Source of the DNA: an uncultured bacterium
GTDB lineage: Bacteria; Fidelibacterota; UBA2242
NCBI GenBank assembly: GCA_964589175.1
Contig: CAZPRY010000001.1
Location: forward strand, 56,253 to 120,252
Direction: 5' to 3'
Length of the DNA stretch: 64,000 bases
Positions within the stretch are counted from its first letter, which is position 1; every line of letters begins with the position of its first letter. Both the position numbers and the translations under genes were made by a program. The notes beneath the pieces are model-generated. The model saw nothing but the letters and a program-made list of their open reading frames with translations, searched no databases and was not told the origin of the DNA. Positions 1 through 64,000 of the stretch are shown here, piece after piece.

Positions 1-2
1 TT

Positions 3-368
3 TTCAACAAAATCAAATATCCTTATAATGTCAACGGCGTTACCCAGAAAATGGCCCTCGAAGCGTTGGGGAGAGAGGATTCGAAAAATTCCATGGTTGC
101 TGTGATTCTGGAGGAGAGAGTCAAATTGGCTCGGCGGCTGGCGGAGTTGGCCATTGTGGAAAAAGTGTTTCCGTCGGAAGCCAATTTTCTGTTGGCGCGC
201 TTCCGGAACGGACGGCGGGTTTTTGATTATTTGAAAACAAAGGAATTGATCGTTCGCGACCGGTCGCGCGTGATGCATTGCGCCGGCTGTCTGCGCATTA
301 CGGTTGGTACGCCCTCCGAAAACGCTGAACTCATGCAAATGTTACACGCATATAAAGGTGACGAATGA
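3..368 (+). CDS. hisC: Histidinol-phosphate aminotransferase, C-terminal fragment (5' end outside window)
   Basis: Open frame runs from the window edge with no stop between 3 and 50. The C-terminal sequence ([19 protein letters not shown]) is typical of class-II aminotransferase HisC. It overlaps hisB by 4 nt in an operon arrangement. Confidence 0.7.
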
Positions 369-1456
369 AAAAGGCACTTTTTATTGACAGGGACGGGACG
401 ATCATCATCGAGCCACCCGACGAACAGATCGATTCGCTGGAAAAATTAGAGTTCTATCCCGGGGCAATCACCGGGCTGGCGCGCATCGCCGCAGAGTTGG
501 ATTTCGAACTGGTCATGGTCAGCAACCAGGATGGACTGGGCACGGCTTCGTTTCCGGAAGAAAAGTTCTGGCCGGCGCACAATAAAATGCTCCGAACGCT
601 GGAGAATGAAGGCATCGTGTTTGCGGATATCCTGATCGACCGCAGCTTTCCGACCGATAATGCCCCGACCCGCAAACCGCGTACGGGGATGCTGACGAAA
701 TATATTCAGGGTGATTACGACCTCTCAAATTCGTTTGTTATCGGCGACCGCGCCACGGATGTGGAGTTGGCCCGTAACCTGGGCTGCCGGGCCATTTATC
801 TCGGTCAAAACGAGCAGATTTTCGCCGACCTGCAAAGCGCGGACTGGCACACGATTTTTGCTTTTCTGGCGGCGCAAGGCCGAACGGCGCAGGTCCACCG
901 CAAGACCAATGAAACCGATATTTCCATGAAGCTCGCATTGGACGGCCAGGGCAACGCCGGAATTGATACAGGGATCGGTTTTCTCGATCACATGCTTGAG
1001 CTTTTCACGAAGCATTCCGGCTGCGACATTTCCCTGGTCGCACGCGGCGACCTTGATGTCGACGAGCATCACACAGTTGAAGACGTCGCGCTGGTGCTGG
1101 GCGAAGGGTTTCTGAAAGCGCTGGGCGACAAACGCGGCATCGAACGCTATGGCTTCCTGCTGCCGATGGATGAAGCCCTGGCGCAGGTCGCGATCGATTT
1201 TTCGGGGCGCAGCGAACTGGTCTGGGCGGCTGAATTTACGCGCGAGTACGTGGGCAAAATGCCGACTGAACTCTTCCGGCATTTCTTCAAATCGTTCGCC
1301 GATACGGCTAAATGCAATCTCAATATCAAAGCCGAAGGCCGGAACGAACATCACAAAATTGAGGCTATTTTTAAGGCCGTGGCGCGGGCCGTAGGGATGG
1401 CCGTGCGGCGCGATCCGAACAGCCGCCAGGTTCCGAGCACCAAGGGGACATTATGA
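365..1456 (+). CDS. hisB: Bifunctional histidinol-phosphatase / imidazoleglycerol-phosphate dehydratase
   Basis: 363 aa. The N-terminus has a HAD motif ([10 protein letters not shown], histidinol phosphatase). The C-terminal half carries IGPD motifs ([26 protein letters not shown]). It is translationally coupled to hisC and hisH. Confidence 0.9.
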
Positions 1457-2034
1457 AAATTGCCGTGATTCAATACAATGCCGGCAATATCCATTCGGTG
1501 CGCATTGCGCTGCAGCGAATTGGGGTCGATCCGACCGTCACCGGCGATATAGAAGCCATTCGAAGTGCGGACAAAGTCATCTTTCCGGGCGTCGGCGAAG
1601 CTTCATCGGCGATGGCCTACATCCGGGCCAATGGCGTAGCGGATTTGCTGCCGACATTGCGGCAGCCGGTCCTGGGCATTTGCCTGGGCCTGCAGTTGAT
1701 GTGCAGTTATTCGGAAGAAAACGCTACGGGATGCCTTGGGATTTTCAATAACGCCGTGAAGAAATTCCCGCCGCAGGACAAGGTTCCCCACATGGGCTGG
1801 AACACCATTTCCGGTTTAAAAGGCGATCTTTTCAACGGCATCGAAACCGATGCGTACGTCTATTTTGTGCATAGCTATTACGCGGAAAAGAGCGTTGACA
1901 GCGCGGCGATTTCCGAATACATTCTGCCCTTTTCGGCTGCGCTGCAGAAGGACAATTTCTACGCCACGCAGTTTCATCCTGAAAAAAGCGGTTCGGTCGG
2001 AGAACGGATATTGAGGAATTTTTTAGCATTATGA
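1453..2034 (+). CDS. hisH: Imidazole glycerol phosphate synthase, glutamine amidotransferase subunit
   Basis: 193 aa. Class-I GATase with a catalytic Cys in GICLGLQLM and the C-terminal HPEKS motif. Sits in the his operon. Confidence 0.9.
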
Positions 2035-2753
2035 TAACGATCATACCGGCAATCGACATTATTGACGGAAAGAGCGTGCGGCTGAGTAAAGGCGATTTTG
2101 CCACGCAGAAAGTGTACTACGAAAATCCGCTGGATGTGGCCAAACTGTTTGAGGATGCCGGTGTGCGCCGGCTGCACCTGGTGGATCTGGATGGCGCCCG
2201 CAGCAAGCAGGTCGTGAACTGGAAAGTGCTTGAACGCATTGCCTCACAAACGAACCTGGTAATTGACTTCGGCGGCGGCGTGCAGTCGGACGATGATCTG
2301 CGCATCGTCTTTGAGGGCGGCGCTGCAATGGTGACGGCCGGCAGCATCGCAGTTAAAAATCCGGACAAGGTGCGGGCCTGGTTGCAACAATACGGCGGGG
2401 GAAAGATCATTTTGGGCGCTGATGTCCATGGCCGGCAAATCGCAATCCACGGCTGGCAGGAGGCCTCGGACGTCGATCTGTTTGATTTTCTTGAGAATTA
2501 CCGAAAGGCGGGCGCGCGGCAGGTGATCTGTACCGACGTGAGTAAAGACGGGATGCTGGCCGGGCCGGCGTTTGAATTGTACCGTGAAACTAAAGCGAAG
2601 CAGCCGGATTATTACCTGATTGCAAGCGGCGGCGTGAGCAAGATGGAAGACGTGGAGCGTCTGAACGACGACGGCATCGACGCCGTGATTATCGGCAAAG
2701 CAATCTACGAAGGCCGCATTCACCTGGCGGATTTGGAGGGATTCTTATGTTAG
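2031..2753 (+). CDS. hisA: ProFAR isomerase (HisA)
   Basis: 240 aa. N-terminus [15 protein letters not shown] and a C-terminal SGGV motif are typical of HisA. Overlaps hisH and hisF. Confidence 0.9.
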
Positions 2754-3502
2754 CAAAACGGATTGTACCTTGTCTGGATATAAAAGACGGGCAGACGGTC
2801 AAGGGTGTGAATTTTATTAACATCCGGCATGCCGGCGATCCCTTGGAATTGGGCGCGGCTTATGCCCGACAGGGCGCCGACGAACTGGTGTTCCTGGACA
2901 TCACGGCTTCGGTGGAAAAACGCCGGACCTTTGCCGAACTGGTGAAGCAGATTGCGCTGCATCTGAATATCCCGTTCACAGTCGGCGGCGGGATCCGCAA
3001 CGAGGACGACGTGGCGCGCCTGCTGGATGCCGGGGCCGACAAAATTTCGATCAATACATCCGCGGTCAATCATCCGCAAATGGTGGAGAAACTGGCGAAG
3101 CGCTTCGGCAGCCAGTGCGTTGTGGTGGCGATTGACACCCGGCATACGGAAACCGGGGACATCGTCTACATCCATGGCGGCCGCACGCCAACCGAGCGTA
3201 TCACACAGCAATGGGCGCGTGAAGTGGTTGAACGCGGCGCGGGGGAAATCCTGCTCACGTCCATGGATCATGACGGCACGAAGAACGGCTTTGCGCTGGA
3301 GATCACGCGCGAGCTATCGGAAATGTTGCCGATCCCGATTATCGCTTCGGGTGGCGCGGGAACGAGGGAGCATTTCGCGGAGGTGTTCCGGGAGGGCAAA
3401 GCCGATGCGGCTTTAGCGGCGAGCGTTTTCCATTTCGGTGAAATCCCGATCCCGGATTTGAAGCAATACTTGAAAAACGAAGGAATAGAGGTGCGGCTGT
3501 GA
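2747..3502 (+). CDS. hisF: Imidazole glycerol phosphate synthase, cyclase subunit
   Basis: 251 aa. N-terminus [12 protein letters not shown] and the motifs GADE and ASGGAG identify the HisF TIM barrel. Confidence 0.92.
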
Positions 3503-4092
3503 ATATCGATTTTGACAAAGGCGATGGGCTGGTCCCGGCGATTGTGCAGGATGCCGGGACGGGCAAGGTTCTGATGCTGGGCTATATGAACAAAGAGGCC
3601 CATGAAAAGACACGCAAAACACGTAATGTGACCTTCTTTAGCCGGTCGCGCCAGGAGCTGTGGACCAAGGGCGAAACCTCCGGTAATTATCTGCTTGTAA
3701 AGGAAATTCGGGTCGATTGCGACGGCGATACGCTGCTGATTAAAGCGGAACCCACCGGGCCGACCTGTCACACCGGCAGTGATACCTGTTTCGAAGAAAT
3801 CAATGCGGCCCCCAAGCCGTTTCTGTGGGAACTCGAAAGTGTCATCGCCGACCGGAAAGCCAATCCCACTCCGGAATCCTATACCTGTAAACTGTTCGAA
3901 AAGGGGACCAAAAAAATCGCCCAGAAAGTCGGCGAAGAGGCCACCGAAGTCGTAATCGATGCCGTGGCGAATGACATCCCACGCCTGCAGGAGGAGGTCG
4001 CCGATCTGCTCTATCACCTGCTGGTTTTACTGGCCGAAAAAAATATCTCGCTGGACGAGATTATGACGGTGCTGGAGAAGAGGCATAAATAA
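3499..4092 (+). CDS. hisI: Bifunctional phosphoribosyl-AMP cyclohydrolase / phosphoribosyl-ATP pyrophosphatase
   Basis: 197 aa. The HisI part shows LVPAIVQD...GYMNKEA...CDGD. The HisE part shows [10 protein letters not shown]...[11 protein letters not shown]. This is the last gene of the operon. Confidence 0.9.
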
Positions 4093-4212
4093 AAGCAAGA
4101 ATTCGCCAAGATCAATAGATTTAACGGTCTAAAGTCACGTTTTATAGTGAAAATGCTCTGGCTGATTGTAAAATATTATTGAGATCAGCAAAGAATAAAA
4201 AATACCCTCACT

Positions 4213-4839
4213 TCAGATATCTGCTAACCGACCATGAGAAACGTCGTTTCTTGCAACCTCTATTCTATCTCCAATGCTATTGATTTTTATCTTCTCTCTA
4301 TACGTTTTACTACCTATTGTTTTTAAATGATAAAAACATGTGGTGATAGGAGAAGGAAATAGAATATTATCAATCTCTCGAAATATTCTACCAATATCGT
4401 TATGGGGATCGGCGGCGATAATTTTATACGGTATTGAAAGATTATTGATCTTATTTTTCAACTTTTTTTCATTGAGCAATACAGATGAATGGGTTTTTGC
4501 GTTTTCGCTAATCCAGGAACCATCTGATTTCAGTTTCCCTGATAAAATTCTGAAGAAATATTCGAATCTGGTTAATAGGAAAACGGATGAAATAACTGAT
4601 TGTGATTCAAGAAAATCGCTCTTAGATATTTCCCTTATTGCATATGCTACGTGCTCTTTATATCTATCGGGAAAAATCGAATTTGGTTCTGTTAAATCCA
4701 TATCAAGTGCAACTTGTTCAATGAAGAATTTAACTTCATTGGAACCATTAAACTGACCTATTGAAAGACAATTATTAATGATAAAATCTACTGCCTTTTC
4801 TGTGTTAGTAGATTCTATTGTGTTGTTTCTATTTATCAT
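4213..4839 (-). CDS. Hypothetical protein, HEPN-like (R-x4-H-x-x-R motif at C-terminus); possible Abi/RNase-type effector
   Basis: 208-aa ORF in a markedly AT-rich segment unlike the flanks. The C-terminus reads ARNDVSHGRL, matching the HEPN Rx4-6H signature seen in Abi2/AbiD-F-like and other HEPN RNases. It lies 52 bp downstream of the AAA ATPase on the same strand. There is no signal peptide. Confidence 0.5.
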   Translation of the reverse strand: MINRNNTIESTNTEKAVDFIINNCLSIGQFNGSNEVKFFIEQVALDMDLTEPNSIFPDRYKEHVAYAIREISKSDFLESQSVISSVFLLTRFEYFFRILSGKLKSDGSWISENAKTHSSVLLNEKKLKNKINNLSIPYKIIAADPHNDIGRIFREIDNILFPSPITTCFYHLKTIGSKTYREKIKINSIGDRIEVARNDVSHGRLADI

Positions 4840-4891
4840 ATCTTAAAGAATTCTTGTAGAAAATAATCCTTCATAAATCGGATATCGCCAA

Positions 4892-6016
4892 TTACACAAT
4901 AAAATCATAAAAATGATCTTTAGTAACAATCGCCGTTTCGCTCCCCGGATAGGCGTTCAAAAACGTTTTAGGGATGCGAGTGTTGCGGGTCGGATTCCAC
5001 TTAAATTCAAAAGCGTGTAGTATGCCGTCGTATTCTTCGATGTAATCGATTTCCTGCTGAGCGTGAGTTCGCCAGAAATATTGGTTTACCCAGCGGTTGT
5101 TATAGTGATTGGCTTTGATGCGTTCCGAAATGAGAAAATTCTTCCAGAGTGCTCCAACATCCTGGCGTAGCGCAATCGGGCTGAAATTCTTGATGACGGC
5201 ATTCCGGATGCCGTTGTCGCAGAAATAGATTTTGCGGCTCTTTTTCAGTTCGTTTCTGAGATTCCGGCTCAGGGCCGAGAGTCGAAAAACGATAAAGGCC
5301 TTCTCCAGCAGATCGACATACTTTTCGACCGTTTCGTTATCGGCGCCGATCAACTGCCCCACTTCGCGGTAGGAAACCTCCTGGCCGATTTGCAGGGCCA
5401 GGGCCTGGACCAGTTTTTCCAGAATCACAGGTTTCTTCACCTTCTCCAAGGAGAAAATGTCCTTATACAGGTAACTGCTCGCTAGTAACTGAAGGATCTG
5501 TTTTTCGTCGCCGGCATGGGTCACCACCTCCGGGTAATAACCGTAAATCAGCCGGTGTTCCAGCAGACGCCTTTCCTCCAGCGGACTTGTATAATTTGCC
5601 ATTTCCCCATAGGATAGCGGAAACAGGAAGTATTCGAATTTCCGGCCTGTCAATGGTTCGCGGATTTGATTTGCCAATTCCAGTGACGATGAACCGGTCG
5701 CAATGACCTGCACGTCGGGTAGGTTGTCAACGATAAGTTTCAGTGTTATACCAATGTTGGCAATCCGCTGGGCTTCATCGATAATCAGCAGTTGATTCTT
5801 GCCGATTAGGGTTTTCAGTTGAGTGCTGGTAGTGTTGGATAAAAGACCGCGTACGTCTACTTCATCGCCGTTTAAATAGAGTGTGGGAACTTCAGTCTTT
5901 TGCACGATTCGGTTGACCAGGGTGGTTTTTCCTACCTGCCTTGCGCCCAATATCAGGATTGCTTTGCCCTTAAAAATCTGTTCGGAAATTTTTGATTCGA
6001 GAATACGTGAGATCAT
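4892..6016 (-). CDS. AAA+ ATPase of the DUF4143 family (COG1373) with C-terminal PD-(D/E)xK-like motif
   Basis: Walker A (GARQVGKTTL) and Walker B (LLIIDEAQ) are present. The C-terminal region has D...E-x-K (EIDYIEEYDGILHAFEFK), typical of the nuclease-like DUF4143 domain. The ORF track starts at a TTG at 6043; the ATG at 6016 (MISRILESK...) fits family N-termini better. GC content is intermediate between the AT-rich neighbour and the host genes. Confidence 0.8.
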   Translation of the reverse strand: MISRILESKISEQIFKGKAILILGARQVGKTTLVNRIVQKTEVPTLYLNGDEVDVRGLLSNTTSTQLKTLIGKNQLLIIDEAQRIANIGITLKLIVDNLPDVQVIATGSSSLELANQIREPLTGRKFEYFLFPLSYGEMANYTSPLEERRLLEHRLIYGYYPEVVTHAGDEKQILQLLASSYLYKDIFSLEKVKKPVILEKLVQALALQIGQEVSYREVGQLIGADNETVEKYVDLLEKAFIVFRLSALSRNLRNELKKSRKIYFCDNGIRNAVIKNFSPIALRQDVGALWKNFLISERIKANHYNNRWVNQYFWRTHAQQEIDYIEEYDGILHAFEFKWNPTRNTRIPKTFLNAYPGSETAIVTKDHFYDFIV

Positions 6017-6032
6017 GCGAAAATATAAACAT

Positions 6033-6081
6033 TTGCGATTCAAATCGCAATATTTATATGAATTTTGCGATTACGATCGCA
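6033..6081. promoter_or_regulatory. Two palindromic operator-like sites sharing a TTTGCGATT half-site, immediately upstream of the DUF4143 ATPase gene
   Basis: Site 1 at 6033-6050 is TTGCGATT-CA-AATCGCAA, with 8-bp perfect inverted arms. Site 2 at 6066-6081 is TGCGAT-TACG-ATCGCA. Both lie 17-65 bp upstream of the ATG at 6016 on the minus strand, within an AT-rich promoter-like stretch. Confidence 0.3.
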
Positions 6082-6150
6082 GAATTCATGTTTTTGAATC
6101 ATTTGCCACACTTAGACCTGGTTAATACCGGGACGTAGCTTGAATCGGAT

Positions 6151-6294
6151 TTATTTCGATTTGCGTTTCTTCGGCTTGCGTTCGCAGTAGGGTAGTCCGC
6201 CCTTGGCGTAGTGGTGTGCGCGGCAGGCCTCGCAATATCCGTAGCGGTTGCATTTCTTTTTACGGCAGGGACAATTTTCGATTCGCGGTTCCAT
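6151..6294 (-). CDS. Small Cys/His-rich protein (47 aa), putative zinc-ribbon / metal-binding
   Basis: Not in the ORF track because it is under 60 aa. The reverse-complement translates cleanly to MEPRIENCPCRKKKCNRYGYCEACRAHHYAKGGLPYCERKPKKRKSK*. It has 7 Cys in CPC...C...C..C and HH, with a basic tail. It sits 176 bp downstream of slyD on the same strand. Confidence 0.45.
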   Translation of the reverse strand: MEPRIENCPCRKKKCNRYGYCEACRAHHYAKGGLPYCERKPKKRKSK

Positions 6295-6470
6295 AGTTGA
6301 TCTTCCCCGGAAACATGTTCGGAGCAATTTTTCCTGGATTAAAACTTAATTGCCTTGCGGAGCGATTCAAAATCTGTTGAAATCGAAGAAATCGATAAAT
6401 CCGAAAGCAATGCGCGACTGGCGGGGTATTCCGGTTGCAGCAATCGGAGGAATAATCTCCGGCGGTATCT

Positions 6471-6935
6471 CTAATGAGCGTGGCCGTGATCCAGCTCTTC
6501 AGGTTCGGCCAGGCGGATGTCCACGATTTCGGTTTCGAAGTGCAGAACTTCGCCGGCCAGCGGATGGTTTAGGTCAAGCACGACCTCTGTATCGGTGTAT
6601 GATTTTACCACGACCTCAAACTGCCGTCCATCGTCATTTTGCCCGGTCAGTACCAATCCCTTTTTTACCTCGACATCAGGCGGCATCTCGTCACGGGCGA
6701 TTACCTGATACAACTGCTCGTTCACCGATCCGTAGCCGTCCTCAGGCTGGATCGTTACGGATTTTTTGTCGCCGATTTTCATATCGATCAACTCGTTTTC
6801 GAGGCCCGGTATAATCTGTGAATGCCCGCAGAGGAAGCTGAGCGGTTCGCTGCCTTCGGATGAATCGATAATCTCACCCGAATCGAGGGTGAGCGTATAA
6901 TGCATGGATACGACTGCGTCCTTTTTTATCTGCAT
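6471..6935 (-). CDS. slyD: FKBP-type peptidyl-prolyl cis-trans isomerase SlyD-like with His-rich metal-binding tail
   Basis: FKBP domain (MHYTLTLDSGEIIDSS...PLSFLCG) with an IF-insert region and a C-terminal ELDHGHAH tail. Start chosen at MQIKKD (aa 10 of the track ORF), by analogy with SlyD N-termini. Confidence 0.8.
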   Translation of the reverse strand: MQIKKDAVVSMHYTLTLDSGEIIDSSEGSEPLSFLCGHSQIIPGLENELIDMKIGDKKSVTIQPEDGYGSVNEQLYQVIARDEMPPDVEVKKGLVLTGQNDDGRQFEVVVKSYTDTEVVLDLNHPLAGEVLHFETEIVDIRLAEPEELDHGHAH

Positions 6936-7254
6936 AATAACTCCTTCGTTTGAGCCAAACATGATCGTGACTACAGAGGGAGTCCATGCAGAAAGTCAAC
7001 ACATTCGGCGGTATTGGTAAGCTAATAAAGTCCTTTCATCAAAAATCAGGGCTGGAATATAATGAAAAAAATGTATTTAGCGAATGATTTATTCTTGAGA
7101 CGCGCAGGCTGGACCCGCTCGATGTCAGATTTAAATTTCGGTAAATAATAAAAACGTTTTATCATGTTTACGACGTAATATTGCATAGGGGCCGTTTGGC
7201 GCCAGGGTTTTATAAACGATGTTTTGTTGAGCTGATTAGATCGATATAAAAAGC

Positions 7255-7268
7255 ATCTATTAATAGAT
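7255..7268. promoter_or_regulatory. Perfect 14-bp palindrome ATCTATTAATAGAT in the AT-rich leader upstream of the first LacI gene
   Basis: Seen directly in the sequence. It lies ~118 bp upstream of the start at 7386. A TTGACA-N17-TAGATT sigma70-like pair is at ~7329-7357. It could be an operator for one of the LacI regulators. Confidence 0.25.
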
Positions 7269-7385
7269 ATGTATAAACGGGTGAATTGGGAGAGGCGATT
7301 ATTTTATAATGGTAGCGACAAAAAGGCTTGACAAATATATTTTAATAAAATAGATTAAAACGTTTCGATTATTGGGGAAGGATTT

Positions 7386-8426
7386 ATGGCGACAACCATT
7401 AAAGACATTGCGGAAAAAGCCGGTGTTTCCATCTCGACGGTTTCCTTGATTTTAAACAATAAGGGTCGGGTCGCTCATTCTACCCGGCAGCAGGTTGAGA
7501 CAATTATCCGGGACTTAAACTACCGGCCGCTGCATTCGGCGCGCAAACTGGCAACCCAGATGACCGGAAATGTCGGATACATCATCTGGGAAGAATATTT
7601 TTCCGAAGTGGAAATGTTCTATAGCCAGGTTTTTCTCGGGATGGAATGTGCCGCCCGTGTGAACGATTACTATATACTGTTGACGACGGTCAAGGAGAAG
7701 TTCAATCCGAAAACAGATTTGCCAAGGTTCCTTAAGTATAATGACGTTGACGGAGTCGTTCTGGTGGGCCGGGTGCCGATGACATTGATCGAATACCTGG
7801 ATCATCAGAAGATACCCTTCGTGCTGATCGACTATGAGGTGCCTGGCAAAAATTATAATTATATCAAGATCGACAACTACAACGGGGCTTTTCGGGCAGT
7901 CGAAAACCTTGTTCTGTCAGGCCGGAAAAATATCGCTTTTGTGGGGGGATCCTATTTTCACCCCTCCATAAAAGAGAGATACCGGGGCTACCGCGAGGCC
8001 CTTGAGATTCACAATTTCGAGATATCCAGGATTGAAAAGTACAGTTATCGTAAAAATATAGAGACATCCCGATCCGTCGGGGAGGCCGGTGCGGCCTATC
8101 TTTTGGAAGCCTATCCCGAAATCGACGCCATCTTCGCCTGCACGGATCACACGGCGCTGGGCGTCATCGAAGGTATCCAGAAGTTGAATCGCAAAATCCC
8201 GGATGAAATAGCGATAATCGGGTTTGATGATATATCGCTTGCGATGTACAACAAACCGAAATTATCCACCCTCAGTGTTCCTAAAATGGAAATCGGGAAA
8301 GCGGCCTTCAAATTGCTGAATGAATTGATCAATAATCCCGGGATGGCCCCCCAAACGAGGGTCTTATCCGTCGATCTGATAATTCGGGAAAGCAGTCTGT
8401 CGAATGGTGATGGTAATCGACCTTGA
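7386..8426 (+). CDS. LacI-family transcriptional regulator
   Basis: N-terminal HTH (TIKDIAEKAGVSISTVSLILNN) followed by a periplasmic-binding-protein-like sugar-binding fold. 346 aa. Confidence 0.85.
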   Translation: MATTIKDIAEKAGVSISTVSLILNNKGRVAHSTRQQVETIIRDLNYRPLHSARKLATQMTGNVGYIIWEEYFSEVEMFYSQVFLGMECAARVNDYYILLTTVKEKFNPKTDLPRFLKYNDVDGVVLVGRVPMTLIEYLDHQKIPFVLIDYEVPGKNYNYIKIDNYNGAFRAVENLVLSGRKNIAFVGGSYFHPSIKERYRGYREALEIHNFEISRIEKYSYRKNIETSRSVGEAGAAYLLEAYPEIDAIFACTDHTALGVIEGIQKLNRKIPDEIAIIGFDDISLAMYNKPKLSTLSVPKMEIGKAAFKLLNELINNPGMAPQTRVLSVDLIIRESSLSNGDGNRP

Positions 8427-8471
8427 ATTGGAAGTCTGTTGTGAATATTCATGGTTTTATGGAGTTCTCAA

Positions 8472-9488
8472 ATGATTACAATTAAAGATATAGCCCAAGC
8501 CGCCGAATGTTCCCTGTCGACCGTATCGAAAGCGATCAATGGCAGAGATGATATCAGCGCCTCGACGCGCGCGCGGATCCTCAAAATCGTTGAAGAATTG
8601 GATTACACTCCCAACGCATTCGGCAAAGGATTGAAAAATAAAAAAACCGAAAATATTGGCGTGATTTTTTCCCGGGAAAGCAGACCTCTGTCATTGAATC
8701 CGTTCTACTCCCGGGTGCTGGAGGGAATAGAAGCCGAATTGGCAATCAACGACTATAATCTGGTCTTGCACATGTTACCTGAAAAATATGACGGCGAGTA
8801 TCCGAAAATGCTTAAAGAGCATAACGTAGACGGCATCATCCTGTTCAGTGCTCTGCATGATCGACTGATCCAGCAGCTGTCGGATGACATGATTCCGATG
8901 GTGCATGTGGATCCCGGTGTGAATTCGGACAGGTGCAGCCAGGTGATCATTGATAATGAACGCGGCGCTTTTCTGGCAACCCAGTATTTGATCCATAATG
9001 GACATAAGAAAATCGCCTTTATATCCCCTGATATTGATCGCGAGAGCTTTCGTCTGCGATATCTCGGATTTCGACGCGCCATGGATCATTATCGTCTGAA
9101 AATGGATGAACGCTACATACGGATAGGCGGGCTGGAACAGGGGTATGAGCAGGTCAGGGATCTGGTGCAATTAAAGAAACGCCCAACAGCCATTTTTATC
9201 ACCAATGATCTCAACGTCATGTACGCCTATCAGGCGATTAAGGACTGTAATCTGACGCTTCCCGATGATATCAGCATCATCGGATTCGATGATATTTCGT
9301 GGGCGAAAAGCGCCACGCCGTCTTTGACCACCATCCGGGTTTATAAGGAGGAGATGGGATCCATCGCCGTCCGGATGCTATTGAGAATTATTAATAACGA
9401 ATTGAATTCTCCGGTGACGACTATGATTCCGGTGAGACTGGTCGAACGAAAATCGGTTAAAAATCTCTCCCAACCGGATGGAACATAG
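8472..9488 (+). CDS. LacI-family transcriptional regulator (second, tandem)
   Basis: HTH motif ITIKDIAQAAECSLSTVSKAING, with a GGAG RBS 8 nt upstream of the ATG at 8472. It is a paralog of the upstream gene. The track ORF starts 21 nt earlier. Confidence 0.85.
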   Translation: MITIKDIAQAAECSLSTVSKAINGRDDISASTRARILKIVEELDYTPNAFGKGLKNKKTENIGVIFSRESRPLSLNPFYSRVLEGIEAELAINDYNLVLHMLPEKYDGEYPKMLKEHNVDGIILFSALHDRLIQQLSDDMIPMVHVDPGVNSDRCSQVIIDNERGAFLATQYLIHNGHKKIAFISPDIDRESFRLRYLGFRRAMDHYRLKMDERYIRIGGLEQGYEQVRDLVQLKKRPTAIFITNDLNVMYAYQAIKDCNLTLPDDISIIGFDDISWAKSATPSLTTIRVYKEEMGSIAVRMLLRIINNELNSPVTTMIPVRLVERKSVKNLSQPDGT

Positions 9489-9549
9489 TGAACATCAGAT
9501 ATCAAAATACACGATAAGATGAACAATATCACACGAGAGGAGGACTGAA

Positions 9550-12500
9550 ATGAAGAGGGCTATTGTATTTTTTTGCGTATGCACCGTTGCCTTGAGCGGG
9601 GGTCTGTTTGCTCAGGTGATTTTTGATTTTGAAACGGATAATGGCGGATTTACACTAAAGTCCGATCCAAATTATGATTTGATTACTTCGGTAGCACAAG
9701 CCAGCGATCCTTCCGGCTTAAGCGGCGGGGCCCTGGCAGTCACCATGGATTTTAATGCATCGACCGGAAAGAAGGGAAATGCCTATGTCGCAGCTTTTGA
9801 TCCCGGAGATGCTCGTGTAATAACTTTTTATGTTTGGTTGCCAAGCGGTATACCGGATTCCACTTACATCAAGTATTTTGCTCAGGATAAAAATTGGACT
9901 TACACCGATGCTCAATTCTGGGTCAGTGCTATTCCCAAAGAAGTCTGGTTTCCATTGCAATTGAACCTGGAGGCTGCAAATATTAAGAGTAGCTCCTTCG
10001 ATGTGGCCGAAGGTGCTCTACAAACTCTTGGAATTCAATTTATCTCCAGTTATGAACACGATGCGGATGCTTCCTGGACCGGCACTGCTTATATCGATAA
10101 TGTTACTCTTTTAGGCGTTAATCCGACAGTGCTGTTTGATTTCGAAAGCGATGATAGTGGGTTTATATTAGCTTACGATTTTTTTACATCTCTGGTGCAC
10201 GCCGCAGATCCAGCCGCTGCAAGTAGTGGTGCTCTGGCAGCCACCCTAAATGCAGATTTGACAGCCAATAAAAAAGGGAATGTATATAAGAATACAAAGA
10301 TTGGCGCAAGTGATGCCCATATGGCAACTGTTTATGTCTGGTGTCCGGCAGACTTACCCAATAACGTCTATTTCAAGTTTTATTTTAAGGATAATAACTG
10401 GACGACCGCGTATTCGAATTATCTGTATTATGCCAGTGCTATACCCAAAGAAGTTTGGTATCCACTGCAATACGATCTGGAAGCAGCCCACCTTAAGAGC
10501 AGTTCTTTCGATGTAGCGGAAGGTGATTTGCAGACGGTGGGGCTTGAGGTGCAATCCTACGGTTTGTCAGGTGCTGACACGCTTTATACCGGCACGATCT
10601 ACATTGATAATATTTCGTTTTTAGGTGTTGAGGTTCCTGATGAAAGACCCAGATATGTCATCGCTGATTTTGAAGATGAAGCCGAAGGAACGGTTGGCTT
10701 TAAAGCCAGTACTTCAGCCGGATATGCAGCGCTTACCAATGTAGCCCGGATAGCCGATCCGACTTCTGAAACAGTCGGTGTGCTCGGTACCGATTGGAAT
10801 TTCAGTCTGGCAACCAAAGGCTGGGCATACAATTCGACCTTTGATCTGCTCTGGGATTCCACCGGGTATGCCGCCGGCGGTCCTCTTGATACCGGGGCCA
10901 CGGCTGTTTCCATAGATATTTTTATTCCCGGCGATTTTCCGGTTTCCGGGGAATCTTTCGGACTTGTTCTGCGTGATCATAAAAACTGGAAATGGTATGA
11001 GAGTAAGTTTACGGTCGATGGATCCAATCTGGTTGCCGGACAGTGGAATACCTTGGAGATAGATGTACTCTATTATTTCGGTCTGGAAAACAAATTTTTC
11101 CCTTACTATACCGTTGATTTTGGAGTACAGATCTCTCATTCCAGCAATAATACCTGGACTGGCAGCATTCTTTTCGATAATGTGACATTGATAGGTGTGG
11201 AAGCACCGGAAGAACCGATTGATGAAACTCCCAAATATGTCGTGGCAGCTTTCGAAAAAGAGGCGGCCGGTGTCCAGGGTTATGCGAAAAGCACAACGGC
11301 AGGTTTCGAAGCCTGCACGGGAGTCGCACGTATTGCCGATCCGACCAGTGTGTCCGAAGGCGTCTTGAGCGGCAGCTGGGATTTCAGCCGCAGCGCGAAA
11401 GGATACATCGGTAACGGCAGTTTCAATCTTTTCTGGGCCGATACGGGTACCGTGGTCGATACCGGCGCCACGGCTATCCGGGTCGACGTTTGGATTCCGG
11501 CTGACTTTCCGGTCTCCGACGGGACACTGGGCCTGGTTCTGCGCGACAAGGTGGGCTGGACCTGGAACGAAACGAAATATCCTCTTAGCGATTCAATAAC
11601 AGTCGTTCCCGGTGCGTGGAACACCTTTTCTTTGGATGTTTTGCAGTATATCTTGAATGGCACGTTTAATCCGTATGGGACGAGTTCCTTTGGTATTCAG
11701 CTGCAGCATTCGAGCAATACCACCTGGCAAGGTGACGTTTATTTCGATAACGTTACTCTGGTGGGAGTCGAAGAACCCGAAGGCGTTTTGGTATCACCGA
11801 TTTCGATTGGAGCGGTCGAGACCTACAGCGATGTTGGGATTCCCTTCGATTATGTCCATATCGTCTGGGTGGATAATACAATCGGTTCCGAAACATACCG
11901 GGTCTACGTGAGCCTGTCCGAAATCACCGATCTGGATGCAGCCGGTGTCACCCGGATCGCGCGTGAAATTCCCCATGGAACGGAATACTGGAATTACCGG
12001 CCCTATAGCCGTACGGCGGAAGAAAATACCTATTATTTCGCCGTGATTGCAATGGGTGCCGACGGTACCCTCAGCGATCTGAATAATGACTGCAAAGTCG
12101 GACCTGTTACGATTACGACTTCGGCTACGGCCAAAGCGTTGTACGATCCGTGGTTTGCCCAATCCTTCGTGTTGGACGGCTTGGATACGGAATTTCTGGA
12201 TATGCACAAAGCCTATTTAATCACCGCCGAAGTGGCCGGGGGAACGGATACTGCCGGCTGGACGCCGGCATCCACCGATATGAGTTTCAAGACTACTTTT
12301 GTGGTTGATGACGATTATCTCTATATCTCCACGGATGTGACCGATAATGATCTGAATGCTTCCGGGAACGAGGCTATCATCGGCGGCCAGGCCTGGATGG
12401 GCGACGCCTTGGAATTCTATATGGGCATCTATGATGTCAATCCGTTGCATCAACTGCACGGTTACCGGGATGTGATGACCGAAGGAACCGGCGATTACCG

Positions 12501-13134
12501 GATTAGTTTCTGCGCTTGGGGAGAGGTGCAGAGCGCGACCGCCGTGCACGCTTTTCCGGGACTTCAAAGCACGCATTACCAAAAATTTTCGGGTGACGGC
12601 TATATCATTGAAGCCCGTATTGCGCTGGATTCCCTGGCTCAGGGCGGCAATATCGACATTGCCGATGGCGTGATGCTGCCTCTCAGAATCGACGGGACGG
12701 ATCTGGATCCGACTGACAACGACGAGACCCGGTCACTGATTGCTCAATGGGGCAGTAATAGCAATAGCGAAAACTGGTTGAGACCGAGTTGCTGGGGCTA
12801 CCTGGAGGTGTTGGTGGATCCGTCGATTTTGGCGATTGAAGAATCCGATTTACCCAAACAGTTCCGGCTCTATCCCAACTATCCCAATCCCTTTAATCCG
12901 GTGACTACTATCCAATTTGAATTGCCCAAGGCAACTGATATTTCCATGGCGGTGTACGATCTGCTTGGCAATGAGGTTCGGACGCTGGTCAGGGAAAAGA
13001 AGGATGCCGGTACCTATTTTGTCCAATGGAATGGCCGCAATAACCAGGGCGCCCAGGTTACCAGCGGTATCTACTTTTGCCGATTTACGACACTTGAATA
13101 TACGCGTACCCAGAAAATGATTTTCCTGAAGTAA
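9550..13134 (+). CDS. Secreted multi-domain glycan-binding protein: signal peptide, 4x ~170-aa CBM-like repeats, CBM9/DOMON-like domain, T9SS C-terminal sorting domain
   Basis: 1194 aa. The signal peptide is MKRAIVFFCVCTVALSGGLFAQ. Internal repeats start at VIFDFETDNGGF, VLFDFESDDSGF, YVIADFEDEAEG and YVVAAFEKEAAG, and each ends ...IDNVTLLGV. The C-terminus reads YPNYPNPFNPVTTIQFELP...GIYFCRF...K (Por_Secre_tail type). Confidence 0.7.
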   Translation: MKRAIVFFCVCTVALSGGLFAQVIFDFETDNGGFTLKSDPNYDLITSVAQASDPSGLSGGALAVTMDFNASTGKKGNAYVAAFDPGDARVITFYVWLPSGIPDSTYIKYFAQDKNWTYTDAQFWVSAIPKEVWFPLQLNLEAANIKSSSFDVAEGALQTLGIQFISSYEHDADASWTGTAYIDNVTLLGVNPTVLFDFESDDSGFILAYDFFTSLVHAADPAAASSGALAATLNADLTANKKGNVYKNTKIGASDAHMATVYVWCPADLPNNVYFKFYFKDNNWTTAYSNYLYYASAIPKEVWYPLQYDLEAAHLKSSSFDVAEGDLQTVGLEVQSYGLSGADTLYTGTIYIDNISFLGVEVPDERPRYVIADFEDEAEGTVGFKASTSAGYAALTNVARIADPTSETVGVLGTDWNFSLATKGWAYNSTFDLLWDSTGYAAGGPLDTGATAVSIDIFIPGDFPVSGESFGLVLRDHKNWKWYESKFTVDGSNLVAGQWNTLEIDVLYYFGLENKFFPYYTVDFGVQISHSSNNTWTGSILFDNVTLIGVEAPEEPIDETPKYVVAAFEKEAAGVQGYAKSTTAGFEACTGVARIADPTSVSEGVLSGSWDFSRSAKGYIGNGSFNLFWADTGTVVDTGATAIRVDVWIPADFPVSDGTLGLVLRDKVGWTWNETKYPLSDSITVVPGAWNTFSLDVLQYILNGTFNPYGTSSFGIQLQHSSNTTWQGDVYFDNVTLVGVEEPEGVLVSPISIGAVETYSDVGIPFDYVHIVWVDNTIGSETYRVYVSLSEITDLDAAGVTRIAREIPHGTEYWNYRPYSRTAEENTYYFAVIAMGADGTLSDLNNDCKVGPVTITTSATAKALYDPWFAQSFVLDGLDTEFLDMHKAYLITAEVAGGTDTAGWTPASTDMSFKTTFVVDDDYLYISTDVTDNDLNASGNEAIIGGQAWMGDALEFYMGIYDVNPLHQLHGYRDVMTEGTGDYRISFCAWGEVQSATAVHAFPGLQSTHYQKFSGDGYIIEARIALDSLAQGGNIDIADGVMLPLRIDGTDLDPTDNDETRSLIAQWGSNSNSENWLRPSCWGYLEVLVDPSILAIEESDLPKQFRLYPNYPNPFNPVTTIQFELPKATDISMAVYDLLGNEVRTLVREKKDAGTYFVQWNGRNNQGAQVTSGIYFCRFTTLEYTRTQKMIFLK

Positions 13135-13146
13135 TTCTCCCTTTGA

Positions 13147-13185
13147 AAACGGAGCGGTTTCGAACAGAGATCGCTCCGTTTTTGA
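13147..13185 (+). terminator. Rho-independent terminator after the CBM-repeat gene
   Basis: A 10-bp perfect stem (AAACGGAGCG / CGCTCCGTTT) with a 15-nt loop, followed by TTTTG, lies 13 nt after the stop at 13134. Confidence 0.55.
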
Positions 13186-13325
13186 TCCATTCTTGCGTTG
13201 CTTTTTGATATTTCAAACAGGATCAGTTTGTTATTTTATCCTGTACTCTTAAGCAGAAAATATTTTAATTCTTCTATTGATAAATCCCGGGTTTTCAATC
13301 TTGGGATTGCCCGTTCGGAGGGAGC

Positions 13326-16307
13326 ATGAATTGTCGGCGGCTATACGGCCTTTTTTGCATTGCCCTGCTGTCCACGGCCATATCGAACGGCGGGACAACC
13401 GGTAAAATTGCCGGACGCATTACCGATTCCGCGACCGGCCAGGCCCTGATCGCGGCGAATGTCATTTTGATTGAAAGGATGGCCGATGGGCGGATGCTGC
13501 CGTTATCAGCCGCCCTTCAGCAGGGTGCGGCGTCCGATCTGAGCGGGGAATATTATATCATCAATATTCCGCCGGGAATGTATTCCGTGAAATTCAGCTA
13601 CATGGGCTATCAGTCGATTATCGTTCCGGACGTTCGCGTTTCTTCGGATTTGACCACGCGCATCGACCGGGAGCTGTCATCCACTATCATCGAGGCCGGA
13701 GAGGCCGTCGTCGTCACCGGGGAGCGGCGTGAAATCCAGAAAGATCTGACCTCTTCGCAGGTCAGCATTGGTGCCGACCAGATCGATGAAATGCCGGTCC
13801 GCTCCGTGCGCGACCTGCTTTCCCTGCAGGCCGGGGTGACCCTGGATGCCTCTGGAAACCTGCACATCCGCGGCGGCCGTTCGACGGAAATCACCTATAT
13901 GGTTGATGGTGTCCAGATTCTCGATCCGCTCAACCGCAGCTCCGGCATCAGCATCGACGACCAATCCATCGATGAGCTGAAGACCATCACGGGAACTTTC
14001 AACGCCGAGTACGGCCAGGCCCTCTCCGGGGTGGTCAACATCGTGACCAAGCAGGGCAGCGATCAATTCAAACTGAACCTGACCGGCTATTGCGGCGATT
14101 ACTACAGCCGAGACGCCGATGTTTATTACGTCATGGATAATCCCGAATGGGCCAATGCCGTGGTCCGCTATGCCACCGGGGCCGATGATAACCTGAATTA
14201 TGAATTTCCCAATTCGGAGGGCCTTCCGGATGCCGGATATATCGCGGAAAAATCTTATTTAACTCGCAAATCGTATCTCAGCAATTTTAATCCGCTTCAG
14301 GCGAAAGATGCCCAATTAAATGTCTCCGGACCAGTCCCGTTTACGAACGCCCGGCTGACCTACTACACTTCCGGCCGCTATAACTACAATCCCGGCTATA
14401 TTTACGGGGCGAGGTATTTTATGCCGTGGGGTTTCCAGTCCCCGGTTTCGGATACGCTCAACACCTTTCAAGCCGTCGATAACCGCCTGGTCGCGATGAG
14501 ATCCTATGAAGGTTATTCGACCAATTCCAAGTTAAACTATCGACTGACCAACGCCATCAACCTGAGTTACGGACTATATTACAACCATGATTCAGGGCAA
14601 TACGGCTACACACACAATTATAAATACGTTCCCGATGCCCAGCGCCAATACACAACCGATGCCTGGACGCATATCTTTTCCTTAAAGCATTCCCTGTCGC
14701 CTAGAACCTTTTACGATTTCAAGGTGAGTCTGTACAATAAGGACCACGCCAATTACCGCTACAAAGATCCCGAAGACTATCGCTATATGCCGACGGAATC
14801 CAGCGATTTTGAGCTCTATGTTTTCGGGTATGAGAATCAGGAAGACATCTCGATGTGGTCCAATTCCTACGATTTCCGCTACTGGGGCAACCCGGTTAGT
14901 TATGGCATCACCGATGTCAAATTTCAATCGTATAAACTGGATATGACCAGCCAGCTTACGAAGCGCCATTTGATGAAATGGGGAGGCAATGTTACCCGCC
15001 ACGAGCTCTTCTACGACCAGTTTGAGATTCAGTTTTCGAGCAACGATTACCGTCCCTATGTACCCGGCGATAATTCACCTTACCATGTAAAATACAAGGC
15101 CTCGCCGCGCGAAATGGCCGCCTATGTCCAGGACAAGATCGAATTTGAAGAGTTGATTATTAATTTCGGTGTGCGTTTCGATTATTTCGATTCCGGCGGG
15201 CGGATTTTGATCGATCCCAAGGACCCGCAAATCTACGATCCGTTCAAGCTGGAGCATATCTATAAAAATTACAGCCAAACCACGCCGGACAGCGATCTGG
15301 TCGACTACAGCGTGGCCGAACGCGAGGAATTCTGGTACGCGAACGCCTCGTCGAAATACCAGGTCAGCCCGCGCTTCGGACTCTCTTTCCCGATCACCGA
15401 ACGGGGCGTTATTCACTTCTCTTACGGTCATTTTTTCCAGAATCCCGAATTCCGATTTTTATACGACAATCCGAATTTCTGGATTGAAGGCGCCGGTGCG
15501 GAGAACCTGGTGGGCAATGCCGATCTGAATGCCGAGCGGACGGTGATGTACGAACTCGGCCTGCAGCAGCAATTGCGTCAGAACATTTACCTGCACATCA
15601 CCGGTTTTTACCGGGACATTCGCGACTGGATCGGTACCGGTACGCCGATTGACACTTACCGGGGTATCACCTATTACCGCTATGAGAATAAGGATCACGC
15701 CGCCGCGAAGGGCATAACCCTCTCGGGAAAAGCCAATTTCGGGCATCTTATGCTCAACCTGGATTATACGTATATGACGGCCCAGGGGACCTCGTCCGAT
15801 CCCAAAGACGCCTATAACGATTCGCAGGCCGACCGGGCGCCGCGCCTGACTTTTATTAATCTGAACTGGGACCAGCGCCATTCGATTAGCGCTGTCCTGA
15901 ATTATACCGTTAAGCAATGGTCGCTGACCATGACGGGCAGCGCCAATTCGGGCTTTCCATATACACCTGAGTTTGCCCGGGGCGAAGTGTCGGGTTCGGG
16001 TACTTTCATCGGATTGACCGAAAACAGCGCCCGCAAGCCCTGGACCAGCAACGTGGACCTGCGTATTTCACGGACCATTAACATCGGAACAACCCGCGTT
16101 TCGGCCTTTCTGAATATTCGCAATCTCTTCGACCGGCGCAATGCGAATAACGTCTATTCTGATACCGGTCTGGCCGATTATACCATGCAGGGAATTACGC
16201 AGAAAGACCGGTTTCTGGAAATATCCAATGTGGATGATTACTACAATAATCCGAATTATTACAGCCCGCCGCGCTTTATCCAGTTCGGGCTGCGGATCGG
16301 ATTATGA
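13326..16307 (+). CDS. TonB-dependent outer-membrane receptor with N-terminal carboxypeptidase-regulatory-like domain
   Basis: 993 aa. Has a signal peptide and a CarbopepD_reg-like domain (GKIAGRITDSATGQAL...GEYYIINIPPGMYSVKFSYMGY). The plug motifs are DEMPVRSVRDLLSLQAGV...NLHIRGGRS, followed by a C-terminal beta-barrel. No SusD-like partner follows. Confidence 0.8.
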   Translation: MNCRRLYGLFCIALLSTAISNGGTTGKIAGRITDSATGQALIAANVILIERMADGRMLPLSAALQQGAASDLSGEYYIINIPPGMYSVKFSYMGYQSIIVPDVRVSSDLTTRIDRELSSTIIEAGEAVVVTGERREIQKDLTSSQVSIGADQIDEMPVRSVRDLLSLQAGVTLDASGNLHIRGGRSTEITYMVDGVQILDPLNRSSGISIDDQSIDELKTITGTFNAEYGQALSGVVNIVTKQGSDQFKLNLTGYCGDYYSRDADVYYVMDNPEWANAVVRYATGADDNLNYEFPNSEGLPDAGYIAEKSYLTRKSYLSNFNPLQAKDAQLNVSGPVPFTNARLTYYTSGRYNYNPGYIYGARYFMPWGFQSPVSDTLNTFQAVDNRLVAMRSYEGYSTNSKLNYRLTNAINLSYGLYYNHDSGQYGYTHNYKYVPDAQRQYTTDAWTHIFSLKHSLSPRTFYDFKVSLYNKDHANYRYKDPEDYRYMPTESSDFELYVFGYENQEDISMWSNSYDFRYWGNPVSYGITDVKFQSYKLDMTSQLTKRHLMKWGGNVTRHELFYDQFEIQFSSNDYRPYVPGDNSPYHVKYKASPREMAAYVQDKIEFEELIINFGVRFDYFDSGGRILIDPKDPQIYDPFKLEHIYKNYSQTTPDSDLVDYSVAEREEFWYANASSKYQVSPRFGLSFPITERGVIHFSYGHFFQNPEFRFLYDNPNFWIEGAGAENLVGNADLNAERTVMYELGLQQQLRQNIYLHITGFYRDIRDWIGTGTPIDTYRGITYYRYENKDHAAAKGITLSGKANFGHLMLNLDYTYMTAQGTSSDPKDAYNDSQADRAPRLTFINLNWDQRHSISAVLNYTVKQWSLTMTGSANSGFPYTPEFARGEVSGSGTFIGLTENSARKPWTSNVDLRISRTINIGTTRVSAFLNIRNLFDRRNANNVYSDTGLADYTMQGITQKDRFLEISNVDDYYNNPNYYSPPRFIQFGLRIGL

Positions 16308-17395
16308 ACTTTTTGGGAGAACTGCCGATGTACCCCGATGATCGTTTACTAAAACTGAGGCAACGGGCTGCCCTGCTCGGATTGCTGCTTGCTCTGTTGA
16401 CCGGTTTAGCGTTCCGTCCGCTTCAAGCCCAGACCGTTTCCAAGGTCGGTACTTCGGCCGCGAGTTTTCTGAAAATCGGTGTCGGCGGACGCGCTCTCGG
16501 GATGGGAGAAGCGTTTACGACCCAGGCGGACGACATCACGGCTATTTTCTGGAATCCGGCCGGCCTGGCCACTTTCCGGAATACGCAGATTCTGCTCAAT
16601 CATTACGATTATATCGCCGATCTCAGCTTCGATTACGGCGCGATTGCGACCGCCATCCCTGCCATTGGCACCGTCGGCGTTCACGTTTGTTTTTTAGGGA
16701 TGCCCGATATCGAGCGCACGACGGTCCAGGAACCCGACGGCACCGGCGAGATGGTTACGGCTTCCTCGATGACCGCCGGGGTCAGCTATGCCCGCAACCT
16801 GACCGATCGCTTTGCTATCGGCGGGACTGCCAAATATATCCAGGAAAAACTCTGGCATTGCAGCGCGTCCGGCTACGCCCTGGATGTCGGTGTTTTGTAC
16901 CGTACCTTTTTTAAGAATATCATGATCGGTATGTCGATATCGAATTTCGGTACGAATCTGCAACTTAAGGGACGAGACCTGCTGATCCAGCACGATATCG
17001 ACGAACGGAGCGACGGCAACAATGCCAACATAAACGGCTACCTGGCGTCCGATGCCTACAGTCTGCCCATCCTGTTCCGGGTCGGCGTCTCATCGAATCT
17101 GACCCGAGATTTTCTGAATATCCGGAATACTGATTTCATCATCTCCGTGGATGCCGTTCATCCCAGCGATAACTATGAATATCTGAATGTGGGCGCCGAA
17201 TATCAGTATCGCAATTTGATTGCCTTGCGCGCCGGCTACCGGCAATTGTACCTGGAGAATAGTGAAGGAGGACTGACTTTTGGCTTCGGTTTGCATCTGG
17301 ATGTAAAGAGTTTCAATTTCCGGGTTGATTATGCCGCCGTGGATTTCGGGCACCTGGACCGCCTCAACAAGTTTTCTTTGATATTATCATTCTAA
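16304..17395 (+). CDS. PorV/PorQ-family-like outer-membrane beta-barrel protein (T9SS-associated?)
   Basis: 363 aa with a signal peptide. The N-terminal motif is FLKIGVGGRALGMGEAFTTQADDITAIFWNPAGLA, which I recall as characteristic of the PorV/PorQ family (from memory, not searched). The C-terminus ends in an aromatic residue (LSF). It overlaps the TBDR stop by 4 nt. Confidence 0.5.
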   Translation: MNFLGELPMYPDDRLLKLRQRAALLGLLLALLTGLAFRPLQAQTVSKVGTSAASFLKIGVGGRALGMGEAFTTQADDITAIFWNPAGLATFRNTQILLNHYDYIADLSFDYGAIATAIPAIGTVGVHVCFLGMPDIERTTVQEPDGTGEMVTASSMTAGVSYARNLTDRFAIGGTAKYIQEKLWHCSASGYALDVGVLYRTFFKNIMIGMSISNFGTNLQLKGRDLLIQHDIDERSDGNNANINGYLASDAYSLPILFRVGVSSNLTRDFLNIRNTDFIISVDAVHPSDNYEYLNVGAEYQYRNLIALRAGYRQLYLENSEGGLTFGFGLHLDVKSFNFRVDYAAVDFGHLDRLNKFSLILSF

Positions 17396-17416
17396 TGTTG
17401 GGAGTTTAGCGAAGCA

Positions 17417-20400
17417 ATGAAAATAAAATCTCTGCTGCTATTCTGTCTGATGATACAGACCTCACTATTTGCCCAGATGACGCATGGCGACGCTCAGCAC
17501 CGCGCCCGCAACGTTCATTCCGGCAACCTGATCCGGATGACCTTTTACAACCACGGCATGATGGGGAGTCTGTATGGCGATCAGAGTCAGATCTATGCCG
17601 GGGAATGGCCGATCAACAGCGGCATGATTCAGATGGGCAATGCCACCAGTTACGTCGGCACGGAATTGCGCGTCTTCGCCGGAATCGATTCGACCGGCGA
17701 TTCGACTTACGTCAATATCACACCCATTTCGATGTGCCAGGGCTGGAATCCGGACCGCTTCCCGCATGATTCCCTGGGTAACTTTCTGGGATTCGAACCG
17801 CTTCCCGGCTATTTGAACCTGACCCAGAGAGAAATCAATCCGCATAACGCTGTGGCGATGAGCCACGAAGCCTTTACCTGGCCGGTCCTCTGGCCGGATA
17901 AAACGGGTGACGGTTACGATCCGGGCTGGTCGGGACACTGGAACGGCTACTTCGGGAAGGATCAGCGCAACGCCGACCAGGAAAGCTATTATGTACTGGA
18001 TGATTACCAATTCAAAAAGAAAATTTCAGGCCATAAAATGCCCCGGCCCATTGCCGCGGAGCCGAACCGCGGCGGCCTGGGCTTGCGGCAGGCGATTCGC
18101 GGGTTACAATGGTCAAATCCGGATGCCGAAGACTGCATTTTCTGGATATATGATATCGAAAATATCGGTGAACTGAACCTCTCCAAAACGGTTTTCGGAC
18201 TGAATGTCGGGGCCGGGATGGGCTCCAGCCTTTTCAGCTCATCCAGCGATCATAATGACGATTGCGCCACATTTTACCGCGAGACGAACCTGACCGTGAA
18301 TTACGACTGGGATAATGTCGGGGCCGGCGGTTATTCACCCGTGCCCTGGGTCGGATTCGCCTTTCTCGAAAGCCCGGGCAATGCGGTGGACGGCATCGAT
18401 AACGACGGCGACGGCATCGATGCGCCGGGCGGCGGCAAAGTGATCACCACGGACGATTTCTATGCGACCTATAGCGTCGGTGCTCCCATCGTACGGATCA
18501 ATTATTATAACTACGAGCGGGAATTGTCCGCGATGCCGGCCGACGGAGTGCGGTTCACGGTCAACGGGATCACCTATGAAAAACTGCCGGGCAGGCCACT
18601 GGCCGAGATTCCACGCAACGGTATCGACGACAACCTGAACGGTATCATCGATGAATCCGACGGCGCCCAATTGACCGAATCGGAAGAGTACTACTATCTC
18701 TATATCCGCGATCCGTATTACAACAACCGGGAATATCTGGCCGTCGATTATTTCAGCGGCAACGGCCTGGCCAATGCCATGATCGACGAGCGCCGCGACG
18801 ATGGTATCGACAATGACGACGACTGGGATGCCAACATCGACGATACCGGTCTGGACGGTAAGCCCGGCACGGGCGACACCGGCGAAGGCGATGGAATTTT
18901 TACGCCGGGTTACGGCGATCTCCCCGGTGAGACGAATATCGATAAAACCGATGTCGACGAATCCGATCAGATCGGCTTGACCAGTTTTATCTTTTATATC
19001 TACGGCACCCTGACCTACAGCAATGACGCGGATATGTGGGACGTATCCAAACCCGGTTTCTTCGATGCCCGGCTGGTCAACGTCGATGCGGACTACGTTT
19101 TCTCCTGCGGTTACTTTCCCCTGTTAGCGCGGCAGAGCGAGTTTTTCTCGGTGGCTCTGATCTACGGCTGGGACGAAACGGATATCGTGCGTAACAAGCA
19201 GATCGTCCAGAAGATTTACAATTCGAATTATAACTTTGCGGTTGCGCCCGACAAACCGAATGTCCGGGCTGTGGCCGGGGACAAGAAGGTCACCCTGTAC
19301 TGGGATGAAAGCGCCGAATTGAGTTTCGACCGCTATCTGAAAGAATTTGATTTTGAAGGCTACAAGATTTACCGGGCTACCGATCCGGGATTTTCCGACG
19401 CCGGAACGATCACCGACGGCTACGGCTACGACCGCTTTACGGTACCCATTGCCATTTATGACAAAGTCGACAGCGTTTTCGGTTTTTTTCCGAACACTTT
19501 CGGAACCGGCGTGCAGTTCAATCTGGGCAGCGAGACGGGCCTGGTCCACACCTATGTCGATACGCCGCTGGTCAACGGCAAACGCTACTATTATGCCGTT
19601 ACCGCGTATGACAAAGGCGAACTCGAAAAGAATATTTCGCCGTCCGAAACCAACAAATACGTTGCCATCGACGCCGCTGGAAACGTCAAGACCGGCGAGA
19701 ATGTCGTGACCGTCGTGCCCCAGGCGCCTTCCCTGGGCTACTGCCCGCCCGGCTTCGACGCGCAGCCGGAATTTGTCGGGACCGGTATTACGACCGGCGC
19801 GGTTTACGTAAGTTTTATCGAGCCTGATTCGATTTATGACGGCCACGAGTTTGAGATCCGTTTCCTCGATCAAAGCATGGACAAACGCGATAATGATTGC
19901 GATTCACTGATCGACGGGCAGGACCGCGATGAACTGCTGCCGACGCTCACGACCGGCTTTGTGGTTGAAGACCTCACCCGCTCCGAAGTGCTCGATAGCG
20001 TCTGGTTCTTTGAGTACCGCTACACGCAGGATCGATGGACTATGGTCAGGAACCTGTATAACGATAATGACGGGAATCCCTACACCCTGACCAGGATCGT
20101 GAACGGAATCGAGTATATCGTGTACAATCCGCCGCCGGGAATCATCCATATCCCGGAGCAAAACATCTATAACGGGATTCGCTGGAGCAGCAATATCGAT
20201 TATGCAACGGCGTACAATTTGATTTTTTCAACTTTCAAACTGGGCGGATTCAAGCCCGGGATCGATTATCCGCGCCAGTACCGGATCGTGTTTTATGATG
20301 AAATCGTCGGTAAATCGGAAGCCGTGTACCCCATCCTGGCAACCACCGGAACGCCGATTCCGGTCGCCTCGGCGGACGTGAATTTCAAAATATTCGATCA

Positions 20401-21025
20401 GCAGAGCGGGGAAGAGGTTTCCTTCGGGTTTGTCGATGCCACCGTCGATGCCAACATCGTCCCGCGGGGCCATTTTTCGGCCAAGGACCGGATCATCTTT
20501 TTCGAGAAACTGCCGGATAATACTTCGGTGATCACGATGAACGTCCTGAATAACGAGGTGGAAGACACCAGCTTCGTTAACTGGTTCGGGCGTACGCTGG
20601 GAGCTGGTGATACCCTGAGTCTCTATCCCGATTTTTCGTTTAATCACAATTCGAAATTGCGGTTTACATCCAAAGGCCAGAAAATCGACGAGGTGGCAGC
20701 CAGGCGCAATCTGGACGATATTCGCGTGGTGCCCAATCCCTATGTCGTGACGGCCTCTTGGGAACCCTCCAATCCGTATACCAGCGGACGCGGGCCGCGC
20801 CAGATCCATTTCATCAATCTGCCGATGGAATGCACGATCCGGATATTTGCCACCGACGGCACTTTGGTGCGTAAACTGGATCATAAATCTACGATGACGA
20901 ACGGTGCTGAAGTCTGGGACCTGCTCACCAGGGACAACATGGAACTGGCCTATGGTGTCTACATCTACCACATCGAAGCACCGGGCCTGGGTGAAAAAGT
21001 CGGACGTATGATTATTATCAAATAG
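17417..21025 (+). CDS. Large secreted protein with Asp-rich Ca-binding (dockerin/thrombospondin-3-like) repeats, FN3 domain and a C-terminal beta-sandwich sorting-like domain
   Basis: 1202 aa with signal peptide MKIKSLLLFCLMIQTSLFAQ. Asp-rich repeats include DGIDNDGDGIDAPGGG, NGIDDNLNGIIDESDG and DGIDNDDDWDANIDDTGLDGKPGTGDTGEGDG. An FN3-like segment reads PDKPNVRAVAGDKKVTLYWDES...GYKIYRATDPGF. The C-terminus reads ...VPNPYVV...IRIFATDGTLVRKL...GVYIYHIEA...K. Confidence 0.65.
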   Translation: MKIKSLLLFCLMIQTSLFAQMTHGDAQHRARNVHSGNLIRMTFYNHGMMGSLYGDQSQIYAGEWPINSGMIQMGNATSYVGTELRVFAGIDSTGDSTYVNITPISMCQGWNPDRFPHDSLGNFLGFEPLPGYLNLTQREINPHNAVAMSHEAFTWPVLWPDKTGDGYDPGWSGHWNGYFGKDQRNADQESYYVLDDYQFKKKISGHKMPRPIAAEPNRGGLGLRQAIRGLQWSNPDAEDCIFWIYDIENIGELNLSKTVFGLNVGAGMGSSLFSSSSDHNDDCATFYRETNLTVNYDWDNVGAGGYSPVPWVGFAFLESPGNAVDGIDNDGDGIDAPGGGKVITTDDFYATYSVGAPIVRINYYNYERELSAMPADGVRFTVNGITYEKLPGRPLAEIPRNGIDDNLNGIIDESDGAQLTESEEYYYLYIRDPYYNNREYLAVDYFSGNGLANAMIDERRDDGIDNDDDWDANIDDTGLDGKPGTGDTGEGDGIFTPGYGDLPGETNIDKTDVDESDQIGLTSFIFYIYGTLTYSNDADMWDVSKPGFFDARLVNVDADYVFSCGYFPLLARQSEFFSVALIYGWDETDIVRNKQIVQKIYNSNYNFAVAPDKPNVRAVAGDKKVTLYWDESAELSFDRYLKEFDFEGYKIYRATDPGFSDAGTITDGYGYDRFTVPIAIYDKVDSVFGFFPNTFGTGVQFNLGSETGLVHTYVDTPLVNGKRYYYAVTAYDKGELEKNISPSETNKYVAIDAAGNVKTGENVVTVVPQAPSLGYCPPGFDAQPEFVGTGITTGAVYVSFIEPDSIYDGHEFEIRFLDQSMDKRDNDCDSLIDGQDRDELLPTLTTGFVVEDLTRSEVLDSVWFFEYRYTQDRWTMVRNLYNDNDGNPYTLTRIVNGIEYIVYNPPPGIIHIPEQNIYNGIRWSSNIDYATAYNLIFSTFKLGGFKPGIDYPRQYRIVFYDEIVGKSEAVYPILATTGTPIPVASADVNFKIFDQQSGEEVSFGFVDATVDANIVPRGHFSAKDRIIFFEKLPDNTSVITMNVLNNEVEDTSFVNWFGRTLGAGDTLSLYPDFSFNHNSKLRFTSKGQKIDEVAARRNLDDIRVVPNPYVVTASWEPSNPYTSGRGPRQIHFINLPMECTIRIFATDGTLVRKLDHKSTMTNGAEVWDLLTRDNMELAYGVYIYHIEAPGLGEKVGRMIIIK

Positions 21026-21035
21026 GAATTGCATT

Positions 21036-22493
21036 GTGTTCTCGATTTGCCAAAACAGACCTGTGCATTCACTTTTACTTCTATGTCTGGTTGTTTGTCT
21101 TGGTTGGCATTGCGGACCGCCTTCCGACGCCGTTGTCGCCCGCTTCGGCAAACAAAAGATCTTGCTCGGAGAATTCAAAATCGGCTACCTTGACCTGCTG
21201 AAAAAGCCGCATGTCCTGGATTCGGCGGAGTTACGTGAAAATTTCCTGAATGAGATGATCAACCAGCGTCTGATTGCAGCTGCGGCGCGCGCGCGCGGCT
21301 TGCAGAACGATGATAAATTCCGCTACAGAGTCGATGCTTATCGCGATAAATGTCTGCGGGATGCTCATTACCAGGAAATTATTCAACCGCAAATCCGGGT
21401 TGATGAAGAAAAATTGAGAGAAGTATATTCGTATATTACTCAACAGCGGCATCTTCGCCACTTCTTCTTTAAAACCGAAGAAGAGGCTGATCAATATTAT
21501 CAGCGATTATTGGACGGCGAATCCTGGGATGCGCTGGCAGCGGAAGTTATCGCGGATAGTTTGCTGGCCTGCAATGGAGGCGACCTGGGCTGGGTTTACT
21601 GGGACCAGCTGGAATACGAAATGGGCCTGGCGGCGTTTCGCCTGAAAGTCGATGCGATTTCAGCGCCGGTGTCGTCATCGTTCGGATTTCATATCGTCAA
21701 GGTTGTGGATTACCGTATCGATCCGCTCGTCTCCGAAACGGAATTCGACCAGCGCCGCCGCAAAGTGAAATTTATGCTGGAAAAGAAAATCGGCGATAAA
21801 CTCGCGGCGGATTATATCACCGCGATGATGACCGCTAAGCACCTGCAAGTCCGCACCGACATTCTACGGATACTTTCGCAGAAGTTCATGTCCCCGTTCA
21901 GCCGCAATCCATCCCCGTATGATCAGATGCTGGAAGCGCAACTGACCCCCGCGGAAACCCGTGCGCTGGAAAATAAGTTCTGGGATTATCGCAACGCAAC
22001 GCTGGTTATCATCGATGGGAAACCGCTGACGGTCGGGGAATTTATTTATCAGCTGAATTATGTTCCCTTTGCGGCTGTCCGGCAGGGATTCAAAACGGCT
22101 TTGGATTTCGTGATCCGCGACCGGGTCCTGACCGATGAAGCCCGGCAAATGAAGCTGGAACGCAAATATCCGGCTGTTCGGCAGAAGGCTGTTATTTACG
22201 AAGATTACCTGCTGCAAACGGAACTGCGCCGGGACTTGGTTCGGAGTATCGAAATCAGCGAAGCGGCGATTGGGGACCGGTTCGAACGCGACCGGAATTC
22301 GCTTTACAAACAGTTGGAATTGGGGGAAGTTCGGGATACGATTTATGAAATCCTGGTCCAGGAAGCAAGACAGCGGGTAGTTAGCGACCTGATTGCGGAA
22401 TTACGAAGCCAGCAGAGCATCCGGACCGATTACCGGCCGATTCACACCTATTATGACAATCTGAAAAATGCGAGTACGGAGAACGAAAATTGA
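21036..22493 (+). CDS. Parvulin-type peptidyl-prolyl isomerase (SurA/PrsA-like chaperone)
   Basis: 485 aa with a signal/lipoprotein-like N-terminus. The PpiC domain reads GGDLGWVYWDQLEYEMGLAAFRLKVDAISAPVSSSFGFHIVKV. It has SurA-like N- and C-terminal chaperone regions. Confidence 0.7.
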   Translation: MFSICQNRPVHSLLLLCLVVCLGWHCGPPSDAVVARFGKQKILLGEFKIGYLDLLKKPHVLDSAELRENFLNEMINQRLIAAAARARGLQNDDKFRYRVDAYRDKCLRDAHYQEIIQPQIRVDEEKLREVYSYITQQRHLRHFFFKTEEEADQYYQRLLDGESWDALAAEVIADSLLACNGGDLGWVYWDQLEYEMGLAAFRLKVDAISAPVSSSFGFHIVKVVDYRIDPLVSETEFDQRRRKVKFMLEKKIGDKLAADYITAMMTAKHLQVRTDILRILSQKFMSPFSRNPSPYDQMLEAQLTPAETRALENKFWDYRNATLVIIDGKPLTVGEFIYQLNYVPFAAVRQGFKTALDFVIRDRVLTDEARQMKLERKYPAVRQKAVIYEDYLLQTELRRDLVRSIEISEAAIGDRFERDRNSLYKQLELGEVRDTIYEILVQEARQRVVSDLIAELRSQQSIRTDYRPIHTYYDNLKNASTENEN

Positions 22494-25399
22494 ATATCGG
22501 TCTGACGACAAAACGAATCCTGACAAGCCTGTTGTTTCCCCTGCTGATCGGATGGGCGCAGGTCACCGGTTTGCGGGAAGATTTCAATGATAATCTTTTA
22601 ACCGGCTGGGAAGTCCCGGCAGCGCACCAGGTTACCTACCAGATCGCCGAGACGGACAGTATGCTGGTGATTGCATATCACCGGACGGTCGCCAGTGGTG
22701 AATGGGATGTGATCAATTTTACACCGCCAGGCTTGATTGACATATCGGAGTTTGCCTTTATATCGATCCGGGCCAAATCCGATATCAAAACCGAACTGGT
22801 TCTGAAACCGAAATATGAAAACAGTGGCGATGACTGGCTGGAGCTGCAGTTGCCGGCCGATAATACCTGGCACAGCTACTTTTTCGAACTGGAGGCCGCG
22901 CCGCCGCTGGTTATGAACCGGATGTATCTTTACCTGGATGGCGGCACAAGCGCAATAAAATCCGGCACGATTTGCCTGGATGATTTCTGCGCGGGCGACC
23001 AGGTTGATACGAGCTATGTCGATGTGAGTTTGCTGGAAACGGCCATTACGGCAGCGATGGCCCTGTATAGTAATTCCGTCGAGGGCGACGGAGAAGGGTG
23101 GTTTCAATCCGGATCGAAAGCCGCCTTTCTTACGGCCATTCATGCGGCCCAGGGACTGATCGGTTCCGACTCCCTGACGCCGGAAAAGGTGGAAAAAGCA
23201 ACCTTGAGCCTATATGACGCCTGCGTCACTTTCGAGACGCAGGTCAATACGATTGATGTCGGAATCATTGACCGTATTGCCACGTGCGAAACCCGCTACC
23301 TGTACGCCAACCTGAAGAAACTGGCCCCGGATTACCTGATTTTTGGAATGCATGATGTCACGGGTTACGGTGTCGGCTGGAGCGGTGACGATGATCGCAG
23401 CGATGTCAAGGATGTCTGCGGCTCCTACCCGGCGCTCTACAGTGAGGATATGAATAAAATTACCCGGGGTATCGACGTCGATCGCGTGCGTTACCGCGTG
23501 ACTTCGGCCTACAATCGCGGCGGTATCACGACCTTTTCCTGGCATCAGATCGATCCGCTCGGCCGCGGATTCAATGCCAGCGATGTCAATCATGAAAACA
23601 TCGTCGCCACCTTGATACCGGGCGGGAAATATCACGAGGTATATAAAGAAAAACTACGTACGATCGCAATTTTCCTGAAGTCCCTGCGCGGACTGAATGG
23701 GCAAAATGTCCCGATCATCTTCCGACCTTATCACGAACATACCGGCGGCTGGTTCTGGTGGGGTGCCGGCGAGTGCAGCATAGACCAATACAACAGCATC
23801 TGGCAATTTACGGTTGGATTCCTGCGCGACTCGCTCAATGTGCATAATGTGTTGTATGCGCTCTCCCCTGCCGGTCAGCACGTTAATAGAAAAGAAGATT
23901 ATTATAATATTTTTCCAGGCGTCGATTATGTCGACATCTTTGGAGTTGACGATTATTTCAGCGACAATATCACGGAGTTCGAAAAGCATGAGTTTCAGAA
24001 GACCCTGTGTTACTGTGTGGAGGCCGCCCGCGATCACGATAAGGTTGCAGCACTGACCGAAACCGGCCAGGAGAATTTGCCGACCTCAAACTTTTTTACC
24101 GACGCCCTGCTGGAGCCCATCAAAACCGACACTATCGCCATGAAAATATCCTACGCCGCGGTCTGGCGCAATTCCTACGAACTGCATCATTTTGCGCCCT
24201 ACCCGGGGCATCCTACGGTTCCGGATTTCCTGGAATTTTACCGCGATCCGTTTACCTTGTTTGAAGACAATTTGCCCGATATGTACCGGCTGACCACAGC
24301 CGATTCCGCCTCACCTGTTTTCGTTGGTTATCCCGGGGAATACTTTGTCGCCTTCGATACGACGATCACATTGTCGGTCACGACTAACGAGCGCGCCTTC
24401 CTGCGCTACAGCGTAGCGGATGAATCCTACGAAATGATGCAATCCGAATTTCAAAACGGGCAGGGCACACTGTATCACAGCACGGAAGTTACCGGCCGGC
24501 AGGGCGGCGAGTATCGTTTTTATGTGCGCGCCGCCGATTACGCCGGTAATATTAGCGCTGCTCCGCTTGTCATCGATTTCAAGATCGATACTTTGCAGAA
24601 GCCGGTGCACTGGTTTGATAATCGTTATGCTGTCGACGATTGGCCGCAAGCCGCCGCCCCCTTCGTTTTCCAGGGCGAACAGGGTGGAGCGACGGCTGTC
24701 AATCCGGTGAGAACGGCCTATTTCCGCAAGACCTTCAGGCTGGAGAACGCCGCCGCCCAACGACAACTAATTGTACACCTGAACTATGATAATGGATTTG
24801 TGATCTATCTGAACGGCAACGAAGTCGATCGTCACGGAGTTCCCGAAGGGGATATCGCTTACGAAACCTGGGCGATGTCGGCCGCTTCCGGTCTGATGAC
24901 GCGGACCCTGGATGCCGCCGATTGCCGGTACCTGGTCGACGGTGAAAACTGGATCGCTGTGGAAGTTCACCAGGCAGAGTCGGATTCCAGCGATCTGCTC
25001 TTCGACCTGAGAATGATGGCGCCCACGTACCTCATCGAATTTGGCGCTAACTGGTATTATTACGATCTGGGTCAGCAGCCGCCGGATCGGACGGTAGGTA
25101 CGCTGGGAATTATTCCCGACTATACGGCTCTTCCGGAGAAATTGCTGCTCTACCCGAATTATCCAAATCCGTTCAATGCCGAAACGACGATCCGGTACTA
25201 TTTGCCGCAAAGCGAAGAAGTGAGCATGGCAATCTATGATATCCGGGGACGCAATATCAAAACGCTGGTTTCGGGTAAGCAAGCTTCCGGGCTGTATAGA
25301 ATCAATTTCGAGGCCGGTGACTTATCGACGGGAATTTATCTGCTGCGTATTGTCGCGGGGCAAGCGGCGGACACGCAGAAGTTGCTGCTGTTAAAATAA
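22490..25399 (+). CDS. Glycoside hydrolase family 26 (beta-mannanase-like) with GH2-N-like sugar-binding domain and T9SS C-terminal domain
   Basis: 969 aa. The GH26 signature region is FRPYHEHTGGWFWWGAGEC plus WHQIDP. Near aa 740 is a YFRKTFRLENAAAQRQLIVHLNYDNGFVIYLNG jelly-roll, as in GH2 N-terminal domains. The C-terminus reads YPNYPNPFNAETTIRYYLP...GIYLLRIVAG...K. It overlaps the PPIase by 4 nt. Confidence 0.75.
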   Translation: MNIGLTTKRILTSLLFPLLIGWAQVTGLREDFNDNLLTGWEVPAAHQVTYQIAETDSMLVIAYHRTVASGEWDVINFTPPGLIDISEFAFISIRAKSDIKTELVLKPKYENSGDDWLELQLPADNTWHSYFFELEAAPPLVMNRMYLYLDGGTSAIKSGTICLDDFCAGDQVDTSYVDVSLLETAITAAMALYSNSVEGDGEGWFQSGSKAAFLTAIHAAQGLIGSDSLTPEKVEKATLSLYDACVTFETQVNTIDVGIIDRIATCETRYLYANLKKLAPDYLIFGMHDVTGYGVGWSGDDDRSDVKDVCGSYPALYSEDMNKITRGIDVDRVRYRVTSAYNRGGITTFSWHQIDPLGRGFNASDVNHENIVATLIPGGKYHEVYKEKLRTIAIFLKSLRGLNGQNVPIIFRPYHEHTGGWFWWGAGECSIDQYNSIWQFTVGFLRDSLNVHNVLYALSPAGQHVNRKEDYYNIFPGVDYVDIFGVDDYFSDNITEFEKHEFQKTLCYCVEAARDHDKVAALTETGQENLPTSNFFTDALLEPIKTDTIAMKISYAAVWRNSYELHHFAPYPGHPTVPDFLEFYRDPFTLFEDNLPDMYRLTTADSASPVFVGYPGEYFVAFDTTITLSVTTNERAFLRYSVADESYEMMQSEFQNGQGTLYHSTEVTGRQGGEYRFYVRAADYAGNISAAPLVIDFKIDTLQKPVHWFDNRYAVDDWPQAAAPFVFQGEQGGATAVNPVRTAYFRKTFRLENAAAQRQLIVHLNYDNGFVIYLNGNEVDRHGVPEGDIAYETWAMSAASGLMTRTLDAADCRYLVDGENWIAVEVHQAESDSSDLLFDLRMMAPTYLIEFGANWYYYDLGQQPPDRTVGTLGIIPDYTALPEKLLLYPNYPNPFNAETTIRYYLPQSEEVSMAIYDIRGRNIKTLVSGKQASGLYRINFEAGDLSTGIYLLRIVAGQAADTQKLLLLK

Positions 25400-25407
25400 G
25401 GGAAACT

Positions 25408-26901
25408 GTGAAGATGAACGGCAATCCGAAATATTCCGCTCTTTTGATCTGGGGCCTGTGCTTAGCGTCTTTTCAGCAGGCGTTGGCTGTCGATTTTCCC
25501 CTCGTTTACGAAGCCGAAGAGGCGGCTTACGAAAGCCTGAAACTACGCTCCGATACGAAGGCCTCCGGTGGCGAATACCTGCAAATGCGCAAAAGCGGAA
25601 AAGTCGTTTGGAACATCGTTATGAGCGATGCGGGATGGTACAATCTCACGTTCCGGTACCGGTCGCCGCGGGGCGAGAAGGAGAACTTCGTTATTCAAAA
25701 CGGGGTAAAGCGGCCGATGGGATTCGGCCTAGCGGTAACCTGGACCGAAACGGCAAGACCGCTGGCCCTGAAGGCCGGTACCAATACCATTGAACTGGCG
25801 AGTAACTGGGGATGGATCGATATCGATTGCCTGATGATCGATACGGTTGTCCTTACCCCCGAAATTACACCGCACAAAAACGTCTTTTATACCAAATTTC
25901 CGCGTGATATTTTTGTTAAAGTCAATGCTTACGGACGATCGATTCAGTCGGTAACAGCAAACGGTTCACCATTGTTGTTCGACATGAATCCGTACGAATT
26001 CGAAGAGGACGCCCGGATGGTCAGGATTGACGGCCAATCACTTGCCGCATTACCGGAAGGCGAACATGCGATTTCGATTGATTTTGATACGGACGAATCC
26101 GTGACATTTCAACTCCGGGTAATGACCGGGCGGGCAGCTGCTGATTTGACGATCATTGCTCCCGATGTAAGTCACGGCAATTCGGTGTTGTTTCTCTTAC
26201 CGAACGGTAAAACGATGCTGGTGGATTGCGGGCAGGCCTTTATTCGCGATGGCGTGATTATCCCTTTATTAGAGCAAAACGGCATTTCTCACCTGGATTA
26301 TTTTATCCTCACGCATTATCATGACGATCATGACAGCGGTGATAAGGGCGCAACGATCCGCGACAGATTCAAGGTTGAAAATTTCCGGGATTACCGGGAT
26401 TTCAATGCCGGAGAGGAACTGGAAATCGGCGGCGTGCAGATTAAGATCCTGAACGCCTATGCGGACGGCACGGACGAAAATACCCGTTCCCTGGCATTTC
26501 AGTTGAAGTACAAGGGCTTTGTCTATCGCCATGATGCCGATATTTACGCCGATAACCAGCGCTCGATCATGCGCCGTTTTCCTGATGATGTCAGGGCCGA
26601 TGTCTATTTTGCCAATCATCACTTTCACGGCTCGTCCGATGCGGACTATCTGCGCGCCACCGATCCGACGGTCGTGCTCATTCAGGCTGAACAGGCGCTG
26701 TATGCCCGCAGCACCTACACGACGACATATCTGCTCGAGACAGTCAAATGGCTTCAGGACAACGAAGCGAAAACCGTTGAGAATTTACCGGCGATTGAAG
26801 TTGGAACGACGGTTATCCGGGTCAATTCGGTTGACGATTGGAACTATGAAACCTATAAAAACAGTGAAACTCCGCTTATCCCGTTTCTTCCTAAACGATG
26901 A
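25408..26901 (+). CDS. Secreted metallo-beta-lactamase-fold hydrolase (ComEC/Rec2-type MBL domain) with N-terminal CBM6/35-like domain
   Basis: 497 aa with a signal peptide. The N-terminal region is CBM-like (FPLVYEAEEAAYESLKLRSD...GEYLQMRKSGKVVWNIVMSDAGWYNLTFRYRS...IDIDCLMID). The MBL motifs are HGNSVLFLLPNGKTMLVDCG and LTHYHDDHDSG. Confidence 0.65.
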   Translation: MKMNGNPKYSALLIWGLCLASFQQALAVDFPLVYEAEEAAYESLKLRSDTKASGGEYLQMRKSGKVVWNIVMSDAGWYNLTFRYRSPRGEKENFVIQNGVKRPMGFGLAVTWTETARPLALKAGTNTIELASNWGWIDIDCLMIDTVVLTPEITPHKNVFYTKFPRDIFVKVNAYGRSIQSVTANGSPLLFDMNPYEFEEDARMVRIDGQSLAALPEGEHAISIDFDTDESVTFQLRVMTGRAAADLTIIAPDVSHGNSVLFLLPNGKTMLVDCGQAFIRDGVIIPLLEQNGISHLDYFILTHYHDDHDSGDKGATIRDRFKVENFRDYRDFNAGEELEIGGVQIKILNAYADGTDENTRSLAFQLKYKGFVYRHDADIYADNQRSIMRRFPDDVRADVYFANHHFHGSSDADYLRATDPTVVLIQAEQALYARSTYTTTYLLETVKWLQDNEAKTVENLPAIEVGTTVIRVNSVDDWNYETYKNSETPLIPFLPKR

Positions 26902-26946
26902 ATTTATACGGCGGTTAAATTTGGGGAACTGGGGTTTGGAATTAAA

Positions 26947-28560
26947 ATGAAGCGACGTGAATTCTTATCGCAGGTGGGTAAGAGCGTCGGCGGCGCGTGC
27001 CTGCTGCCTTTGATGTCCAATCTTTGCCGCTGCAGTGCCGGTCCAGCAAAAAAACAAAATGTCTTGTTCATTATTCTGGAAGATTTGAATACACAACTGG
27101 GCTGCTACGGCCGGCCGTATATGCATACGCCCAATATCGATCGTCTGGCCGGGGAAGGGATTTTGTTTAAGCGCGCCTATGTCCAGCAGGCCGTGTGCGC
27201 CGCCTCGCGTGCCAGCCTGTTTACCGGTTTGCATCCGGAATCGACCGGCGTCGATTACCCCTACAGTTACTATTTTGTCGAGGAGCTTTTGCCCAAATAC
27301 GGGACCCTGGCCCGGCAGTTTTTCAGGCACGGTTATTACACGCGGGATTTCAGCAAAATCCATCACGGCATTGTGGAAGACGATCTTTCCGCGCCGCACT
27401 TCGAGCCCCAATACCGGCCGTACATGCTTGCCGAAAACATCCGTCTCAGAGAAGAGAAGGGCAATTCGGCCACGCCGCCGTACGAGATGGCGGATTTGCC
27501 CGATGCCGAATATGCCGACGGACAGACAAGCGGGGCGGTGATCTCGGCCCTGCAGCTTGCCGCCCGGAGTGATGCACCGTTTTTCTTCTCGGTTGGATTT
27601 CTGAAACCGCATATTCCTTTCAATTCCCCCAGGAAATACTGGGATTTATACGAGCGCGAATCCATTCCACTAGCCGGGAACAAAGACCGCCCGGTGAATT
27701 TCCCGCCGATTGCCATGGATCGTTACAACCTGAAGCAATACACCTGGGAACACGACGATCCCGAGCGGCTGTTCAGCGATGATTATGCCCGCCTCATTCG
27801 TCATGCCTATTTCGCCTGCGTGAGCTTCATCGACGCGCAGATCGGGCGGATTCTTAATGAGTTGGATCGGTTGAAATTGCGGGAGAATACGACTGTCATT
27901 TTCCTGTCCGATCACGGCTTTCATCTGGGCGAGCAGAATCATTGGGGTAAAACGACCTTGTACGAGGCTTCGCTGCATGTTCCGCTTATCGTTTCAGTGC
28001 CGGGCATGAAGCTAAAGGGCGCTACCTGCAACGGACTGGTTGAATACGTGGACATCTACCCGACGTTGCTGGATCTGGCCGGAATTGAAATTCCCGATCA
28101 GGTTGAAGGTGTTAGTTTCAGGCCGCTGCTCGAAGAACCGTCGCGTAGGTGGAAGAGGGCGGCTTTCAGCCAACAGAGCCGCAGCATGATCGGTGAGAAA
28201 TACGGATTTTCGATGCGCACCGACCGCTATCGCTATACGGAGTGGAAGGAAGTCCTGCTGAACACAGTCCTGGCCCGTGAGTTGTACGATCTGGAGAACG
28301 ATCCCGATGAGACGATCAATATCGCCGGTCAATCGCGACCCGATTTGATCGATGTTTTATCACAACAACTGAAATCCGGCTGGCGCGGCGCTCTGCCGGA
28401 TGGTATCCGCAACCGCTCCGCCAATCCGCCGGCGCCGCCGGCCTATCCCTGGGGGCCTGAAGGGCAAAGTCGCCGCGATGTCTGGCATCGGAAATACGGC
28501 GGGAAAGAGGGCGACGACTGGCGGGAACTGACCCGCATTCGGATCGCACAAGACGCGTAA
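26947..28560 (+). CDS. Sulfatase (formylglycine-dependent arylsulfatase family), TAT/Sec exported
   Basis: 537 aa. The N-terminus has RREFL, and the sulfatase signature is CAASRASLFTG (the C-x-A-S-R FGly motif). The fold runs through FLSDHGFHLGE. Confidence 0.85.
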   Translation: MKRREFLSQVGKSVGGACLLPLMSNLCRCSAGPAKKQNVLFIILEDLNTQLGCYGRPYMHTPNIDRLAGEGILFKRAYVQQAVCAASRASLFTGLHPESTGVDYPYSYYFVEELLPKYGTLARQFFRHGYYTRDFSKIHHGIVEDDLSAPHFEPQYRPYMLAENIRLREEKGNSATPPYEMADLPDAEYADGQTSGAVISALQLAARSDAPFFFSVGFLKPHIPFNSPRKYWDLYERESIPLAGNKDRPVNFPPIAMDRYNLKQYTWEHDDPERLFSDDYARLIRHAYFACVSFIDAQIGRILNELDRLKLRENTTVIFLSDHGFHLGEQNHWGKTTLYEASLHVPLIVSVPGMKLKGATCNGLVEYVDIYPTLLDLAGIEIPDQVEGVSFRPLLEEPSRRWKRAAFSQQSRSMIGEKYGFSMRTDRYRYTEWKEVLLNTVLARELYDLENDPDETINIAGQSRPDLIDVLSQQLKSGWRGALPDGIRNRSANPPAPPAYPWGPEGQSRRDVWHRKYGGKEGDDWRELTRIRIAQDA

Positions 28561-28593
28561 AGTGTAAAGAACCTGTAACCGCAAGACTCCTAA

Positions 28594-28623
28594 AATGCCA
28601 TGATTCCGTCGAATCATGGCATT
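28594..28623. terminator. Bidirectional hairpin terminator between the convergent sulfatase and Fe-S genes
   Basis: A 13-bp perfect stem (AATGCCATGATTC / GAATCATGGCATT) with a 4-nt loop. It lies 34 nt after the sulfatase stop and 63 nt after the minus-strand gene stop. Confidence 0.5.
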
Positions 28624-28685
28624 CGTTGTACTCGTGCAAACTCAGAGTTCTTCCCGGTTACAATTGCAGCGAAGAAGGGCAAATT

Positions 28686-29723
28686 TTAGTGGATCAGGGC
28701 ACTGAGGTTGCGGGTGAAAACCGGGAAATACTTCGCGTCGGTGCCCGGGTAGAAATCTTTTAATTTATCGGACAGGGATGCCAGCAGTTTCGGGTCCGGT
28801 TCGCCGCGCAGGATTTTGCCGGTTTCCTCGGCGCTGATATCTTCAAACCGGCCGGCCTGCCGGACGACTTCACGATTCACGGGACAATGCAGCTGACATT
28901 TTATGCAGCCCATCAGGGCGTTGTGGGCTTTGGCCGGAATCCAGGCGGGAAACTCACCCGGCACTTCGTTATACAGGGAGAGGCAGTTTCCGGCGCTGAT
29001 GATGAAGTTTTCATCAGGAATACATTTGGTCGGACACAGGCTGCGGCAGATCTTACAATTCTCGCAGGCCTCCACCATTTGTATTTCGCCCCAGTGATCT
29101 TCCGGAAACTGGAAATCGGTAAAGAAGGCCCAGAGCACCAGGAAAGTGCCCATACCGTCCACGAAACAGATATTGTTGCGGCCGTATTTTCCCAGTCCGC
29201 TGCGCACCGCCAGTAACTTAAGCGGGATTTTGTAGGTATTCTCAATCTGATGGTCGGGTTCTTTGATAATTTCCGTCTGAACAATGTTGAGCATCTGTTC
29301 CATCGTGGAGCCATCATCGAAATAGGAAGGCGGAACAATCAAATCGTAAACCTTGTCATTCCAGTGGAAATTGACATACATCATCCGGGCGGCGGTGGCC
29401 ATAACGATCAGCGACCTGGCGTTGGGCATTTCTTCCGGTAGATCAGCCGTGAATTTGCTGATATAACGGCGGAAAGTGGCTTGCTCGCTGATTTTTCCTT
29501 CGCGTTTGAGCTGCTCATAAAAGTCAACAGCTTCCTTTAGATGTTCCACCGAAAATGTTCTGTAGCGATAGGTGATCTCGGGGACCTCGGTCGGACTTTG
29601 CGCCAGATTGGGGAAGGCCCAAGCTCTTTGCAAAGTCAATGGAGAAAGGGCGCCGGCCAGCAGGATCGTTTTCAGGAAATCACGGCGGGAAAAGGCAGGC
29701 GAAAAACGCGCTATCATCTTCAT
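28686..29723 (-). CDS. TAT-exported Fe-S protein of the epoxyqueuosine reductase (QueG) / reductive dehalogenase superfamily
   Basis: The twin-arginine signal is SRRDFLKTILLAGALSPLTLQRAWA. The core shows a QueG-like pattern (GLGKYGRNNICFVDGMGTFLVL...) and two Cys clusters (CENCKICRSLCPTKCI and AGNCLSLYNEV...CIKCQLHCPVN). Start placed at the internal Met (MKMIARF); the track ORF begins 66 nt earlier. Confidence 0.6.
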   Translation of the reverse strand: MKMIARFSPAFSRRDFLKTILLAGALSPLTLQRAWAFPNLAQSPTEVPEITYRYRTFSVEHLKEAVDFYEQLKREGKISEQATFRRYISKFTADLPEEMPNARSLIVMATAARMMYVNFHWNDKVYDLIVPPSYFDDGSTMEQMLNIVQTEIIKEPDHQIENTYKIPLKLLAVRSGLGKYGRNNICFVDGMGTFLVLWAFFTDFQFPEDHWGEIQMVEACENCKICRSLCPTKCIPDENFIISAGNCLSLYNEVPGEFPAWIPAKAHNALMGCIKCQLHCPVNREVVRQAGRFEDISAEETGKILRGEPDPKLLASLSDKLKDFYPGTDAKYFPVFTRNLSALIH

Positions 29724-29871
29724 CTCCAGGTTGTGCGAAATTTGGAAAATTACGCCGTACATGCTATTGATGTTGTAGCGTAATGCCAACGGAATTTCGA
29801 TAAACGGTCAAATCACCGGTTAAGCGTATGCTTTCCATCTGCGAGCGAGTCTGTGCCGGAACAAATTTTCT

Positions 29872-31932
29872 CTATTTCAAATAATTGATTTTGATCGTGC
29901 TCGTGATCCGGTTGTGACTCTGCATCTGCACGAAATAAATACCGCTGGGCAGATTCTTTCGAAAAGCCTGATTCACGTCGAACAACACCTCGTGCCAGCC
30001 CGAAGACAGGGCGCTAATGTCGATCACGGCGACCAGCTGCCCGAGCATGTTGTAGATCTTGATCAACTTTAAGCCGCCAGGGCCCTCGGTAGAAATATAA
30101 ATCCGCAGGGTAGTCATCGAATTGAACGGATTGGGATAATTGCCGGCGATGAATGAGATCGGTACGACCGTATTTTGCCGGATTTGATCGACAGTAGCGG
30201 TGCCGTCATATTCGTTGTCATAATCGGCGATGTACGCCGTGTAGCGGCAGCGGATATTGTAGAGCAGGCTGAGATCGATCAACTGCTGTTTCAATTCCGG
30301 AGTCTCACCGTAAATTTCGATTTCCCATTCGAGCGCATCGATCATCTGCTTGGCCCACAGCGTCTCGACGAATTTGACCGTGTCCTGCTGGACGCTGAAA
30401 TCCAGCAGGAAGTCGTAAGCCCGGGGGCCGCCGGCGGAGTACCCGGCGATGCTCATGGCCGAAATGCCGGGATTGGCGTAACGTCCGCAAGTAAAGAAGC
30501 ATGAACCGGCGTAGGTGGACGGAATCGTCTGCGGCAAAATTTGCGATAGAGATGCCTGGCCGTATTCGATGGAAACGTCTTTGAGGACCGGTTGGCTGAT
30601 CTGGCTGAAGACCCGCTGCATCCCGGCTGCCAGGTTTTTTTCTTCATTGAGGTAAGTGACGAACCCGTAATTCAGATTGGCCAGCATTTCCAGGCGGGCG
30701 ACGTTGGGCTGATCGCCGATGCCGATCGGAAAAATGCCGGTTTTATGAGTATTCAACGATTCAATCTCGCGTGGATCGACCACATCGTAACCGCCGGTGA
30801 AGACCAGAATGGCATTGTTGTAATTATCATCCTGGATCTGATTCAGGCAAAGTTTAAGCCCCTCGTCCAGCATTGAGCCGGAACCGGTGGATAATCCGGA
30901 CAGATAACTTTTCGCCTCAGAAATGTTCGCCGTCGTGGGCGCAACCGGCTGATTTTTCCATGTAGAGGCGTTATATCGATAACACAGAAGATTGAAGCGA
31001 TCATTCATATTAAGATCGTCAAGAGCTTCGGAGATGCAGGCGATACTCTGGCTGAGTTTGTACCCGAACATGCGGCTGGATAGGGAAACGAGAAACAGGA
31101 TCCGGCGCGGCAGAAGACTGTCCGGTGGTACCTCGGCCTGGGGGCGGATAAAAAGCCCGAAATGCCCGTCACAGCTATCGTTCGCGACCGAAAAGAAATC
31201 GACGCCGAGTTCCGCCTGTTCGACTTTGTAGTAGAATTTCAGATTGTTGTTGATATAGGCCTTGGGCTGTGACAATTTAAGTTCCAGATGACGGCTTTGC
31301 GATTGAGAAATCCGAAAATCCGGGTGGGTTGGGATGTCGAATTCCGTAATCGGTGAATTCGAGTCGATGTGAATTTCGACTTCCAGCTGATCCAGCGGCC
31401 AAGTGACAAAATCCCCGGTCCCCAGCGGATAGTTGTAAGTACATTTGCCCCGGTAATAATCCAGCCGGCTGATATAGCGCAGCTGCACGCGCTGGACCGC
31501 GCCGGGTTTTATGCCCTTTAACAGGATTTTGATGCCGTTGCTGCCGATGTACTGGTTCACCAGGGCCGCGACGCCGCCTTCACCGGTGCCGGGATTGACG
31601 GCCTGCTCTCTGACTTTCAGCACGGCCTGGTAGACCTTGTCCTCGTACCAATAAAGAAAACGCGTGGCGCGCGCATCAACCGGTAAGGGAAAGGAATAGA
31701 CCACGTCGGTGGAATCGGTCCACTCGTTGACAAATTCCTGGTAGACGTAGGTTTCGGCAACAAGCCCGTGGATATCCACCATGACCTGGGTCAGGCGGTT
31801 GCGCAGGAAGTCTTTGGGGTAATTTTCATCGGTCGGCATCATTAGTCCGTCGGCGCATAGCATACCGGCCCAAAGCAAGACGAGTACGGTCAGAGAAATA
31901 TATTTGCTTTTCATGATAGTTAGCTCCTTCAC
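29872..31932 (-). CDS. Secreted VIT (vault/inter-alpha-trypsin) + von Willebrand factor A domain protein with T9SS C-terminal sorting domain
   Basis: 686 aa. Has a signal peptide and a VIT-like N-terminus (VYQEFVNEWTDSTDVVYSFPLPVDARATRFLYWYEDKVYQAV). The vWA region is ILFLVSLSSRMFGYKLSQ. The C-terminus reads NYPNPFNSMTTLRIYIS...GIYFVQM...K. It overlaps the upstream gene by 4 nt and is the last gene of the operon. Confidence 0.7.
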   Translation of the reverse strand: MKELTIMKSKYISLTVLVLLWAGMLCADGLMMPTDENYPKDFLRNRLTQVMVDIHGLVAETYVYQEFVNEWTDSTDVVYSFPLPVDARATRFLYWYEDKVYQAVLKVREQAVNPGTGEGGVAALVNQYIGSNGIKILLKGIKPGAVQRVQLRYISRLDYYRGKCTYNYPLGTGDFVTWPLDQLEVEIHIDSNSPITEFDIPTHPDFRISQSQSRHLELKLSQPKAYINNNLKFYYKVEQAELGVDFFSVANDSCDGHFGLFIRPQAEVPPDSLLPRRILFLVSLSSRMFGYKLSQSIACISEALDDLNMNDRFNLLCYRYNASTWKNQPVAPTTANISEAKSYLSGLSTGSGSMLDEGLKLCLNQIQDDNYNNAILVFTGGYDVVDPREIESLNTHKTGIFPIGIGDQPNVARLEMLANLNYGFVTYLNEEKNLAAGMQRVFSQISQPVLKDVSIEYGQASLSQILPQTIPSTYAGSCFFTCGRYANPGISAMSIAGYSAGGPRAYDFLLDFSVQQDTVKFVETLWAKQMIDALEWEIEIYGETPELKQQLIDLSLLYNIRCRYTAYIADYDNEYDGTATVDQIRQNTVVPISFIAGNYPNPFNSMTTLRIYISTEGPGGLKLIKIYNMLGQLVAVIDISALSSGWHEVLFDVNQAFRKNLPSGIYFVQMQSHNRITSTIKINYLK

Positions 31933-34283
31933 TTCAGGTACAGAATTTTAGCGGATTCGGTGTGAGTTTTTCCGTTATCGTCCCGCATCGAGAGTTTCGC
32001 GATGTACAATCCGGAGCCGATCGGAAGTCCTTGTTCGTTGCCGGTATTCCAGACAAAATGGGTATACGCATTTGGCGTCAGGCTGAATTTCCTGACCAGC
32101 TGCCCGAGCACATTGTAGATCAGGATATCGCCCGGCCGGTAGCGATCGCTGTCGATCCGGAAGGTGATTTCCTGGTTAAAGGGATTGGGATAAAAAGTCA
32201 GTACACGCAAACCGCTGCCGGCCGATGGCGGCTGGTAAGCAAAAGTCTGAATGGCGCCTCTGCCCTCGAAATGGATTTCAACGCACAAAAGATTCGAATC
32301 GCCCGAAGTGGAAGAACTGGTATAGGTGAGTACATATTTTTCGACGGCGAAAAGATTGGTGATATCCAGCAGAATGTCGCGATATTTTCCCGTAATGTCA
32401 TAAAAACTACCGCCGGTGGGTAGTACGATCGGATTCATCCACTCCGTCTGATGCTTCAACTGGCCGATTCCGTAAATCGTGATATCCATACTCAGCATTC
32501 GGTTGACGACTTGCTCTTTTGTGTAGTTATGTTCCGGGTAAGGCTCGTCGGTAATCCAGATGATGGTGCGTTTGCTGCCGGGGCGCCAGGAGAGTTGCGT
32601 GGCGCGATACAAGGCAGCGGGTGAATCTTCGATTCCTCCCCAGAGCTGGATACTGGCCAGATTTGCCTTGATCTGATCGATATCGTTGGTGAAGTCCCAT
32701 ACGTCGTCGATCGTGGTGCTAAAGGTGACAACTCCGATCTGGAAATCGTAGCCGTTGCGGGCGAGAGTTTCGGCAAACTCGTTGAGATTGACTCGCACAC
32801 TGTCGATGTCGTCACCCATGCTGCCGGAGCAATCCAGAACGAACACTATATCCACCAGGGTCGCGCCGCCGGTTGTCTGTTTTCCGAATTCAAAATCGGT
32901 GATCGGCAATCCGTTTTCGGAAATGGTGAGATTCTCCAAGGAAAGATCCCGAATCCGGTATTTTGTATCCTTGTCTTCCACAGTAAAAATGAAGGAAACC
33001 TCGGGAAAATTCTCTGTAATGATTGTATCGGGAGTGATGACCAAACCGGTGTCCGACATCGGAACTCCCGGCATGAAGATATTGCGCCGCATTTCATCAA
33101 ACAACTCGCCATCCTTACGGAGTTCGACGATGAGCGGCAGGATAAAATCCTCGTACACTACTTTGGATTGGAGCTCAGCCTGGGCAAAGGCCATCTCGCT
33201 GGCAGGCACGCTAATGGTAATATTTGTATCGGCAGATTGAATGGCGTCCGGCAGGGTGAGTTCCAGCTTCGCATCGGTGATCCCGGAACCGGTTTCATTG
33301 AAGATTTCAATGTAAGTCTTGAAATCGCGCGGAAACAGCCGGTTATTGGTTAACGAAAATGCAGTCGGGGCATCCCAGCGCAGCAACAGGCCGGTCGAAA
33401 AATCGGGTTCTTTCAACTGCAAGACTGTTACAGCGGTTTTCGTCGCGCCGGGCGGGAGTTCCTCTTCCGGCCAGTAGATTTTCAGGGCCAGGTCATAAAT
33501 CTTGCGCAGGAGGCTGTTTTCGAATTCCGGAGCGGGGGAAGTGTAGATATCCGCCCAGTTGGCGGCAATGATACGTTCCGGTATGGTATTCGGAAAAGCC
33601 AGATCGATTCCGATGCCCTTTGCTCCTGCCGACTTCTCCCAGATTGAAACCGGCGTCGACGCGTCCGGGGCAAGGAGAATTGTATCGTTGTCGATCCACT
33701 GCTGGTCCAGCATCAAGGCGCCGTCCCCCCATTGGCCGAGGGCCGGATCGAAAACCAGGCCGAGTCCCATTGCGTGCGCGATTGTATCCAGATTACTGAT
33801 CGCACAAGCAATCTCAAATGACTGGGACTCGCTTTGATAGACAAGGGTAAACTCGAAAGTTACTCTTTGGCTGTCGACTGCGTTGAAGCTGAGCGTGTCA
33901 CCGGAAATTTCGAGTGAAGTTATGGCTTGATTCGTGAAGTAATCCTCGGCCCTGTACCAGGTGCCATCGACGGAGAAAACGGGATAGGATGTTTTCGCGT
34001 AGGGGTGGCCATAGGCGATGGCACAACGGTCATCCGCCATTGAGGAGGAAATACCGCCGGTTGTTCCGAGGGTAAAATAGCCGCCGTCGATCATAGTCAT
34101 GGCGGCCTGATCGTCATCCCAGTCCAGATAATCGAAGCTGACGAGCGGCCAGCCGGAACTCGTTTTCCCCAGGCCGGGGGCCTCAAGATCGAATTCGGAT
34201 TTGTCAATCGGGGCTGCTGTCAGGATGTAGCAAACAACCACTAGAAACAGGCTAAGTTTTTTCATAGTGCCTCCTTTATACAA
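31929..34283 (-). CDS. Secreted vWA-domain (MIDAS) protein with T9SS C-terminal sorting domain
   Basis: 784 aa. The vWA domain with a DxSxS MIDAS motif is VDIVFVLDCSGSMGDDIDSVRVNL...GVVTFSTT...IIWITDE. The C-terminus reads FYPNPFNQEITFRIDS...GLYIAKL...K. The start may be the internal MKKLSLF (34265). Confidence 0.7.
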   Translation of the reverse strand: MYKGGTMKKLSLFLVVVCYILTAAPIDKSEFDLEAPGLGKTSSGWPLVSFDYLDWDDDQAAMTMIDGGYFTLGTTGGISSSMADDRCAIAYGHPYAKTSYPVFSVDGTWYRAEDYFTNQAITSLEISGDTLSFNAVDSQRVTFEFTLVYQSESQSFEIACAISNLDTIAHAMGLGLVFDPALGQWGDGALMLDQQWIDNDTILLAPDASTPVSIWEKSAGAKGIGIDLAFPNTIPERIIAANWADIYTSPAPEFENSLLRKIYDLALKIYWPEEELPPGATKTAVTVLQLKEPDFSTGLLLRWDAPTAFSLTNNRLFPRDFKTYIEIFNETGSGITDAKLELTLPDAIQSADTNITISVPASEMAFAQAELQSKVVYEDFILPLIVELRKDGELFDEMRRNIFMPGVPMSDTGLVITPDTIITENFPEVSFIFTVEDKDTKYRIRDLSLENLTISENGLPITDFEFGKQTTGGATLVDIVFVLDCSGSMGDDIDSVRVNLNEFAETLARNGYDFQIGVVTFSTTIDDVWDFTNDIDQIKANLASIQLWGGIEDSPAALYRATQLSWRPGSKRTIIWITDEPYPEHNYTKEQVVNRMLSMDITIYGIGQLKHQTEWMNPIVLPTGGSFYDITGKYRDILLDITNLFAVEKYVLTYTSSSTSGDSNLLCVEIHFEGRGAIQTFAYQPPSAGSGLRVLTFYPNPFNQEITFRIDSDRYRPGDILIYNVLGQLVRKFSLTPNAYTHFVWNTGNEQGLPIGSGLYIAKLSMRDDNGKTHTESAKILYLK

Positions 34284-34301
34284 GTCATTGCACGAATGTT
34301 T

Positions 34302-34715
34302 TTATCTCAATAATACCATTTTCCTTGTCGCCGCAAACTCCCCAGCCCGAATGCTGCAGATGTAGATGCCGCTCGGTACGAGCTGCCCGGCGTCGTCGAT
34401 GGCGTTCCAGTTGATCCGGTACTGCCCGGGATTCTGCCGCTCGTTGACCAGGGTCGCGATCAGTTTGCCGTTTAGGTCGTAAATGCGGATCAGGACGGTG
34501 TGGTTTGCCGCTCCGGCGGGCAATTCGTAAGAAATCACCGTGGTAGCGTTGAAGGGATTGGGGTAGTTCTGGTCGAGACGGAAGTTCTCTGGCCCGGGAT
34601 TTTTCTCCTCGTCAATATCCGTGGTCGCGTCGTAATCGATGAAGAAGCCGTTCGTATTCGAGCTCCAGAGGCTGTCGCCCTCCCAGCTGCGGGCCAGGAC
34701 CTTCCAGAAGTAGGT
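34302..34715 (-). repeat. ~414-bp near-identical DNA repeat, copy A (3' end of 34302-36146 gene: FN3-like + T9SS CTD coding)
   Basis: By-eye DNA alignment with 36149-36562 gives ~90% identity. The encoded 137 aa differ at only ~20 positions. Confidence 0.7.
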
Positions 34716-36146
34716 CTTGCCGGCGGCTAAAGAATCGATCGTATAGGTTGCGTCGCCGATTCCGGTTATGATACGTGGATTTGAGAATTCCAGGTCTTCT
34801 GCGATATAAAGATCATAGCCGACTTCCCAGGGAAAATTCTTCTCGATATCCGTAGCCTGATTCCATGTAAACTCGGGTTTACGGGTTTTTAGCGATGAGT
34901 CATCTTCCGGCAGGATAGTCTGGAAAAGGCGCAGGTTGTGAGAAACGATTTCATTGGAGAAGGACTTTCCGACAATGGCATATCTTGAACCACATTCCCA
35001 GAATATGATAAAGCGCCTAATACCAGCTGAAATCGAAGGATAGGTCTGCCAAGATCGTGTAAAGGAATTCACCTGAAATTCAGGCCCGATTCTATTTCCT
35101 GAGTTATCGAAAACCTGGGCAAATATTCCGTAGCCTGAGCCATCCTGTTCCCAACTTTGCCAGGCGATGATGAATTTATCCTCAGCAAAGGCCTGGACGG
35201 CTGGTAGTTCCTGCTGGGCATCTGTGTATGAATTAACCTGGAGTTCGGAACCGACTTGATTGCCGTTGTTATCGAAGATTTGAGCATAAATTCCTTCTTT
35301 GGAACCATCCTGCTCAAAACTCATCCAGCAGATGACGAACTTATTTTCACCAAGAACTGCTATAGCCGGGCGGCTCTGGGCTTGAGGTAAATAGGAGTTG
35401 ACCTGGAACTCGGAACCGAATCTGTTTGCTTGTGCATCGAAGAGTTGCGCGAATACCCCGACGTAAGCTCCGTCCTGATACATGCTTTCCCAGCAGATCA
35501 CAAACTTGCCATCGCTTAAAACGCATACTTCCGGATATTGCTGTGAGCTGGGCGTATAGGTGTTGACCTGGAATTCGGAAGCGATTGGATTCCCATTGCA
35601 GTCAAATAGTCTGGCGAATATACCGCTATTTGCTCCATCCTGCCAATCGCTCTGCCAGCAGATAACAAATTGATCGTTGGGGAGCGTGGCAATTGAAGAA
35701 TTCCATTGACCCTGATCAGTGTAAGTGTTCACCTGAAATTCTGATTTTACCCGCAGACCGCTTTGGTCAAACATCTGTGCGAAAACTTCATAACCAGGAT
35801 TACCGTGCCAGCAAATCACAAATTCACCGTTTTGAAGTGCAGTAATCGCAGGGAAATGTTGGTCGCTTTTCGTATATGTGTTCGCAATAAATTCATAACT
35901 AAGCTGAACACCGTTTTCATCTAGTAATCGTGCGTACACATCGGCATGAGTTGTCCAGCTAACCGCGAATTTACCATTGGATAAAATCGTTGAAGCAGGA
36001 AACATTGGTATATAATGTCGGTCAGTATAAGCACAGACCGTAAATTCAGGGTGGCGCGATACGCATTGCCCGAAGAGAATGTCAAGTAGTGCGTAAAGGA
36101 CGATGGCTAGCAAAAGCCGTTCTCGAAGTTTGATTGTGAATGTCAT
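34302..36146 (-). CDS. Secreted protein built of ~7 tandem ~52-aa repeats (propeller-like blades) + FN3-like region + T9SS C-terminal domain
   Basis: 614 aa. The repeat unit is EFQVNTYT.DQ..P.I.AL.NGEFVICW.....DG...GVFAQ.FD..G...GSEFQVN. The C-terminus reads NYPNPFNATTVISYELP...GIYICSIRAG...R. Confidence 0.65.
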   Translation of the reverse strand: MTFTIKLRERLLLAIVLYALLDILFGQCVSRHPEFTVCAYTDRHYIPMFPASTILSNGKFAVSWTTHADVYARLLDENGVQLSYEFIANTYTKSDQHFPAITALQNGEFVICWHGNPGYEVFAQMFDQSGLRVKSEFQVNTYTDQGQWNSSIATLPNDQFVICWQSDWQDGANSGIFARLFDCNGNPIASEFQVNTYTPSSQQYPEVCVLSDGKFVICWESMYQDGAYVGVFAQLFDAQANRFGSEFQVNSYLPQAQSRPAIAVLGENKFVICWMSFEQDGSKEGIYAQIFDNNGNQVGSELQVNSYTDAQQELPAVQAFAEDKFIIAWQSWEQDGSGYGIFAQVFDNSGNRIGPEFQVNSFTRSWQTYPSISAGIRRFIIFWECGSRYAIVGKSFSNEIVSHNLRLFQTILPEDDSSLKTRKPEFTWNQATDIEKNFPWEVGYDLYIAEDLEFSNPRIITGIGDATYTIDSLAAGKTYFWKVLARSWEGDSLWSSNTNGFFIDYDATTDIDEEKNPGPENFRLDQNYPNPFNATTVISYELPAGAANHTVLIRIYDLNGKLIATLVNERQNPGQYRINWNAIDDAGQLVPSGIYICSIRAGEFAATRKMVLLR

Positions 36147-36148
36147 AT

Positions 36149-36562
36149 TTACCTCAATAATACCATTTTCCTTGTCGCCGTAAACTCCCCGGCCCGGATG
36201 CTGCAGATGTAGATGCCGCTCGGCAGCGTCTGCCCGGCGTCGTCGGTAGCATTCCAGCTTATCCGGTACTGCCCGGGATTCTGCCGCTCGTTGATCAGAG
36301 TGGCGACCAGCTTGCCGTTCAGATCGTAGATGCGGATCAGCACGGAGTAGTCGGCAGCGCTGGCGGGCAGTTCGTAGGAAATCACTGTGGTAGCATTGAA
36401 GGGATTTGGGTAGTTCTGCTCGAGACGGAAGCCTTCGGGCTTGGCATTTGTCTCAGTCTCAATATCCGTAGTCGCGTCGTAATCGATGAAGAAGCCGTTG
36501 GTATTCGAACTCCAGAGGCTGTCGCCCTCCCAGCTGCGGGCCAGGACTTTCCAGAAGTAGGT
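36149..36562 (-). repeat. ~414-bp near-identical DNA repeat, copy B (3' end of 36149-38020 gene)
   Basis: Same as copy A, including the shared terminal motif TTACCTCAATAATACCATTTTCCTTGTCG. Confidence 0.7.
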
Positions 36563-38020
36563 TGTACCAGGGACAAGTTCTGATTCAATCGTATAATTTG
36601 TATCCTGAATTTCTGAAATAATTTGGGGATTGGTAAAATCGGGATTGTCAGCGATATAGAGGTCGTAAGTAATCTCCCAAGGAAAATTCTCCCTTATCTC
36701 AGAAGCTTCGTTCCACCGAAAAGTCGGATTTTGGATTTCTAAGGTCGCATCATTTTTTGGTACCAGGAGTGGCCGGGAAACAAGGGTGTGCGTTATCGGG
36801 TCGCTTAGGTAAACTTTGGCATACACACCTCTACCGGAACCATCCTGGCCATTGCTCGTCCAACAAACAATAAATTTACCATTTTCCAGACATTGAATCG
36901 ATGCATCCCATTGGTCGGATTCAATATGATCATTAACGCGGAACTCTGGTCCCATCCTTTCACCGTTGTTGTCAAATAATTGGGCGTGAATATCTGAACC
37001 GGAGCCATCGTGCCCGAAACTAGTCCAGCAGACGAGAAACCCACTTTCGAGCAAATCTGCTATAAAAGGTGTGCGTTGATCGAAATCTGTGTATGTGTTG
37101 ACCTGGAACTCAGTCCCAATTTTGCTGCCGCAGCTATCAAGGACCTGAGCGAAGATGTTATAATTTGATCCGAGAATAAGATGATTACTTTGCCAGCATA
37201 TGACAAATCGATCGCCCTGGATGGCGGCGACAGACGGGTAAGCCTGATCACCAAACGAGCTACTATGTACTTGGAATTCCTGTCCGTATTTTCCTCCATT
37301 TTCCTTGAACAGCTGGGCATAGATTCCGCCATCCGAACCATCCTGATGTAAACTTTGCCAGCAGATTAAAAATTGGGAATTCGGGAGAGTAGCGACGGAA
37401 TGTCTGAATTGATAACTTTCCCAATGTGAATTCACCTGAAATTCATATCCAATTTTGTTTGCATTTTCGTCAAACATTTGCGCATAGACCCCATAAACGG
37501 AGCCATCCTGGGAATGGCTTTCCCAAGAAATCAGGAACCGGCTATCAGCGAAGCATAAAATTGAAGGATATGCCTGATTATTAATAATGTAAGAATTTAC
37601 CTGAAATTCCTTACCAAGTTTTTCCCCATTGCTTTCGTACTTCTGAGCGTACACGCCATAGCCCGAGTTATCTTGATACTGGCTATGCCAAGAGACAATG
37701 AATTTATTATCCGGAAAGGAAGCAACCGTTGGCTTGCATTGATGGTTCGCCGTGTAGGTGTTTACCAAAAATTCTTCTCCGAAGATATTTTCGCTGATGT
37801 CCAGGATTCGGGCAAAAATTCCCTTATCAGAACCATCTCGATATCGGTCATACCACGTAATTACAATTCTTCCATCAGGAAGAGAGGTGCAGACGGGCAG
37901 CCCCTGATCATCCTCGATATACGTGTTCACCTGAAATTCGTGATTATACGGCACACCCTGCCCGAGGATAAGACCTGTTATTATCACTAGTATCATGCCG
38001 CTTAATGGGAGGTGTTTCAT
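36149..38020 (-). CDS. Tandem paralog of the propeller-like repeat protein with near-identical C-terminal 137 aa and T9SS domain
   Basis: 623 aa with the same repeat architecture (EFQVNTYIEDDQGLPVCTSLPDGRIVITW...DGSDKGIFARILD...). Its stop is 2 nt before the start codon of the downstream paralog. Confidence 0.65.
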   Translation of the reverse strand: MKHLPLSGMILVIITGLILGQGVPYNHEFQVNTYIEDDQGLPVCTSLPDGRIVITWYDRYRDGSDKGIFARILDISENIFGEEFLVNTYTANHQCKPTVASFPDNKFIVSWHSQYQDNSGYGVYAQKYESNGEKLGKEFQVNSYIINNQAYPSILCFADSRFLISWESHSQDGSVYGVYAQMFDENANKIGYEFQVNSHWESYQFRHSVATLPNSQFLICWQSLHQDGSDGGIYAQLFKENGGKYGQEFQVHSSSFGDQAYPSVAAIQGDRFVICWQSNHLILGSNYNIFAQVLDSCGSKIGTEFQVNTYTDFDQRTPFIADLLESGFLVCWTSFGHDGSGSDIHAQLFDNNGERMGPEFRVNDHIESDQWDASIQCLENGKFIVCWTSNGQDGSGRGVYAKVYLSDPITHTLVSRPLLVPKNDATLEIQNPTFRWNEASEIRENFPWEITYDLYIADNPDFTNPQIISEIQDTNYTIESELVPGTTYFWKVLARSWEGDSLWSSNTNGFFIDYDATTDIETETNAKPEGFRLEQNYPNPFNATTVISYELPASAADYSVLIRIYDLNGKLVATLINERQNPGQYRISWNATDDAGQTLPSGIYICSIRAGEFTATRKMVLLR

Positions 38021-38048
38021 CTTCTTGCTCCGGCTCCGGCTTTGTTAT

Positions 38049-38330
38049 TTACCTCAATAATACCATTTTCCTTGTCGTCGAAAATTCACCGGCCCGGATG
38101 CTGCAGAGGTAGATACCGCTCGGCAGCGGCTGCCCGGCGTCGTCGGTGGCGTTCCAACTGATCCGGTACTGCCCGGGATTCTGCCGCTCGTTGACCAGGA
38201 TCGCGATCAGTTTACCGTTCAGGTCATAGATGCGGATCAGGACGGAATAGTTTGCCGCGTCGGCGGGCAGTTCGTAGGAAATCACGGTTGTGGCGTTGAA
38301 GGGATTGGGGTAGTTCTGCTGCAGCGTGAA
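38049..38330 (-). repeat. ~282-bp copy C of the same repeat (T9SS CTD coding portion only) at the 3' end of the VIT-vWA gene
   Basis: The 93-aa C-terminus FTLQQNYPNPFNATTVISYELPADAANYSVLIRIYDLNGKLIAILVNERQNPGQYRISWNATDDAGQPLPSGIYLCSIRAGEFSTTRKMVLLR is near-identical to copies A and B at the DNA level. Confidence 0.65.
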
Positions 38331-40154
38331 CTGATCCGGTAACTGCTTTTGCGAATCGGTGTCCGTATTGTCGTTCGGGTTGTCTTCGTTCGGGTCGGAA
38401 TAGAAGGCCGTATAGGGCGTCAGGATCTGGAAGCGCAGGCTCAGTTCGATGATCTGATTGACGAGCTCATCGCTTTCACCGTAGGTATCGATGAGGTCCA
38501 GTAAGTGATCGATCTTGGCGTTGGCCCAGAGGCGCGGCACGAAGCGGTGCCCGCCGAGTGTATCGGGAAAGGTGATCGACTTGACATGCTCGAAAGGCTC
38601 CAACCGCATGTCGCCACGCAGGGCGACTTCGAAGATGCCGCTGTTGTTATACAGTCCGACGTAGAGCAGCTGCGTGCCGAAAAACAGGTCGTAAATCGTC
38701 TTGGGATACTGGTCCCAGGTCATCAGCCCGCCGAAGTCGAGATTGATATTCTGCAACACCGGTTTGGAAATTCGCAGGAAGTGGTCGTTGACCACCACGG
38801 CGATGCTATCGTCTGCGGTGATGAATTTAGCGTAGCCGTGATTGTTGAGGGCCAGTTCCTTGAGGAGCAGGCGGTTGAGGTCCTCACCGACGCCGAAGGG
38901 AAAGATACGCACGCCTTTCGAGTTGAGCCGGGTGATTTGGGCGATAATCGAATCGGGAAAGGTTTCGCCCCAGGTGGGACGCCCATCGGTCAGAAAAACC
39001 AGGTTGTTGGAAGTCTGCTCGCCGTAAGATTGCTGCAGCGAGTTCGTCAACGCCTGGCTGATATTGGTCATTCCCAGGGCATAGAGCTGGTACACGAAGT
39101 CTTTGGCCTGGGTGATATTGGCGAAATTGACCGGGACCAGGTCGGACTGGAACTGGCTGACGAAGGTGCCGAAGCTTATAATATTGAAGCGATCGTCGGG
39201 ATTGAGCAAATCCAGGAAATTGTTGAGCGCCTTCTTGACCTGCTGGATGCGCACTCCCTCCATACTCGATGAGACATCGACCGTGAAGACGATATCCTTG
39301 GGGATGATTTCCTCGTTCTCGATTGTATCCGGCGGATTGATCCACAGGGCATAGAAACTGTCGGTGCCGAAGGAATCGGCCGGCGCCGGGCTATACGTCA
39401 GGATTTGCATGTCTACATTTTCGCGTTTGACCTCGAATTCAATCTGCAGGTCTTTATCGGGCAGAAAGTTCTCGTCGCCGTAAAACAGCGTGTAATGATT
39501 CGCGGCGAGTTGCTGAATCTGGGTGGCGGTGGAACTCTGATGCGATGGAGAAGCGAAGCGCTTGAACATTGTCGCAGTTTGGACATCAACATCGACTGAG
39601 ACGGTCAGCAACGGGTGGGGTGAAAGCTCCAGCGTATTCAACAGGAATGTGTAGTAGACGATTCCCAGGTCATAATTCAGCGGTTCCATATAGGTGATCT
39701 CGGTGCGCACTTCGCTGAGCGCGTTGATCGGGGCGATGCTCAGGCGGAAGAGGTTGTCGCCCAGGTACTCGAGCAGGGCGGGGTCGAGATTGCGCCGGAT
39801 CGTCTGGTTATAATCCTGCACCGCCGCCTGCCGCTCGCGTATATTGGCGACATAGTGCTCGCCGTTGAACCAGTAGACCAGTTCGGTCATTGTTGCGTTT
39901 TCGGGAAGCGGGAAGATATAAATGGCCTCGACAGTGGAATTCTTTTCATTGAAAAACATCTGGTCCACATGCGTTACCGCGATCTGACCCTGTATCTCGA
40001 TATCGGCGCTGACGGTTTTTATCCACATTTTTTCGTATTCGGTGCTGGTCCCGATGCGGCGGCAGAACAAGGCTCCGACGGCGAATGTCTGCTCGCCAAA
40101 AGCCAGCAGCAGGACAATCAGAGCCAGAAAAGATAATCGTTGAGAATGGTTCAT
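38049..40154 (-). CDS. Secreted VIT + vWA domain protein with T9SS C-terminal domain (first gene of the five-gene operon)
   Basis: The VIT-like region is QIAVTHVDQMFFNEKNSTVEAIYIFPLPENATMTELVYWFNGEHYVANI. The vWA region is IVFTVDVSSSMEGVRIQQVKKALNNFLDLLNPDDRFNIISFGT. The C-terminal 93 aa are ~90% identical to those of the two repeat proteins. The ATG at 40154 (MNHSQRLSF..., signal peptide) has a GGAGGA SD 8 nt upstream; the track uses a GTG at 40169. Confidence 0.7.
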   Translation of the reverse strand: MNHSQRLSFLALIVLLLAFGEQTFAVGALFCRRIGTSTEYEKMWIKTVSADIEIQGQIAVTHVDQMFFNEKNSTVEAIYIFPLPENATMTELVYWFNGEHYVANIRERQAAVQDYNQTIRRNLDPALLEYLGDNLFRLSIAPINALSEVRTEITYMEPLNYDLGIVYYTFLLNTLELSPHPLLTVSVDVDVQTATMFKRFASPSHQSSTATQIQQLAANHYTLFYGDENFLPDKDLQIEFEVKRENVDMQILTYSPAPADSFGTDSFYALWINPPDTIENEEIIPKDIVFTVDVSSSMEGVRIQQVKKALNNFLDLLNPDDRFNIISFGTFVSQFQSDLVPVNFANITQAKDFVYQLYALGMTNISQALTNSLQQSYGEQTSNNLVFLTDGRPTWGETFPDSIIAQITRLNSKGVRIFPFGVGEDLNRLLLKELALNNHGYAKFITADDSIAVVVNDHFLRISKPVLQNINLDFGGLMTWDQYPKTIYDLFFGTQLLYVGLYNNSGIFEVALRGDMRLEPFEHVKSITFPDTLGGHRFVPRLWANAKIDHLLDLIDTYGESDELVNQIIELSLRFQILTPYTAFYSDPNEDNPNDNTDTDSQKQLPDQFTLQQNYPNPFNATTVISYELPADAANYSVLIRIYDLNGKLIAILVNERQNPGQYRISWNATDDAGQPLPSGIYLCSIRAGEFSTTRKMVLLR

Positions 40155-40163
40155 CGCTAAATC

Positions 40164-40207
40164 CTCCACGTTGTGGAGAAATGTTGATAATATTGCTGCA
40201 TTTCTCC
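40164..40207 (-). promoter_or_regulatory. 5'-leader with two mutually exclusive hairpins overlapping the Shine-Dalgarno of the operon's first gene
   Basis: The mRNA (minus strand) reads GGAGAAAUG-N15-CAUUUCUCC (9-bp stem, 40175-40183 / 40199-40207), followed by UCCAC-AAC-GUGGA (40165-40177). In the second hairpin the GUGGA arm overlaps the GGAGGA SD. Confidence 0.25.
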
Positions 40208-40428
40208 GGAAAATTGTTCAATGAGAAATAGTGCTCCTAATTCACGAAGTAAAAAAACGAACGTAACAATTCCCTCCGATTGCGTCGGAAGGCATTCCGT
40301 TGAGGTAGTTTCCCATCACCAAACCAGGATAGCAACTTTAGTAAATGTTAGGGGATTCCTTTGAAGAACGCAAGTGCTTTTTCGAAAAAGATCCAGGTTG
40401 TCTCCGGATTATCGGGCCTTAGAGGACT

Positions 40429-41661
40429 CTAACTACTCTGATTATAGTTTCGTAATAAATCCAATATCGGAAACATCAGATCTGCGTAGGGTTGAATTTC
40501 CAGAATATTGCGCGTGGCGGTGATGAATCCGCTGATGACGATATCCAAATCCTCGAAGTAAAACATGAAGCATACGAAACCAATCAGGCCGCCGGAGTGA
40601 TAATAGACACGCCCATAGTCTTCGTGAACCATCGTGATCATGCCACACCCATAATCCGAGTTTTCGCTGGGTGTTTGCATTCGGATAAGCGTCGAATCAT
40701 TTTGAAATAATTCACCATCCATCAGGGTCCGCATGAAAGTACTCAGGTCTTTGGGCGTGCTCAGCAAAGCGCCGGCCGCCCAGCCGGCACTCCCGTGGAT
40801 GCGGCTGCCGTCCACGCCGGCCTGATAACCGTGCGCGATCTCGCGGGAGTAATGATCGAAATCCTGCAAAAAGGTATTCTGCAGATTAATTTTATCATAG
40901 ATACGTTCCCGCAGGATGTTATTCAGGGGCTTTCCGCAAACATTCTCCAGAATGCAGCCCAGCAGGATATAGTTGGAGTTGGAATAATCGTATTGCTGGC
41001 CGGGTTCAAAAACGACATACCCCTGATCGACGGTCATCGTAATGATCTCCAGTGGTGTGTAGTGATGCTCGGTCTGCGTTTTAAGCATATTCAGAAATGA
41101 TGTTCGGAAGTAGTTATAGATACCGCTGCGATGGGAAAGAAGTTGGTAGACCGTGATGTCCTGCGAATATTCTCGAAACAGCACCATGGCAATAGGTTCG
41201 GGCAGATATTTGGCAATCGATCCGTTCAAATCGATGCGGTCCTCTTCAACGAGTTGCAGGATCATAGTTGCGATCCAGGTCTTGGTGACGCTGCCTAAAA
41301 TGAAAAGATTGTTCGGTGAGATGGCTTTCGATTTATCGGAATCGGTGTATCCGTAGAGGCTGTTCCAGACCGGATAGCCCCGCTTGTCGACACAAATACC
41401 CGCCGCCAGCAATTCCGGATCAGTCTGGCAGTGCTCCGTTAAAATTGCTTCTAAATCAGCAATCGGTAAAGTGGGTCCGATCGGCGTGTCGTCATCGGGT
41501 TCTTCGGCGGTCGACCCGGGATTCTGCTGGCATTGCATTAACGGAAGGAAAAGCAGAAATAACGCGAGGATCGCAACAGCCTTAAATTCCAATACTCTCC
41601 CCGTAAATCGGAGTTCTTTCACGAATTGAAAGGCTGTCAGAATGGATTTTCCCAGCCGCAT
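40429..41661 (-). CDS. Class-C beta-lactamase-like serine hydrolase (beta-lactamase/transpeptidase fold), exported
   Basis: 410 aa with an N-terminal hydrophobic signal and an S-x-x-K active-site motif (GSVTKTW). Confidence 0.75.
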   Translation of the reverse strand: MRLGKSILTAFQFVKELRFTGRVLEFKAVAILALFLLFLPLMQCQQNPGSTAEEPDDDTPIGPTLPIADLEAILTEHCQTDPELLAAGICVDKRGYPVWNSLYGYTDSDKSKAISPNNLFILGSVTKTWIATMILQLVEEDRIDLNGSIAKYLPEPIAMVLFREYSQDITVYQLLSHRSGIYNYFRTSFLNMLKTQTEHHYTPLEIITMTVDQGYVVFEPGQQYDYSNSNYILLGCILENVCGKPLNNILRERIYDKINLQNTFLQDFDHYSREIAHGYQAGVDGSRIHGSAGWAAGALLSTPKDLSTFMRTLMDGELFQNDSTLIRMQTPSENSDYGCGMITMVHEDYGRVYYHSGGLIGFVCFMFYFEDLDIVISGFITATRNILEIQPYADLMFPILDLLRNYNQSS

Positions 41662-42027
41662 GATTTTCCCCCTCCGTTACGGAATGTACCGATTTGATCA
41701 CCGATATTCAATACTTCAGGCAATTATTCCAGGTGATCATACATATGCAAAGTCAAAACGCATTTTATCTTTTATATGGTTTATACCCGAAAAAGTTGCG
41801 CGATTTATTTAACGGGATCGGGATTCTTAGAGTATTTCTCGACTTTATCCAGGATCGCCTTTACTTTGCGGTAGCGCACAAAGCCCAAGATTAGAGCGAG
41901 TAACTTAGCGGCAGCAGCAAATAGCCGAGGATCGACTGCTCGGGCTGAATTTCCCGGTAAGGTTTCATGATTTCACCGAAATGCGCCTCGCGAAGGTGGA
42001 TCGCCCTCACAGGGCTTTGTTTTCGGT

Positions 42028-43284
42028 TTAATCGTAAATCAAATATTTTTGGCGCATTTTTTCGAACTCCCGCAGCTCCCCGTCCCAGGACCGGATGATC
42101 GTTTCGGCGTCGACATCATTGAGAATCGCCGGTTGGACCTTGTCGGTACCCATGGCTTTTTGAAAGGAGCCGATGCGCGTCGTCTCGAAAATCGGCTGCT
42201 CCGGGTGCAGTTTATGAATTGCTTCGAGAATGTGAATCTGGGTGCGCTGCGGCTGGAATTTGCGAATATCCGTGATGTGAATCTGCACGCCCTGCAATTC
42301 GGCGCCTGCGCGGGTGAAATAGTATGGTTTATAATACAGCGGCCGGAAAAAGACACCCGGCAGCCCGCGGCTGTTCAGCTCGTTGGCCAGCGCCTCTCCG
42401 TCGATCCAGTCTTCACCGATCAGTTCAAAGGGCAGGGTATAACCGATGCCGGTGTCGATCGTATGCAATTCGCCGATGATGCCGGTTGCGGCACAGAAAA
42501 GGGCCGTCTTCCCATGCGGAATGTGCGGCGAAGTGATCACCCATTCCAGGCCGGTGTCGTCGAAAGTCATGCGGCGCTGCCAGCCTTGCATCGGCACCAC
42601 GGTCAGCTTACAATGGATGTCGAATTCAGTGTTGAAAAGTTGCGCCAGCTCGCCGACGGTCAAACCGTAAACGAATGGGATCGGGTACATGCCGATGAAT
42701 GAACTGAACTGCGGGTCGAGCACCGGGCCTTCGACCAGCTCGCCGCCCAGTGGATTGGGACGATCGAGGACGATAAAGGGAATATTGTATTCGGCGGCGG
42801 CCTGCATGGCCTGGGCCATGGTGTAAATATAGGTATAGGCGCGCGAGCCGATATCCTGGATGTCGTAGATCAGGACGTCGAGATCTTTGAGCATCTCCTC
42901 GTTGGGTTTGCGCGTTTTACCATAAAGGGAATAAACCGGGATCCCGGTTTTCGCATCGACGAAATTTTCGATCTCATCGCCGCCGGTGACGGCTCCGCGT
43001 ACGCCGTGTTCGGGACCGAAAAGCGCGACCAGGTCGATTTCGGAATTGTCGTTCAAAATATCGACGGTGGGCACGAGATCGCAATTCACACCGGTGGGAT
43101 TGGTGATCAGACCGATCCGCTTGCCACGCACCAGGTCGAGCTGTTCCCCGATCAGCACGTCAATGCCGAGTTTCACTTTTTCCACTTGCGGAATTTCCTC
43201 CGGCTTGCTCAGTTGGGGTGTACAGGAAACGGTCAGCAATAAAAGTATCGAACCGATTAAGAATAGCCGAAAATCGAATTTCAT
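42028..43284 (-). CDS. DUF1343-family lipoprotein (exo-beta-N-acetylmuramidase NamZ-like)
   Basis: 418 aa. The lipobox is LLTVSC. The DUF1343 N-terminal region is RIGLITNPTGVNCDLVPTVDILND...LFGPEHGVRG. Confidence 0.8.
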   Translation of the reverse strand: MKFDFRLFLIGSILLLLTVSCTPQLSKPEEIPQVEKVKLGIDVLIGEQLDLVRGKRIGLITNPTGVNCDLVPTVDILNDNSEIDLVALFGPEHGVRGAVTGGDEIENFVDAKTGIPVYSLYGKTRKPNEEMLKDLDVLIYDIQDIGSRAYTYIYTMAQAMQAAAEYNIPFIVLDRPNPLGGELVEGPVLDPQFSSFIGMYPIPFVYGLTVGELAQLFNTEFDIHCKLTVVPMQGWQRRMTFDDTGLEWVITSPHIPHGKTALFCAATGIIGELHTIDTGIGYTLPFELIGEDWIDGEALANELNSRGLPGVFFRPLYYKPYYFTRAGAELQGVQIHITDIRKFQPQRTQIHILEAIHKLHPEQPIFETTRIGSFQKAMGTDKVQPAILNDVDAETIIRSWDGELREFEKMRQKYLIYD

Positions 43285-43542
43285 GGTATCTCCATCTCGT
43301 TTGTCAGTTCAGTCGAAAAAAACAGTGGTTCGAAATTACCGAAAAATGCAACGGATTTCCAGTGCCAAAATATTTTTTAACGGAATTGAAAAATTGATCC
43401 GGAAACCGTAAACTCCAGCATTAAAACAGGTGTGATGAAATCGGGATTAAAATATCTAACCGGAAAGTATTTGACGTAGCGATCCGGTTTGGCAATTTGC
43501 GGAGCACTGGCGGGAAAATAAAAGATACAATGGGGAGAGAAT

Positions 43543-44067
43543 ATGTTCATCTTAAAAATAGTTAAAAAGATTATCAAAATTCTGGGTTCGGCAGCCAGCC
43601 CCAATCAGATTGCCTGGGGTTTCAGCCTCGGGATGATCCTGGGCTTAACGCCGTTTTGGAGCCCGCACAATCTGATCGTGATAGTACTGATCATTCTGCT
43701 CAATGTGAATATCGGTTCGGCCGTCTTCGGCTGGGCGATCTTCAGCGGATTTGCCTACCTGCTCGACGGTATTTTCCATAGCCTTGGCTATCTGCTGCTG
43801 GTCGGTGTGGATAGTTTGCAGGGTGTCTGGACCTTCTTCTACAACAGCCCGTTTCTGGCGCTGTTCCGTCTGAATAATACCGTGGTGCTGGGGAGCCTGA
43901 TCATTGCGCTGCTGGCTTTGGTCCCGGTGGTGATATTCATGAAATGGTTCGTTGTTTTTTATCGCAATAACCTGCAAGCCAGAGTCCAAAAATTTAAGAT
44001 CGTGAAGTTGCTGAAGGGTTCCAAGATTTATACGGCTTACGAAAAAATCAAATTATTGGGTGCTTAA
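43543..44067 (+). CDS. Small polytopic membrane protein (TIGR03546-like?)
   Basis: 174 aa with four hydrophobic segments. It ends 1 nt before the start of the next gene, indicating translational coupling. The family call is from memory and is not secure. Confidence 0.5.
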   Translation: MFILKIVKKIIKILGSAASPNQIAWGFSLGMILGLTPFWSPHNLIVIVLIILLNVNIGSAVFGWAIFSGFAYLLDGIFHSLGYLLLVGVDSLQGVWTFFYNSPFLALFRLNNTVVLGSLIIALLALVPVVIFMKWFVVFYRNNLQARVQKFKIVKLLKGSKIYTAYEKIKLLGA

Positions 44068-45915
44068 ATGATACGCTGGAAAGGTTTATTTGTAATAATC
44101 GGAATCGTGATTGTTGTTCTTGTGCTGGGTCTCGTGTTCAGCGATAGCTGGCTGGAGCGCAAGCTTGAAAACGCCGCTTCCGGTATCAACGGCGCAAAAG
44201 TCGAGATCGATGATCTCAACTTCTCGCTGTTTACGCTGGATTTTGGCTGGAAACGCCTGCAGGTCACCGATCCCGGGCAGACGATGCTGAACGCTTTCGA
44301 AACCGGCCCCGGCCGCTTTAACATGGAATTTCTGCCGCTCCTGTCGCGGCGGGTGATTATCGAGAACCTGGAACTGACTCAAATCCGGACGGGAACGCAG
44401 CGCGCCACGGACGGCAAATTGCCGCCCCGGAAGAAAGCGGAGCCGCGCGAGCCGGGTTTCCTCTCGGAGGCTATCGATAAAATCGATGCCGACGTTAAGG
44501 CCAAGGCCCAAATCGAAATCGGCGACATCAAGCAGAAGGCCAATATCGACAGCGTTCTGCAGATTCTGGATATTCGCTCGGTCGGCAAGATCGACTCGCT
44601 GCAGAGCGCCATGGCCGCCAGCTACCAACTCTGGGAAGAGAAAATGACCGGCTTCGATCCCGAGGGCGATCTGCGCGATATCGAGGCCAAGCTAAAAGCT
44701 CTCGATGTTAACAAGATCAAAACGGCGGATGATCTGCAAAAAGCGCTCACTGCCGCAACCCAATTGAAGACCGACGTTGAACGCGTTCAAAAGGACGTGA
44801 AAAGCGTCGGCAGCGACCTGACGAACGACTTTCGGCAGATTCGCGGCGGCCTTGGCAGCGTGGATGATTGGGTGAAACGCGATTATAAGCATGCCCTGAC
44901 ACTGGCGCATTTGCCCGAGATTGACGCTCAGAATATCGGACAGATGATCTTTGGCGAGAAGATTTTCAGCCGCCTGACGACGGCCTTGAAATATATCAAA
45001 GAGCTGCGTTATTACGCCGCTAAAATGAAATCGGATAAACCTGAAAAGGAAAAACCGGCGCGCCTGCGCGGTCAGAATATCGCCTTTCCGGCGAAGGCTA
45101 CGCGGCCGCAATTCTGGATCAAGAATGTCGCTATTACCGGCCAGACCAACGCTGCCGTCGATTACGGCGGAACGGTTAAAAATGTCGTCTCGGATCAGCG
45201 TCAGATTCAGCAGGCGACCGAGATTAAGGTGCAGGGTTCGAACGCGGCTGGCGTAAGTCTTGATTTGGCGGGCGTACTCGATTACCGGGGAGAAAAACCG
45301 GCCGAGCGCTTCGATCTGAATTATACGGGATTCGATCTGGCGGGAACCACGCTCTCCAATTCGAATTTTCTGCCGAATAAACTCAATCGAGGGACCGGCA
45401 AGATCGGGGCGAAACTGGTGCTCGAAGGCAAGCAAATTGACGGAGAGATCGATTTTACCGCGAATGCGCTGGCCTTCGATTTTAGCAAGACGACGCAACC
45501 ACGCAACCGGTTCGAGATGATCGGGCAAAAAATTGCCTGGGCCAATACGGACATTGAGATGACCGGCCTGATCCACGGTGATGAGGATGGATTCCGGCTT
45601 AGCCTGCGTTCCAGCCTTGACGATCAGATCGCCAGGGCGGTCAAGGCCATTGCCGGCCAGGAAGTGGAAAATGCCCGGCGTAAAATTGAAGAAAAAATCG
45701 ATCGGGCAGTCGCAGCCAAACGCGCCGAGTTGGATACTTTCGTGAAGCAGCAGGAGCAGAAATTGCGTGATGAACTGGCGCAATATGAAGCTGAAATCGC
45801 CGAACAGATGAAAGTCGTCGATGCCAGGAAGAAAGAGATTCAGGACCAGATCGACGCCCAAAAGAAAAAAGTGGAAAAACAGGTTAAGGATAAAGTGAAG
45901 AGCCTGATTCCCTGA
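44068..45915 (+). CDS. Membrane-anchored 615-aa protein with AsmA/TIGR03545-like body and Lys/Glu-rich coiled-coil C-terminus
   Basis: An N-terminal TM (LFVIIGIVIVVLVLGLVF) is followed by a long beta-rich region. The C-terminal ~150 aa are a charged coiled coil (KIEEKIDRAVAAKRAELDTFVKQQEQKLRDELAQYEAEIAEQMKVVDARKKEIQDQIDAQKKKVEKQVKDKVK). Confidence 0.5.
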   Translation: MIRWKGLFVIIGIVIVVLVLGLVFSDSWLERKLENAASGINGAKVEIDDLNFSLFTLDFGWKRLQVTDPGQTMLNAFETGPGRFNMEFLPLLSRRVIIENLELTQIRTGTQRATDGKLPPRKKAEPREPGFLSEAIDKIDADVKAKAQIEIGDIKQKANIDSVLQILDIRSVGKIDSLQSAMAASYQLWEEKMTGFDPEGDLRDIEAKLKALDVNKIKTADDLQKALTAATQLKTDVERVQKDVKSVGSDLTNDFRQIRGGLGSVDDWVKRDYKHALTLAHLPEIDAQNIGQMIFGEKIFSRLTTALKYIKELRYYAAKMKSDKPEKEKPARLRGQNIAFPAKATRPQFWIKNVAITGQTNAAVDYGGTVKNVVSDQRQIQQATEIKVQGSNAAGVSLDLAGVLDYRGEKPAERFDLNYTGFDLAGTTLSNSNFLPNKLNRGTGKIGAKLVLEGKQIDGEIDFTANALAFDFSKTTQPRNRFEMIGQKIAWANTDIEMTGLIHGDEDGFRLSLRSSLDDQIARAVKAIAGQEVENARRKIEEKIDRAVAAKRAELDTFVKQQEQKLRDELAQYEAEIAEQMKVVDARKKEIQDQIDAQKKKVEKQVKDKVKSLIP

Positions 45916-45939
45916 TTGACGGAAAAAATCGTTTGATCG

Positions 45940-45976
45940 AACGGCCGCCGGCATTTTATCGACGGCCGTTTTTTAT
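45940..45976 (+). terminator. Rho-independent terminator after the 615-aa gene
   Basis: An 8-bp perfect GC-rich stem (AACGGCCG / CGGCCGTT) with a 15-nt loop, followed by TTTTTTAT. Confidence 0.6.
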
Positions 45977-46043
45977 CGTACCGTTTCTGCAATAATATTG
46001 TTTAATTCAAGGGTGATTTACGGGAAATTATGATGGAACAGGC

Positions 46044-46700
46044 ATGGACGTAATCTACGAGGACAATCATCTGCTGGTGCTGCGCAAACCCGCGGGCGTT
46101 CTGGTTCAGGGCGACCGGACCGGGGACATCTCCCTGCTCGCGATGGCCAAAGAATATATCAAGGAGAAGTACCAGAAACCGGGCGAAGTGTACCTGGGGC
46201 TTGTGCATCGCCTGGACCGACCCGTGTCCGGTGTTGTCGTTCTTGCGCGGACTTCCAAAGCCGCCAGCCGGCTGTCCGAGCAGTTTAAAAAGCGTGAAAT
46301 CCGCAAAATTTACTGGGCCCTGGTCGAAGGCAAAGTGCCGGAAACGGGAATTTTTCACGACCAAGTGCGGCGCGGCGGACACCGCAGCCGGGTGCTTGAT
46401 GATGCCGAAGAAGGCCAGAGCGCCCGCCTAAATTACCGCTTATGCAAATATACGGGCGGCATTTCCTGGGTTGAGATTGATCTGGGTACCGGCCGCCATC
46501 ACCAGATTCGGGCCCAGTTTGCGCATCGCGGTTTTCCGCTGCTGGGCGATTTCCGCTACGGATCACACATAAAATTTCCCGAACGTTCGATTGCCCTGCT
46601 GGCCCGTTCGATCACGGTCAGTCATCCGGTTTTGCATGAGGAAATGACCTTCACTGCCGAGCCGGAAGATTACTGGCAGCCGCAATTCAGAGCCCAATAG
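46044..46700 (+). CDS. rluA: RluA-family pseudouridine synthase (catalytic domain only, no S4 domain)
   Basis: 218 aa. The catalytic Asp motif is HRLDRPVSGVVVLARTSKAASRL, and the N-terminus reads YEDNHLLVLRKPAGVLV. Confidence 0.8.
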   Translation: MDVIYEDNHLLVLRKPAGVLVQGDRTGDISLLAMAKEYIKEKYQKPGEVYLGLVHRLDRPVSGVVVLARTSKAASRLSEQFKKREIRKIYWALVEGKVPETGIFHDQVRRGGHRSRVLDDAEEGQSARLNYRLCKYTGGISWVEIDLGTGRHHQIRAQFAHRGFPLLGDFRYGSHIKFPERSIALLARSITVSHPVLHEEMTFTAEPEDYWQPQFRAQ

Positions 46701-46704
46701 TGCG

Positions 46705-47670
46705 ATGAAGTTTAAAAATATAATACAGATTGCCGGAATTATCGATCAGCCGGAAGCCGATTTGCTGATGCAATGCGGTGTCGAGTGGCTGGGCTTTCCG
46801 CTGCGCCTGTCCGTGAACCGGGAAGACCTAAGCGAGGACGAAGCGGCGGTTGTCATCCGGAATATTCCCAGTCCGCATGTCCCTGTTTTAATTACTTACC
46901 TGGATCGCGCTGCCGATATTGCCGAATTTTGCGGGCGGCTCGGCGTCGGCATGGTGCAGCTCCACGGAGCAATTGCCATTTCCGAGATTACCGAACTGAA
47001 AAGCATTGCGCCGTCGTTGCAGATCATCAAAAGCCTGATCGTCAGGGGCGATAATCTTGCGCAATTGCTCGAAGCGCTGGTCGACTATGCACTCTATGTG
47101 GACGCTTTCATCACCGATACTTTCGACCCGGCGACGGGCGCCAGCGGTGCGACCGGGAAAGTGCACGACTGGTCGATCAGCCGTGAACTGGTGGAGAATT
47201 CGAGCAAGCCGATCATCCTGGCCGGCGGTTTAACGCCCGAGAATGTCCGTGCGGCGATCCTGTCAGTTCGTCCGGCGGGTGTCGATGCGCACACCGGCGT
47301 GGAAGCCCTGAACGGCCGCAAAGGCCCTGAGCGCGTCTGGCGTTTTGTTACCGAGGCACGGGAGGCCTTCAGGCAACTGGAGCGTGACGAAGAGTACGAC
47401 AACGATATTGATCCGGAAGTGCCGGTGGACGGCGTGCTTGACCTGCACACTTTCAGCCCCAAAGAGGTCAAAGACCTCGTGCCGGAATATATCCGGGCTT
47501 GCCGGGAGAAGGGCATTTATCAAATCCGCATCATCCACGGCAAAGGCACCGGAACCCTGCGGCGGACGGTGCAGGCCCTTCTGGATCGCTCGACGGAAGT
47601 GGAGTCGTATGCAACGGCCGACGGGCCCGGAGGCGGTTGGGGCGCCACGCTTGTCGTGTTGCGCCGGTGA
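46705..47670 (+). CDS. Fusion protein: N-terminal phosphoribosylanthranilate isomerase (TrpF) domain + C-terminal Smr (small MutS-related nuclease) domain
   Basis: Residues 1-~215 show TrpF-like motifs (IQIAGI, VQLHG, GASGATGKVHDWS, ILAGGLTPENVRAAILSVRPAGVDAHTGVEALNGRKG). Residues ~245-321 form a canonical Smr domain (VLDLHTF...IRIIHGKGTGTLRRTVQALL...GGGWGATLVVL). It starts 4 nt after the rluA stop. No other trp genes are in the window. Confidence 0.75.
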   Translation: MKFKNIIQIAGIIDQPEADLLMQCGVEWLGFPLRLSVNREDLSEDEAAVVIRNIPSPHVPVLITYLDRAADIAEFCGRLGVGMVQLHGAIAISEITELKSIAPSLQIIKSLIVRGDNLAQLLEALVDYALYVDAFITDTFDPATGASGATGKVHDWSISRELVENSSKPIILAGGLTPENVRAAILSVRPAGVDAHTGVEALNGRKGPERVWRFVTEAREAFRQLERDEEYDNDIDPEVPVDGVLDLHTFSPKEVKDLVPEYIRACREKGIYQIRIIHGKGTGTLRRTVQALLDRSTEVESYATADGPGGGWGATLVVLRR

Positions 47671-47856
47671 TCCCCGAGGCATATTAGTCCTGATCCGTCA
47701 TTCTGAGGGCATAGAATGCCCGAAGAATCAGATTGGTAGGTTATTGCCTGTTTTATAGATAAATCCAATCCATGAGAAATTAGTATTGCATTTTTGGCTA
47801 TGAAGTATTATTGTCTGTTAATCTACAAACCACAACCTAATAAAGGCGGGTAAATA

Positions 47857-48987
47857 ATGCAGAAAAATAAAATGAAAAAGCAGAAGAGTTGTTTTTTGTA
47901 TCGGGTGTTTTTCACCCTCGTCCTGGGAGCGTGCGCCTTGTTGTTGACGGTTAACTCATACGCCCAGACCGCAGAACCCATCGAAGGGCTAGGTCCTCTA
48001 CTCTCGGAAGCGGCCACGCAGTACCTTCAGCCGGTTTTTCCGGCCCTGAGCGCCAATTTTAACAGCGGCTGGTTCAGTTCGATACCGCCCCGCAAAAAAC
48101 TGGCTTTCGATATCGAGATCGGCCTGGCGGCTGTCGGTACCCGGATTGGTTCGGGAGCGGAGGATTTTTCCATTCCGGGGCACTATTATTTTTCACCGAC
48201 CATGGCGCAGGAATTTACCGAATCGATTGCCGACCAGCCGAATATCCGCAGCCAAGTGGTCGATCAACTGGTCAATACCGGCATCGCCATGTCGATGAGC
48301 GGCGGAACGATCATCGGCGGCAATCAGAATGTCACGCTGCATTTCGGCGACAAAGACGAGATTAATTTCGTGATCCGGCATCCCGACTACCCCTTCCCGG
48401 TCTATGTGAACCTGGAAGCCGAGCCCTTCGAAGTCGAAGCGGGCGGCGTTCTGGGGGGCTGGCCGGCCCTGCCGCTGGCGTTTCCGCAGATAAAACTGGG
48501 CACGATCATGGGCACGCAGCTGATTTTCCGGGGTGTCCCGCCGATCGCCATCAACGACGATGTCGGGGACTTTTCGTTTACCGGCTTCGGCCTGATGCAC
48601 AACCCGATGGTCTGGCTGCCCAAAATCCTGCCGGTGCAGGCGGCCCTCGGTGGCATGTGGCAAAGCATCAGCCTCGGCGATCATCTCGATATCCGGACCC
48701 TGAGTTTTGCGGGAATGGTCGGTTACCAGCTGGGCAAGCGCTGGGTTCGCCTGACGCCGCAGCTGGGATTCATCAGTGACCGGACGACGATGGAATTTAA
48801 CTACACCGAATCGATCGACGTGCCGGGCGGTGAGGAAGAAATCACCTTGGATATGTCACTCGAACAGGCGCAGTCCCGGCGCACGTTTGTCGGTTTGCAT
48901 CTCTATCTTGTCCATCTCAACTTCTTCGCGCGCTATTTTATGAGTGGTGAGACCGGCGTCGCGGGCGGAATATCGATCAGCTTCTAA
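47857..48987 (+). CDS. Hypothetical exported protein, probable outer-membrane beta-barrel (C-terminal ...GGISISF)
   Basis: 376 aa with signal peptide (FFTLVLGACALLLTVNSYAQ). It has Gly/aromatic-rich alternating segments and a terminal Phe. No family was recognised. Confidence 0.5.
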   Translation: MQKNKMKKQKSCFLYRVFFTLVLGACALLLTVNSYAQTAEPIEGLGPLLSEAATQYLQPVFPALSANFNSGWFSSIPPRKKLAFDIEIGLAAVGTRIGSGAEDFSIPGHYYFSPTMAQEFTESIADQPNIRSQVVDQLVNTGIAMSMSGGTIIGGNQNVTLHFGDKDEINFVIRHPDYPFPVYVNLEAEPFEVEAGGVLGGWPALPLAFPQIKLGTIMGTQLIFRGVPPIAINDDVGDFSFTGFGLMHNPMVWLPKILPVQAALGGMWQSISLGDHLDIRTLSFAGMVGYQLGKRWVRLTPQLGFISDRTTMEFNYTESIDVPGGEEEITLDMSLEQAQSRRTFVGLHLYLVHLNFFARYFMSGETGVAGGISISF

Positions 48988-49010
48988 TCAATTAGGAATG
49001 GAGTAATAAG

Positions 49011-49913
49011 ATGAAACCAATGATTATCGCATCAATCATACTCTTTATCGTATCGTTTACAGCAGTCAATTATACCCATAGCGATCCGGAAGTCTGGGTG
49101 GAAACCGAGTCAGAAGAACACAGCCAGTTTATCTTTTCCAAGACCGGTGAAACAATCACGGCCAAATATTCACAGAATGTTAGTCTAACGGAACCGGAGG
49201 ATGCGGAAAATCCGAAAGAAAATGACGAAAAGGATTTAAAGGTCGACTACGTGACAGCGCAAATCACTACTTTTTCGGGGACGTTCGCAGGAGGCGCGGC
49301 TGTGTCGACGGGCGATCCATTCTTGTTCGCATCCGAAAAACAGATACCCATCGCCGAGTTGCGGCTCTATCAATTCGAGGTCATTGAAGAAAAGTTCTCC
49401 TTTCAAAACGCTGATTGTGATCGTACCTGGGAAGATGCGACACAAACGGAAACCGTTTCAAAATCCTGTTACATTCTTGCCGCTTCAGGGAGCTATCAAT
49501 TGGATGGAGTGACCTATGATTATACCGACAATGCCGGTACAAATCATAACGGATCATTGTCACTTTCAGATAGCCAGAAGCAAGCCAACACGCTGCATTG
49601 TAAAGACAAGTATAATCTTATCGATATGAACATAGATCTGGACGTAACGACTTTCGGTTTAACCTGGCTGCAGGAGTATATGGATAACAATGGATATGAC
49701 GATCCCAATTTTACGGAGAATGTTAAGGACGCAAAAGTCAGTATTGTGGAAACGGGTGGTGCGCCGCCAATTGCCGTTTCCGATCCCGAAATCAGCGATG
49801 ATGGCGAGATCCATTTCGACTGGAAGGTTGAGATGGACGGAGGCGTCATTCACCTGGTTTTGAATCCCGTGGAATATCCCTTTACGATGGACTTCAAGCG
49901 GACCGGGGATTAA
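49011..49913 (+). CDS. Hypothetical secreted protein
   Basis: 300 aa with an N-terminal TM/signal (MKPMIIASIILFIVSFTAV). It is acidic and visibly lower in GC than its neighbours. It sits 23 nt downstream of the putative OMP gene. Confidence 0.5.
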   Translation: MKPMIIASIILFIVSFTAVNYTHSDPEVWVETESEEHSQFIFSKTGETITAKYSQNVSLTEPEDAENPKENDEKDLKVDYVTAQITTFSGTFAGGAAVSTGDPFLFASEKQIPIAELRLYQFEVIEEKFSFQNADCDRTWEDATQTETVSKSCYILAASGSYQLDGVTYDYTDNAGTNHNGSLSLSDSQKQANTLHCKDKYNLIDMNIDLDVTTFGLTWLQEYMDNNGYDDPNFTENVKDAKVSIVETGGAPPIAVSDPEISDDGEIHFDWKVEMDGGVIHLVLNPVEYPFTMDFKRTGD

Positions 49914-50203
49914 GACAGAAACTACATAAGGGTGACCTTGTACCCTCATGACGGATCGTTATGAAAAACCGTTGAAACGGTTATGACGATTGCCGCTTTT
50001 TCAAATGAGATGCTGTCCCCAAAGTAATATTTTAGCCCGAATCGGTCATATTGATCCCGCAAAACGGGAGAAACATCGGGTTTACTTCGACGAGATCCTT
50101 CTCCCGCTCCACGGGATCACGCCGGAAGCATCTCTTCGAAAGGATGACATACTCTTCAGATCTTTGGGATGGACTCTTCATTTATAGCTAGCGCAGGAAT
50201 TTT

Positions 50204-51016
50204 ATGTATCCAACTCTATTGCATTTTGGTTCTATTCGCGTCAGCAGCTACGGTGTCATGCTTACGGCGGCCTTTGTCGTCGGTTACCTGCTGCTGTACT
50301 GGGAGGTGCGGCGGCGTAATATCGACGTAAAGTTCATGCAGCGCGGCTACGGCTCGGCGATTATCGGCGCTTTCGCCGGGGCCCGGATCCACTCGATTCT
50401 GCTAGATACTGCCCACTTTTTCAAAGAGCCGCTGCGAGTTCTGTTTGCCAAAGGCGGCTGGACCTTCCAGGGAGCGCTGATCGGCGGAATCACGGTCGCG
50501 ATTGTTTACCTCTTGATTCACAAGCGCAATCTGCTGGCGGACCTGGATGTCGTCGCGCCGATCATTTTCGTCGGGCAGGGGATCGGCCGTATGGGCTGCC
50601 TGCTGGCGGGTTGCTGCCACGGCAAGGCAACCGGTTTCTTCCTGGGAGCCTGTTATCCGGCCGGCAGCGAGGTGTCATACTACCAGTTCGAGCATGGCCT
50701 GCTGCAATCGGCACAGCTGCCGTCCCTGCCGGTGCACCTGACGCCGGTCTATGAGGCGCTTTTCAATTTCGCCATGTTTTTTGTGCTCGTGAAGTGGCTG
50801 CGCCCGCGCCTGAAGTACCGCGGTTCGACCTTCGCGCTCTACCTGATCATCTCGGGTGTCGAACGCTTTCTGATCGAGTTTATCCGCATCAACCCGGTTG
50901 GGGCGCTGGGACTGACCGATTTCCAGTGGATGGCAATGGGGCTGGCGCTGACGGGGACGATCGTTCTGATTTTCTTCGCGAAGCAAGCCAAAGGCGCTGA
51001 AGAGCTCGGTCTGTAG
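50204..51016 (+). CDS. lgt: Prolipoprotein diacylglyceryl transferase
   Basis: 270 aa polytopic. The Lgt-like signature region is APIIFVGQGIGRMGCLLAGCCHG, and the C-terminus reads GVERFLIEFIR. Confidence 0.7.
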   Translation: MYPTLLHFGSIRVSSYGVMLTAAFVVGYLLLYWEVRRRNIDVKFMQRGYGSAIIGAFAGARIHSILLDTAHFFKEPLRVLFAKGGWTFQGALIGGITVAIVYLLIHKRNLLADLDVVAPIIFVGQGIGRMGCLLAGCCHGKATGFFLGACYPAGSEVSYYQFEHGLLQSAQLPSLPVHLTPVYEALFNFAMFFVLVKWLRPRLKYRGSTFALYLIISGVERFLIEFIRINPVGALGLTDFQWMAMGLALTGTIVLIFFAKQAKGAEELGL

Positions 51017-51054
51017 TATCGTCCGATCTTTTAAACTATCGTTGGGTCGGGTCC

Positions 51055-53505
51055 TCAGACCGAACCCATTCGTGAAGTTATCCGCCCAAAGACAATTTCG
51101 CTCAAAGCATCATAATCATAGTCATCGGGGTAAACGGGCTCCATAAATTCCAGCCTGATTTTTTTGAATGGCCGGGGCAGACGATGCCCGCGCGGGTAGG
51201 CCGCAATCGCACCGTCGAGCGCCACGGGTACGACCGGCACATTTAATTCCTTACTCAAAATGGCGAAGGTTTTTTTGAATTCCTGAACGGAACCGTCATG
51301 GGTCCGGGTTCCTTCGGGAAAGATCAGAATACTTTTGCCGGCCTTCAGCGCCGCCGCCAGTTTGCGGATGGAGTTTTCCAGGGCCTCACCGCCGTCGATC
51401 AGGATGATCTGGTTCGTATCGGCTAAAAACTTAATGAAGCGATTGCGGAAGTAGCGCTCCTTGGCGGTGTAAAATACATTCCGGAAAATCCGGTAATCCA
51501 CCTTGCAGAAAATGAAAAACGGGTCCAGGTAGGTCTGATGGTTCGCGGCGTAAATGACCGGACCGCCGGGAATATTGTCCGTGCCCCGGATGGATAGATT
51601 GTAGAATATCGAGAACAGGAAACGAACCCCCGCGATGATCAGGTGATGCGTTCTCCATCTCTGCGGCAGGATTGTATCCGGTGATCGATCCAGAATCTTG
51701 TGCCAGTCGGGATCTTCAATTTGCATTTTTCGCTTTTGTTGCCGGATGAGGGTCGCCCAATCGCGGACAGTTTTGGATTCCCACTCCTCATCGGTTTTCA
51801 CGCCGAAGGAAGACGCGACGAAGGCCCGGAGAATCAATCGGTCCAGCGAATCCAATCCCAAATCAATCCCGATGTGATCGTCCGGCCGGACGGCGTTCTT
51901 CGTCAACTTCTGCAGATAATCTTTCAGGATATGGTATTCAATGAAATCCGGTTCAGGGCCGTTTTGGAGACTTTGCCTGTCGGTTTGGATGAATGAGGCC
52001 AGGGAGTAGCGCCGGATTTTCCCCAGCGCGGTGCGGGGCAATGCCCGGTCGGTGAGGATCAGCCGGGATATCTTACGAAACGGCGGAGCTGTGCGGTTGT
52101 ACAGATCGATCACTTCCCACTTGATATGGTTTTCGACGGCGCCAATTCCCCGCTTTTTACACCGGGCGCAATCGGGATAAACGAGCGCATGCAGCCGGTC
52201 GTTCTTCTCAAAGACGGCGACCTCCCGGATCAGATCCGACAATTGGGCGATCTCCGCTTCGATGGTTTCGGCATGCATGTTCTTGCCGTTGGACAGCACG
52301 ATCCGGTCGTTCTTGCGCCCTGTAATCCAGAGATAGCCGTCCTGGTCGAGACGACCCAGATCGTCCGTATAGAGCCAGTCGTCCCGCAGCGCATTTTTCG
52401 TTTGAGGTGAATCGGCATAATAACCGGGCATGACATTGGCGCCTTTTACAGCGATTTCATCATCAGCTGTTTTAATCTCGCAGCCGCGGATCGGCAGACC
52501 GACCGAGCCGATTTTGATCCTATCGGGTGGATTGAAGGCGATCATCGGGGCTGTTTCGGTCATACCGTAACCGGTATGAAATCGAAAACCCAATGTGCGG
52601 AAATCCTTTTCGATTTGCGGATCGATGGCCGCACCGCCGCAGATCAGGTAGCGGATATTCCCGCCGAATTTCTCGTGGACTTCCCGGAAGATCCATGCTG
52701 AAAGTTTCCTGTTTTGCAATAGCTCCGAGAGACGCAACATCAGCATTCCGAATTTCCGGGCTTTTATCGTTTCCATAATGCGTGTGTGCAACTCCGCAAA
52801 TAAGCGCGGCACCCCGACGATGGCGGAAACGTAGTGATCGGCGAGTGTATCCATTAGCTCTTTCGCTTCGAGAGAGGGCGAAAACACGCAGACGGCACCG
52901 GCGTAAAGCGGCAACAAGAGCGTCCAAAGCAGCGGGAAAATATGGCAGAGCGGCAGGAGCACCAGCACCGCGTCCTTTTCCGTGGCGAAATCTCCCAGGC
53001 CGAGGATGGCTTCGATGTTAGTCCGTAGATTTCGAAGAGTCAGCATGACGCCCCTGGGACCGGAAGTGGTTCCCGATGTATAGGCGATCAGGGCGACATC
53101 ATCGCTTTTCTGCGGTTTAAATGTCATCGCTGTGTCGCTGCCGCCGGACACGGTCATTTGATCGGGATTAATAACTCGCGCCCGGTACGCCAGCTTTGGA
53201 CAGAGTTTATTAAATTTTGCCTGATGAGTATTAGATACAAAAATGAGCTCCGGCCGGCATTCATCCAAAATCGCCCGGATTGTATCCTCGTCTTCGGAAA
53301 AATCGAAAATTACCGGAATCGTATGGTTGTACCAGGCCGCGTAGATTGCATAGGCCCATTCCGGCCGGTTTTCCAGCATGAGGGCAATTTTAGAATTTGC
53401 GGGAATCAGCGAGCGAAATACGTCGATATTCGCGTATAGTTCCCGGTAGAGAATACGCTGATTTTTCCAGATGATGGCCGTGTTATCGCTTTTTTCGGAT
53501 AGCAT
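51055..53505 (-). CDS. Tri-domain acyl-AMP ligase (AMP-binding) - acyl-carrier domain - 1-acyl-sn-glycerol-3-phosphate acyltransferase (PlsC-like); Aas-like in reversed order
   Basis: 816 aa. The AMP-binding motifs are YTSGTTSGPRGVMLT and GYGMTETAP. The carrier-protein Ser motif is IDLGLDSLDRLIL. The acyltransferase motifs are H-x4-D (AANHQTYLDP) and FPEGTRTHDG. Confidence 0.75.
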   Translation of the reverse strand: MLSEKSDNTAIIWKNQRILYRELYANIDVFRSLIPANSKIALMLENRPEWAYAIYAAWYNHTIPVIFDFSEDEDTIRAILDECRPELIFVSNTHQAKFNKLCPKLAYRARVINPDQMTVSGGSDTAMTFKPQKSDDVALIAYTSGTTSGPRGVMLTLRNLRTNIEAILGLGDFATEKDAVLVLLPLCHIFPLLWTLLLPLYAGAVCVFSPSLEAKELMDTLADHYVSAIVGVPRLFAELHTRIMETIKARKFGMLMLRLSELLQNRKLSAWIFREVHEKFGGNIRYLICGGAAIDPQIEKDFRTLGFRFHTGYGMTETAPMIAFNPPDRIKIGSVGLPIRGCEIKTADDEIAVKGANVMPGYYADSPQTKNALRDDWLYTDDLGRLDQDGYLWITGRKNDRIVLSNGKNMHAETIEAEIAQLSDLIREVAVFEKNDRLHALVYPDCARCKKRGIGAVENHIKWEVIDLYNRTAPPFRKISRLILTDRALPRTALGKIRRYSLASFIQTDRQSLQNGPEPDFIEYHILKDYLQKLTKNAVRPDDHIGIDLGLDSLDRLILRAFVASSFGVKTDEEWESKTVRDWATLIRQQKRKMQIEDPDWHKILDRSPDTILPQRWRTHHLIIAGVRFLFSIFYNLSIRGTDNIPGGPVIYAANHQTYLDPFFIFCKVDYRIFRNVFYTAKERYFRNRFIKFLADTNQIILIDGGEALENSIRKLAAALKAGKSILIFPEGTRTHDGSVQEFKKTFAILSKELNVPVVPVALDGAIAAYPRGHRLPRPFKKIRLEFMEPVYPDDYDYDALSEIVFGRITSRMGSV

Positions 53506-53887
53506 CGAATAATCCTCACAGTGCGATAGAGGAAGTCAGTACCCATTACGTTCCGGAATAGAACTTTTGTCCATACGCCCATGCTGCTTCGAATCTCTCC
53601 GGCTGACAGAGGCGGTATATTTTAAGTGACGAGAAGAACATTATGGCAATCCTGATTCGCTTGATGCAAAATATACAAGGCCGAGATTACGAAATTCACA
53701 CCTTACTGTCAAGCCGGTGCCGATAGTGCCAGGTTTGAAGATTTGCCGGAGCTACAACACAACACGTCCCGGTTATTATTTTTCACTGCTTCACGGAACT
53801 ATCGGTTGCTTGTTAATTTCATATCCGTTAAGCTACGCGGCGGACGTCGACAGAAAAACCAATTCATAGTAAAGTACGGGGGTTCAT

Positions 53888-54544
53888 ATGCGCATTACTC
53901 ACGAATTCCGAAAAACGGCGGTTGTGCTTACTTTCCTTCTTTTGGGTTTACTGGCCTGTTCGGGGCAGCCGGAGTCGGATTTTGTCGAACTGGTGGACGT
54001 GATCCCGGATGTCGTGCTCGATATTCGCTATGCCACCGAAAACAATTTTGTCGGCGAAGTGCTCTATCCGTCGGCGCGCTGTTTTCTGATGCGCGAGCCG
54101 GCCCTGGCGCTGGCCAAAGTCCAGGACGATCTGAAATCCCGGGGCTACCAATTGAAAGTATACGACGGTTATCGTCCGCTCTCGGTGCAAAAGCGCATGT
54201 GGGAAATCCTGCCCGACTCGCGCTATGTGGCCGACCCCGCCACCGGATCGATGCACAACCGCGGTTATTCGGTTGATGTGGCTCTGCTGGACAGCGCTGG
54301 TAATGAACTGCTGATGCCGACGCCTTTCGATGATTTTACCGAAGCCGCGCGGCAGGATAATATGGATTTACCCGAAGACGCCATCCGCCATCGCGCGATT
54401 CTGCGCACGGCCATGGAGAAACAGGGCTTCTCGATCATCGATACGGAATGGTGGCACTATAATTACCGGGGCGCCAGGGACAAACCGGTTCTGGATGTAT
54501 CGCTCGACGATTTGGTAGCAGCCCAAAAGAGCATCAAAAAGTAA
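53888..54544 (+). CDS. ddpX: D-alanyl-D-alanine dipeptidase (peptidase M15D, VanX/DdpX family)
   Basis: 218 aa with a signal peptide. The VanX motifs are DIRYATENNF, SMHNRGYSVDVAL and EWWHYNY. Confidence 0.85.
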   Translation: MRITHEFRKTAVVLTFLLLGLLACSGQPESDFVELVDVIPDVVLDIRYATENNFVGEVLYPSARCFLMREPALALAKVQDDLKSRGYQLKVYDGYRPLSVQKRMWEILPDSRYVADPATGSMHNRGYSVDVALLDSAGNELLMPTPFDDFTEAARQDNMDLPEDAIRHRAILRTAMEKQGFSIIDTEWWHYNYRGARDKPVLDVSLDDLVAAQKSIKK

Positions 54545-54571
54545 ATCTCGTAAAATTCAAGGAAATATAAG

Positions 54572-55825
54572 ATGAGCGCAAAGAGGATTTTTATCGCCAC
54601 AGTATGCCTGCTGCTGGGATTGTTTGAGTTCGCCTGCGATTCGGCGCGCCCGGCCACCCGTCTGCGCCTGGGGCACCCGGTTGAAGTGGGCATGGATGCG
54701 GCGCGCTTGGACCGGATCGGGGATGTCATTCGTGAAGATATTGCGGCTGGTAAATTGCCCGGCGCGACAGTGGTGGTCGGTCGAAAAGGAACGATTGTGT
54801 ATAGTGAGGCTTTCGGCAATGCGCAACTGGTTCCCGAGCCGGAGCCGATGACGATCAATAAGATTTTCGATATGGCTTCGGTTTCCAAGCCGGTCGCTAC
54901 TGCGACATCCGTGATGATCCTGGTCGAGGAGGGCAAAATCCGCCTGATGGACCCGGTGAACCTGTACATCCCCGAATTTCGGAATTATACAGACCGTGAT
55001 GGCAACGAGGAGGTGATCCGCATCTTCCACCTGCTGACGCATACATCCGGCCTGCCGCCGTACACCGATGCGCCGCCGCTGCGAGAGAAATACGGTGCGC
55101 CCTGCCCGGAGCAGGTGATTCAAACCATTGCGGCGCTGGACAGGACTTGCCCGCCCGGTACGGAATTTCACTACAGCTGCCTGGGCTTTATTACGCTGGC
55201 GGAGATCGTTCATCGCGTTTCCGGCCAGACGATTGATGCCTTTACGCGGGATCGGATTTTCATACCGCTGGGCATGAAAAGCAGCACCTACTGCCCGCCC
55301 GATTCCTGGAAACGTTGGATCGTTTCTACGGAAGTTTTCGACGGCCAGCCTCTGCGGGGATTCGTGCACGATCCGCTGGCCCAACTGATGGACGGCAAAT
55401 CCGGCAACGCCGGGCTGTTTTCATCGGCCTACGATCTGGCCATCTTCTGCCAGATGCTGCTGAATGGCGGCAGCTATGGTGATGTGCGCATTCTATCCCC
55501 CCTGACGGTCAAAGCCATGACGACGGTCTATGAGCCGCTGGCCTTTGCCGGTCGCGGATTGGGCTGGGACGTGCGTTCGGATTATTCCTCCAATCTGGGC
55601 GATATCTTCCCGGTCAGTTCCTTCGGCCATACCGGCTTTACCGGCACTTCCATCTGCATTGACCCGGGCACACAGACCTTCGTGATTTTATTGACGAATC
55701 GGGTTCACATGCCTGATGGAAGCGTCATCCCGTTGCGCAGTAAAGTCGCCAACATCGTGGCGGCCAGCATTGTCGATCCGGGAGTGCTATCCCTGAAGAA
55801 CCGGGTGCTGGGAATCCTGCAATGA
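54572..55825 (+). CDS. Class-C beta-lactamase-like serine hydrolase (second copy)
   Basis: 417 aa with a signal peptide. The S-x-x-K motif is MASVSKPVA and the KTG-like motif is GHTGFTGTS. Confidence 0.75.
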   Translation: MSAKRIFIATVCLLLGLFEFACDSARPATRLRLGHPVEVGMDAARLDRIGDVIREDIAAGKLPGATVVVGRKGTIVYSEAFGNAQLVPEPEPMTINKIFDMASVSKPVATATSVMILVEEGKIRLMDPVNLYIPEFRNYTDRDGNEEVIRIFHLLTHTSGLPPYTDAPPLREKYGAPCPEQVIQTIAALDRTCPPGTEFHYSCLGFITLAEIVHRVSGQTIDAFTRDRIFIPLGMKSSTYCPPDSWKRWIVSTEVFDGQPLRGFVHDPLAQLMDGKSGNAGLFSSAYDLAIFCQMLLNGGSYGDVRILSPLTVKAMTTVYEPLAFAGRGLGWDVRSDYSSNLGDIFPVSSFGHTGFTGTSICIDPGTQTFVILLTNRVHMPDGSVIPLRSKVANIVAASIVDPGVLSLKNRVLGILQ

Positions 55826-56049
55826 GTTGATGCCTACCGGATCAAGGCCGGTAGAATTAAGGTTGCCGAAAAAAAATTCGGCGGCGTCCGGATACCGCCG
55901 GTTCCATATCGATTTCTGATCCGCTTTATTAAGAGTGTAGACTTGCTGCTTCCGTTAGATCACCTGAAGATGCGGTCGCTGGTCACCTGATTTGGAGATC
56001 GTTATAATAATGCTACTCGTAGTTGATGACTTTCAACCGGTTGTGATTC

Positions 56050-57726
56050 TTAAAAATCGCGCCGAAACGAACGCAGCCCCATCCGGTAGAAATGGATCGT
56101 TATTATCACGGATACGATCGTGATGATGATTAGGGCGTTGCGAAACAGGGCAAATCCCGCAATGCCGGCGGCGCTGTCTTCGAAATAAATCTTAATTGGG
56201 AACATGAGCAGGGCGATTACGAACACGATATAGATCAGGCTCAGCAGAAAGCTGAGCGTCGCCCCCTGGGACGATGAAATCCGGATCGGGCTCTTCTCAC
56301 TGTAATTAGCAAAGGCGCCGCCCATGCCGAAATTAAGGGATGTCAGGGCGCTGCTCATGCAAACGATCACCAGCGCGCCCATGACGGTCAGGGTGCGTGA
56401 GAAGTGGTAGTTGGAGAAGTAACTCAGGAATTCGCCGGCGATCAGAACGATCACAAAAAACGGCAGCAGTTTGCGATTCATCAGGACATGCGCAGGGATC
56501 GGTGCGCTACGTAATCTCCAGAATGTGGGCCCTTCCAGGCTGATCAGCGGGTAGACGAAACGCAAGGCCAGGGAGGAGATCAGGAAGGCGTTGAAGGAGT
56601 AGACGGTTAGATAGATCAGGGTCTGCAACTGCGTGTTGCGTGCGCCAAGCAGGCTGACGCGCGTCAGGCTGCCCACAAAAATCAGGATCAGAAATATAAT
56701 AACTGCGAAGTGGACGATTTGACTTGGCTCACGCACGAAGTTGAGTAAATCCCGCTTCAGAATGGCCTCCGTGCGGGGTGCGAAGATCGACGATTGGGCA
56801 AATAACGCACCGTCGGACAGCCGGTTTTGGGAACGGTGGCTTTTCAAGGCGGGCAGTGACAGCCAGGTTTTGTAGTAGAGTCGGTAGCCCAGAAACAGCG
56901 TCACTCCGAGGAAGACGAGGCAGAAGCCGAATTGATAGAAAATATAGCGCGCCGACTCCGCCAGGTTGCCTTTGACGATCCAGAAAAGCGAGGAGGCCAG
57001 CCAGTTGTTGGGCAGCAGTTTGATGCCCAGCGGCAGCAGGTTGCCGAAGTACTGATTGACATCGGGATAATGCTCGAGAACCGCATTGACGAGGCGGATG
57101 GGCGAGGTTCCCCGGAAAAACCCGAAGAACACGAAGAAATAGCCGGTCGCAAGAACGAGGATCACCGGCTTCAGGCCGATCCGGGTCGCGACGCGCAGAA
57201 CGAGTAAAAGGATCAGGACGCCGATTAATCCGGCGCTGAAAATAAAAGGCAGGAAGTCGAACAGGATCACCGCGGCGGTCGTGAAGAAACCGAGTTTGAA
57301 ATAGTGCGCATACGCCAGGATGGCAGACAGCAAAATCATGATGAGAGTCGCCGAACTGTAAAAGAAGTTATCCAGAAATTTGATCAGGAAGATTGTGGTC
57401 GGCTGCACCGGTTTGGTCATCAGGTAGGTCACCTCGCCCGATTTGTAGAGGGTGGAATAGGAGACGATAATGTTGCCGATATTGACCGTCACGAAAAAGA
57501 CAAACAGCGCCATGGAGATGAACTGGTGCAGCAGGAACAGGCCGATTTTGGTCTGGGTCAGGGTGTACTGCAGAATCGCATGCGAGAAGATGTAGGTGCC
57601 GACGGCGAAAGCGATATAGACCAGGGAGGCGCCCAGGCTGCGGGTGATAATACCCAGGCTGAGATTCTTCTGAATTTTAACGAACGCCAGAAATTTGTAG
57701 CGCAGAATGTGGAAAATTTGCAGCAT
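56050..57726 (-). CDS. ABC exporter permease (putative ABC-2/ABC_export-type, ~12 TM)
   Basis: 558 aa and highly hydrophobic. It lies immediately downstream of, and abutting, the ABC ATPase gene (57727). Confidence 0.65.
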   Translation of the reverse strand: MLQIFHILRYKFLAFVKIQKNLSLGIITRSLGASLVYIAFAVGTYIFSHAILQYTLTQTKIGLFLLHQFISMALFVFFVTVNIGNIIVSYSTLYKSGEVTYLMTKPVQPTTIFLIKFLDNFFYSSATLIMILLSAILAYAHYFKLGFFTTAAVILFDFLPFIFSAGLIGVLILLLVLRVATRIGLKPVILVLATGYFFVFFGFFRGTSPIRLVNAVLEHYPDVNQYFGNLLPLGIKLLPNNWLASSLFWIVKGNLAESARYIFYQFGFCLVFLGVTLFLGYRLYYKTWLSLPALKSHRSQNRLSDGALFAQSSIFAPRTEAILKRDLLNFVREPSQIVHFAVIIFLILIFVGSLTRVSLLGARNTQLQTLIYLTVYSFNAFLISSLALRFVYPLISLEGPTFWRLRSAPIPAHVLMNRKLLPFFVIVLIAGEFLSYFSNYHFSRTLTVMGALVIVCMSSALTSLNFGMGGAFANYSEKSPIRISSSQGATLSFLLSLIYIVFVIALLMFPIKIYFEDSAAGIAGFALFRNALIIITIVSVIITIHFYRMGLRSFRRDF

Positions 57727-58449
57727 CTAATCGGCCGTCAGTTCGATGAAGAGTTGTTCGAAATTGTGATTTTTCTGCGATTTCAGAAGTTCGAGGGCGG
57801 CGATCTTATCGTCGAAGATAATCCGGCCGCGGTTGATGATGCTGACCCGGCTGCAGATTTCCTCGGCGACATTCAGGCTGTGCGTGGACATAAAAATGGT
57901 CGTTCCCCGGGCCGCCTGCTGCCGCAGGAATTGCTTGACGATGTGCGCGGTTTGCGGGTCCAGGCCGACCATCGGTTCGTCGATGACAATCAGCCCCGGT
58001 TCATGCAGAAAGGCCGAAGCGATCGTGATTCTCTGCCGCATCCCCTGGGAGTACTCCTCGGTGCGCTGGTCCAGCCAGTCGCCGATCTTGAGAAGTTCCA
58101 CGATCTCGGCGATGCGGTTGTGAAGCCGGGATTTGGGGAGCCCATAGAGGCCGCCGGAGAAGTAGAGAAATTCCCGCCCGGTGAGTTTATCGTACAGGAA
58201 GGGCTGGTCCGGAATATAGCCGATCTGGGCTTTGGCCTCCAAGGGATTGGCGGTGACATCATGGCCGTTCAGTGAAATTGTGCCGGATGTGAGCGAATAT
58301 AATCCGACGATCATTTTGATGGTGGTCGTCTTGCCGGCTCCGTTGGGCCCCAAAAACCCAAACAGTTCGCCTTTCGGCACGACCAAGTTGATATGATCGA
58401 CGGCGGTGAAACTTCCGAAATTCTTGGATACATTGTTGAGTTGTAGCAT
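57727..58449 (-). CDS. ABC transporter ATP-binding protein
   Basis: Walker A GPNGAGKTTT, signature YSQGMRQR, Walker B LIVIDEP and an H-loop are all present. Confidence 0.85.
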   Translation of the reverse strand: MLQLNNVSKNFGSFTAVDHINLVVPKGELFGFLGPNGAGKTTTIKMIVGLYSLTSGTISLNGHDVTANPLEAKAQIGYIPDQPFLYDKLTGREFLYFSGGLYGLPKSRLHNRIAEIVELLKIGDWLDQRTEEYSQGMRQRITIASAFLHEPGLIVIDEPMVGLDPQTAHIVKQFLRQQAARGTTIFMSTHSLNVAEEICSRVSIINRGRIIFDDKIAALELLKSQKNHNFEQLFIELTAD

Positions 58450-58473
58450 AAGCCAACCTCGGGGGCGCTTGCT

Positions 58474-59334
58474 CTAATGCTGTTTCCGGGTCGGGTGCAG
58501 CAGATCGGAAAAAAGCTTGGAGAACGGCGCAGCTGCTTTTTCAACCGGTTTTGAATCCGCTTTGGGTTCGGCGTTTTCGGATTTTTTCTCGTCCAGTATT
58601 TTCTGTCTTTCCTGATAGATCTCCTCGCTCTCGATGGCGCCGATCACGTTGGAGAGATCATTCTGGGAATTGAACACCGGGTAAAAAACGATATAGCATT
58701 CTTTAGATTCGCCGGCCGCACCGAGCCGTATCATTTTCTTCATCGGGATATTTTTGACTTTTTTAATGTCGTTGGCCAGTAGCGTGAAATTGAGGCCTTC
58801 GATGATTTCGTCGACGAATTTGCCATAAATATATTTGGGTTCAATCTCAAAATCCAGCATAAAGCGTTTGCTAACCTTGGTAATTTGCCCGGAAATGTCC
58901 GAGATGAAGAGAGGCCGGTCGATTTTCGCCAGCAGGAAATTGATGGTGTTGGAAATCGAACTGATTTTGAGGGTTTTCATGGTATTCAGGCTGTAGAGCC
59001 GGGTATTGATTTCCAGGATTTTCTGGCCCAGTACATCCAGTTTCTTAAGGTAATCCTCGGGCGAGTATTTGCCCTGCTTGGAGAGTTCGATGAGTTTGTC
59101 CAGTACATTCAGAATCTGTTTGCCCTTCGCGAAAGTTACCCAGAAAGTAAAAATGATTACCAGGAGCGCGATCATGGTCAGGTATAAAAACTGTTCAGCG
59201 AAGTATTTCAGGCTGATTGGATTGGACGGGTCCAGCTGGATAAATTGCCGGTAGCTCAGAATTCCGAGCAGAATAAAGAGCACCATCGTCGTGATGAAAA
59301 TGAAATATATGTAGGATTTTTTGATGATGATCAT
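58474..59334 (-). CDS. Hypothetical membrane protein (2 TM + cytoplasmic domain)
   Basis: 286 aa. It has two N-terminal TM helices, a Lys-rich soluble region and an AT-rich coding sequence. Its start codon abuts the ktrA stop (59335). Confidence 0.45.
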   Translation of the reverse strand: MIIIKKSYIYFIFITTMVLFILLGILSYRQFIQLDPSNPISLKYFAEQFLYLTMIALLVIIFTFWVTFAKGKQILNVLDKLIELSKQGKYSPEDYLKKLDVLGQKILEINTRLYSLNTMKTLKISSISNTINFLLAKIDRPLFISDISGQITKVSKRFMLDFEIEPKYIYGKFVDEIIEGLNFTLLANDIKKVKNIPMKKMIRLGAAGESKECYIVFYPVFNSQNDLSNVIGAIESEEIYQERQKILDEKKSENAEPKADSKPVEKAAAPFSKLFSDLLHPTRKQH

Positions 59335-60027
59335 TTATAGATCCTTTAGTCTTTCGATTTCACGCTCCGCCCCCACCACGACCATGATATCATTTTTCTG
59401 CACGGTTGTCAGAGGCCCGGGAAAGCTGATCGTCTCTTCCTCCTGCGGGTTGCCCATCTCGTCCACGTTCATCTGGATGCGTTTGATCGTGATGACGTTG
59501 ATATTAAACTTTTTGCGCAGATCGAGTTCCTGCAGGGTTTTCCCGAAAAAGGATTTGGGGGCCAGCACTTCGGCCAGAATCTGGTTCTTGCCGATCGGGA
59601 TTTTTTCGACGATATCAGGCGAGATCAGGCGATTGGCAAGACGATTGCCCTCTTCGATTTCGATGTTGATCACCTCGGTAGCCCCGACCTGCCGCAGCAC
59701 CTGGGCGTGGATATCCGAAATGGCGCGCGCGATGATATGGGGAACGCTCAGATTTTTGAGAATCGCAGTGGTCAGAATGCTGGATTCGATATTTTCACCG
59801 ATTCCGACGATGGCGATATCGACATCCTCTATCGGAGCGGCTTTCAGTGATTCCTCATCGGTGCTGTCGATCAGGATCGCCTGAGTAACGAGATTTTTAA
59901 TTTTCTCGATTTGGCCGACCTTATGATCGACGGCGATTACCTGGCTGCCTTTTTCGGCCAGGACGCGGCATACTTCGAGCCCGAATGAGCCAAGACCGAA
60001 CACGGCGAATACTTTTTCTTTGGGCAT
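59335..60027 (-). CDS. ktrA: K+ uptake system regulatory subunit (TrkA/KtrA, RCK N+C domains)
   Basis: The Rossmann motif is FAVFGLGSFGLEVCRVLAEKGSQVIAVD, and there is a C-terminal TrkA-C domain. Confidence 0.8.
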   Translation of the reverse strand: MPKEKVFAVFGLGSFGLEVCRVLAEKGSQVIAVDHKVGQIEKIKNLVTQAILIDSTDEESLKAAPIEDVDIAIVGIGENIESSILTTAILKNLSVPHIIARAISDIHAQVLRQVGATEVINIEIEEGNRLANRLISPDIVEKIPIGKNQILAEVLAPKSFFGKTLQELDLRKKFNINVITIKRIQMNVDEMGNPQEEETISFPGPLTTVQKNDIMVVVGAEREIERLKDL

Positions 60028-60095
60028 TGTTTATACCTCCGGATCTAAGATGATTTTATGAATTGGCAAGCGGTATAGTGCTCTCATTTTGAGTA

Positions 60096-61835
60096 TTACC
60101 CGATCAATACGTTACCTTCGGGGTAGCGGATTTGCAGTTTGCTCTGTTTACGCGAAAGCGCCACGATCAGGGTCAGTGGTCCGATGCGCCCGATAAACAT
60201 TAAGATGATGATGACGATTTTGCCTGCGCCCGACAGCGCCCCCGTAATTCCGAGGGAGAGCCCGACGGTGCCGAAGGCCGAAACGACTTCGAACAGAATC
60301 TCTTCAAAGGCAAAGTTCTCGCTGATCGATAGAATCAGCGCGCCCATGAAAACGGCGATAATCGCCAAAATTACGATGAAGAACGATTTATTGACGAGGT
60401 CTTTGGAAATGGAGTGGTTCATCAGCGTCGTATTTTCACGACCGCGGAAGATCGAATACAGGTAGGCGTAGATGACGGTAAAGGTATTGACCTTGATGCC
60501 GCCGGCGGTCGAACCGGAAGCCCCGCCGATGAACATGAAAAGCATCATAATCAAAAGCGTGTTGATATGCAGTTTGGCCAGGTTGATGGTGTTGAATCCC
60601 GCGGTACGCAGCGTAACGGACTGGAAAAAAGCATTCAGATATTGCGTTTTGAGGTCTTTGGTCAGCAGAATACTGCCGTGTTCAAAGCCGTAGATCAGCA
60701 GCGTACCGCCCAGGATCAGAATACCCGTCATGATCAGCACGGCTTTGGCATTCAGGTTCAATTTGGCTCCCCGAACCCGTTTTCTAAACATGTTGCGAAC
60801 GCGCGAAATGACGATCTCGATCAGGTTGAAAATCACGGGAAAACTAATTCCGCCCAAAATTATCAGCAAACATATGATCATGTTCATCGGGGTGCTGGAT
60901 TGAAAATTCTCCAGGCTGTTGGTGAACAGCGCGAAGCCCGCATTGCAGAAGGCCGAAACCGCATGAAAGGCGGAGAACAGCAGCGTTTGAGCGGTAAAGC
61001 CGAAGAGATCGCTGAATTCATTAAAGAGGAAAATGGCCCCGATGATCTCAATGGCGAAAGTGATGATGATGATTTTGGCGATGGATTCTGAAATTTTGTG
61101 CAGATCCTGTTCATTTAGCAGGTATGACATCGCCAGTTTTTCTTCCAGCGAAATTCGTTTGCCGACGACAAACGCGCCGAAGTAAGATAATATCATGATA
61201 CCCAGTCCGCCGATCTGGATCAGGATCATGATGATGATCTGGCCGTAGACCGTGAATTTCGTGGCGGTGTCGACCACGATCAGTCCGGTCACGCAGACCG
61301 CCGAGGTTGACGTGAAGAGCGCTTCCATGGCATGCAGCTCGCCGTTCGAGGCGAAGGGCAGCATCAGGAGGATGCCGCCAACCACGATGATGATGAAAAA
61401 ACTGGTGACAATGGTTTGCGCCGGATGGGTTGTGATCGATTTGATGAAATAGTTCAGGCGTTTGATGCGGCCGAGAATTTTTAAGGCGACAAAGGCGTTG
61501 CGCAGGATAATAATATTGGTGGAGACCACGGTCAGGTTGCCATGCGCAACCCGAAAGGAGGTGATTTTATTCAGGATAAACAGAGTAACCAGCACCGTCA
61601 ACAGCAGCAGGCTGAAGAGATTGAAGCGCAGGAAGTTCAGTTTACGCGGGGCCGCGACGAAGCGCAAGACGGTTTCAGTGATGAACAGAATGATAATGGC
61701 ATAATCGACAATATTGATAAAGAGCCGCACATGCGGATCGGGGGAAGCTCCATGCTCGAAAAAGAGCGTGACGATTCCCAGGAAAAGGACGATCAGAATC
61801 AGTCGATCGAGTATATTTTTATTCATTGTCTTCAT
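60096..61835 (-). CDS. trkH: TrkH/KtrB-family K+ transporter with N-terminal extension
   Basis: 579 aa with multiple M-P-M repeats carrying Gly-rich selectivity-filter-like loops (IGGLG, TAGFN, GGASGSTAGGIK, GTVGLSLG). The ~120-aa extra N-terminal region resembles an ion-channel S5/S6 hairpin. Confidence 0.8.
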   Translation of the reverse strand: MKTMNKNILDRLILIVLFLGIVTLFFEHGASPDPHVRLFINIVDYAIIILFITETVLRFVAAPRKLNFLRFNLFSLLLLTVLVTLFILNKITSFRVAHGNLTVVSTNIIILRNAFVALKILGRIKRLNYFIKSITTHPAQTIVTSFFIIIVVGGILLMLPFASNGELHAMEALFTSTSAVCVTGLIVVDTATKFTVYGQIIIMILIQIGGLGIMILSYFGAFVVGKRISLEEKLAMSYLLNEQDLHKISESIAKIIIITFAIEIIGAIFLFNEFSDLFGFTAQTLLFSAFHAVSAFCNAGFALFTNSLENFQSSTPMNMIICLLIILGGISFPVIFNLIEIVISRVRNMFRKRVRGAKLNLNAKAVLIMTGILILGGTLLIYGFEHGSILLTKDLKTQYLNAFFQSVTLRTAGFNTINLAKLHINTLLIMMLFMFIGGASGSTAGGIKVNTFTVIYAYLYSIFRGRENTTLMNHSISKDLVNKSFFIVILAIIAVFMGALILSISENFAFEEILFEVVSAFGTVGLSLGITGALSGAGKIVIIILMFIGRIGPLTLIVALSRKQSKLQIRYPEGNVLIG

Positions 61836-62002
61836 TCAGATAACCATGTATTCCCAATGTCAATTACGACGAACTTTCACTTTTTTTTGAAAATATGCAA
61901 CCTAATCCGCATATGCAAACTTTTGCTGCGGATTTGGGACTCGCACACTTGCATTGGCCGGGGGGCTGATCTAAATTCCGATTCATTAAGAGGAGTAAAA
62001 CA

Positions 62003-63334
62003 ATGGATTTGTTCAAGCAAGATAAAAAACGGGAAGAGATCTTGGCGCCGCTGGCCGAGCGGATGCGTCCGGTGCGGGCGGAAGATTTTATCGGTCAGCA
62101 GGAGATATTCGGGGAGGGCAAAATCCTGCGGCAGGTGCTCCAGGCCCAAAAGGTTTTTTCGATGATTCTGTGGGGACCGCCCGGTTCCGGTAAAACCACA
62201 CTGGCGAAGCTCGTTTCGCGGCAGGTTCAGGCCCAATTCTACCAGGTCAATGCGGTTGCGGCGGGCGTGAAAGACATCCGCAAGGTTATCGATCAGTCGC
62301 AGGTAAACCGCCGTAATGGTCTGCGGACAATCCTGTTCATCGATGAAATTCACCGATTCAATAAAGCCCAGCAGGACGCCCTGCTGCATGCCGTGGAAGA
62401 TGGTTCTGTTACTCTGATCGGCGCAACCACGGAGAATCCGTCTTTCGAGGTCATTGCGCCGCTGCTCTCACGCTGCAGGGTGTTAAAATTGCACTATTTA
62501 TCAGAAGAAGAACTTGGTCAAATTCTGGATGCGGCATTGGCGAGAGACCCGGTGCTGCGGGAGTATCGCGCCGAGATTGATGCTGAAACCCGGGCGTTTT
62601 TATTGGGACAGGTCGGCGGCGATGCCCGCAAATTGCTCAACACCCTCGAAATCTGTCTGCAATTGTCGGCTGTCGCGGCCGGCGAGATCCTGCAGATTCG
62701 CCTGCCCCTGGTGCGGGAAGCGCTGCAGCAGAAGCATCTTCTCTACGATAAAAAAGGGGACTACCATTACGATATCATCTCCGCCTTTATCAAAAGCATC
62801 CGCGGCAGTGATCCCGATGCCGGACTCTACTGGCTGTCAGTGATGCTCGAAGGCGGCGAGGATCCGCTGTTTATTGCCAGACGACTGATCATCCTGGCCA
62901 GTGAAGATGTCGGCAATGCGGCACCGCTGGCGTTAAACATCATGGTTTCGGGGTATCAGGCCGTGCACGCGATCGGCATGCCCGAAGGCGCCATCGTCCT
63001 GGCTCAAATGACGACCTACCTGGCATCCCTGCCCAAAAGCAATGCCTCCTATCTGGGACTGCAAGCGGCATTGGCAGAAGTACGGGGGGGAGAAGCTCCG
63101 GACGTTCCGCTTCACCTGCGGAATGCCCCCACCGGGCTGATGAAAGCCATGAATTACGGTAAAGATTATCAGTATGCTCACGATCATCCCGGCCATTTTG
63201 TGCAGGAAAACTATTTTCCCCGGGATGTGCAACCGCGGGCTTTCTACCAGCCTACGGAACAGGGCAAAGAACTGTCGATCCGCAATCATCTCAGGGAATT
63301 ATGGGGGAATAGATATAGTAGCAGTAGTAAATAA
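62003..63334 (+). CDS. rarA: Replication-associated recombination protein A (MgsA/RarA AAA+ ATPase)
   Basis: 443 aa. Walker A is GPPGSGKTT and Walker B is [11 protein letters not shown]. The MgsA C-terminal domain is conserved throughout. Confidence 0.9.
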
Positions 63335-63619
63335 GAATAACAATATTTTGTATAATTATGTAAATATACGATTATTAGCGACATAACCGGCAAGTGTTTT
63401 AGATTATTATTAACTATTCCCCAATTGGATAATTTCTGTTAAATACAATTGGGCGCTTAATAATGTCATGCCAATATTTTCCCGGATATTTTGATGTACA
63501 AGTACATATTTATATTTAGATGATTATAAACACAAAATATTTTTTATTACATGACTTGACATTTTTAATTATTTCTATTAGTTTGAGTGGTAGAAATAAA
63601 ACCCTGGAGGGTCAGGTAA

Positions 63620-63865
63620 ATGAAAAGGAAAATTGTCCGTGTGGGTGCGAGTTTATGTATATTATTGCCCAAAGATGTTATCAAAAGCATGGATTGGGAC
63701 TTTGGCGATACGGTTGACCTGATACTGGATGAGGAAAGCGAGAAGGTAATCCTAAAGAATCCCCGAGAAGAAAAGGATGAGAAGCAGACCTACCTGGAAG
63801 ACTTCGATGCGTTTTTGCGGGAATATGAGAACGTGTTAACCGAAGTGGATATTCGCAAAGAGTAA
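63620..63865 (+). CDS. SpoVT/AbrB-domain small protein (MazE/AbrB-like antitoxin or regulator)
   Basis: 81 aa. MKRKIVRVGASLCILLPKDVIKSMDWDFGDTVDLILDEESEKVILKNP matches the swapped-hairpin AbrB/MazE pattern (vkrwGnS.av.iP...l.......d.v.l..........). A GGAGGG RBS lies 9 nt upstream. The upstream 285 bp is very AT-rich. Confidence 0.5.
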   Translation: MKRKIVRVGASLCILLPKDVIKSMDWDFGDTVDLILDEESEKVILKNPREEKDEKQTYLEDFDAFLREYENVLTEVDIRKE

Positions 63866-63890
63866 GCTAAGGGAATGCTTTGAGGTAAAC

Positions 63891-64000
63891 ATGAAAAGGA
63901 AAATAATCAGAGTAGGATCGAGTAGAGGCGTACTGTTGCCGCGCGAAGTTACGCGCGCCATGAGCTGGGATTTCGGAACGGAGATTGATCTGAATGTGGA
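63891..64000 (+). CDS. Second, tandem paralog of the SpoVT/AbrB-domain small protein (3' end outside window)
   Basis: MKRKIIRVGSSRGVLLPREVTRAMSWDFGTEIDLNV... shares register and motif with the preceding gene. It starts 26 nt after that gene's stop. Confidence 0.45.
   Translation, partial: MKRKIIRVGSSRGVLLPREVTRAMSWDFGTEIDLNV

What the first reader, a model, noticed from the sequence alone, without database searches (positions are those of the whole stretch)
4100..6100. AT-rich two-gene insertion after the his operon: DUF4143 AAA ATPase (with PD-(D/E)xK-like tail) + small HEPN-like protein, a candidate uncharacterised defence/abortive-infection module
Seen directly: the 4213-4839 gene lies in DNA far more AT-rich than the his operon on one side and slyD on the other, and the ATPase gene is intermediate. 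This fits horizontal acquisition, wedged between conserved housekeeping genes. The ATPase has Walker A/B plus a C-terminal D...ExK nuclease-like motif. The 208-aa partner ends in ARNDVSHGRL, a HEPN Rx4-6H RNase signature. An NTPase/nuclease sensor paired with a HEPN effector is the logic of many anti-phage systems, but I do not recognise this particular pairing as a named system. The two genes are co-oriented 52 bp apart, and the tandem palindromes at 6033-6081 suggest tight repression, as expected for a toxic module.
Basis: partly seen in the sequence, partly recalled or inferred. Interest (0 to 1): 0.62.

Follow-up and report, generated by a model that had tools for sequence, protein, structure and literature searches.

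The report
Known defence-candidate ATPase beside broken HEPN-like gene
These are two unrelated accessory genes that happen to be neighbours, not a two-gene defence module: a long-resident, already catalogued single-gene defence candidate (PADLOC PDC-S01) with its own conserved control element, and a recently inserted AT-rich HEPN-like gene that a premature stop codon has cut short.

Summary
The sequence features are real. There are two co-oriented ORFs 52 bp apart, a very AT-rich small gene, Walker A/B and D..ExK motifs, an Rx4H motif and tandem palindromes.

- None of 55 loci carrying a homolog of the small protein has a DUF4143 ATPase.
- In a related lineage, the 73-74% identical ATPase ortholog lies 8 bp from hisIE with no small gene between them.

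The ATPase matches PADLOC PDC-S01 over its full length (E 6.5e-169). PDC-S01 is a very common, untested single-gene defence candidate. The ATPase has host-like composition.

The small gene is the only compositional outlier (GC 0.32, z = -4.2). It belongs to a rare family found in no catalogue, with good but not conclusive HEPN hallmarks. An in-frame TGA replaces a conserved Ser codon and removes the last core helix. The stop is present in all 11 contigs that carry this ATPase. The gene is probably an inactivated solo toxin-like gene.

New here: the tandem palindromes travel with ATPase orthologs across phyla at a fixed 32-33 nt period, and their half-sites drift as the protein diverges. This suggests autoregulation through the ATPase's own winged helix.

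The parts
3499..4092 (+). hisIE, the last gene of the his operon. It is convergent with the two genes under study and serves as the context anchor.
   Evidence: ORF; Pfam PRA-CH/PRA-PH; 78-80% identity to Candidatus Neomarinimicrobiota MAGs.
4093..4891 (.). A 799-bp AT-rich segment between the hisIE and ATPase stop codons. In the related lineage L145/L146 the same interval is 8 bp, so this is a single-gene insertion.
   Evidence: GC; 8-bp junction in relatives.
4096..4112 (.). Left arm of an imperfect 17-nt inverted repeat that brackets the insert (14/17 complementary). It may mark a cassette end.
   Evidence: I1. In one search, 13 of 2000 shuffles reach this level.
4840..4856 (.). Right arm of the same inverted repeat.
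4213..4839 (-). Truncated HEPN-like gene (208 aa), a member of a rare family found in no catalogue.
4549..4563 (-). E93-x3-R97, the Ex3[KR] motif of HEPN helix 2. In 54 family members E is present in 53 and R or K in 53.
   Evidence: The hallmark is described in PMC3710099.
4234..4251 (-). R197-N-D-V-S-H202, the Rx4H motif. In 54 family members R is present in 54, H in 53, and the residue after R is N, D or H in 49.
4213..4215 (-). Premature in-frame TGA, at the position where the conserved Ser follows ...GDI in all 24 homolog loci whose tail could be read.
   Evidence: TGA is a normal stop in this organism (13 of 42 genes). The stop is present in all contigs examined.
4138..4212 (-). Untranslated remnant of helix 4, still in frame: SEGIFYSLLISIIFYNQPEHFHYKT. 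It matches the family consensus SEAVFYGLLTGIVFYNQ at 11 of 17 positions.
4892..6016 (-). PDC-S01-type ATPase-nuclease (374 aa): AAA_14 NTPase, helical lid, winged helix and a DUF4143 PD-(D/E)xK domain.
5921..5947 (-). Walker A, G24-x-R-Q-x-G-K-T-T32.
   Evidence: invariant columns.
5774..5791 (-). Walker B, hhhhD80-E81.
5222..5431 (-). Predicted winged-helix DNA-binding domain (residues 196-265: three helices plus a beta wing).
4922..5158 (-). PD-(D/E)xK nuclease-like domain (residues 287-365) with invariant D324, E337 and K339.
   Evidence: DUF4143 is listed in the PD-(D/E)xK superfamily in PMC3424549.
6066..6081 (.). Distal operator-like palindrome, TGCGAT-TACG-ATCGCA.
6034..6049 (.). Proximal operator-like palindrome, TGCGAT-TCAA-ATCGCA. 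It overlaps a promoter-like TTGCGA-17-TATATT that ends 6 nt before the ATG.

Best explanation
Two independent accessory genes lie side by side.

(1) The ATPase is a long-term resident next to the his operon. It combines an AAA+/STAND-like NTPase, a winged helix and a PD-(D/E)xK nuclease-like domain, and it belongs to the abundant, horizontally mobile, single-gene PADLOC candidate PDC-S01. It carries its own promoter-proximal pair of 16-bp palindromes at a 32-nt period. I infer that the ATPase's own winged helix binds them and represses its own transcription. I also infer that NTP-dependent switching or oligomerisation licenses the nuclease domain.

(2) Later, an AT-rich segment of about 800 bp carrying one gene was inserted between the ATPase and hisIE stop codons. 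That gene belongs to a rare family of solo proteins of about 206 aa. These most likely form a HEPN-type metal-independent RNase fold, with Ex3R in helix 2 and Rx4H at the end of helix 3. In this organism a nonsense codon just after the catalytic motif removes helix 4. The copy is therefore most likely an inactivated toxin-like gene, not a working partner of the ATPase.

Shown here: composition, synteny, lack of co-occurrence, the truncation, motif conservation and conservation of the operator architecture.
Inferred: RNase activity, loss of function, autoregulation and any anti-phage role.
For: - ATPase identity: PADLOC PDC-S01 at E 6.5e-169 over 373 of 375 profile positions, and Pfam AAA_14 plus DUF4143. 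PDC-S01 is described as a very common, untested single-gene candidate made of an ATPase fused to PD-(D/E)xK (PMC12988326; bioRxiv 10.1101/2024.01.29.577857).
- Composition: ATPase z about -1, small gene z = -4.2 and -4.4.
- Synteny: in L145 and L146 the ATPase ortholog (73-74% identity) is convergent with hisIE and their stops are 8 bp apart. The His proteins are 66-82% identical, so divergence is comparable.
- No co-occurrence: none of 55 loci with a small-protein homolog gives a tblastn hit to the ATPase. No neighbour family is shared beyond near-identical genomes. Neighbours are heterogeneous.
- Truncation: (6 residues after the H here, at least 23 in the other 53 members). TGA is an ordinary stop in this organism. 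The stop is present in all 11 contigs retrieved through the ATPase sequence, so the sample was not biased towards truncated copies.
- Operator: the tandem sites are conserved in window, L144-L148 across five different genomic contexts. The same architecture with a 32-33 nt period but different half-sites appears in L150, L151 and L155. The TGCG/CGCA core never varies, and the inner positions change without compensation. A winged helix is present in the ATPase model.
Against: - Loss of function is inferred from missing helix 4 and was not measured. The tail is still in frame and conserved, so the stop is recent, or read-through cannot be excluded.
- The two closest hisIE relatives (L017, L018; 78-80%) have neither gene downstream. 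The ATPase's ancestry at this site therefore rests on one related lineage (L145/L146), plus L147, whose contig ends inside the gene.
- Autoregulation rests on about ten loci. No binding protein was identified.
- No PDC-S01 member has been tested against phage in the literature I could search.
- The 52-bp spacing and shared orientation still allow co-transcription of the two genes.
Confidence: 0.68

Rival explanations
1. One reading: the ATPase-nuclease (sensor) and the HEPN protein (effector) form one two-gene defence or abortive-infection module that was acquired together.
For: The genes are co-oriented and 52 bp apart, so co-transcription is possible. NTPase plus HEPN pairings exist among defence systems (general knowledge; PMC3710099, lists HEPN fusions to ATPases). 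The ATPase is a defence candidate.
Against: None of 55 small-protein loci carries an ATPase, and there is no conserved neighbour. ATPase orthologs in window-like (L145/L146), T2SS (L144), plasmid (L154-L157) and other contexts lack the small gene. The two genes differ in composition. The small gene is truncated. PADLOC defines PDC-S01 as a single-gene candidate.
Confidence: 0.04
2. The small gene still works as a stand-alone HEPN toxin or defence gene. Either the 208-aa product is sufficient, or TGA read-through restores helix 4.
For: The catalytic R and H and the Ex3R motif are retained. The 25-codon tail is still open and matches the consensus at 11 of 17 positions. The allele appears fixed in all sampled contigs.
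Against: Helix 4 is a core element of the HEPN bundle (PMC3710099) and is present in all 53 other members. TGA is a normal stop here. A second lesion, a 17-nt indel over the start codon, segregates in the population, which fits relaxed constraint. There is no evidence of recoding signals.
Confidence: 0.12
3. The small-protein family is not a HEPN RNase. It is an unrelated helical protein in which the R-x4-H-G motif serves some other role, such as ligand or nucleic-acid binding.
Confidence: 0.2
4. The tandem palindromes are RNA or DNA hairpins, for example a terminator for the upstream slyD and small-ORF transcript or a leader structure. They are not protein operators.
For: The minus-strand RNA folds into two strong hairpins (-36.9 kcal/mol, z = -4.4). 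The scanner lists terminator-like hits there.
Against: The element follows the ATPase gene into unrelated upstream contexts. The core half-sites are invariant, and inner stem positions change by breaking pairs with no compensatory change in the core stems. The fixed 32-33 nt period and drifting half-sites are typical of operators. There is no T-run after the hairpins on the gene's strand, and no Rfam family matches.
Confidence: 0.12

Closest known systems
PADLOC PDC-S01 (phage defence candidate, single gene; Pfam AAA_14 + DUF4143, COG1373)
   Same: Full-length HMM match at E 6.5e-169. Same domain architecture, an ATPase fused to a PD-(D/E)xK domain. Occurs alone with no conserved partner.
HEPN superfamily (Anantharaman et al. 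2013), nearest weak profile hits HEPN_MAE_28990 (PF18737) and HEPN_Apea (PF18739)
   Same: All-alpha fold. Rx4H sits at the end of the penultimate helix and the following loop, a polar residue follows R, and Ex3R lies in an upstream long helix. The nearest solved folds are Csm6 HEPN and MNT-associated HEPN toxins.
   Different: No HEPN model reaches its threshold. There is an extra N-terminal helical region and a helical insert of about 60 residues. The protein is solo: no MNT, ParB/methylase, R-M, ABC ATPase or CRISPR partner. The family is absent from the phage, plasmid and viral-contig collections searched. The window copy lacks helix 4.
STAND NTPases and antiviral Avs proteins; archaeal AAA+ ATPases SSO1545 (2fna) and PAB2304 (2qen)
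   Different: There is no C-terminal repeat or sensor domain, and the protein is only 374 aa. Membership of STAND proper was not established; similarity to Cdc6/ORC is nearly as high.
Autoregulated toxin or defence genes with tandem operators overlapping the promoter (for example type II TA autoregulation)
   Same: Two dyad-symmetric sites three helical turns apart overlie a promoter-like sequence immediately upstream of the regulated gene.
   Different: No separate regulator or antitoxin gene travels with the ATPase, so the DNA-binding function would have to reside in the ATPase itself. This is an inference.

Membership tests
PADLOC PDC-S01 | Full-length match to a PDC-S01 profile HMM | tested here: met
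   PDLC04789 at E 6.5e-169, 559.9 bits, residues 10-382 of the 383-aa ORF against profile positions 1-373 of 375.
PADLOC PDC-S01 | Single-gene system with no obligatory partner | tested here: met
   Orthologs in at least 10 different contexts share no neighbouring gene. L145 and L146 lack the small gene.
PADLOC PDC-S01 | Anti-phage activity | not testable with these tools
   The literature calls these PDCs untested candidates.
P-loop AAA+ NTPase (AAA_14) | Intact Walker A (GxxxxGKT) and Walker B (hhhhDE) | tested here: met
   G24, G29, K30, T31, D80 and E81 are invariant in 30 homologs. Pfam AAA_14 at E 6.9e-29.
PD-(D/E)xK nuclease superfamily (DUF4143) | Conserved D...(D/E)xK on an alpha-beta-beta-beta-alpha-beta core | tested here: met
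   DUF4143 at E 3e-40. D324, E337 and K339 are invariant. The model shows H287-305, E311-317, E322-329, E332-339, H350-355 and E360-365. The family is listed in PMC3424549. Nuclease activity was not tested.
HEPN superfamily | Conserved Rx4-6H motif with a polar (N/D/H) residue after R | tested here: met
   Among 54 members R is present in 54, H in 53, and N/D/H after R in 49.
HEPN superfamily | [quoted passage not shown] | tested here: met
   In the AF2 model of P0003 (pLDDT 96.2) there is a helix at 168-179 containing R176, H181 in the loop at 180-186, and a last helix at 187-203. The criterion comes from PMC3710099.
HEPN superfamily | Upstream acidic residue in an Ex3[KR] motif (helix 2) | tested here: met
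   E84 is present in 53 of 54 members and R/K88 in 53 of 54, within the long helix 70-91.
HEPN superfamily | Fold similarity to solved HEPN domains | tested here: inconclusive
HEPN superfamily | Match to a curated HEPN family profile above its threshold | tested here: not met
   Best hits are HEPN_MAE_28990 at E 0.027 (15.1 bits against a cut-off of 26.8) and HEPN_Apea at E 0.0011 in one of 54 members. If this is HEPN, it is a family that no catalogue lists.
HEPN superfamily (the window copy specifically) | Complete four-helix core including helix 4 | tested here: not met
   The stop comes 6 residues after H202, whereas all other members have at least 23 residues there.
Two-gene ATPase + HEPN defence module or toxin-antitoxin pair | Conserved adjacency of the two gene families | tested here: not met
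   0 of 55 loci, no conserved neighbour, and the ATPase occurs alone at the same site in L145 and L146.

The most novel reading that the evidence does not exclude
PDC-S01 ATPase-nucleases are self-contained, self-repressing mobile genes. Their own winged helix binds a tandem dyad operator (32-33 nt period) that moves with the gene between phyla and co-evolves with the protein. Separately, the 206-aa proteins define a previously uncatalogued family of solo HEPN RNases, of which this genome holds a freshly inactivated copy.
Probability: 0.35. Interest if true: 0.45.

Novelty: new member of a known kind. Interest (0 to 1): 0.3.

Why it matters
- It removes a false lead. Adjacency plus AT-richness looked like a new ATPase-HEPN defence system, but comparative context shows chance neighbours.
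- It adds a small, rare family to the HEPN-like repertoire: 119 clusters at 50% identity among 1.84 billion proteins. That family is absent from Pfam, NCBIfam, PADLOC and PHROGs.
- It gives the abundant but untested PDC-S01 candidate a concrete, testable regulatory feature: a portable tandem operator with a likely autorepressor. That feature could help in expressing and assaying these genes.

Tried and rejected
- Foldseek of the small-protein model against the PDB gave no significant hit.
- The afdb50 library was unavailable.
- A profile of the family against PDB sequences gave only a chance-level hit.
- hhalign of the family against a single PF05168 HEPN sequence from L014 was uninformative. 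A proper profile-profile test against HEPN families could not be run.
- PADLOC and PHROG scans of 54 family members found nothing.
- NCBIfam found nothing for the small protein.
- Rfam found no match across 3900-7400.
- The ATPase has no sequence relative in the PDB.
- The small protein has no relatives in the plasmid, phage or IMG/VR collections.
- A scan of viral contigs for the exact operator pattern gave 0 hits.
- The search for an empty site in the nearest genomes failed. L017, L018 and L019 all diverge immediately downstream of hisIE, so they neither confirm nor refute the insertion. The informative comparison came from the ATPase orthologs instead.
- Recoding of TGA was rejected because 13 of 42 window genes, including hisB, hisH and hisF, end in TGA.
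- Assembly error at the stop codon was rejected because independent assemblies are identical there.
Full report
**What is in the sequence**

The minus strand carries four genes in order: slyD (6962-6471), an uncalled Cys-rich small ORF (6327-6151), an ATPase gene and a 208-aa gene (4839-4213). This row converges on the end of the his operon, where hisIE occupies 3499-4092 on the plus strand. The gap between the ATPase and the small gene is 52 bp.

The ATPase ORF formally runs to a TTG at 6043. Gene callers on identical metagenome contigs and the PADLOC profile both start it at ATG 6016, giving 374 aa.

GC falls to 0.31-0.35 across 4050-4950, against 0.50-0.60 in the his genes. Against 42 long ORFs of the window:
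- The small gene has GC 0.321 and GC3 0.268 (z = -4.2 and -4.4). It is the extreme outlier.
- The ATPase has GC 0.472 and GC3 0.571 (z = -1.0 and -0.7). It is host-like.

Only the small gene therefore looks recently foreign.

**The organism**

The nearest HisIE sequences in GTDB species representatives are Candidatus Neomarinimicrobiota MAGs, at 78-80% identity. The neighbourhood has TonB-dependent receptor and T9SS-tail genes. The same locus recurs almost base for base in many metagenome assemblies.

**The ATPase**

Pfam gives AAA_14 (E 6.9e-29) plus DUF4143 (E 3e-40). PADLOC gives a full-length match to PDC-S01 (E 6.5e-169).

PDC-S01 is a phage defence candidate predicted by guilt-by-embedding and not tested experimentally (bioRxiv 10.1101/2024.01.29.577857). 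It is reported as the fourth most common defence call across prokaryotes, a single gene with an ATPase fused to a PD-(D/E)xK domain (PMC12988326). DUF4143 was placed in the PD-(D/E)xK superfamily in 2012 (PMC3424549).

Walker A, Walker B and D324...E337-x-K339 are invariant in 30 homologs. More than 8000 proteins match at E <= 1e-50, and 62-74% identical copies carry names from Deltaproteobacteria, Calditrichota, Gammaproteobacteria, Actinomycetota, Bacteroidota, KSB1 and Marinimicrobia. The gene is therefore highly conserved and horizontally mobile.

**The small protein**

It has no above-threshold match in Pfam, NCBIfam, PADLOC or PHROGs. The only weak hit for the window copy is HEPN_MAE_28990 (E 0.027). 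One other family member weakly hits HEPN_Apea (E 0.0011).

The family is rare. The word-indexed search found 17 proteins. A full profile search found 119 representatives at 50% identity among 1.84 billion proteins.

In 54 diverse members the conserved positions are:

| Feature | Members (of 54) |
|---|---|
| R of the Rx4H motif | 54 |
| H of the Rx4H motif | 53 |
| G after the H | 54 |
| N, D or H directly after the R | 49 |
| E of the upstream Ex3[RK] motif | 53 |
| R or K of the Ex3[RK] motif | 53 |

A family-based AlphaFold model is confident (pLDDT 96.2, pTM 0.92) and all-alpha. R lies at the end of the penultimate helix, H lies in the following loop, and a final helix of 17 residues follows.

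**The window copy is truncated**

All homologs continue after ...HG.WGD(I/V/M) with S-[AS]-E-x-x-F-Y-G-L-x-T-x-x-V-F-Y-N-Q, which is helix 4. The window has TGA exactly at the first Ser codon (4213-4215). It then continues in frame with SEGIFYSLLISIIFYNQ... for 25 codons.

Supporting observations:
- TGA is an ordinary stop in this organism, used by 13 of 42 genes including hisB, hisH and hisF.
- The stop is present in eight assemblies retrieved through the small protein.
- It is also present in all 11 contigs retrieved independently through the ATPase sequence.
- One of those contigs (L163) carries a second lesion, a 17-nt deletion across the start codon.

Helix 4 is a core element of the HEPN bundle, so the 208-aa product is most likely non-functional. 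The well-preserved tail indicates that the mutation is recent.

**Are the two genes a module? No.**

1. tblastn with the ATPase finds nothing in any of the 55 loci that encode a small-protein homolog. All-against-all comparison of their neighbours finds no shared family other than among near-identical genomes.
2. Annotated neighbours of the homologs are heterogeneous. They include IleRS/AhpC, ADH and a 5'-3' exonuclease, a methyltransferase, hemerythrin, DUF4145, a PLD-like protein and a PolB-exonuclease-like protein.
3. ATPase orthologs show no small gene in a T2SS operon (L144), in plasmids (L154-L157) or in other contexts.
4. In L145 and L146, a related lineage whose His proteins are 66-82% identical, the 73-74% identical ATPase sits in the same convergent position. 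Only 8 bp separate its stop from the hisIE stop.

The ATPase is therefore older at this site, and the 799 bp at 4093-4891 are a later single-gene insertion. The insert is bracketed by an imperfect 17-nt inverted repeat (4096-4112 and 4840-4856, 14/17 complementary). Only 13 of 2000 shuffles do as well. This may mark cassette ends, but I could not take it further.

Caveat: the two closest hisIE relatives (L017, L018) have neither gene downstream. The ATPase's presence at this site is therefore patchy among relatives.

**The palindromes**

TGCGAT-N4-ATCGCA occurs twice, 32 nt apart (6034-6049 and 6066-6081), and nowhere else in the window. The proximal copy overlaps a promoter-like TTGCGA-17-TATATT that ends 6 nt before the ATG.

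The element is conserved upstream of orthologs in five different genomic contexts, including a deltaproteobacterial T2SS operon. In these, TGCG and CGCA never vary, while the inner stem positions change by breaking pairs and never by compensation.

More distant orthologs (50-59% identity) keep two sites at a 32-33 nt period, but with other half-sites:
- L150: TGGGAT/ATCCCA
- L151: TTCGAT/ACCGAA
- L155 (a Treponema plasmid): a 32-nt tandem repeat containing TCGAAAA
- L154: a degenerate version

No other gene travels with the ATPase, and the protein has a winged helix. The simplest explanation is autoregulation by the ATPase itself. The hairpin or terminator alternative is less likely.

**Verdict**

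The proposed two-gene defence module is not there. The region holds a known single-gene defence candidate, now with a newly noted portable operator, next to a recently acquired and recently broken copy of a rare, uncatalogued HEPN-like gene. Interest is modest.

Noticed in passing
window 6017-6100; L144-L148, L150, L151, L154, L155 upstream of the ATPase gene: The tandem operator-like element (two dyads at a 32-33 nt period) travels with PDC-S01 ATPase orthologs across phyla and plasmids. Its half-site sequence drifts as the protein diverges, which suggests self-regulation.
   Followed up: partly
window 4096-4112 and 4840-4856: An imperfect 17-nt inverted repeat (14/17 complementary, containing GAATTC) sits at both ends of the roughly 800-bp AT-rich insert. 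Only 13 of 2000 shuffles reach this match. It may mark the termini of a mobile cassette.
   Followed up: partly
L163:1164-1260 versus window 4828-4844: One metagenome variant of the same locus has a 17-nt deletion that removes the small gene's start codon and fuses it to an upstream ATG, giving a 214-aa product. This is a second lesion in the same gene, alongside the shared premature stop.
   Followed up: yes
window 6151-6327 (-): An uncalled Cys-rich, Lys-rich small ORF (47-58 aa, CPCRKKKCNRYGYCEACRAHHYAKGGLPYCE...) lies between slyD and the ATPase. Its composition is host-like, and it has no Pfam or NCBIfam match.
   Followed up: no
window 63100-63900: This is the second most AT-rich stretch of the window (GC about 0.34-0.37). 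It contains an 81-aa ORF at 63620-63865(+) whose N-terminus looks like an AbrB/MazE/SpoVT-type antitoxin. A partner gene may lie beyond the window end.
   Followed up: no
L102:5136-5822, L139:3770-5974, L001:3044-3811 and 9488-10303: Some homologs of the small protein lie near other accessory or defence-like genes: DUF4145 (a HEPN family), a PLD-like nuclease, DUF3800 and DUF2971. None of these is conserved across loci.
   Followed up: partly
L017, L018, L019 downstream of hisIE: The region downstream of the his operon is a synteny breakpoint among Neomarinimicrobiota-like genomes. Each relative has different genes there: glycoside hydrolases, a thioesterase-like protein, or an NAD-dependent epimerase.
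   Followed up: partly

What the first reader, a model, noticed from the sequence alone, without database searches (positions are those of the whole stretch)
7386..28560. SusD-less, T9SS-coupled glycan (mannan?) utilisation locus under two tandem LacI regulators
After two paralogous LacI genes, eight co-oriented genes follow: a CBM-repeat protein, a TonB-dependent receptor, a PorV-like OMP, a Ca-binding/FN3 giant protein, a parvulin chaperone, a GH26, an MBL+CBM hydrolase and a sulfatase. Many overlap or are under 50 bp apart. A hairpin terminator follows only the first gene, and another follows the last. Three of the enzymes and binders carry T9SS C-terminal domains, and a PorV-like shuttle is embedded in the locus. 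This is a PUL-like arrangement that uses T9SS surface display plus a TBDR rather than the Bacteroidetes SusC/SusD pair. GH26 plus a sulfatase suggests a sulfated or substituted mannan or galactomannan substrate.
Basis: partly seen in the sequence, partly recalled or inferred. Interest (0 to 1): 0.5.

Follow-up and report, generated by a model that had tools for sequence, protein, structure and literature searches.

The report
SusD-less mannan locus with conserved uptake cassette
This is a beta-mannan utilisation gene cluster from a Marinimicrobia-like bacterium whose core (a TonB-dependent receptor, a PorV-like barrel and a 1,200-residue uncharacterised surface protein) recurs in hundreds of genomes across many phyla next to enzymes for different sugars, so it probably plays the role that SusC/SusD plays in Bacteroidetes.

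Summary
All ten co-oriented ORFs lie at the stated coordinates. HMMs confirm two LacI regulators, a CBM9 protein with a T9SS C-terminal domain (CTD), a TonB-dependent receptor (TBDR), a PorV/PorQ-family barrel, a SurA-like parvulin, a GH26 with a CTD, a CBM35-MBL protein and a sulfatase. Both hairpins are real. No SusD was found in the 30 window ORFs scanned.

The TBDR, the PorV-like barrel and the 1202-aa protein with no Pfam match ("P6") form a conserved cassette.
- P6 has at least 3,700 cluster representatives and at least 586 loci in species genomes. These span Marinimicrobia, Ignavibacteria, Calditrichota, KSB1, WOR-3, Fermentibacteria, Cloacimonadota and Gemmatimonadota.
- The window's subfamily sits with GH26, CBM9 and mannan-binding modules. 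A distant subfamily sits with GH13, CBM20 and CBM48.
- P6 has a carbohydrate-type beta-supersandwich and a specialised CTD whose presence tracks the PorV-like neighbour.

I read this as a beta-mannan locus built on a T9SS-assembled, SusD-independent uptake unit. The mechanism is inferred. "Sulfated mannan" is weakly supported. Ten literature searches found no description of the cassette.

The parts
7328..7365 (+). Promoter-like site (TTGACA-17-TAGATT, 7328-7356) followed by the CG-centred palindrome AAACGTTT (7358-7365). This is a candidate LacI operator. A second palindrome, AAAACGTTTT, lies at 7151-7160.
   Evidence: Similar CGAAAnCGnTTTCG palindromes occur upstream of LacI orthologs in L003, L005 and L008. 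Tentative.
7386..8426 (+). LacI-family regulator 1. It has no close ortholog in related loci.
   Evidence: Pfam LacI plus Peripla_BP_3. 34% identical to regulator 2. Only 26-33% hits in other loci.
8451..9488 (+). LacI-family regulator 2, the conserved cognate regulator of mannan-type loci.
   Evidence: Pfam. Orthologs at 48-56% identity lie upstream of the CBM9-protein gene in L003, L005, L008 and L009.
9550..13134 (+). T9SS-displayed multi-module binding protein. It has four tandem ~180-200-aa repeats, then CBM9, then a type-A CTD. No catalytic domain was found.
   Evidence: CBM9_1 and Por_Secre_tail. Repeats. The ortholog in L002 hits Mann_GBD_bact. No PDB or Pfam hit for the N-terminal 900 aa.
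13143..13185 (+). Intrinsic-terminator-like hairpin with a U-tract after gene 3.
   Evidence: dG -27.3 kcal/mol, z -6.1. Sequence.
13326..16307 (+). TonB-dependent receptor (993 aa) with an N-terminal CarboxypepD_reg-like domain and a plug. It is not SusC/RagA family. First gene of the cassette.
   Evidence: Pfam. No TIGR04056 hit. Only weak plug hits in the PDB. Adjacent to P6 in at least 62 of 81 loci.
16304..17395 (+). PorV/PorQ-family outer-membrane barrel, a new paralog subfamily. Proposed docking partner of the P6 C-terminal domain.
   Evidence: NF033709 at 195 bits against a cutoff of 90. Below the equivalog cutoffs for PorV, PorQ and PorV2. The only PDB sequence match is F. johnsoniae PorV, E=1.5e-8. 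Its presence tracks the specialised CTD of P6. Identity co-varies with P6, rho 0.82.
17417..21025 (+). P6, a 1202-aa secreted protein with no Pfam or NCBIfam family. Proposed surface glycan-capture or lid component.
17474..19633 (+). P6 conserved core: a beta-supersandwich interrupted by acidic DxDxDG-type loops, then an FN3-like domain.
19634..20686 (+). P6 variable region (residues 740-1090), the part that differs most between the mannan-type and other subfamilies.
20687..21022 (+). P6 specialised type-A-like CTD: VVPNPY, then a conserved ~15-aa insertion (WEPxNPYxxGRGPR), then the canonical D and E motifs, ending in K.
   Evidence: Alignment with canonical-CTD orthologs P0110 and P0112. Correlation with the PorV-like neighbour.
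21036..22493 (+). SurA-like parvulin PPIase, presumably a periplasmic chaperone. Fourth cassette gene in the window's subfamily.
   Evidence: Rotamase and SurA_N_3. Present in 16 of 19 close loci and 14 of 63 distant loci.
22490..25399 (+). T9SS-displayed GH26 beta-mannanase. Catalytic domain at residues 253-602, type-A CTD at 891-965.
   Evidence: Pfam. PDB CjMan26C E=5e-80 and 4zxo E=7e-74. GH26 present in 10 of 82 neighbour proteins of close loci.
25408..26901 (+). CBM35 + X2 + ComEC-like metallo-beta-lactamase-fold protein of unknown activity. It has a signal peptide and no CTD.
   Evidence: the CBM35 is closest to mannanase CBM35s. Orthologs lie next to P6 paralogs in L017 and L021.
26947..28560 (+). 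S1-type sulfatase with a Tat-like signal and a C-x-A-x-R motif. It is an accessory gene, not a conserved part of mannan-type loci.
   Evidence: Sulfatase only in window/L001 and L009.
28594..28623 (+). 13-bp-stem hairpin after the last gene, between convergent genes.
   Evidence: z -5.2. Sequence. No clean U-tract.

Best explanation
The region is a beta-mannan utilisation locus of a Marinimicrobia-related (FCB superphylum) bacterium.

Proposed working model:
1. LacI-type repression (inferred) controls the locus.
2. Gene 3, a multi-CBM protein, has its own terminator. It and the GH26 mannanase are exported by the T9SS through canonical type-A CTDs and act at the cell surface (inferred from the domains).
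3. Uptake is by a conserved outer-membrane cassette: a non-SusC TonB-dependent receptor, a dedicated PorV/PorQ-family barrel and the 1202-aa protein P6, plus a SurA-like parvulin.
4. I propose that P6 is exported by the T9SS and stays on the surface because its specialised, insertion-bearing CTD remains bound to the cognate PorV-like barrel. PorU is held by PorV and PorZ by PorQ in the same way.
5. P6 would then sit beside or over the TBDR as the glycan-capturing partner. This is the job SusD and the surface glycan-binding proteins do in Bacteroidota.
6. The parvulin would chaperone the large outer-membrane or secreted components in the periplasm.

Shown here: the gene content, the domain identities, the conservation and co-inheritance of the cassette, its substrate-specific subfamilies, and the correlation between CTD type and the PorV-like neighbour.

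Inferred: surface location, physical complex, glycan binding by P6, and regulation.
For: Mannan specificity:
- GH26 matches Cellvibrio Man26C at E=5e-80.
- The CBM35 is closest to mannanase CBM35s.
- The CBM9/Mann_GBD protein and GH26 recur in orthologous loci.

The cassette:
- P6 homologs at 33-82% identity number more than 3,000.
- 3,713 50%-cluster representatives match at E<=1e-3.
- At least 586 loci in species genomes span many FCB-type phyla.
- In 81 loci, TBDR-P6-PorVL occurs 48 times and TBDR-PorVL-P6 14 times. Most of the rest lie at contig ends or are ORF-calling artefacts.
- Identities co-vary: P6/PorVL rho 0.82, P6/TBDR rho 0.58.

General glycan platform:
- Close loci are rich in GH26 (10), CBM9 (9), Mann_GBD, GH5 and CBM35.
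- Distant loci are rich in GH13 (12), CBM20 (9), CBM48, X25 and LacI.
- Caldithrix abyssi grows on glucomannan and starch (PMC5317091). A Caldithrix sp. MAG (L076) is among the loci that carry the cassette.

P6 itself:
- Signal peptide and no lipobox.
- Conserved core against a variable 761-1080 region.

CTD and barrel pairing:
- P6 with the specialised CTD has a PorV-like neighbour in 72 cases. The 7 exceptions are at contig ends or have a second P6 copy in between.
- The two stand-alone P6 paralogs with a canonical CTD (L017, L021) have neither a PorV-like nor a TBDR neighbour.
- PorV-family barrels bind CTDs and hold PorU and PorZ (PMC5562754 and PMC10947112, titles and abstracts; the detail is from established knowledge).

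Absence of SusC/SusD.
Against: - No experiment and no complex model. A physical TBDR-P6-PorVL complex is inferred from synteny only.
- The P6 C-terminus fails Pfam and TIGRFAM CTD thresholds (CHU_C E=0.086).
- The supersandwich fold also occurs in non-binding contexts (YidC, mutarotases).
- No inner-membrane sugar transporter and no downstream mannoside enzymes lie in the window's locus, unlike several orthologous loci.
- No LacI-type operator was found upstream of gene 3 or the TBDR gene.
- SusD absence is shown for only 64 kb, not for the genome.
- The 80 loci examined are the best-scoring ones, so the range of substrates is under-sampled.
Confidence: 0.6

Rival explanations
1. The PorV-like barrel and P6 are a locus-specific T9SS secretion or attachment module. 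In this reading they are a private shuttle or sortase-like adaptor for the CTD-bearing enzymes of the locus. The TBDR imports products independently, without any P6-TBDR partnership.
For: The barrel is PorV/PorQ family. CTD proteins are the most common neighbours (21 of 82 and 25 of 81). PorZ appears weakly among the Foldseek hits (rank 19). PorU and PorZ are large CTD-bearing proteins held by PorV and PorQ (established knowledge; PMC5562754).
Against: P6 has no similarity to the PorU or PorZ models or to any peptidase. The TBDR is adjacent in essentially every complete locus, and its sequence co-varies with P6 and PorVL. P6 paralogs with a canonical CTD exist without any PorV-like gene yet still sit in mannan clusters. 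That points to a substrate-related role for P6 rather than a secretion role.
Confidence: 0.15
2. P6 is a surface enzyme, that is, a new glycan-active catalytic family, rather than a binding or lid protein. The cassette would then pair a depolymerase with its importer.
For: The supersandwich domain is typical of GH15, GH65, GH94 and GH116 enzymes. Many invariant acidic and aromatic residues lie in the N-terminal core. A confidently folded 350-aa region has no known structural neighbour.
Against: No (alpha/alpha)6 domain or other catalytic domain accompanies the supersandwich. The invariant core is shared by mannan-type and starch-type subfamilies, which is hard to square with one catalytic specificity. 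Dedicated GH genes are always present alongside.
Confidence: 0.15
3. The substrate is a sulfated or otherwise substituted mannan.
For: A Tat-signal S1 sulfatase with an intact C-x-A-x-R motif ends the gene row, 45 nt after the CBM35-MBL gene. A second Marinimicrobia mannan-type locus (L009) also carries a sulfatase. A CBM35-MBL protein of unknown activity could remove a substituent.
Against: The sulfatase is absent from the other ~15 independent mannan-type loci, which carry ABC transporter or two-component genes at that position instead. GH26, CBM9 and CBM35 say nothing about sulfation.
Confidence: 0.2
4. The clustering of the cassette with CAZymes is incidental, and the TBDR-P6-PorVL unit imports a non-glycan nutrient.
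For: P6 has no recognised CBM. The TBDR's weak PDB matches are to YncD and PqqU.
Against: Two distinct P6 subfamilies are each embedded, co-oriented and tightly spaced, among CAZymes and LacI regulators of one coherent specificity: mannan and starch.
Confidence: 0.05

Closest known systems
Bacteroidota polysaccharide utilisation loci (the SusC/SusD paradigm and 'utilisome' complexes)
   Same: A co-oriented cluster of regulator, outer-membrane TBDT, surface binding proteins and GHs for one glycan. The TBDR is ~1000 aa with an N-terminal CarboxypepD_reg-like domain, as in SusC. Paralogous cassettes exist for different substrates.
   Different: No SusD. The TBDR is not SusC/RagA family. The surface components are not lipoproteins but T9SS cargo. 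The conserved partner of the TBDR is a 130-kDa CTD-bearing protein plus a PorV-family barrel.
CUT loci of Proteobacteria (carbohydrate utilisation loci containing TBDRs; Blanvillain et al. 2007, PMC1790865)
   Same: SusD-less loci that combine a TBDR, a LacI-type regulator and glycoside hydrolases.
   Different: CUT loci have no T9SS, no PorV-like barrel and no P6-type partner, and they usually include an inner-membrane transporter. The window's locus has none. The TBDR here has a dedicated conserved surface partner.
T9SS attachment-complex pairs PorV-PorU and PorQ-PorZ (P. gingivalis; PMC5562754, PMC10947112)
   Same: A PorV/PorQ-family barrel is paired with a large secreted protein. In the known pairs the protein's CTD is retained and used for anchoring. 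Here the specialised CTD strictly co-occurs with its barrel.
   Different: The barrel is below the PorV, PorQ and PorV2 equivalog cutoffs. P6 is unrelated to PorU and PorZ. The pair is encoded next to a TBDR inside catabolic loci and exists in many substrate-specific paralogs.
Type-B CTD cargo with a cognate PorP/SprF-like partner (Flavobacterium SprB/SprF)
   Same: A giant T9SS cargo is encoded next to a dedicated outer-membrane partner that is needed for its export or anchoring (from my own knowledge, not tested here).
   Different: Here the CTD is derived from type A and the partner is PorV/PorQ family, not PorP/SprF.
Non-SusD lipoprotein 'lids' of non-SusC TBDTs in Bacteroides (bioRxiv 10.1101/2023.03.17.533168)
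   Same: The idea that TBDTs outside the SusC family have their own families of surface partners encoded next to them.
   Different: Those lids are lipoproteins. P6 has no lipobox and carries a CTD.

Membership tests
Bacteroidota SusC/SusD-type PUL | SusC/RagA-family TBDT (TIGR04056) | tested here: not met
   NCBIfam scan at E<=0.01 gives no SusC/RagA model. PDB sequence search gives only weak plug hits to YncD and PqqU, with no SusC or RagA chains. It does share the CarboxypepD_reg-like N-terminal domain.
Bacteroidota SusC/SusD-type PUL | Adjacent SusD-family lipoprotein gene | tested here: not met
   No SusD Pfam family among the 30 window ORFs scanned, including all ORFs of 370 aa or more. 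The rest of the genome cannot be tested.
Bacteroidota SusC/SusD-type PUL | Clustered CAZymes and a regulator for one glycan | tested here: met
   GH26, CBM9, CBM35 and two LacI genes. The same set occurs in orthologous loci.
CUT locus (TBDR-containing carbohydrate utilisation locus) | TBDR plus CAZyme plus transcriptional regulator | tested here: met
CUT locus (TBDR-containing carbohydrate utilisation locus) | Inner-membrane sugar transporter in the locus | tested here: not met
   None among the ten genes. Orthologous loci L002 and L003 do carry ABC solute-binding and permease genes.
T9SS type-A cargo | C-terminal Por_Secre_tail (PF18962 / TIGR04183) | tested here: met
   Gene 3: 30.2 and 36.7 bits. 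GH26: 38.5 and 40.4 bits.
T9SS type-A cargo (P6) | C-terminal Por_Secre_tail (PF18962 / TIGR04183) | tested here: inconclusive
   No hit at threshold (CHU_C E=0.086). It aligns motif by motif with orthologs P0110 and P0112, which score 42 bits for PF18962, apart from a conserved ~15-aa insertion.
PorV/PorQ family outer-membrane protein | NF033709 family model above its cutoff | tested here: met
   194.9 bits against a cutoff of 90. PDB PorV 6h3i_F at E=1.5e-8.
PorV, PorQ or PorV2 proper (T9SS core components) | Equivalog models NF033710, NF033711 and NF052325 above their cutoffs | tested here: not met
   72.5 bits against 250, 93.8 against 220 and 97.6 against 325. It is a distinct paralog subfamily.
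GH26 beta-mannanase | GH26 catalytic domain | tested here: met
   PF02156 at 129.8 bits against a cutoff of 20.2. Residues 253-602 align to full-length CjMan26C at E=5e-80.
GH26 beta-mannanase | Catalytic glutamate pair present, and activity on mannan | not tested
   No residue-level check was made. Activity needs an assay.
LacI/GalR repressor | N-terminal LacI HTH plus periplasmic-binding-protein-like effector domain | tested here: met
   Both proteins.
LacI/GalR repressor | Cognate palindromic operator at regulated promoters | tested here: inconclusive
CG-centred palindromes lie upstream of LacI1, but none was detected upstream of gene 3 or the TBDR gene.
S1 formylglycine sulfatase | Sulfatase domain and the C/S-x-P/A-x-R motif | tested here: met
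   PF00884 at 175 bits. CAASR at residue 84.

The most novel reading that the evidence does not exclude
The TBDR / P6 / PorV-like (+ SurA-like) cassette is a previously unrecognised outer-membrane glycan-capture machine spanning many phyla. In this reading it is the functional counterpart of SusC/SusD in the non-Bacteroidia FCB phyla (Marinimicrobia, Ignavibacteria, Calditrichota, KSB1, WOR-3, Fermentibacteria, Cloacimonadota, Gemmatimonadota). A giant T9SS-exported protein would be held permanently next to its transporter by a specialised CTD bound to a private PorV paralog. Substrate-specific paralogs would exist for mannan, starch and probably other glycans.
Probability: 0.45. Interest if true: 0.8.

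Novelty: new variant of a known kind. Interest (0 to 1): 0.62.

Why it matters
Glycan uptake in the FCB superphylum is understood almost only through SusC/SusD. How the abundant SusD-poor lineages import polysaccharide fragments is open. These include Marinimicrobia in the dark ocean, Ignavibacteria, and Calditrichota and KSB1 in sediments.

A conserved, easily recognised three- or four-gene marker would have several uses:
- PUL-like loci could be predicted in these phyla in the way susC/susD pairs are used in PULDB.
- Substrates could be assigned to thousands of 'hypothetical' 1,200-aa proteins.
- It would reveal a second use of PorV-family barrels, as permanent anchors for nutrient-capture proteins.

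Cultivated carriers make the idea directly testable. A MAG assigned to Melioribacter roseus (L018) and a Caldithrix sp. MAG (L076) carry the cassette, and Caldithrix abyssi is reported to grow on glucomannan and starch (PMC5317091).

Tried and rejected
- Rfam and tRNA scans of the window found nothing.
- An exact look-up of the window's P6 failed. The 100%-identical cluster representative P0001 led to ENA contig k141_379993.
- Foldseek of full-length P6 against the PDB gave only generic FN3/Ig strings with TM below 0.1, which is uninformative.
- A profile search of P6 against PDB sequences gave no hit at E<=0.1.
- Pfam at E<=1 on pieces of P6, of gene 3 and of the GH26 flanks gave nothing usable.
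- I expected the variable region of P6 to look like a CBM. A confident sub-model (pLDDT 89.6) has no convincing PDB neighbour, so that expectation is not supported.
- The afdb50 fold library was unavailable, so I obtained no UniProt names or locus tags from cultured strains.
- I prepared fused PorV-like + linker + CTD sequences for a pseudo-complex prediction.
- A strict search for CGAAAACGTTTTCG in the window was not enriched (10 matches against 5.4 expected), and none lies in the locus promoters.
- I considered that L017's 936-aa and 486-aa genes next to a canonical-CTD P6 might be SusC and SusD. They are GH2 and GH5.
- Cluster-member names gave no taxonomy. RarA homologs did, pointing to Marinimicrobia at 63-65% identity.
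- Ten literature searches found no description of the cassette. The Melioribacter and Caldithrix genome papers do not mention it.

Full report

Pfam and NCBIfam confirm the following:
- Two LacI-family regulators.
- A 1194-aa protein with CBM9 and a type-A T9SS C-terminal domain (CTD).
- A 993-aa TonB-dependent receptor with a CarboxypepD_reg-like N-terminal domain and a plug.
- A PorV/PorQ-family barrel (NF033709, 195 bits against a cutoff of 90).
- A SurA-like parvulin.
- A GH26 with a CTD.
- A CBM35 + X2 + metallo-beta-lactamase-fold protein.
- An S1 sulfatase, with a C-x-A-x-R motif.

The first large protein really is a repeat protein. It has four tandem 180-200-aa modules: R1/R2 are 49% identical, R3/R4 are 53% identical, and across the pairs identity is about 26%, far above shuffles. 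These modules have no Pfam match in this copy.

From the TBDR gene onwards the genes overlap by 4 nt or lie 8-45 nt apart. The only long gap is 191 nt, and it holds a 19-bp hairpin with a U-tract (dG -27.3, z -6.1). A 13-bp hairpin follows the sulfatase gene.

Only two CTDs pass HMM thresholds. The 1202-aa protein, called P6 here, has no Pfam or NCBIfam hit at all.

**Source organism.**
- The window is 99% identical to an ENA metagenome contig.
- The housekeeping RarA protein has its best named relatives (63-65% identity) in Candidatus Marinimicrobia/Neomarinimicrobiota.
- Five more CTD proteins lie just downstream, so the organism has many T9SS cargo proteins.
- No SusD family appears among the 30 window ORFs scanned.
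- The TBDR is not SusC/RagA family by NCBIfam or by PDB sequence search.

**The central finding.** P6 is not an oddity of this locus.
- It has more than 3,000 homologs at 33-82% identity, all named 'hypothetical'.
- 3,713 50%-identity cluster representatives match at E<=1e-3, and 472 at E<=1e-30.
- At least 586 loci occur in a one-genome-per-species collection. They come from Calditrichota, KSB1, Neomarinimicrobiota, Ignavibacteriales and Melioribacteraceae (including a Melioribacter roseus MAG), WOR-3, Fermentibacteria, Stahlbacteria, Kryptonium, Fidelibacterota, Cloacimonadota and Gemmatimonadota.

In the 80 loci fetched plus three from exact look-ups, P6 is flanked by a TBDR and a PorV-like barrel.
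- The order TBDR-P6-PorVL occurs 48 times.
- The window's order, TBDR-PorVL-P6, occurs 14 times.
- Most of the rest lie at contig ends or are ORF-calling artefacts.
- The three proteins' identities to the window copies co-vary: P6/PorVL rho 0.82, TBDR/PorVL 0.68, P6/TBDR 0.58. They are inherited as a unit.
- A SurA-like parvulin follows P6 in 16 of 19 close loci and is nearby in 14 of 63 distant ones.

**Substrate-specific subfamilies.** I ran Pfam on the co-oriented neighbours of the cassette.
- In the close subfamily (P6 mostly >=55% identical) the neighbours are CTD proteins (21 of 82), parvulins (16), GH26 (10), CBM9 (9), Mann_GBD, GH5, CBM35 and ABC solute-binding proteins.
- In the distant subfamily (about 34% identical) they are CTD proteins (25 of 81), GH13 (12), CBM20 (9), CBM48, pullulanase X25, CBM53, GH94 and LacI (9).

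So the same cassette is embedded in mannan-type loci and in starch-type loci.

The window belongs to the mannan type.
- Its GH26 catalytic domain matches Cellvibrio japonicus Man26C at E=5e-80.
- Its CBM35 is closest to mannanase CBM35s.
- Caldithrix abyssi is reported to grow on starch and glucomannan (PMC5317091).

**Anatomy of P6.**
- It has a signal peptide and no lipobox.
- Foldseek sees FN3-like strings.
- Comparison of 17 mannan-type with 61 other P6 proteins shows a conserved core: residues 121-200, 281-360, the acidic 441-520 segment, 561-760 and the last 120 residues. The region 761-1080 is variable.

**The C-terminus and the PorV-like barrel.** The last ~110 residues of P6 align motif by motif with canonical type-A CTDs (PNP-aromatic, IxIY..G..V, GVYxY...K-end). 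They also carry a conserved ~15-residue insertion, WEPxNPYxxGRGPR. This explains the failed HMM match.

Two orthologs (P0110 and P0112, 45-47% identical) have a canonical CTD in the same place (42 bits for PF18962).

The correlation across loci is as follows:
- P6 with the specialised CTD has a PorV-like gene beside it in 72 cases.
- The 7 exceptions are at contig ends or have a second P6 copy in between.
- The two stand-alone P6 paralogs with a canonical CTD (L017, L021; 10-kb flanks) have neither a PorV-like nor a TBDR neighbour.
- L017 lies inside a GH2/GH5/GH26/CBM35-MBL mannan cluster, on the same contig as a complete cassette (L016).

The barrel itself is PorV/PorQ family but falls below the PorV, PorQ and PorV2 equivalog cutoffs. 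Its only PDB sequence relative is F. johnsoniae PorV.

PorV-family barrels are known CTD receptors. In P. gingivalis, PorU and PorZ are held at the surface by PorV and PorQ (PMC5562754, PMC10947112).

**Proposed mechanism.** Synteny, domains and correlations are shown. The rest is inferred.
1. LacI2, the regulator with orthologs in related loci, represses the locus, perhaps together with LacI1.
2. The multi-CBM protein and the GH26 are displayed by the T9SS and cut beta-mannan at the surface.
3. P6 is exported by the T9SS and stays docked through its specialised CTD on its private PorV-like barrel beside the TBDR. There it captures or hands over oligosaccharides.
4. The TBDR imports the oligosaccharides.
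5. The parvulin chaperones these large components.

Functionally this is what SusC/SusD plus surface glycan-binding proteins do. None of the surface parts here is a lipoprotein, and neither SusC nor SusD membership is met.

**Weak points.**
- There is no physical evidence for a complex.
- The P6 variable region has no known binding fold.
- The window's locus has no inner-membrane transporter.
- No operator was detected upstream of gene 3 or the TBDR gene.
- SusD absence is shown for 64 kb only.

**Regulatory details.** Upstream of LacI orthologs in L003, L005 and L008 there are CG-centred palindromes of the type CGAAAnCGnTTTCG. The window has AAAACGTTTT (7151-7160) and AAACGTTT (7358-7365). 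The second lies immediately after a TTGACA-17-TAGATT promoter-like site. This is tentative: a strict motif search is not enriched.

**Sulfated mannan.** The sulfatase is intact and close to the preceding gene, and one other Marinimicrobia mannan-type locus (L009) has a sulfatase. The other mannan-type loci do not. I give this sub-hypothesis about 0.2.

**Comparison and novelty.** As a SusD-less TBDR + LacI + GH cluster, the locus resembles the CUT loci of Proteobacteria (PMC1790865). As a glycan-specific, paralog-rich outer-membrane system, it resembles Bacteroidota PULs. The barrel-plus-CTD pairing resembles PorV-PorU and PorQ-PorZ, and, by analogy, SprF-SprB.

I could not find the combination described. 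Ten full-text searches and the Melioribacter and Caldithrix genome papers do not mention it. The library is incomplete, so prior description cannot be excluded.

I rate the locus a new variant of a known kind. The more novel reading is that the cassette is the general SusCD counterpart of non-Bacteroidia FCB phyla. I give that about 0.45.

Noticed in passing
window 24417-25416: Against the near-identical ENA contig L001 (99.0% over 23.6 kb, 0-16 mismatches per kb elsewhere), this 1-kb stretch has 124 mismatches. It encodes the non-catalytic C-terminal modules and the CTD of the GH26 protein. This is a local hypervariable or recombined segment.
   Followed up: no
window 29872-40169 (- strand): A block of five T9SS-CTD proteins: two VIT+VWA+CTD, one VWA+CTD, and two paralogous 614- and 623-aa CTD proteins with no other clear domain.
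   Followed up: no
window 40429-43284 (- strand): A beta-lactamase-fold (PF00144) protein next to a NamZ exo-beta-N-acetylmuramidase, with another PF00144 protein at 54572-55825. The only cultured Marinimicrobia relative, Fidelibacter multiformis, is reported to live on exogenous muropeptides (PMC11652737 abstract), so this may be a muropeptide-scavenging set.
   Followed up: no
window 4001-6043: GC drops to 41% against about 52% elsewhere, around an AAA_14/DUF4143 ATPase gene (4892-6043, - strand). This may be an inserted element just upstream of the locus.
   Followed up: no
L017 10001-13477, L021 10001-13306, L022 10001-14719: P6 paralogs with a canonical type-A CTD occur without TBDR or PorV-like neighbours. 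L017 lies inside a GH2/GH5/GH26/CBM35-MBL mannan cluster, and L021 is the second case. L022 (WOR-3) has two P6 genes in tandem, the second with a canonical CTD.
   Followed up: partly
window 25408-26901; L017 13866-15329; L021 13359-14813: A CBM35 + ComEC-like metallo-beta-lactamase-fold protein recurs next to or near P6 in mannan clusters of different lineages (42-43% identity). Its activity is unknown; it may remove a substituent from mannan.
   Followed up: partly
[not shown]
   Followed up: partly
window 47857-48987: A DUF6588-family protein (E=2.5e-28) lies between housekeeping genes. The 300-aa ORF at 49011-49913 has no Pfam hit.
   Followed up: no

What the first reader, a model, noticed from the sequence alone, without database searches (positions are those of the whole stretch)
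28686..29723. Twin-arginine-exported QueG-like / reductive-dehalogenase-superfamily Fe-S protein
A textbook TAT motif (SRRDFLK + AWA cleavage site) precedes a core matching the epoxyqueuosine-reductase pattern (GLG-x-GxN...two Cys4 ferredoxin clusters...C-x-S-Y). Canonical QueG is cytoplasmic and acts on tRNA, and canonical RDases are larger. A ~345-aa periplasmic family member suggests a different, extracytoplasmic substrate. It is convergent with the sulfatase and shares a hairpin terminator with it.
Basis: partly seen in the sequence, partly recalled or inferred. Interest (0 to 1): 0.5.

Follow-up and report, generated by a model that had tools for sequence, protein, structure and literature searches.

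The report
Exported QueG-like reductase of unknown substrate
This gene encodes a small iron-sulfur enzyme that is predicted to fold like the vitamin-B12-dependent enzymes QueG and reductive dehalogenase but carries an export signal. It belongs to a large, unstudied family, usually mislabelled 'epoxyqueuosine reductase', whose substrate is unknown.

Summary
The minus-strand ORF 28686-29723 is real. It opens with SRRDFLK, a hydrophobic stretch and AWA, and it carries the eight-cysteine, two-cluster motif of QueG.

It is not QueG. It scores 71 bits against a cutoff of 200 on TIGR00276, lacks PF08331, and has a variable residue where QueG has its catalytic Asp. Its C-terminal helical domain is half the length of QueG's tRNA-binding domain.

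It is not a recognisable RdhA either: 38 bits against a cutoff of 160 on TIGR02486, no PF13486 and no rdhB next to it.

The family is large: about 520 clusters at 50% identity, found in at least 582 species genomes. Most members are about 305 aa with no signal peptide and come from Asgard archaea and Bathyarchaeia, which are not known to make queuosine. Only bacterial members carry the conserved RR signal.

In 8 independent RR-type loci, a fused NapH-NapG-like membrane polyferredoxin lies directly downstream. It was never found next to signal-less members. This window has no such partner.

Best reading: a Tat-exported corrinoid/[4Fe-4S] reductase from an uncharacterised third branch of the QueG/RdhA superfamily. 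The substrate is unknown and corrinoid binding is unproven.

The parts
28686..29723 (-). ORF of the QueG-like protein (345 aa from ATG 29723; the likely true start is ATG 29717, giving 343 aa; stop codon 28686-28688)
   Evidence: A 98.4% nt strain variant (L084) has the same neighbours, with 12 synonymous and 9 non-synonymous codon differences and none within the first 129 residues, which include the whole signal region.
29724..29727 (-). GGAG Shine-Dalgarno-like box, 6 nt upstream of the second ATG (29717)
   Evidence: Read from the sequence. Gene callers use the 343-aa start.
29616..29723 (-). Predicted Tat signal peptide, residues 1-36. SRRDFLK is encoded at 29670-29690, followed by the h-region TILLAGALSPLTL and AWA before F37.
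   Evidence: TIGR01409 17.8 bits against cutoff 16.7. The motif is conserved in bacterial orthologues. pLDDT is below 65 here, as expected for a signal peptide.
29088..29576 (-). N-terminal alpha/beta domain (about residues 50-212), predicted to have a QueG-like cobalamin-binding fold. Contains family-invariant Y134 (in PPxY), K169 and G176-L-G-x-Y180-G-R-N183-N184.
28869..29087 (-). Ferredoxin-like domain (about residues 213-285) with 8 invariant Cys for two [4Fe-4S] clusters. By homology, the proximal cluster uses C230, C247, C273 and C276, and the distal cluster uses C220, C223, C226 and C280. Invariant N252-E253 lie in the insert that lines QueG's active site.
   Evidence: PF13484 at 32 bits. 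Alignments to QueG and PceA. QueG cluster assignment from PMC5175355. Conservation.
28689..28868 (-). Short C-terminal helical domain (about residues 286-345, four short helices). It corresponds to a truncated version of QueG's HEAT-like domain. Family-conserved residues are E300, T301, K320, R338 and N339.
   Evidence: Secondary structure of the model. The QueG RNA-binding domain spans Leu257-Leu385, about 128 aa. Conservation.
28594..28623 (.). Perfect 13-bp inverted repeat with a 4-nt loop, lying between the convergent stop codons of the sulfatase gene (28560) and this gene (28686). Possible bidirectional terminator.
   Evidence: Not called by the consensus terminator scan.

Best explanation
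The gene encodes a Tat-exported redox enzyme from a distinct, uncharacterised family within the class-III cobalamin enzymes (the QueG / reductive dehalogenase / CblC fold).

Proposed mechanism:
1. The protein folds in the cytoplasm and acquires two [4Fe-4S] clusters and, most probably, a base-off corrinoid there (inferred).
2. It is exported folded through the Tat pathway by its SRRDFLK signal, which is probably cleaved after AWA (inferred).
3. In the periplasm, electrons enter at the distal cluster (C220/223/226/280) and pass to the proximal cluster (C230/247/273/276). They then reduce the corrinoid to Co(I), which attacks a small extracytoplasmic substrate.
4. The family-invariant polar residues (Y134, K169, Y180, N183/N184, N252/E253, H267) would supply substrate binding and protons.
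5. In about a third of related RR-type loci, the electron donor is probably an adjacent fused NapH-NapG-like membrane polyferredoxin, a quinol dehydrogenase type. In this genome the donor is not encoded nearby.

The enzyme is not epoxyqueuosine reductase. Its substrate is unknown: it could be an organohalide, an epoxide or another compound with a good leaving group.

What is shown: the ORF, the motifs, family membership, the predicted fold and the gene neighbourhoods. What is inferred: corrinoid binding, export, the electron path and the chemistry.
For: - The Tat motif is present and conserved in bacterial orthologues, while archaeal and other members simply lack the N-terminal 35-45 residues.
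- The eight Cys are 98-100% conserved, with QueG's spacing.
- The AlphaFold model has pLDDT 88 and pTM 0.80.
- It is not QueG. TIGR00276 scores 71 against 200. There is no PF08331, whereas bona fide QueGs have it. QueG's Asp134 aligns to N162, a variable column.
- QueG's Gln220 position is an invariant Glu (E253) here.
- The family comprises about 520 50%-identity clusters at E<=1e-30 and occurs in at least 582 species genomes. These are dominated by Asgard archaea and Bathyarchaeia, which are not known to make queuosine.
- A NapH-NapG fusion lies 4 bp overlapping to 45 bp downstream in L070, L073, L075, L082, L085, L086, L087 and L088. In the genome scan this was 4 of 15 RR-type loci against 0 of 64 signal-less loci, Fisher p = 9e-4.
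- Precedent: a NapGH-like quinol dehydrogenase is encoded next to Tat-exported PceA in Sulfurospirillum multivorans (PMC4585668).
Against: - There is no direct evidence of a corrinoid. The N-terminal domain has no detectable sequence similarity to the QueG or RdhA cobalamin domains. The hhalign and hmmsearch alignments cover, or are reliable over, only residues about 165-290, so the argument rests on a predicted structure.
- No cobalamin riboswitch or corrinoid gene was found in the window or in 15 related loci.
- No electron-donor partner or RdhB-like anchor was found in the 64-kb window.
- The closest RR-type relatives (WIN, L001-L004, L011, L031) are all stand-alone genes.
- Pfam's TAT model scores below threshold.
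- Export has not been tested experimentally.
- The substrate cannot be inferred.
Confidence: 0.65

Rival explanations
1. It is functionally a reductive dehalogenase: a compact, divergent RdhA that removes halogens from natural organohalides in the periplasm, either respiratory or detoxifying.
For: - It has a Tat signal plus two [4Fe-4S] motifs plus the class-III fold, as in respiratory RdhA.
- A NapGH-type partner occurs in related loci, paralleling the S. multivorans pceA region.
- Several paralogues occur per genome in some MAGs, and the family is found in sediment lineages where organohalides occur.
- A family-invariant Tyr (Y134) and Lys (K169) could mimic the Tyr/Lys-Arg proton-donor pair of RdhAs (NpRdhA K488 variant entries).
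Against: - TIGR02486 scores 37.6 against a cutoff of 160, and PF13486 is not detected.
- There is no adjacent rdhB.
- PceA's Arg305 position is not conserved.
- The active-site residues are markedly polar or charged (K169, E253, H267, R338), unlike the hydrophobic pockets of PceA.
- The Asgard proteins described as RDases carry PF13486 and are a different family (PMC6737245).
Confidence: 0.2
2. It has the fold but no corrinoid. It would be a periplasmic Fe-S electron-transfer or other-cofactor protein (for example flavin, as in the related nitroreductase fold) that works with other secreted enzymes.
For: - No corrinoid-related gene or riboswitch was found nearby.
- The N-terminal domain shows no sequence match to known cobalamin domains.
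Against: - The strongest structural matches are all cobalamin binders, and FMN nitroreductases score far lower.
- The GLGxxGxN segment shared by QueG and RdhA is invariant.
- About 15 invariant polar residues outside the clusters argue for a catalytic pocket rather than a simple electron carrier.
- The proximal-cluster geometry motif is retained exactly.
Confidence: 0.1
3. It is the organism's genuine cytoplasmic epoxyqueuosine reductase, and the RR N-terminus is a mis-called start or is non-functional.
For: - Public pipelines name relatives 'epoxyqueuosine reductase'.
- QueG is the best PDB hit by both sequence and fold.
Against: - All three candidate starts include the RR motif, and the next Met (M99) would delete a conserved part of the mature domain.
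- The signal is conserved in orthologues.
- It fails the QueG equivalog cutoff, lacks PF08331, lacks the catalytic Asp, and its C-terminal domain is half the size of QueG's tRNA-binding domain.
- The family is abundant in archaea, which are not known to have queuosine.
- The mature protein is acidic, pI 5.5.
Confidence: 0.03

Closest known systems
Epoxyqueuosine reductase QueG (B. subtilis 5D08/5D0B/5T8Y; S. thermophilus 5D6S; TIGR00276)
   Same: - Same order of domains: cobalamin-type alpha/beta domain, then a ferredoxin insert, then a helical C-terminus.
- Identical 8-Cys motif and spacing.
- Shared GLGxxGxN and C-x-S motifs.
   Different: - 16-19% identity.
- 71 bits against the 200-bit equivalog cutoff.
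- No PF08331.
- The catalytic Asp134 position is variable.
- The DYH motif is replaced by PPxY(Y/F)DDG.
- Gln220 is replaced by an invariant Glu.
- The C-terminal domain is about 60 aa instead of about 128 aa.
- It carries a Tat signal.
- The family is common in archaea.
Respiratory reductive dehalogenase RdhA (PceA 4UQU; PceA2B2 complex 8Q4H; TIGR02486/PF13486)
   Same: - The GLGxxGR segment aligns.
- In Sulfurospirillum, a NapGH-like quinol dehydrogenase is the proposed electron donor, as suggested here for related loci.
   Different: - RdhAs are 450-550 aa and carry PF13486.
- This protein scores 37.6 against 160 on TIGR02486.
- It has no rdhB neighbour.
- Its active-site residues differ.
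Catabolic cytoplasmic reductive dehalogenase NpRdhA (4RAS/6ZXU)
   Same: - It illustrates that one superfamily branch can exist in cytoplasmic and exported versions, as this family does.
   Different: NpRdhA is about 700 aa with a fused reductase module. There is no meaningful sequence similarity outside the ferredoxin region (E 2e-3).
CblC / MMACHC (3SOM)
   Different: CblC has no ferredoxin domain and is a trafficking/dealkylase protein.
NapGH quinol dehydrogenase (and the MauM/MauN family)
   Same: The protein encoded directly downstream of RR-type family members in 8 loci matches NapH over its N-terminal membrane part and NapG over its C-terminal polyferredoxin part.
   Different: The two parts are fused in one 480-530 aa polypeptide. 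Scores are below the NapG/NapH equivalog cutoffs. No such gene is present in this window.

Membership tests
QueG (tRNA epoxyqueuosine(34) reductase, TIGR00276) | Scores at or above the curated equivalog cutoff (200 bits) | tested here: not met
   71.3 bits, matching only residues 142-286.
QueG (tRNA epoxyqueuosine(34) reductase, TIGR00276) | N-terminal QueG domain PF08331 (DUF1730) | tested here: not met
   No hit at E<=1. All 120 E. coli-type QueGs carry PF08331 plus PF13484.
QueG (tRNA epoxyqueuosine(34) reductase, TIGR00276) | Catalytic general-acid Asp (Bs D134 / St D130 / Ec D139) | tested here: not met
   It aligns to N162. That column is R/K/P/F/L across 277 family members.
QueG (tRNA epoxyqueuosine(34) reductase, TIGR00276) | D-Y-H motif above the corrin (St D100-Y101-H102) | tested here: inconclusive
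   The topologically equivalent loop reads PPxY134(Y/F)DDG. A Tyr is 98% conserved, but the flanking Asp and His are not. The alignment in this region has low confidence, and no coordinates were available to check it.
QueG (tRNA epoxyqueuosine(34) reductase, TIGR00276) | C-terminal six-helix HEAT-like tRNA-binding domain (about 128 aa) | tested here: not met
   Only about 60 residues (four short helices) follow the last Cys motif.
QueG (tRNA epoxyqueuosine(34) reductase, TIGR00276) | Cys-x2-Cys-x2-Cys-x3-Cys ... Cys ... Cys-x2-Cys-x3-Cys motif for two [4Fe-4S] clusters | tested here: met
   C220/223/226/230, C247, C273/276/280. Spacing is 16 and 25 residues, against 15 and 25 in Bs QueG.
QueG (tRNA epoxyqueuosine(34) reductase, TIGR00276) | Cytoplasmic enzyme acting on tRNA in queuosine-making organisms | tested here: not met
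   It has a conserved Tat signal. The family is abundant in Asgard archaea and Bathyarchaeia. Archaea use archaeosine rather than queuosine (PMC4646009).
QueG (tRNA epoxyqueuosine(34) reductase, TIGR00276) | It is the genome's only queG (or a second, canonical queG/queH exists) | not testable with these tools
   Only 64 kb of the genome is available, and it holds no second QueG-like ORF.
Reductive dehalogenase RdhA (TIGR02486 / PF13486) | Scores at or above the subfamily cutoff (160.35 bits), or carries the PF13486 domain | tested here: not met
   37.6 bits. PF13486 was not detected at E<=1.
Reductive dehalogenase RdhA (TIGR02486 / PF13486) | N-terminal Tat signal (respiratory type) | tested here: met
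   SRRDFLK. TIGR01409 scores 17.8 against 16.7.
Reductive dehalogenase RdhA (TIGR02486 / PF13486) | Adjacent rdhB membrane-anchor gene | tested here: not met
   No small hydrophobic ORF lies in either flank. None was seen in the related RR-type loci either.
Reductive dehalogenase RdhA (TIGR02486 / PF13486) | Carbon-halogen bond reduction | not testable with these tools
   This needs an enzyme assay.
Class-III cobalamin-dependent enzymes (QueG/RdhA/CblC fold) | Cobalamin-binding alpha/beta core followed by a two-[4Fe-4S] ferredoxin insert | tested here: met
   [not shown]
Class-III cobalamin-dependent enzymes (QueG/RdhA/CblC fold) | Binds a base-off corrinoid | not testable with these tools
   This class has no sequence motif diagnostic of corrinoid binding. 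It needs UV-vis, EPR or ICP-MS.
Tat substrates | S/T-R-R-x-F-L-K motif, moderately hydrophobic h-region and A-x-A site at the N-terminus | tested here: met
   S12RRDFLK18, then TILLAGALSPLTL (mean Kyte-Doolittle hydropathy 1.36), then AWA36. NCBIfam passes and Pfam PF10518 is below its cutoff. The motif is conserved in orthologues.
Tat substrates | Tat-dependent export | not testable with these tools
   This needs a reporter fusion or cell fractionation.

The most novel reading that the evidence does not exclude
The family is a third functional branch of class-III B12 enzymes, alongside QueG and the reductive dehalogenases, and it catalyses a reduction that is neither of theirs. Its polar invariant active site (Y134, K169, E253, H267, R338) suggests a polar, non-halogenated substrate, for example an epoxide or another oxygen- or heteroatom-leaving-group compound. 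The bacterial RR-type members, coupled in many lineages to a fused NapH-NapG quinol dehydrogenase, would then be terminal reductases of an undescribed anaerobic respiration. The signal-less members would be a widespread cytoplasmic activity of Asgard archaea and Bathyarchaeia.
Probability: 0.25. Interest if true: 0.8.

Novelty: new variant of a known kind. Interest (0 to 1): 0.55.

Why it matters
Only two enzymatic chemistries, dehalogenation and epoxyqueuosine reduction, are established for the corrinoid/[4Fe-4S] branch of class-III B12 enzymes. A third, large family would extend that. It has about 520 clusters at 50% identity, occurs in hundreds of species including cultured Candidatus Lokiarchaeum ossiferum, and has its own invariant active-site residues.

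The family is routinely annotated 'epoxyqueuosine reductase' (KEGG/JGI) or '4Fe-4S double cluster binding protein'. That label inflates apparent queuosine capacity and is wrong for archaea. One Asgard study used Asgard proteins annotated QueG as the outgroup for its RdhA tree; whether those are members of this family was not checked.

The exported bacterial form with an operonic NapH-NapG-type partner points to an unrecognised periplasmic electron sink in anoxic sediments. It also gives a concrete two-gene unit that can be expressed and assayed.

Tried and rejected
- Searching with E. coli QueG to build a QueG profile returned only relatives at 83% identity or more. The profile-profile alignment therefore covers only the ferredoxin core and says nothing on the N-terminal domain.
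- The metagenome scan with the single protein found only one locus, a 98% strain variant.
- Model coordinates cannot be read, so I could not check by superposition whether Y134/K169/E253 face the corrin site.
- All-against-all clustering of neighbours in 82 loci gave no family-wide partner. The recurrent neighbours (MoxR-like ATPase, vWA, MscL, TauE/SafE, thiolase, HMG-CoA synthase) are confined to Loki/Hermod genomes, and I read them as lineage synteny.
- A neighbour-joining tree needed about 12 gains or losses of the signal. Truncated sequences and NJ noise make this unreliable, so I draw no conclusion on how often the signal arose.
- Cobalamin riboswitch search: nothing in the window or in 15 RR-type loci.
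- tblastn for a NapH-NapG homologue in the window found nothing better than E 0.07, and that hit was to the target's own Fe-S motif.
- A link to the neighbouring sulfatase (and to an FGE-domain gene next to L003) was considered. I dropped it as unsupported: it occurs in 2 of about 23 loci, and the genes are convergent here.
- Seven full-text literature searches covered QueG-like or exported QueG homologues, archaeal QueG and class-III families. None found a description of this family.

Full report
THE OBSERVATION

The minus strand carries an ORF at 28686..29723 (345 aa from ATG). Three in-frame starts are possible:
- ATG 29723, with GGAG directly abutting it.
- ATG 29717, with GGAG 6 nt upstream. 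This is the start used by gene callers, and the exact 343-aa product was read on 10 contigs drawn from several metagenome samples.
- ATG 29762, giving the 358-aa product P0001.

All three retain S12-R-R-D-F-L-K18 (nt 29670-29690), a 13-14 residue moderately hydrophobic stretch, and A-W-A before F37. NCBIfam's TAT_signal model passes its cutoff (17.8 against 16.7). Pfam's TAT model does not (15.9 against 22.7).

The stronger argument is comparative. About 35 of the 120 closest database homologues, and about 17 bacterial loci I fetched, carry [ST]RRxF[LIM]K at the same distance in front of the conserved mature domain. The remaining members simply start about 40 residues later.

A 98.4%-identical strain variant (L084) has the same neighbours. 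It differs at 12 synonymous and 9 non-synonymous codons, none of them within the first 129 residues, which include the whole signal region.

- SGLGKYGRNN.
- C220-x2-C223-x2-C226-x3-C230-P.
- C247 in NCLSLY.
- C273-x2-C276-x3-C280-P.

The gene is convergent with a sulfatase gene (26947-28560). A perfect 13-bp, 4-nt-loop hairpin lies between the two stop codons (28594-28623). It lacks a good U-tract, and the consensus terminator scan did not call it.

WHAT IT IS NOT

It is not QueG:
- It scores 71 bits against the 200-bit equivalog cutoff of TIGR00276, matching only residues 142-286.
- It lacks PF08331, which every bona fide QueG has.
- QueG's general-acid Asp (Bs D134 / Ec D139) aligns to N162. 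Across 277 family members that column is R, K, P, F or L.
- QueG's D-Y-H motif is replaced by PPxY(Y/F)DDG.
- The C-terminal helical part is about 60 residues, against about 128 for QueG's six-helix tRNA-binding domain.

It is not a recognisable RdhA:
- TIGR02486 scores 37.6 against 160.
- PF13486 is absent.
- There is no rdhB-like ORF in either flank.
- The Asgard proteins published as putative RDases carry PF13486 and are a different family (PMC6737245).

WHAT IT IS

An AlphaFold model built from a 48-sequence alignment is confident: pLDDT 88, pTM 0.80, and above 90 throughout the mature protein.

The eight cysteines reproduce QueG's published motif and spacing (PMC5175355). By homology, C230/C247/C273/C276 bind the cluster next to the corrin and C220/C223/C226/C280 bind the distal one.

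Family-wide conservation across 277 sequences defines its own signature:
- Y134 (98%).
- K169 (100%).
- G176-L-x-x-Y180-G-x-N183-N184.
- N252-E253.
- H267.
- Q277.
- E300.
- R338-N339.

E253 occupies the position of QueG's Gln220, which contacts the substrate ring. The pocket therefore appears to be kept but re-equipped.

THE FAMILY

A profile search of 1.84 billion representatives finds 520 clusters (50% identity) at E<=1e-30. A scan of one genome per species finds at least 582 genomes.

Most members are 300-315 aa without a signal peptide. They come from Promethearchaeota/Lokiarchaeia, Thor-, Hermod- and Heimdallarchaeota (including Candidatus Lokiarchaeum ossiferum) and Bathyarchaeia. Others come from Chloroflexota, Aminicenantes, Zixibacteria and further bacterial groups.

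Archaea use archaeosine rather than queuosine (PMC4646009), which independently argues against a QueG function.

RR-type members were found only in bacteria: Gemmatimonadota, Neomarinimicrobiota, Aminicenantes, Bacteroidota, Melioribacteraceae, KSB1, Bryobacterales, Clostridia and others.

Sources name these proteins 'epoxyqueuosine reductase' or '4Fe-4S double cluster binding domain-containing protein'. I found no paper describing the family.

CONTEXT AND MECHANISM

In the window the gene stands alone. Upstream on the same strand are VIT/vWA proteins with T9SS sorting tails. Downstream is the convergent sulfatase. Its closest RR-type relatives are also stand-alone.

In more distant RR-type members the next gene, on the same strand and from a 4-bp overlap to 45 bp away, encodes a 480-530 aa protein. 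Its N-terminal half matches NapH/MauN, the membrane quinol-dehydrogenase subunit (PF12801). Its C-terminal half matches NapG/MauM polyferredoxin, and an internal RR segment lies between the two.

I found this pairing in eight independent loci from at least four phyla: L070, L073, L075, L082, L085, L086, L087 and L088. I never found it beside a signal-less member. In the genome scan the counts were 4 of 15 against 0 of 64, Fisher p = 9e-4.

This mirrors the NapGH-like quinol dehydrogenase encoded beside Tat-exported PceA in Sulfurospirillum multivorans (PMC4585668). It supports two points: the RR signal is functional, and exported members draw electrons from the membrane.

The window has no such gene, so the donor for this particular protein is unknown.

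No cobalamin riboswitch or corrinoid gene is nearby. Corrinoid binding remains an inference from the predicted fold.

VERDICT

This is a Tat-signal-bearing member of an uncharacterised family in the QueG/RdhA (class-III B12) superfamily. It is neither QueG nor a recognisable RdhA.

The most likely mechanism is Co(I)-based reduction of a small periplasmic substrate, fed through two [4Fe-4S] clusters. I give this a confidence of about 0.65.

The substrate is open. An organohalide is the conservative guess (about 0.2). A new chemistry is the more interesting possibility (about 0.25).

I could not test whether the genome also has a canonical queG or queH.

Noticed in passing
window 26947-28560 (+): The convergent sulfatase (PF00884 plus SGSH_C) itself begins MKRREFLSQVGK..., a twin-arginine-like N-terminus. 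It has a Cys-type CAASR active-site motif. It may also be a Tat substrate.
   Followed up: no
window 29872-40169 (-), 16304-17395 (+): Five consecutive minus-strand genes encode large secreted proteins. Four carry Por_Secre_tail (T9SS sorting) domains, combined with VIT, vWA or FlgD_ig domains; the fifth (31929-34283) matched vWA only. A PorV-like gene lies upstream. The host is a T9SS-bearing bacterium.
   Followed up: partly
window 7386-9488 and 22490-28560: There is a polysaccharide-utilisation-like cluster: two adjacent LacI-family regulators, a GH26 enzyme with a T9SS tail, a CBM35 plus metallo-beta-lactamase-fold protein, and the sulfatase. The large ORF at 17417-21025 (1202 aa) has no Pfam match; the large ORFs at 9550-13134 and 13326-16307 were not scanned.
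   Followed up: partly
window 46705-47670 (+): A single ORF combines a PRA isomerase (TrpF) domain with a C-terminal Smr domain, which is an unusual fusion.
   Followed up: no
L070 7038-8483, L073 7089-8648, L075 3447-4940, L082 7019-8620, L085 1166-2233, L086 5066-5779, L087 6044-7483, L088 6077-7561: These are fused NapH-NapG-like polyferredoxins with an internal RR segment between the membrane half and the polyferredoxin half. That layout implies a combined Sec/Tat-type insertion. The fusion itself seems undescribed and is specific to RR-type members of the family.
   Followed up: partly
L012, L015, L023, L024, L025, L028, L032, L041 (Loki/Hermodarchaeota): The signal-less homologue is preceded by a MoxR-like AAA ATPase. 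In five Loki/Hermod loci (L017, L023, L032, L037, L059) the next gene downstream is a TauE/SafE-like permease on the same strand; in others that permease lies two to four genes away. Whether this is functional linkage or just lineage synteny is unresolved.
   Followed up: partly
L076 2724-3461, L077 6232-7047; L003 1527-2117: A class-I glutamine amidotransferase gene lies directly downstream of the RR-type gene in two loci. An FGE-sulfatase-domain gene lies downstream in another. Their significance is unknown.
   Followed up: no
L055/L057, L047/L062, L053/L063, L065/L066: Several archaeal MAGs carry two paralogues of the family on different contigs. This fits a substrate-diversified enzyme better than a single-copy housekeeping one.
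   Followed up: no
window 365-4092 (+): There is a compact histidine operon (hisB-like IGPD/HAD fusion, hisH, hisA, hisF, hisIE). No tRNA gene or Rfam family occurs anywhere in the 64 kb.
   Followed up: yes
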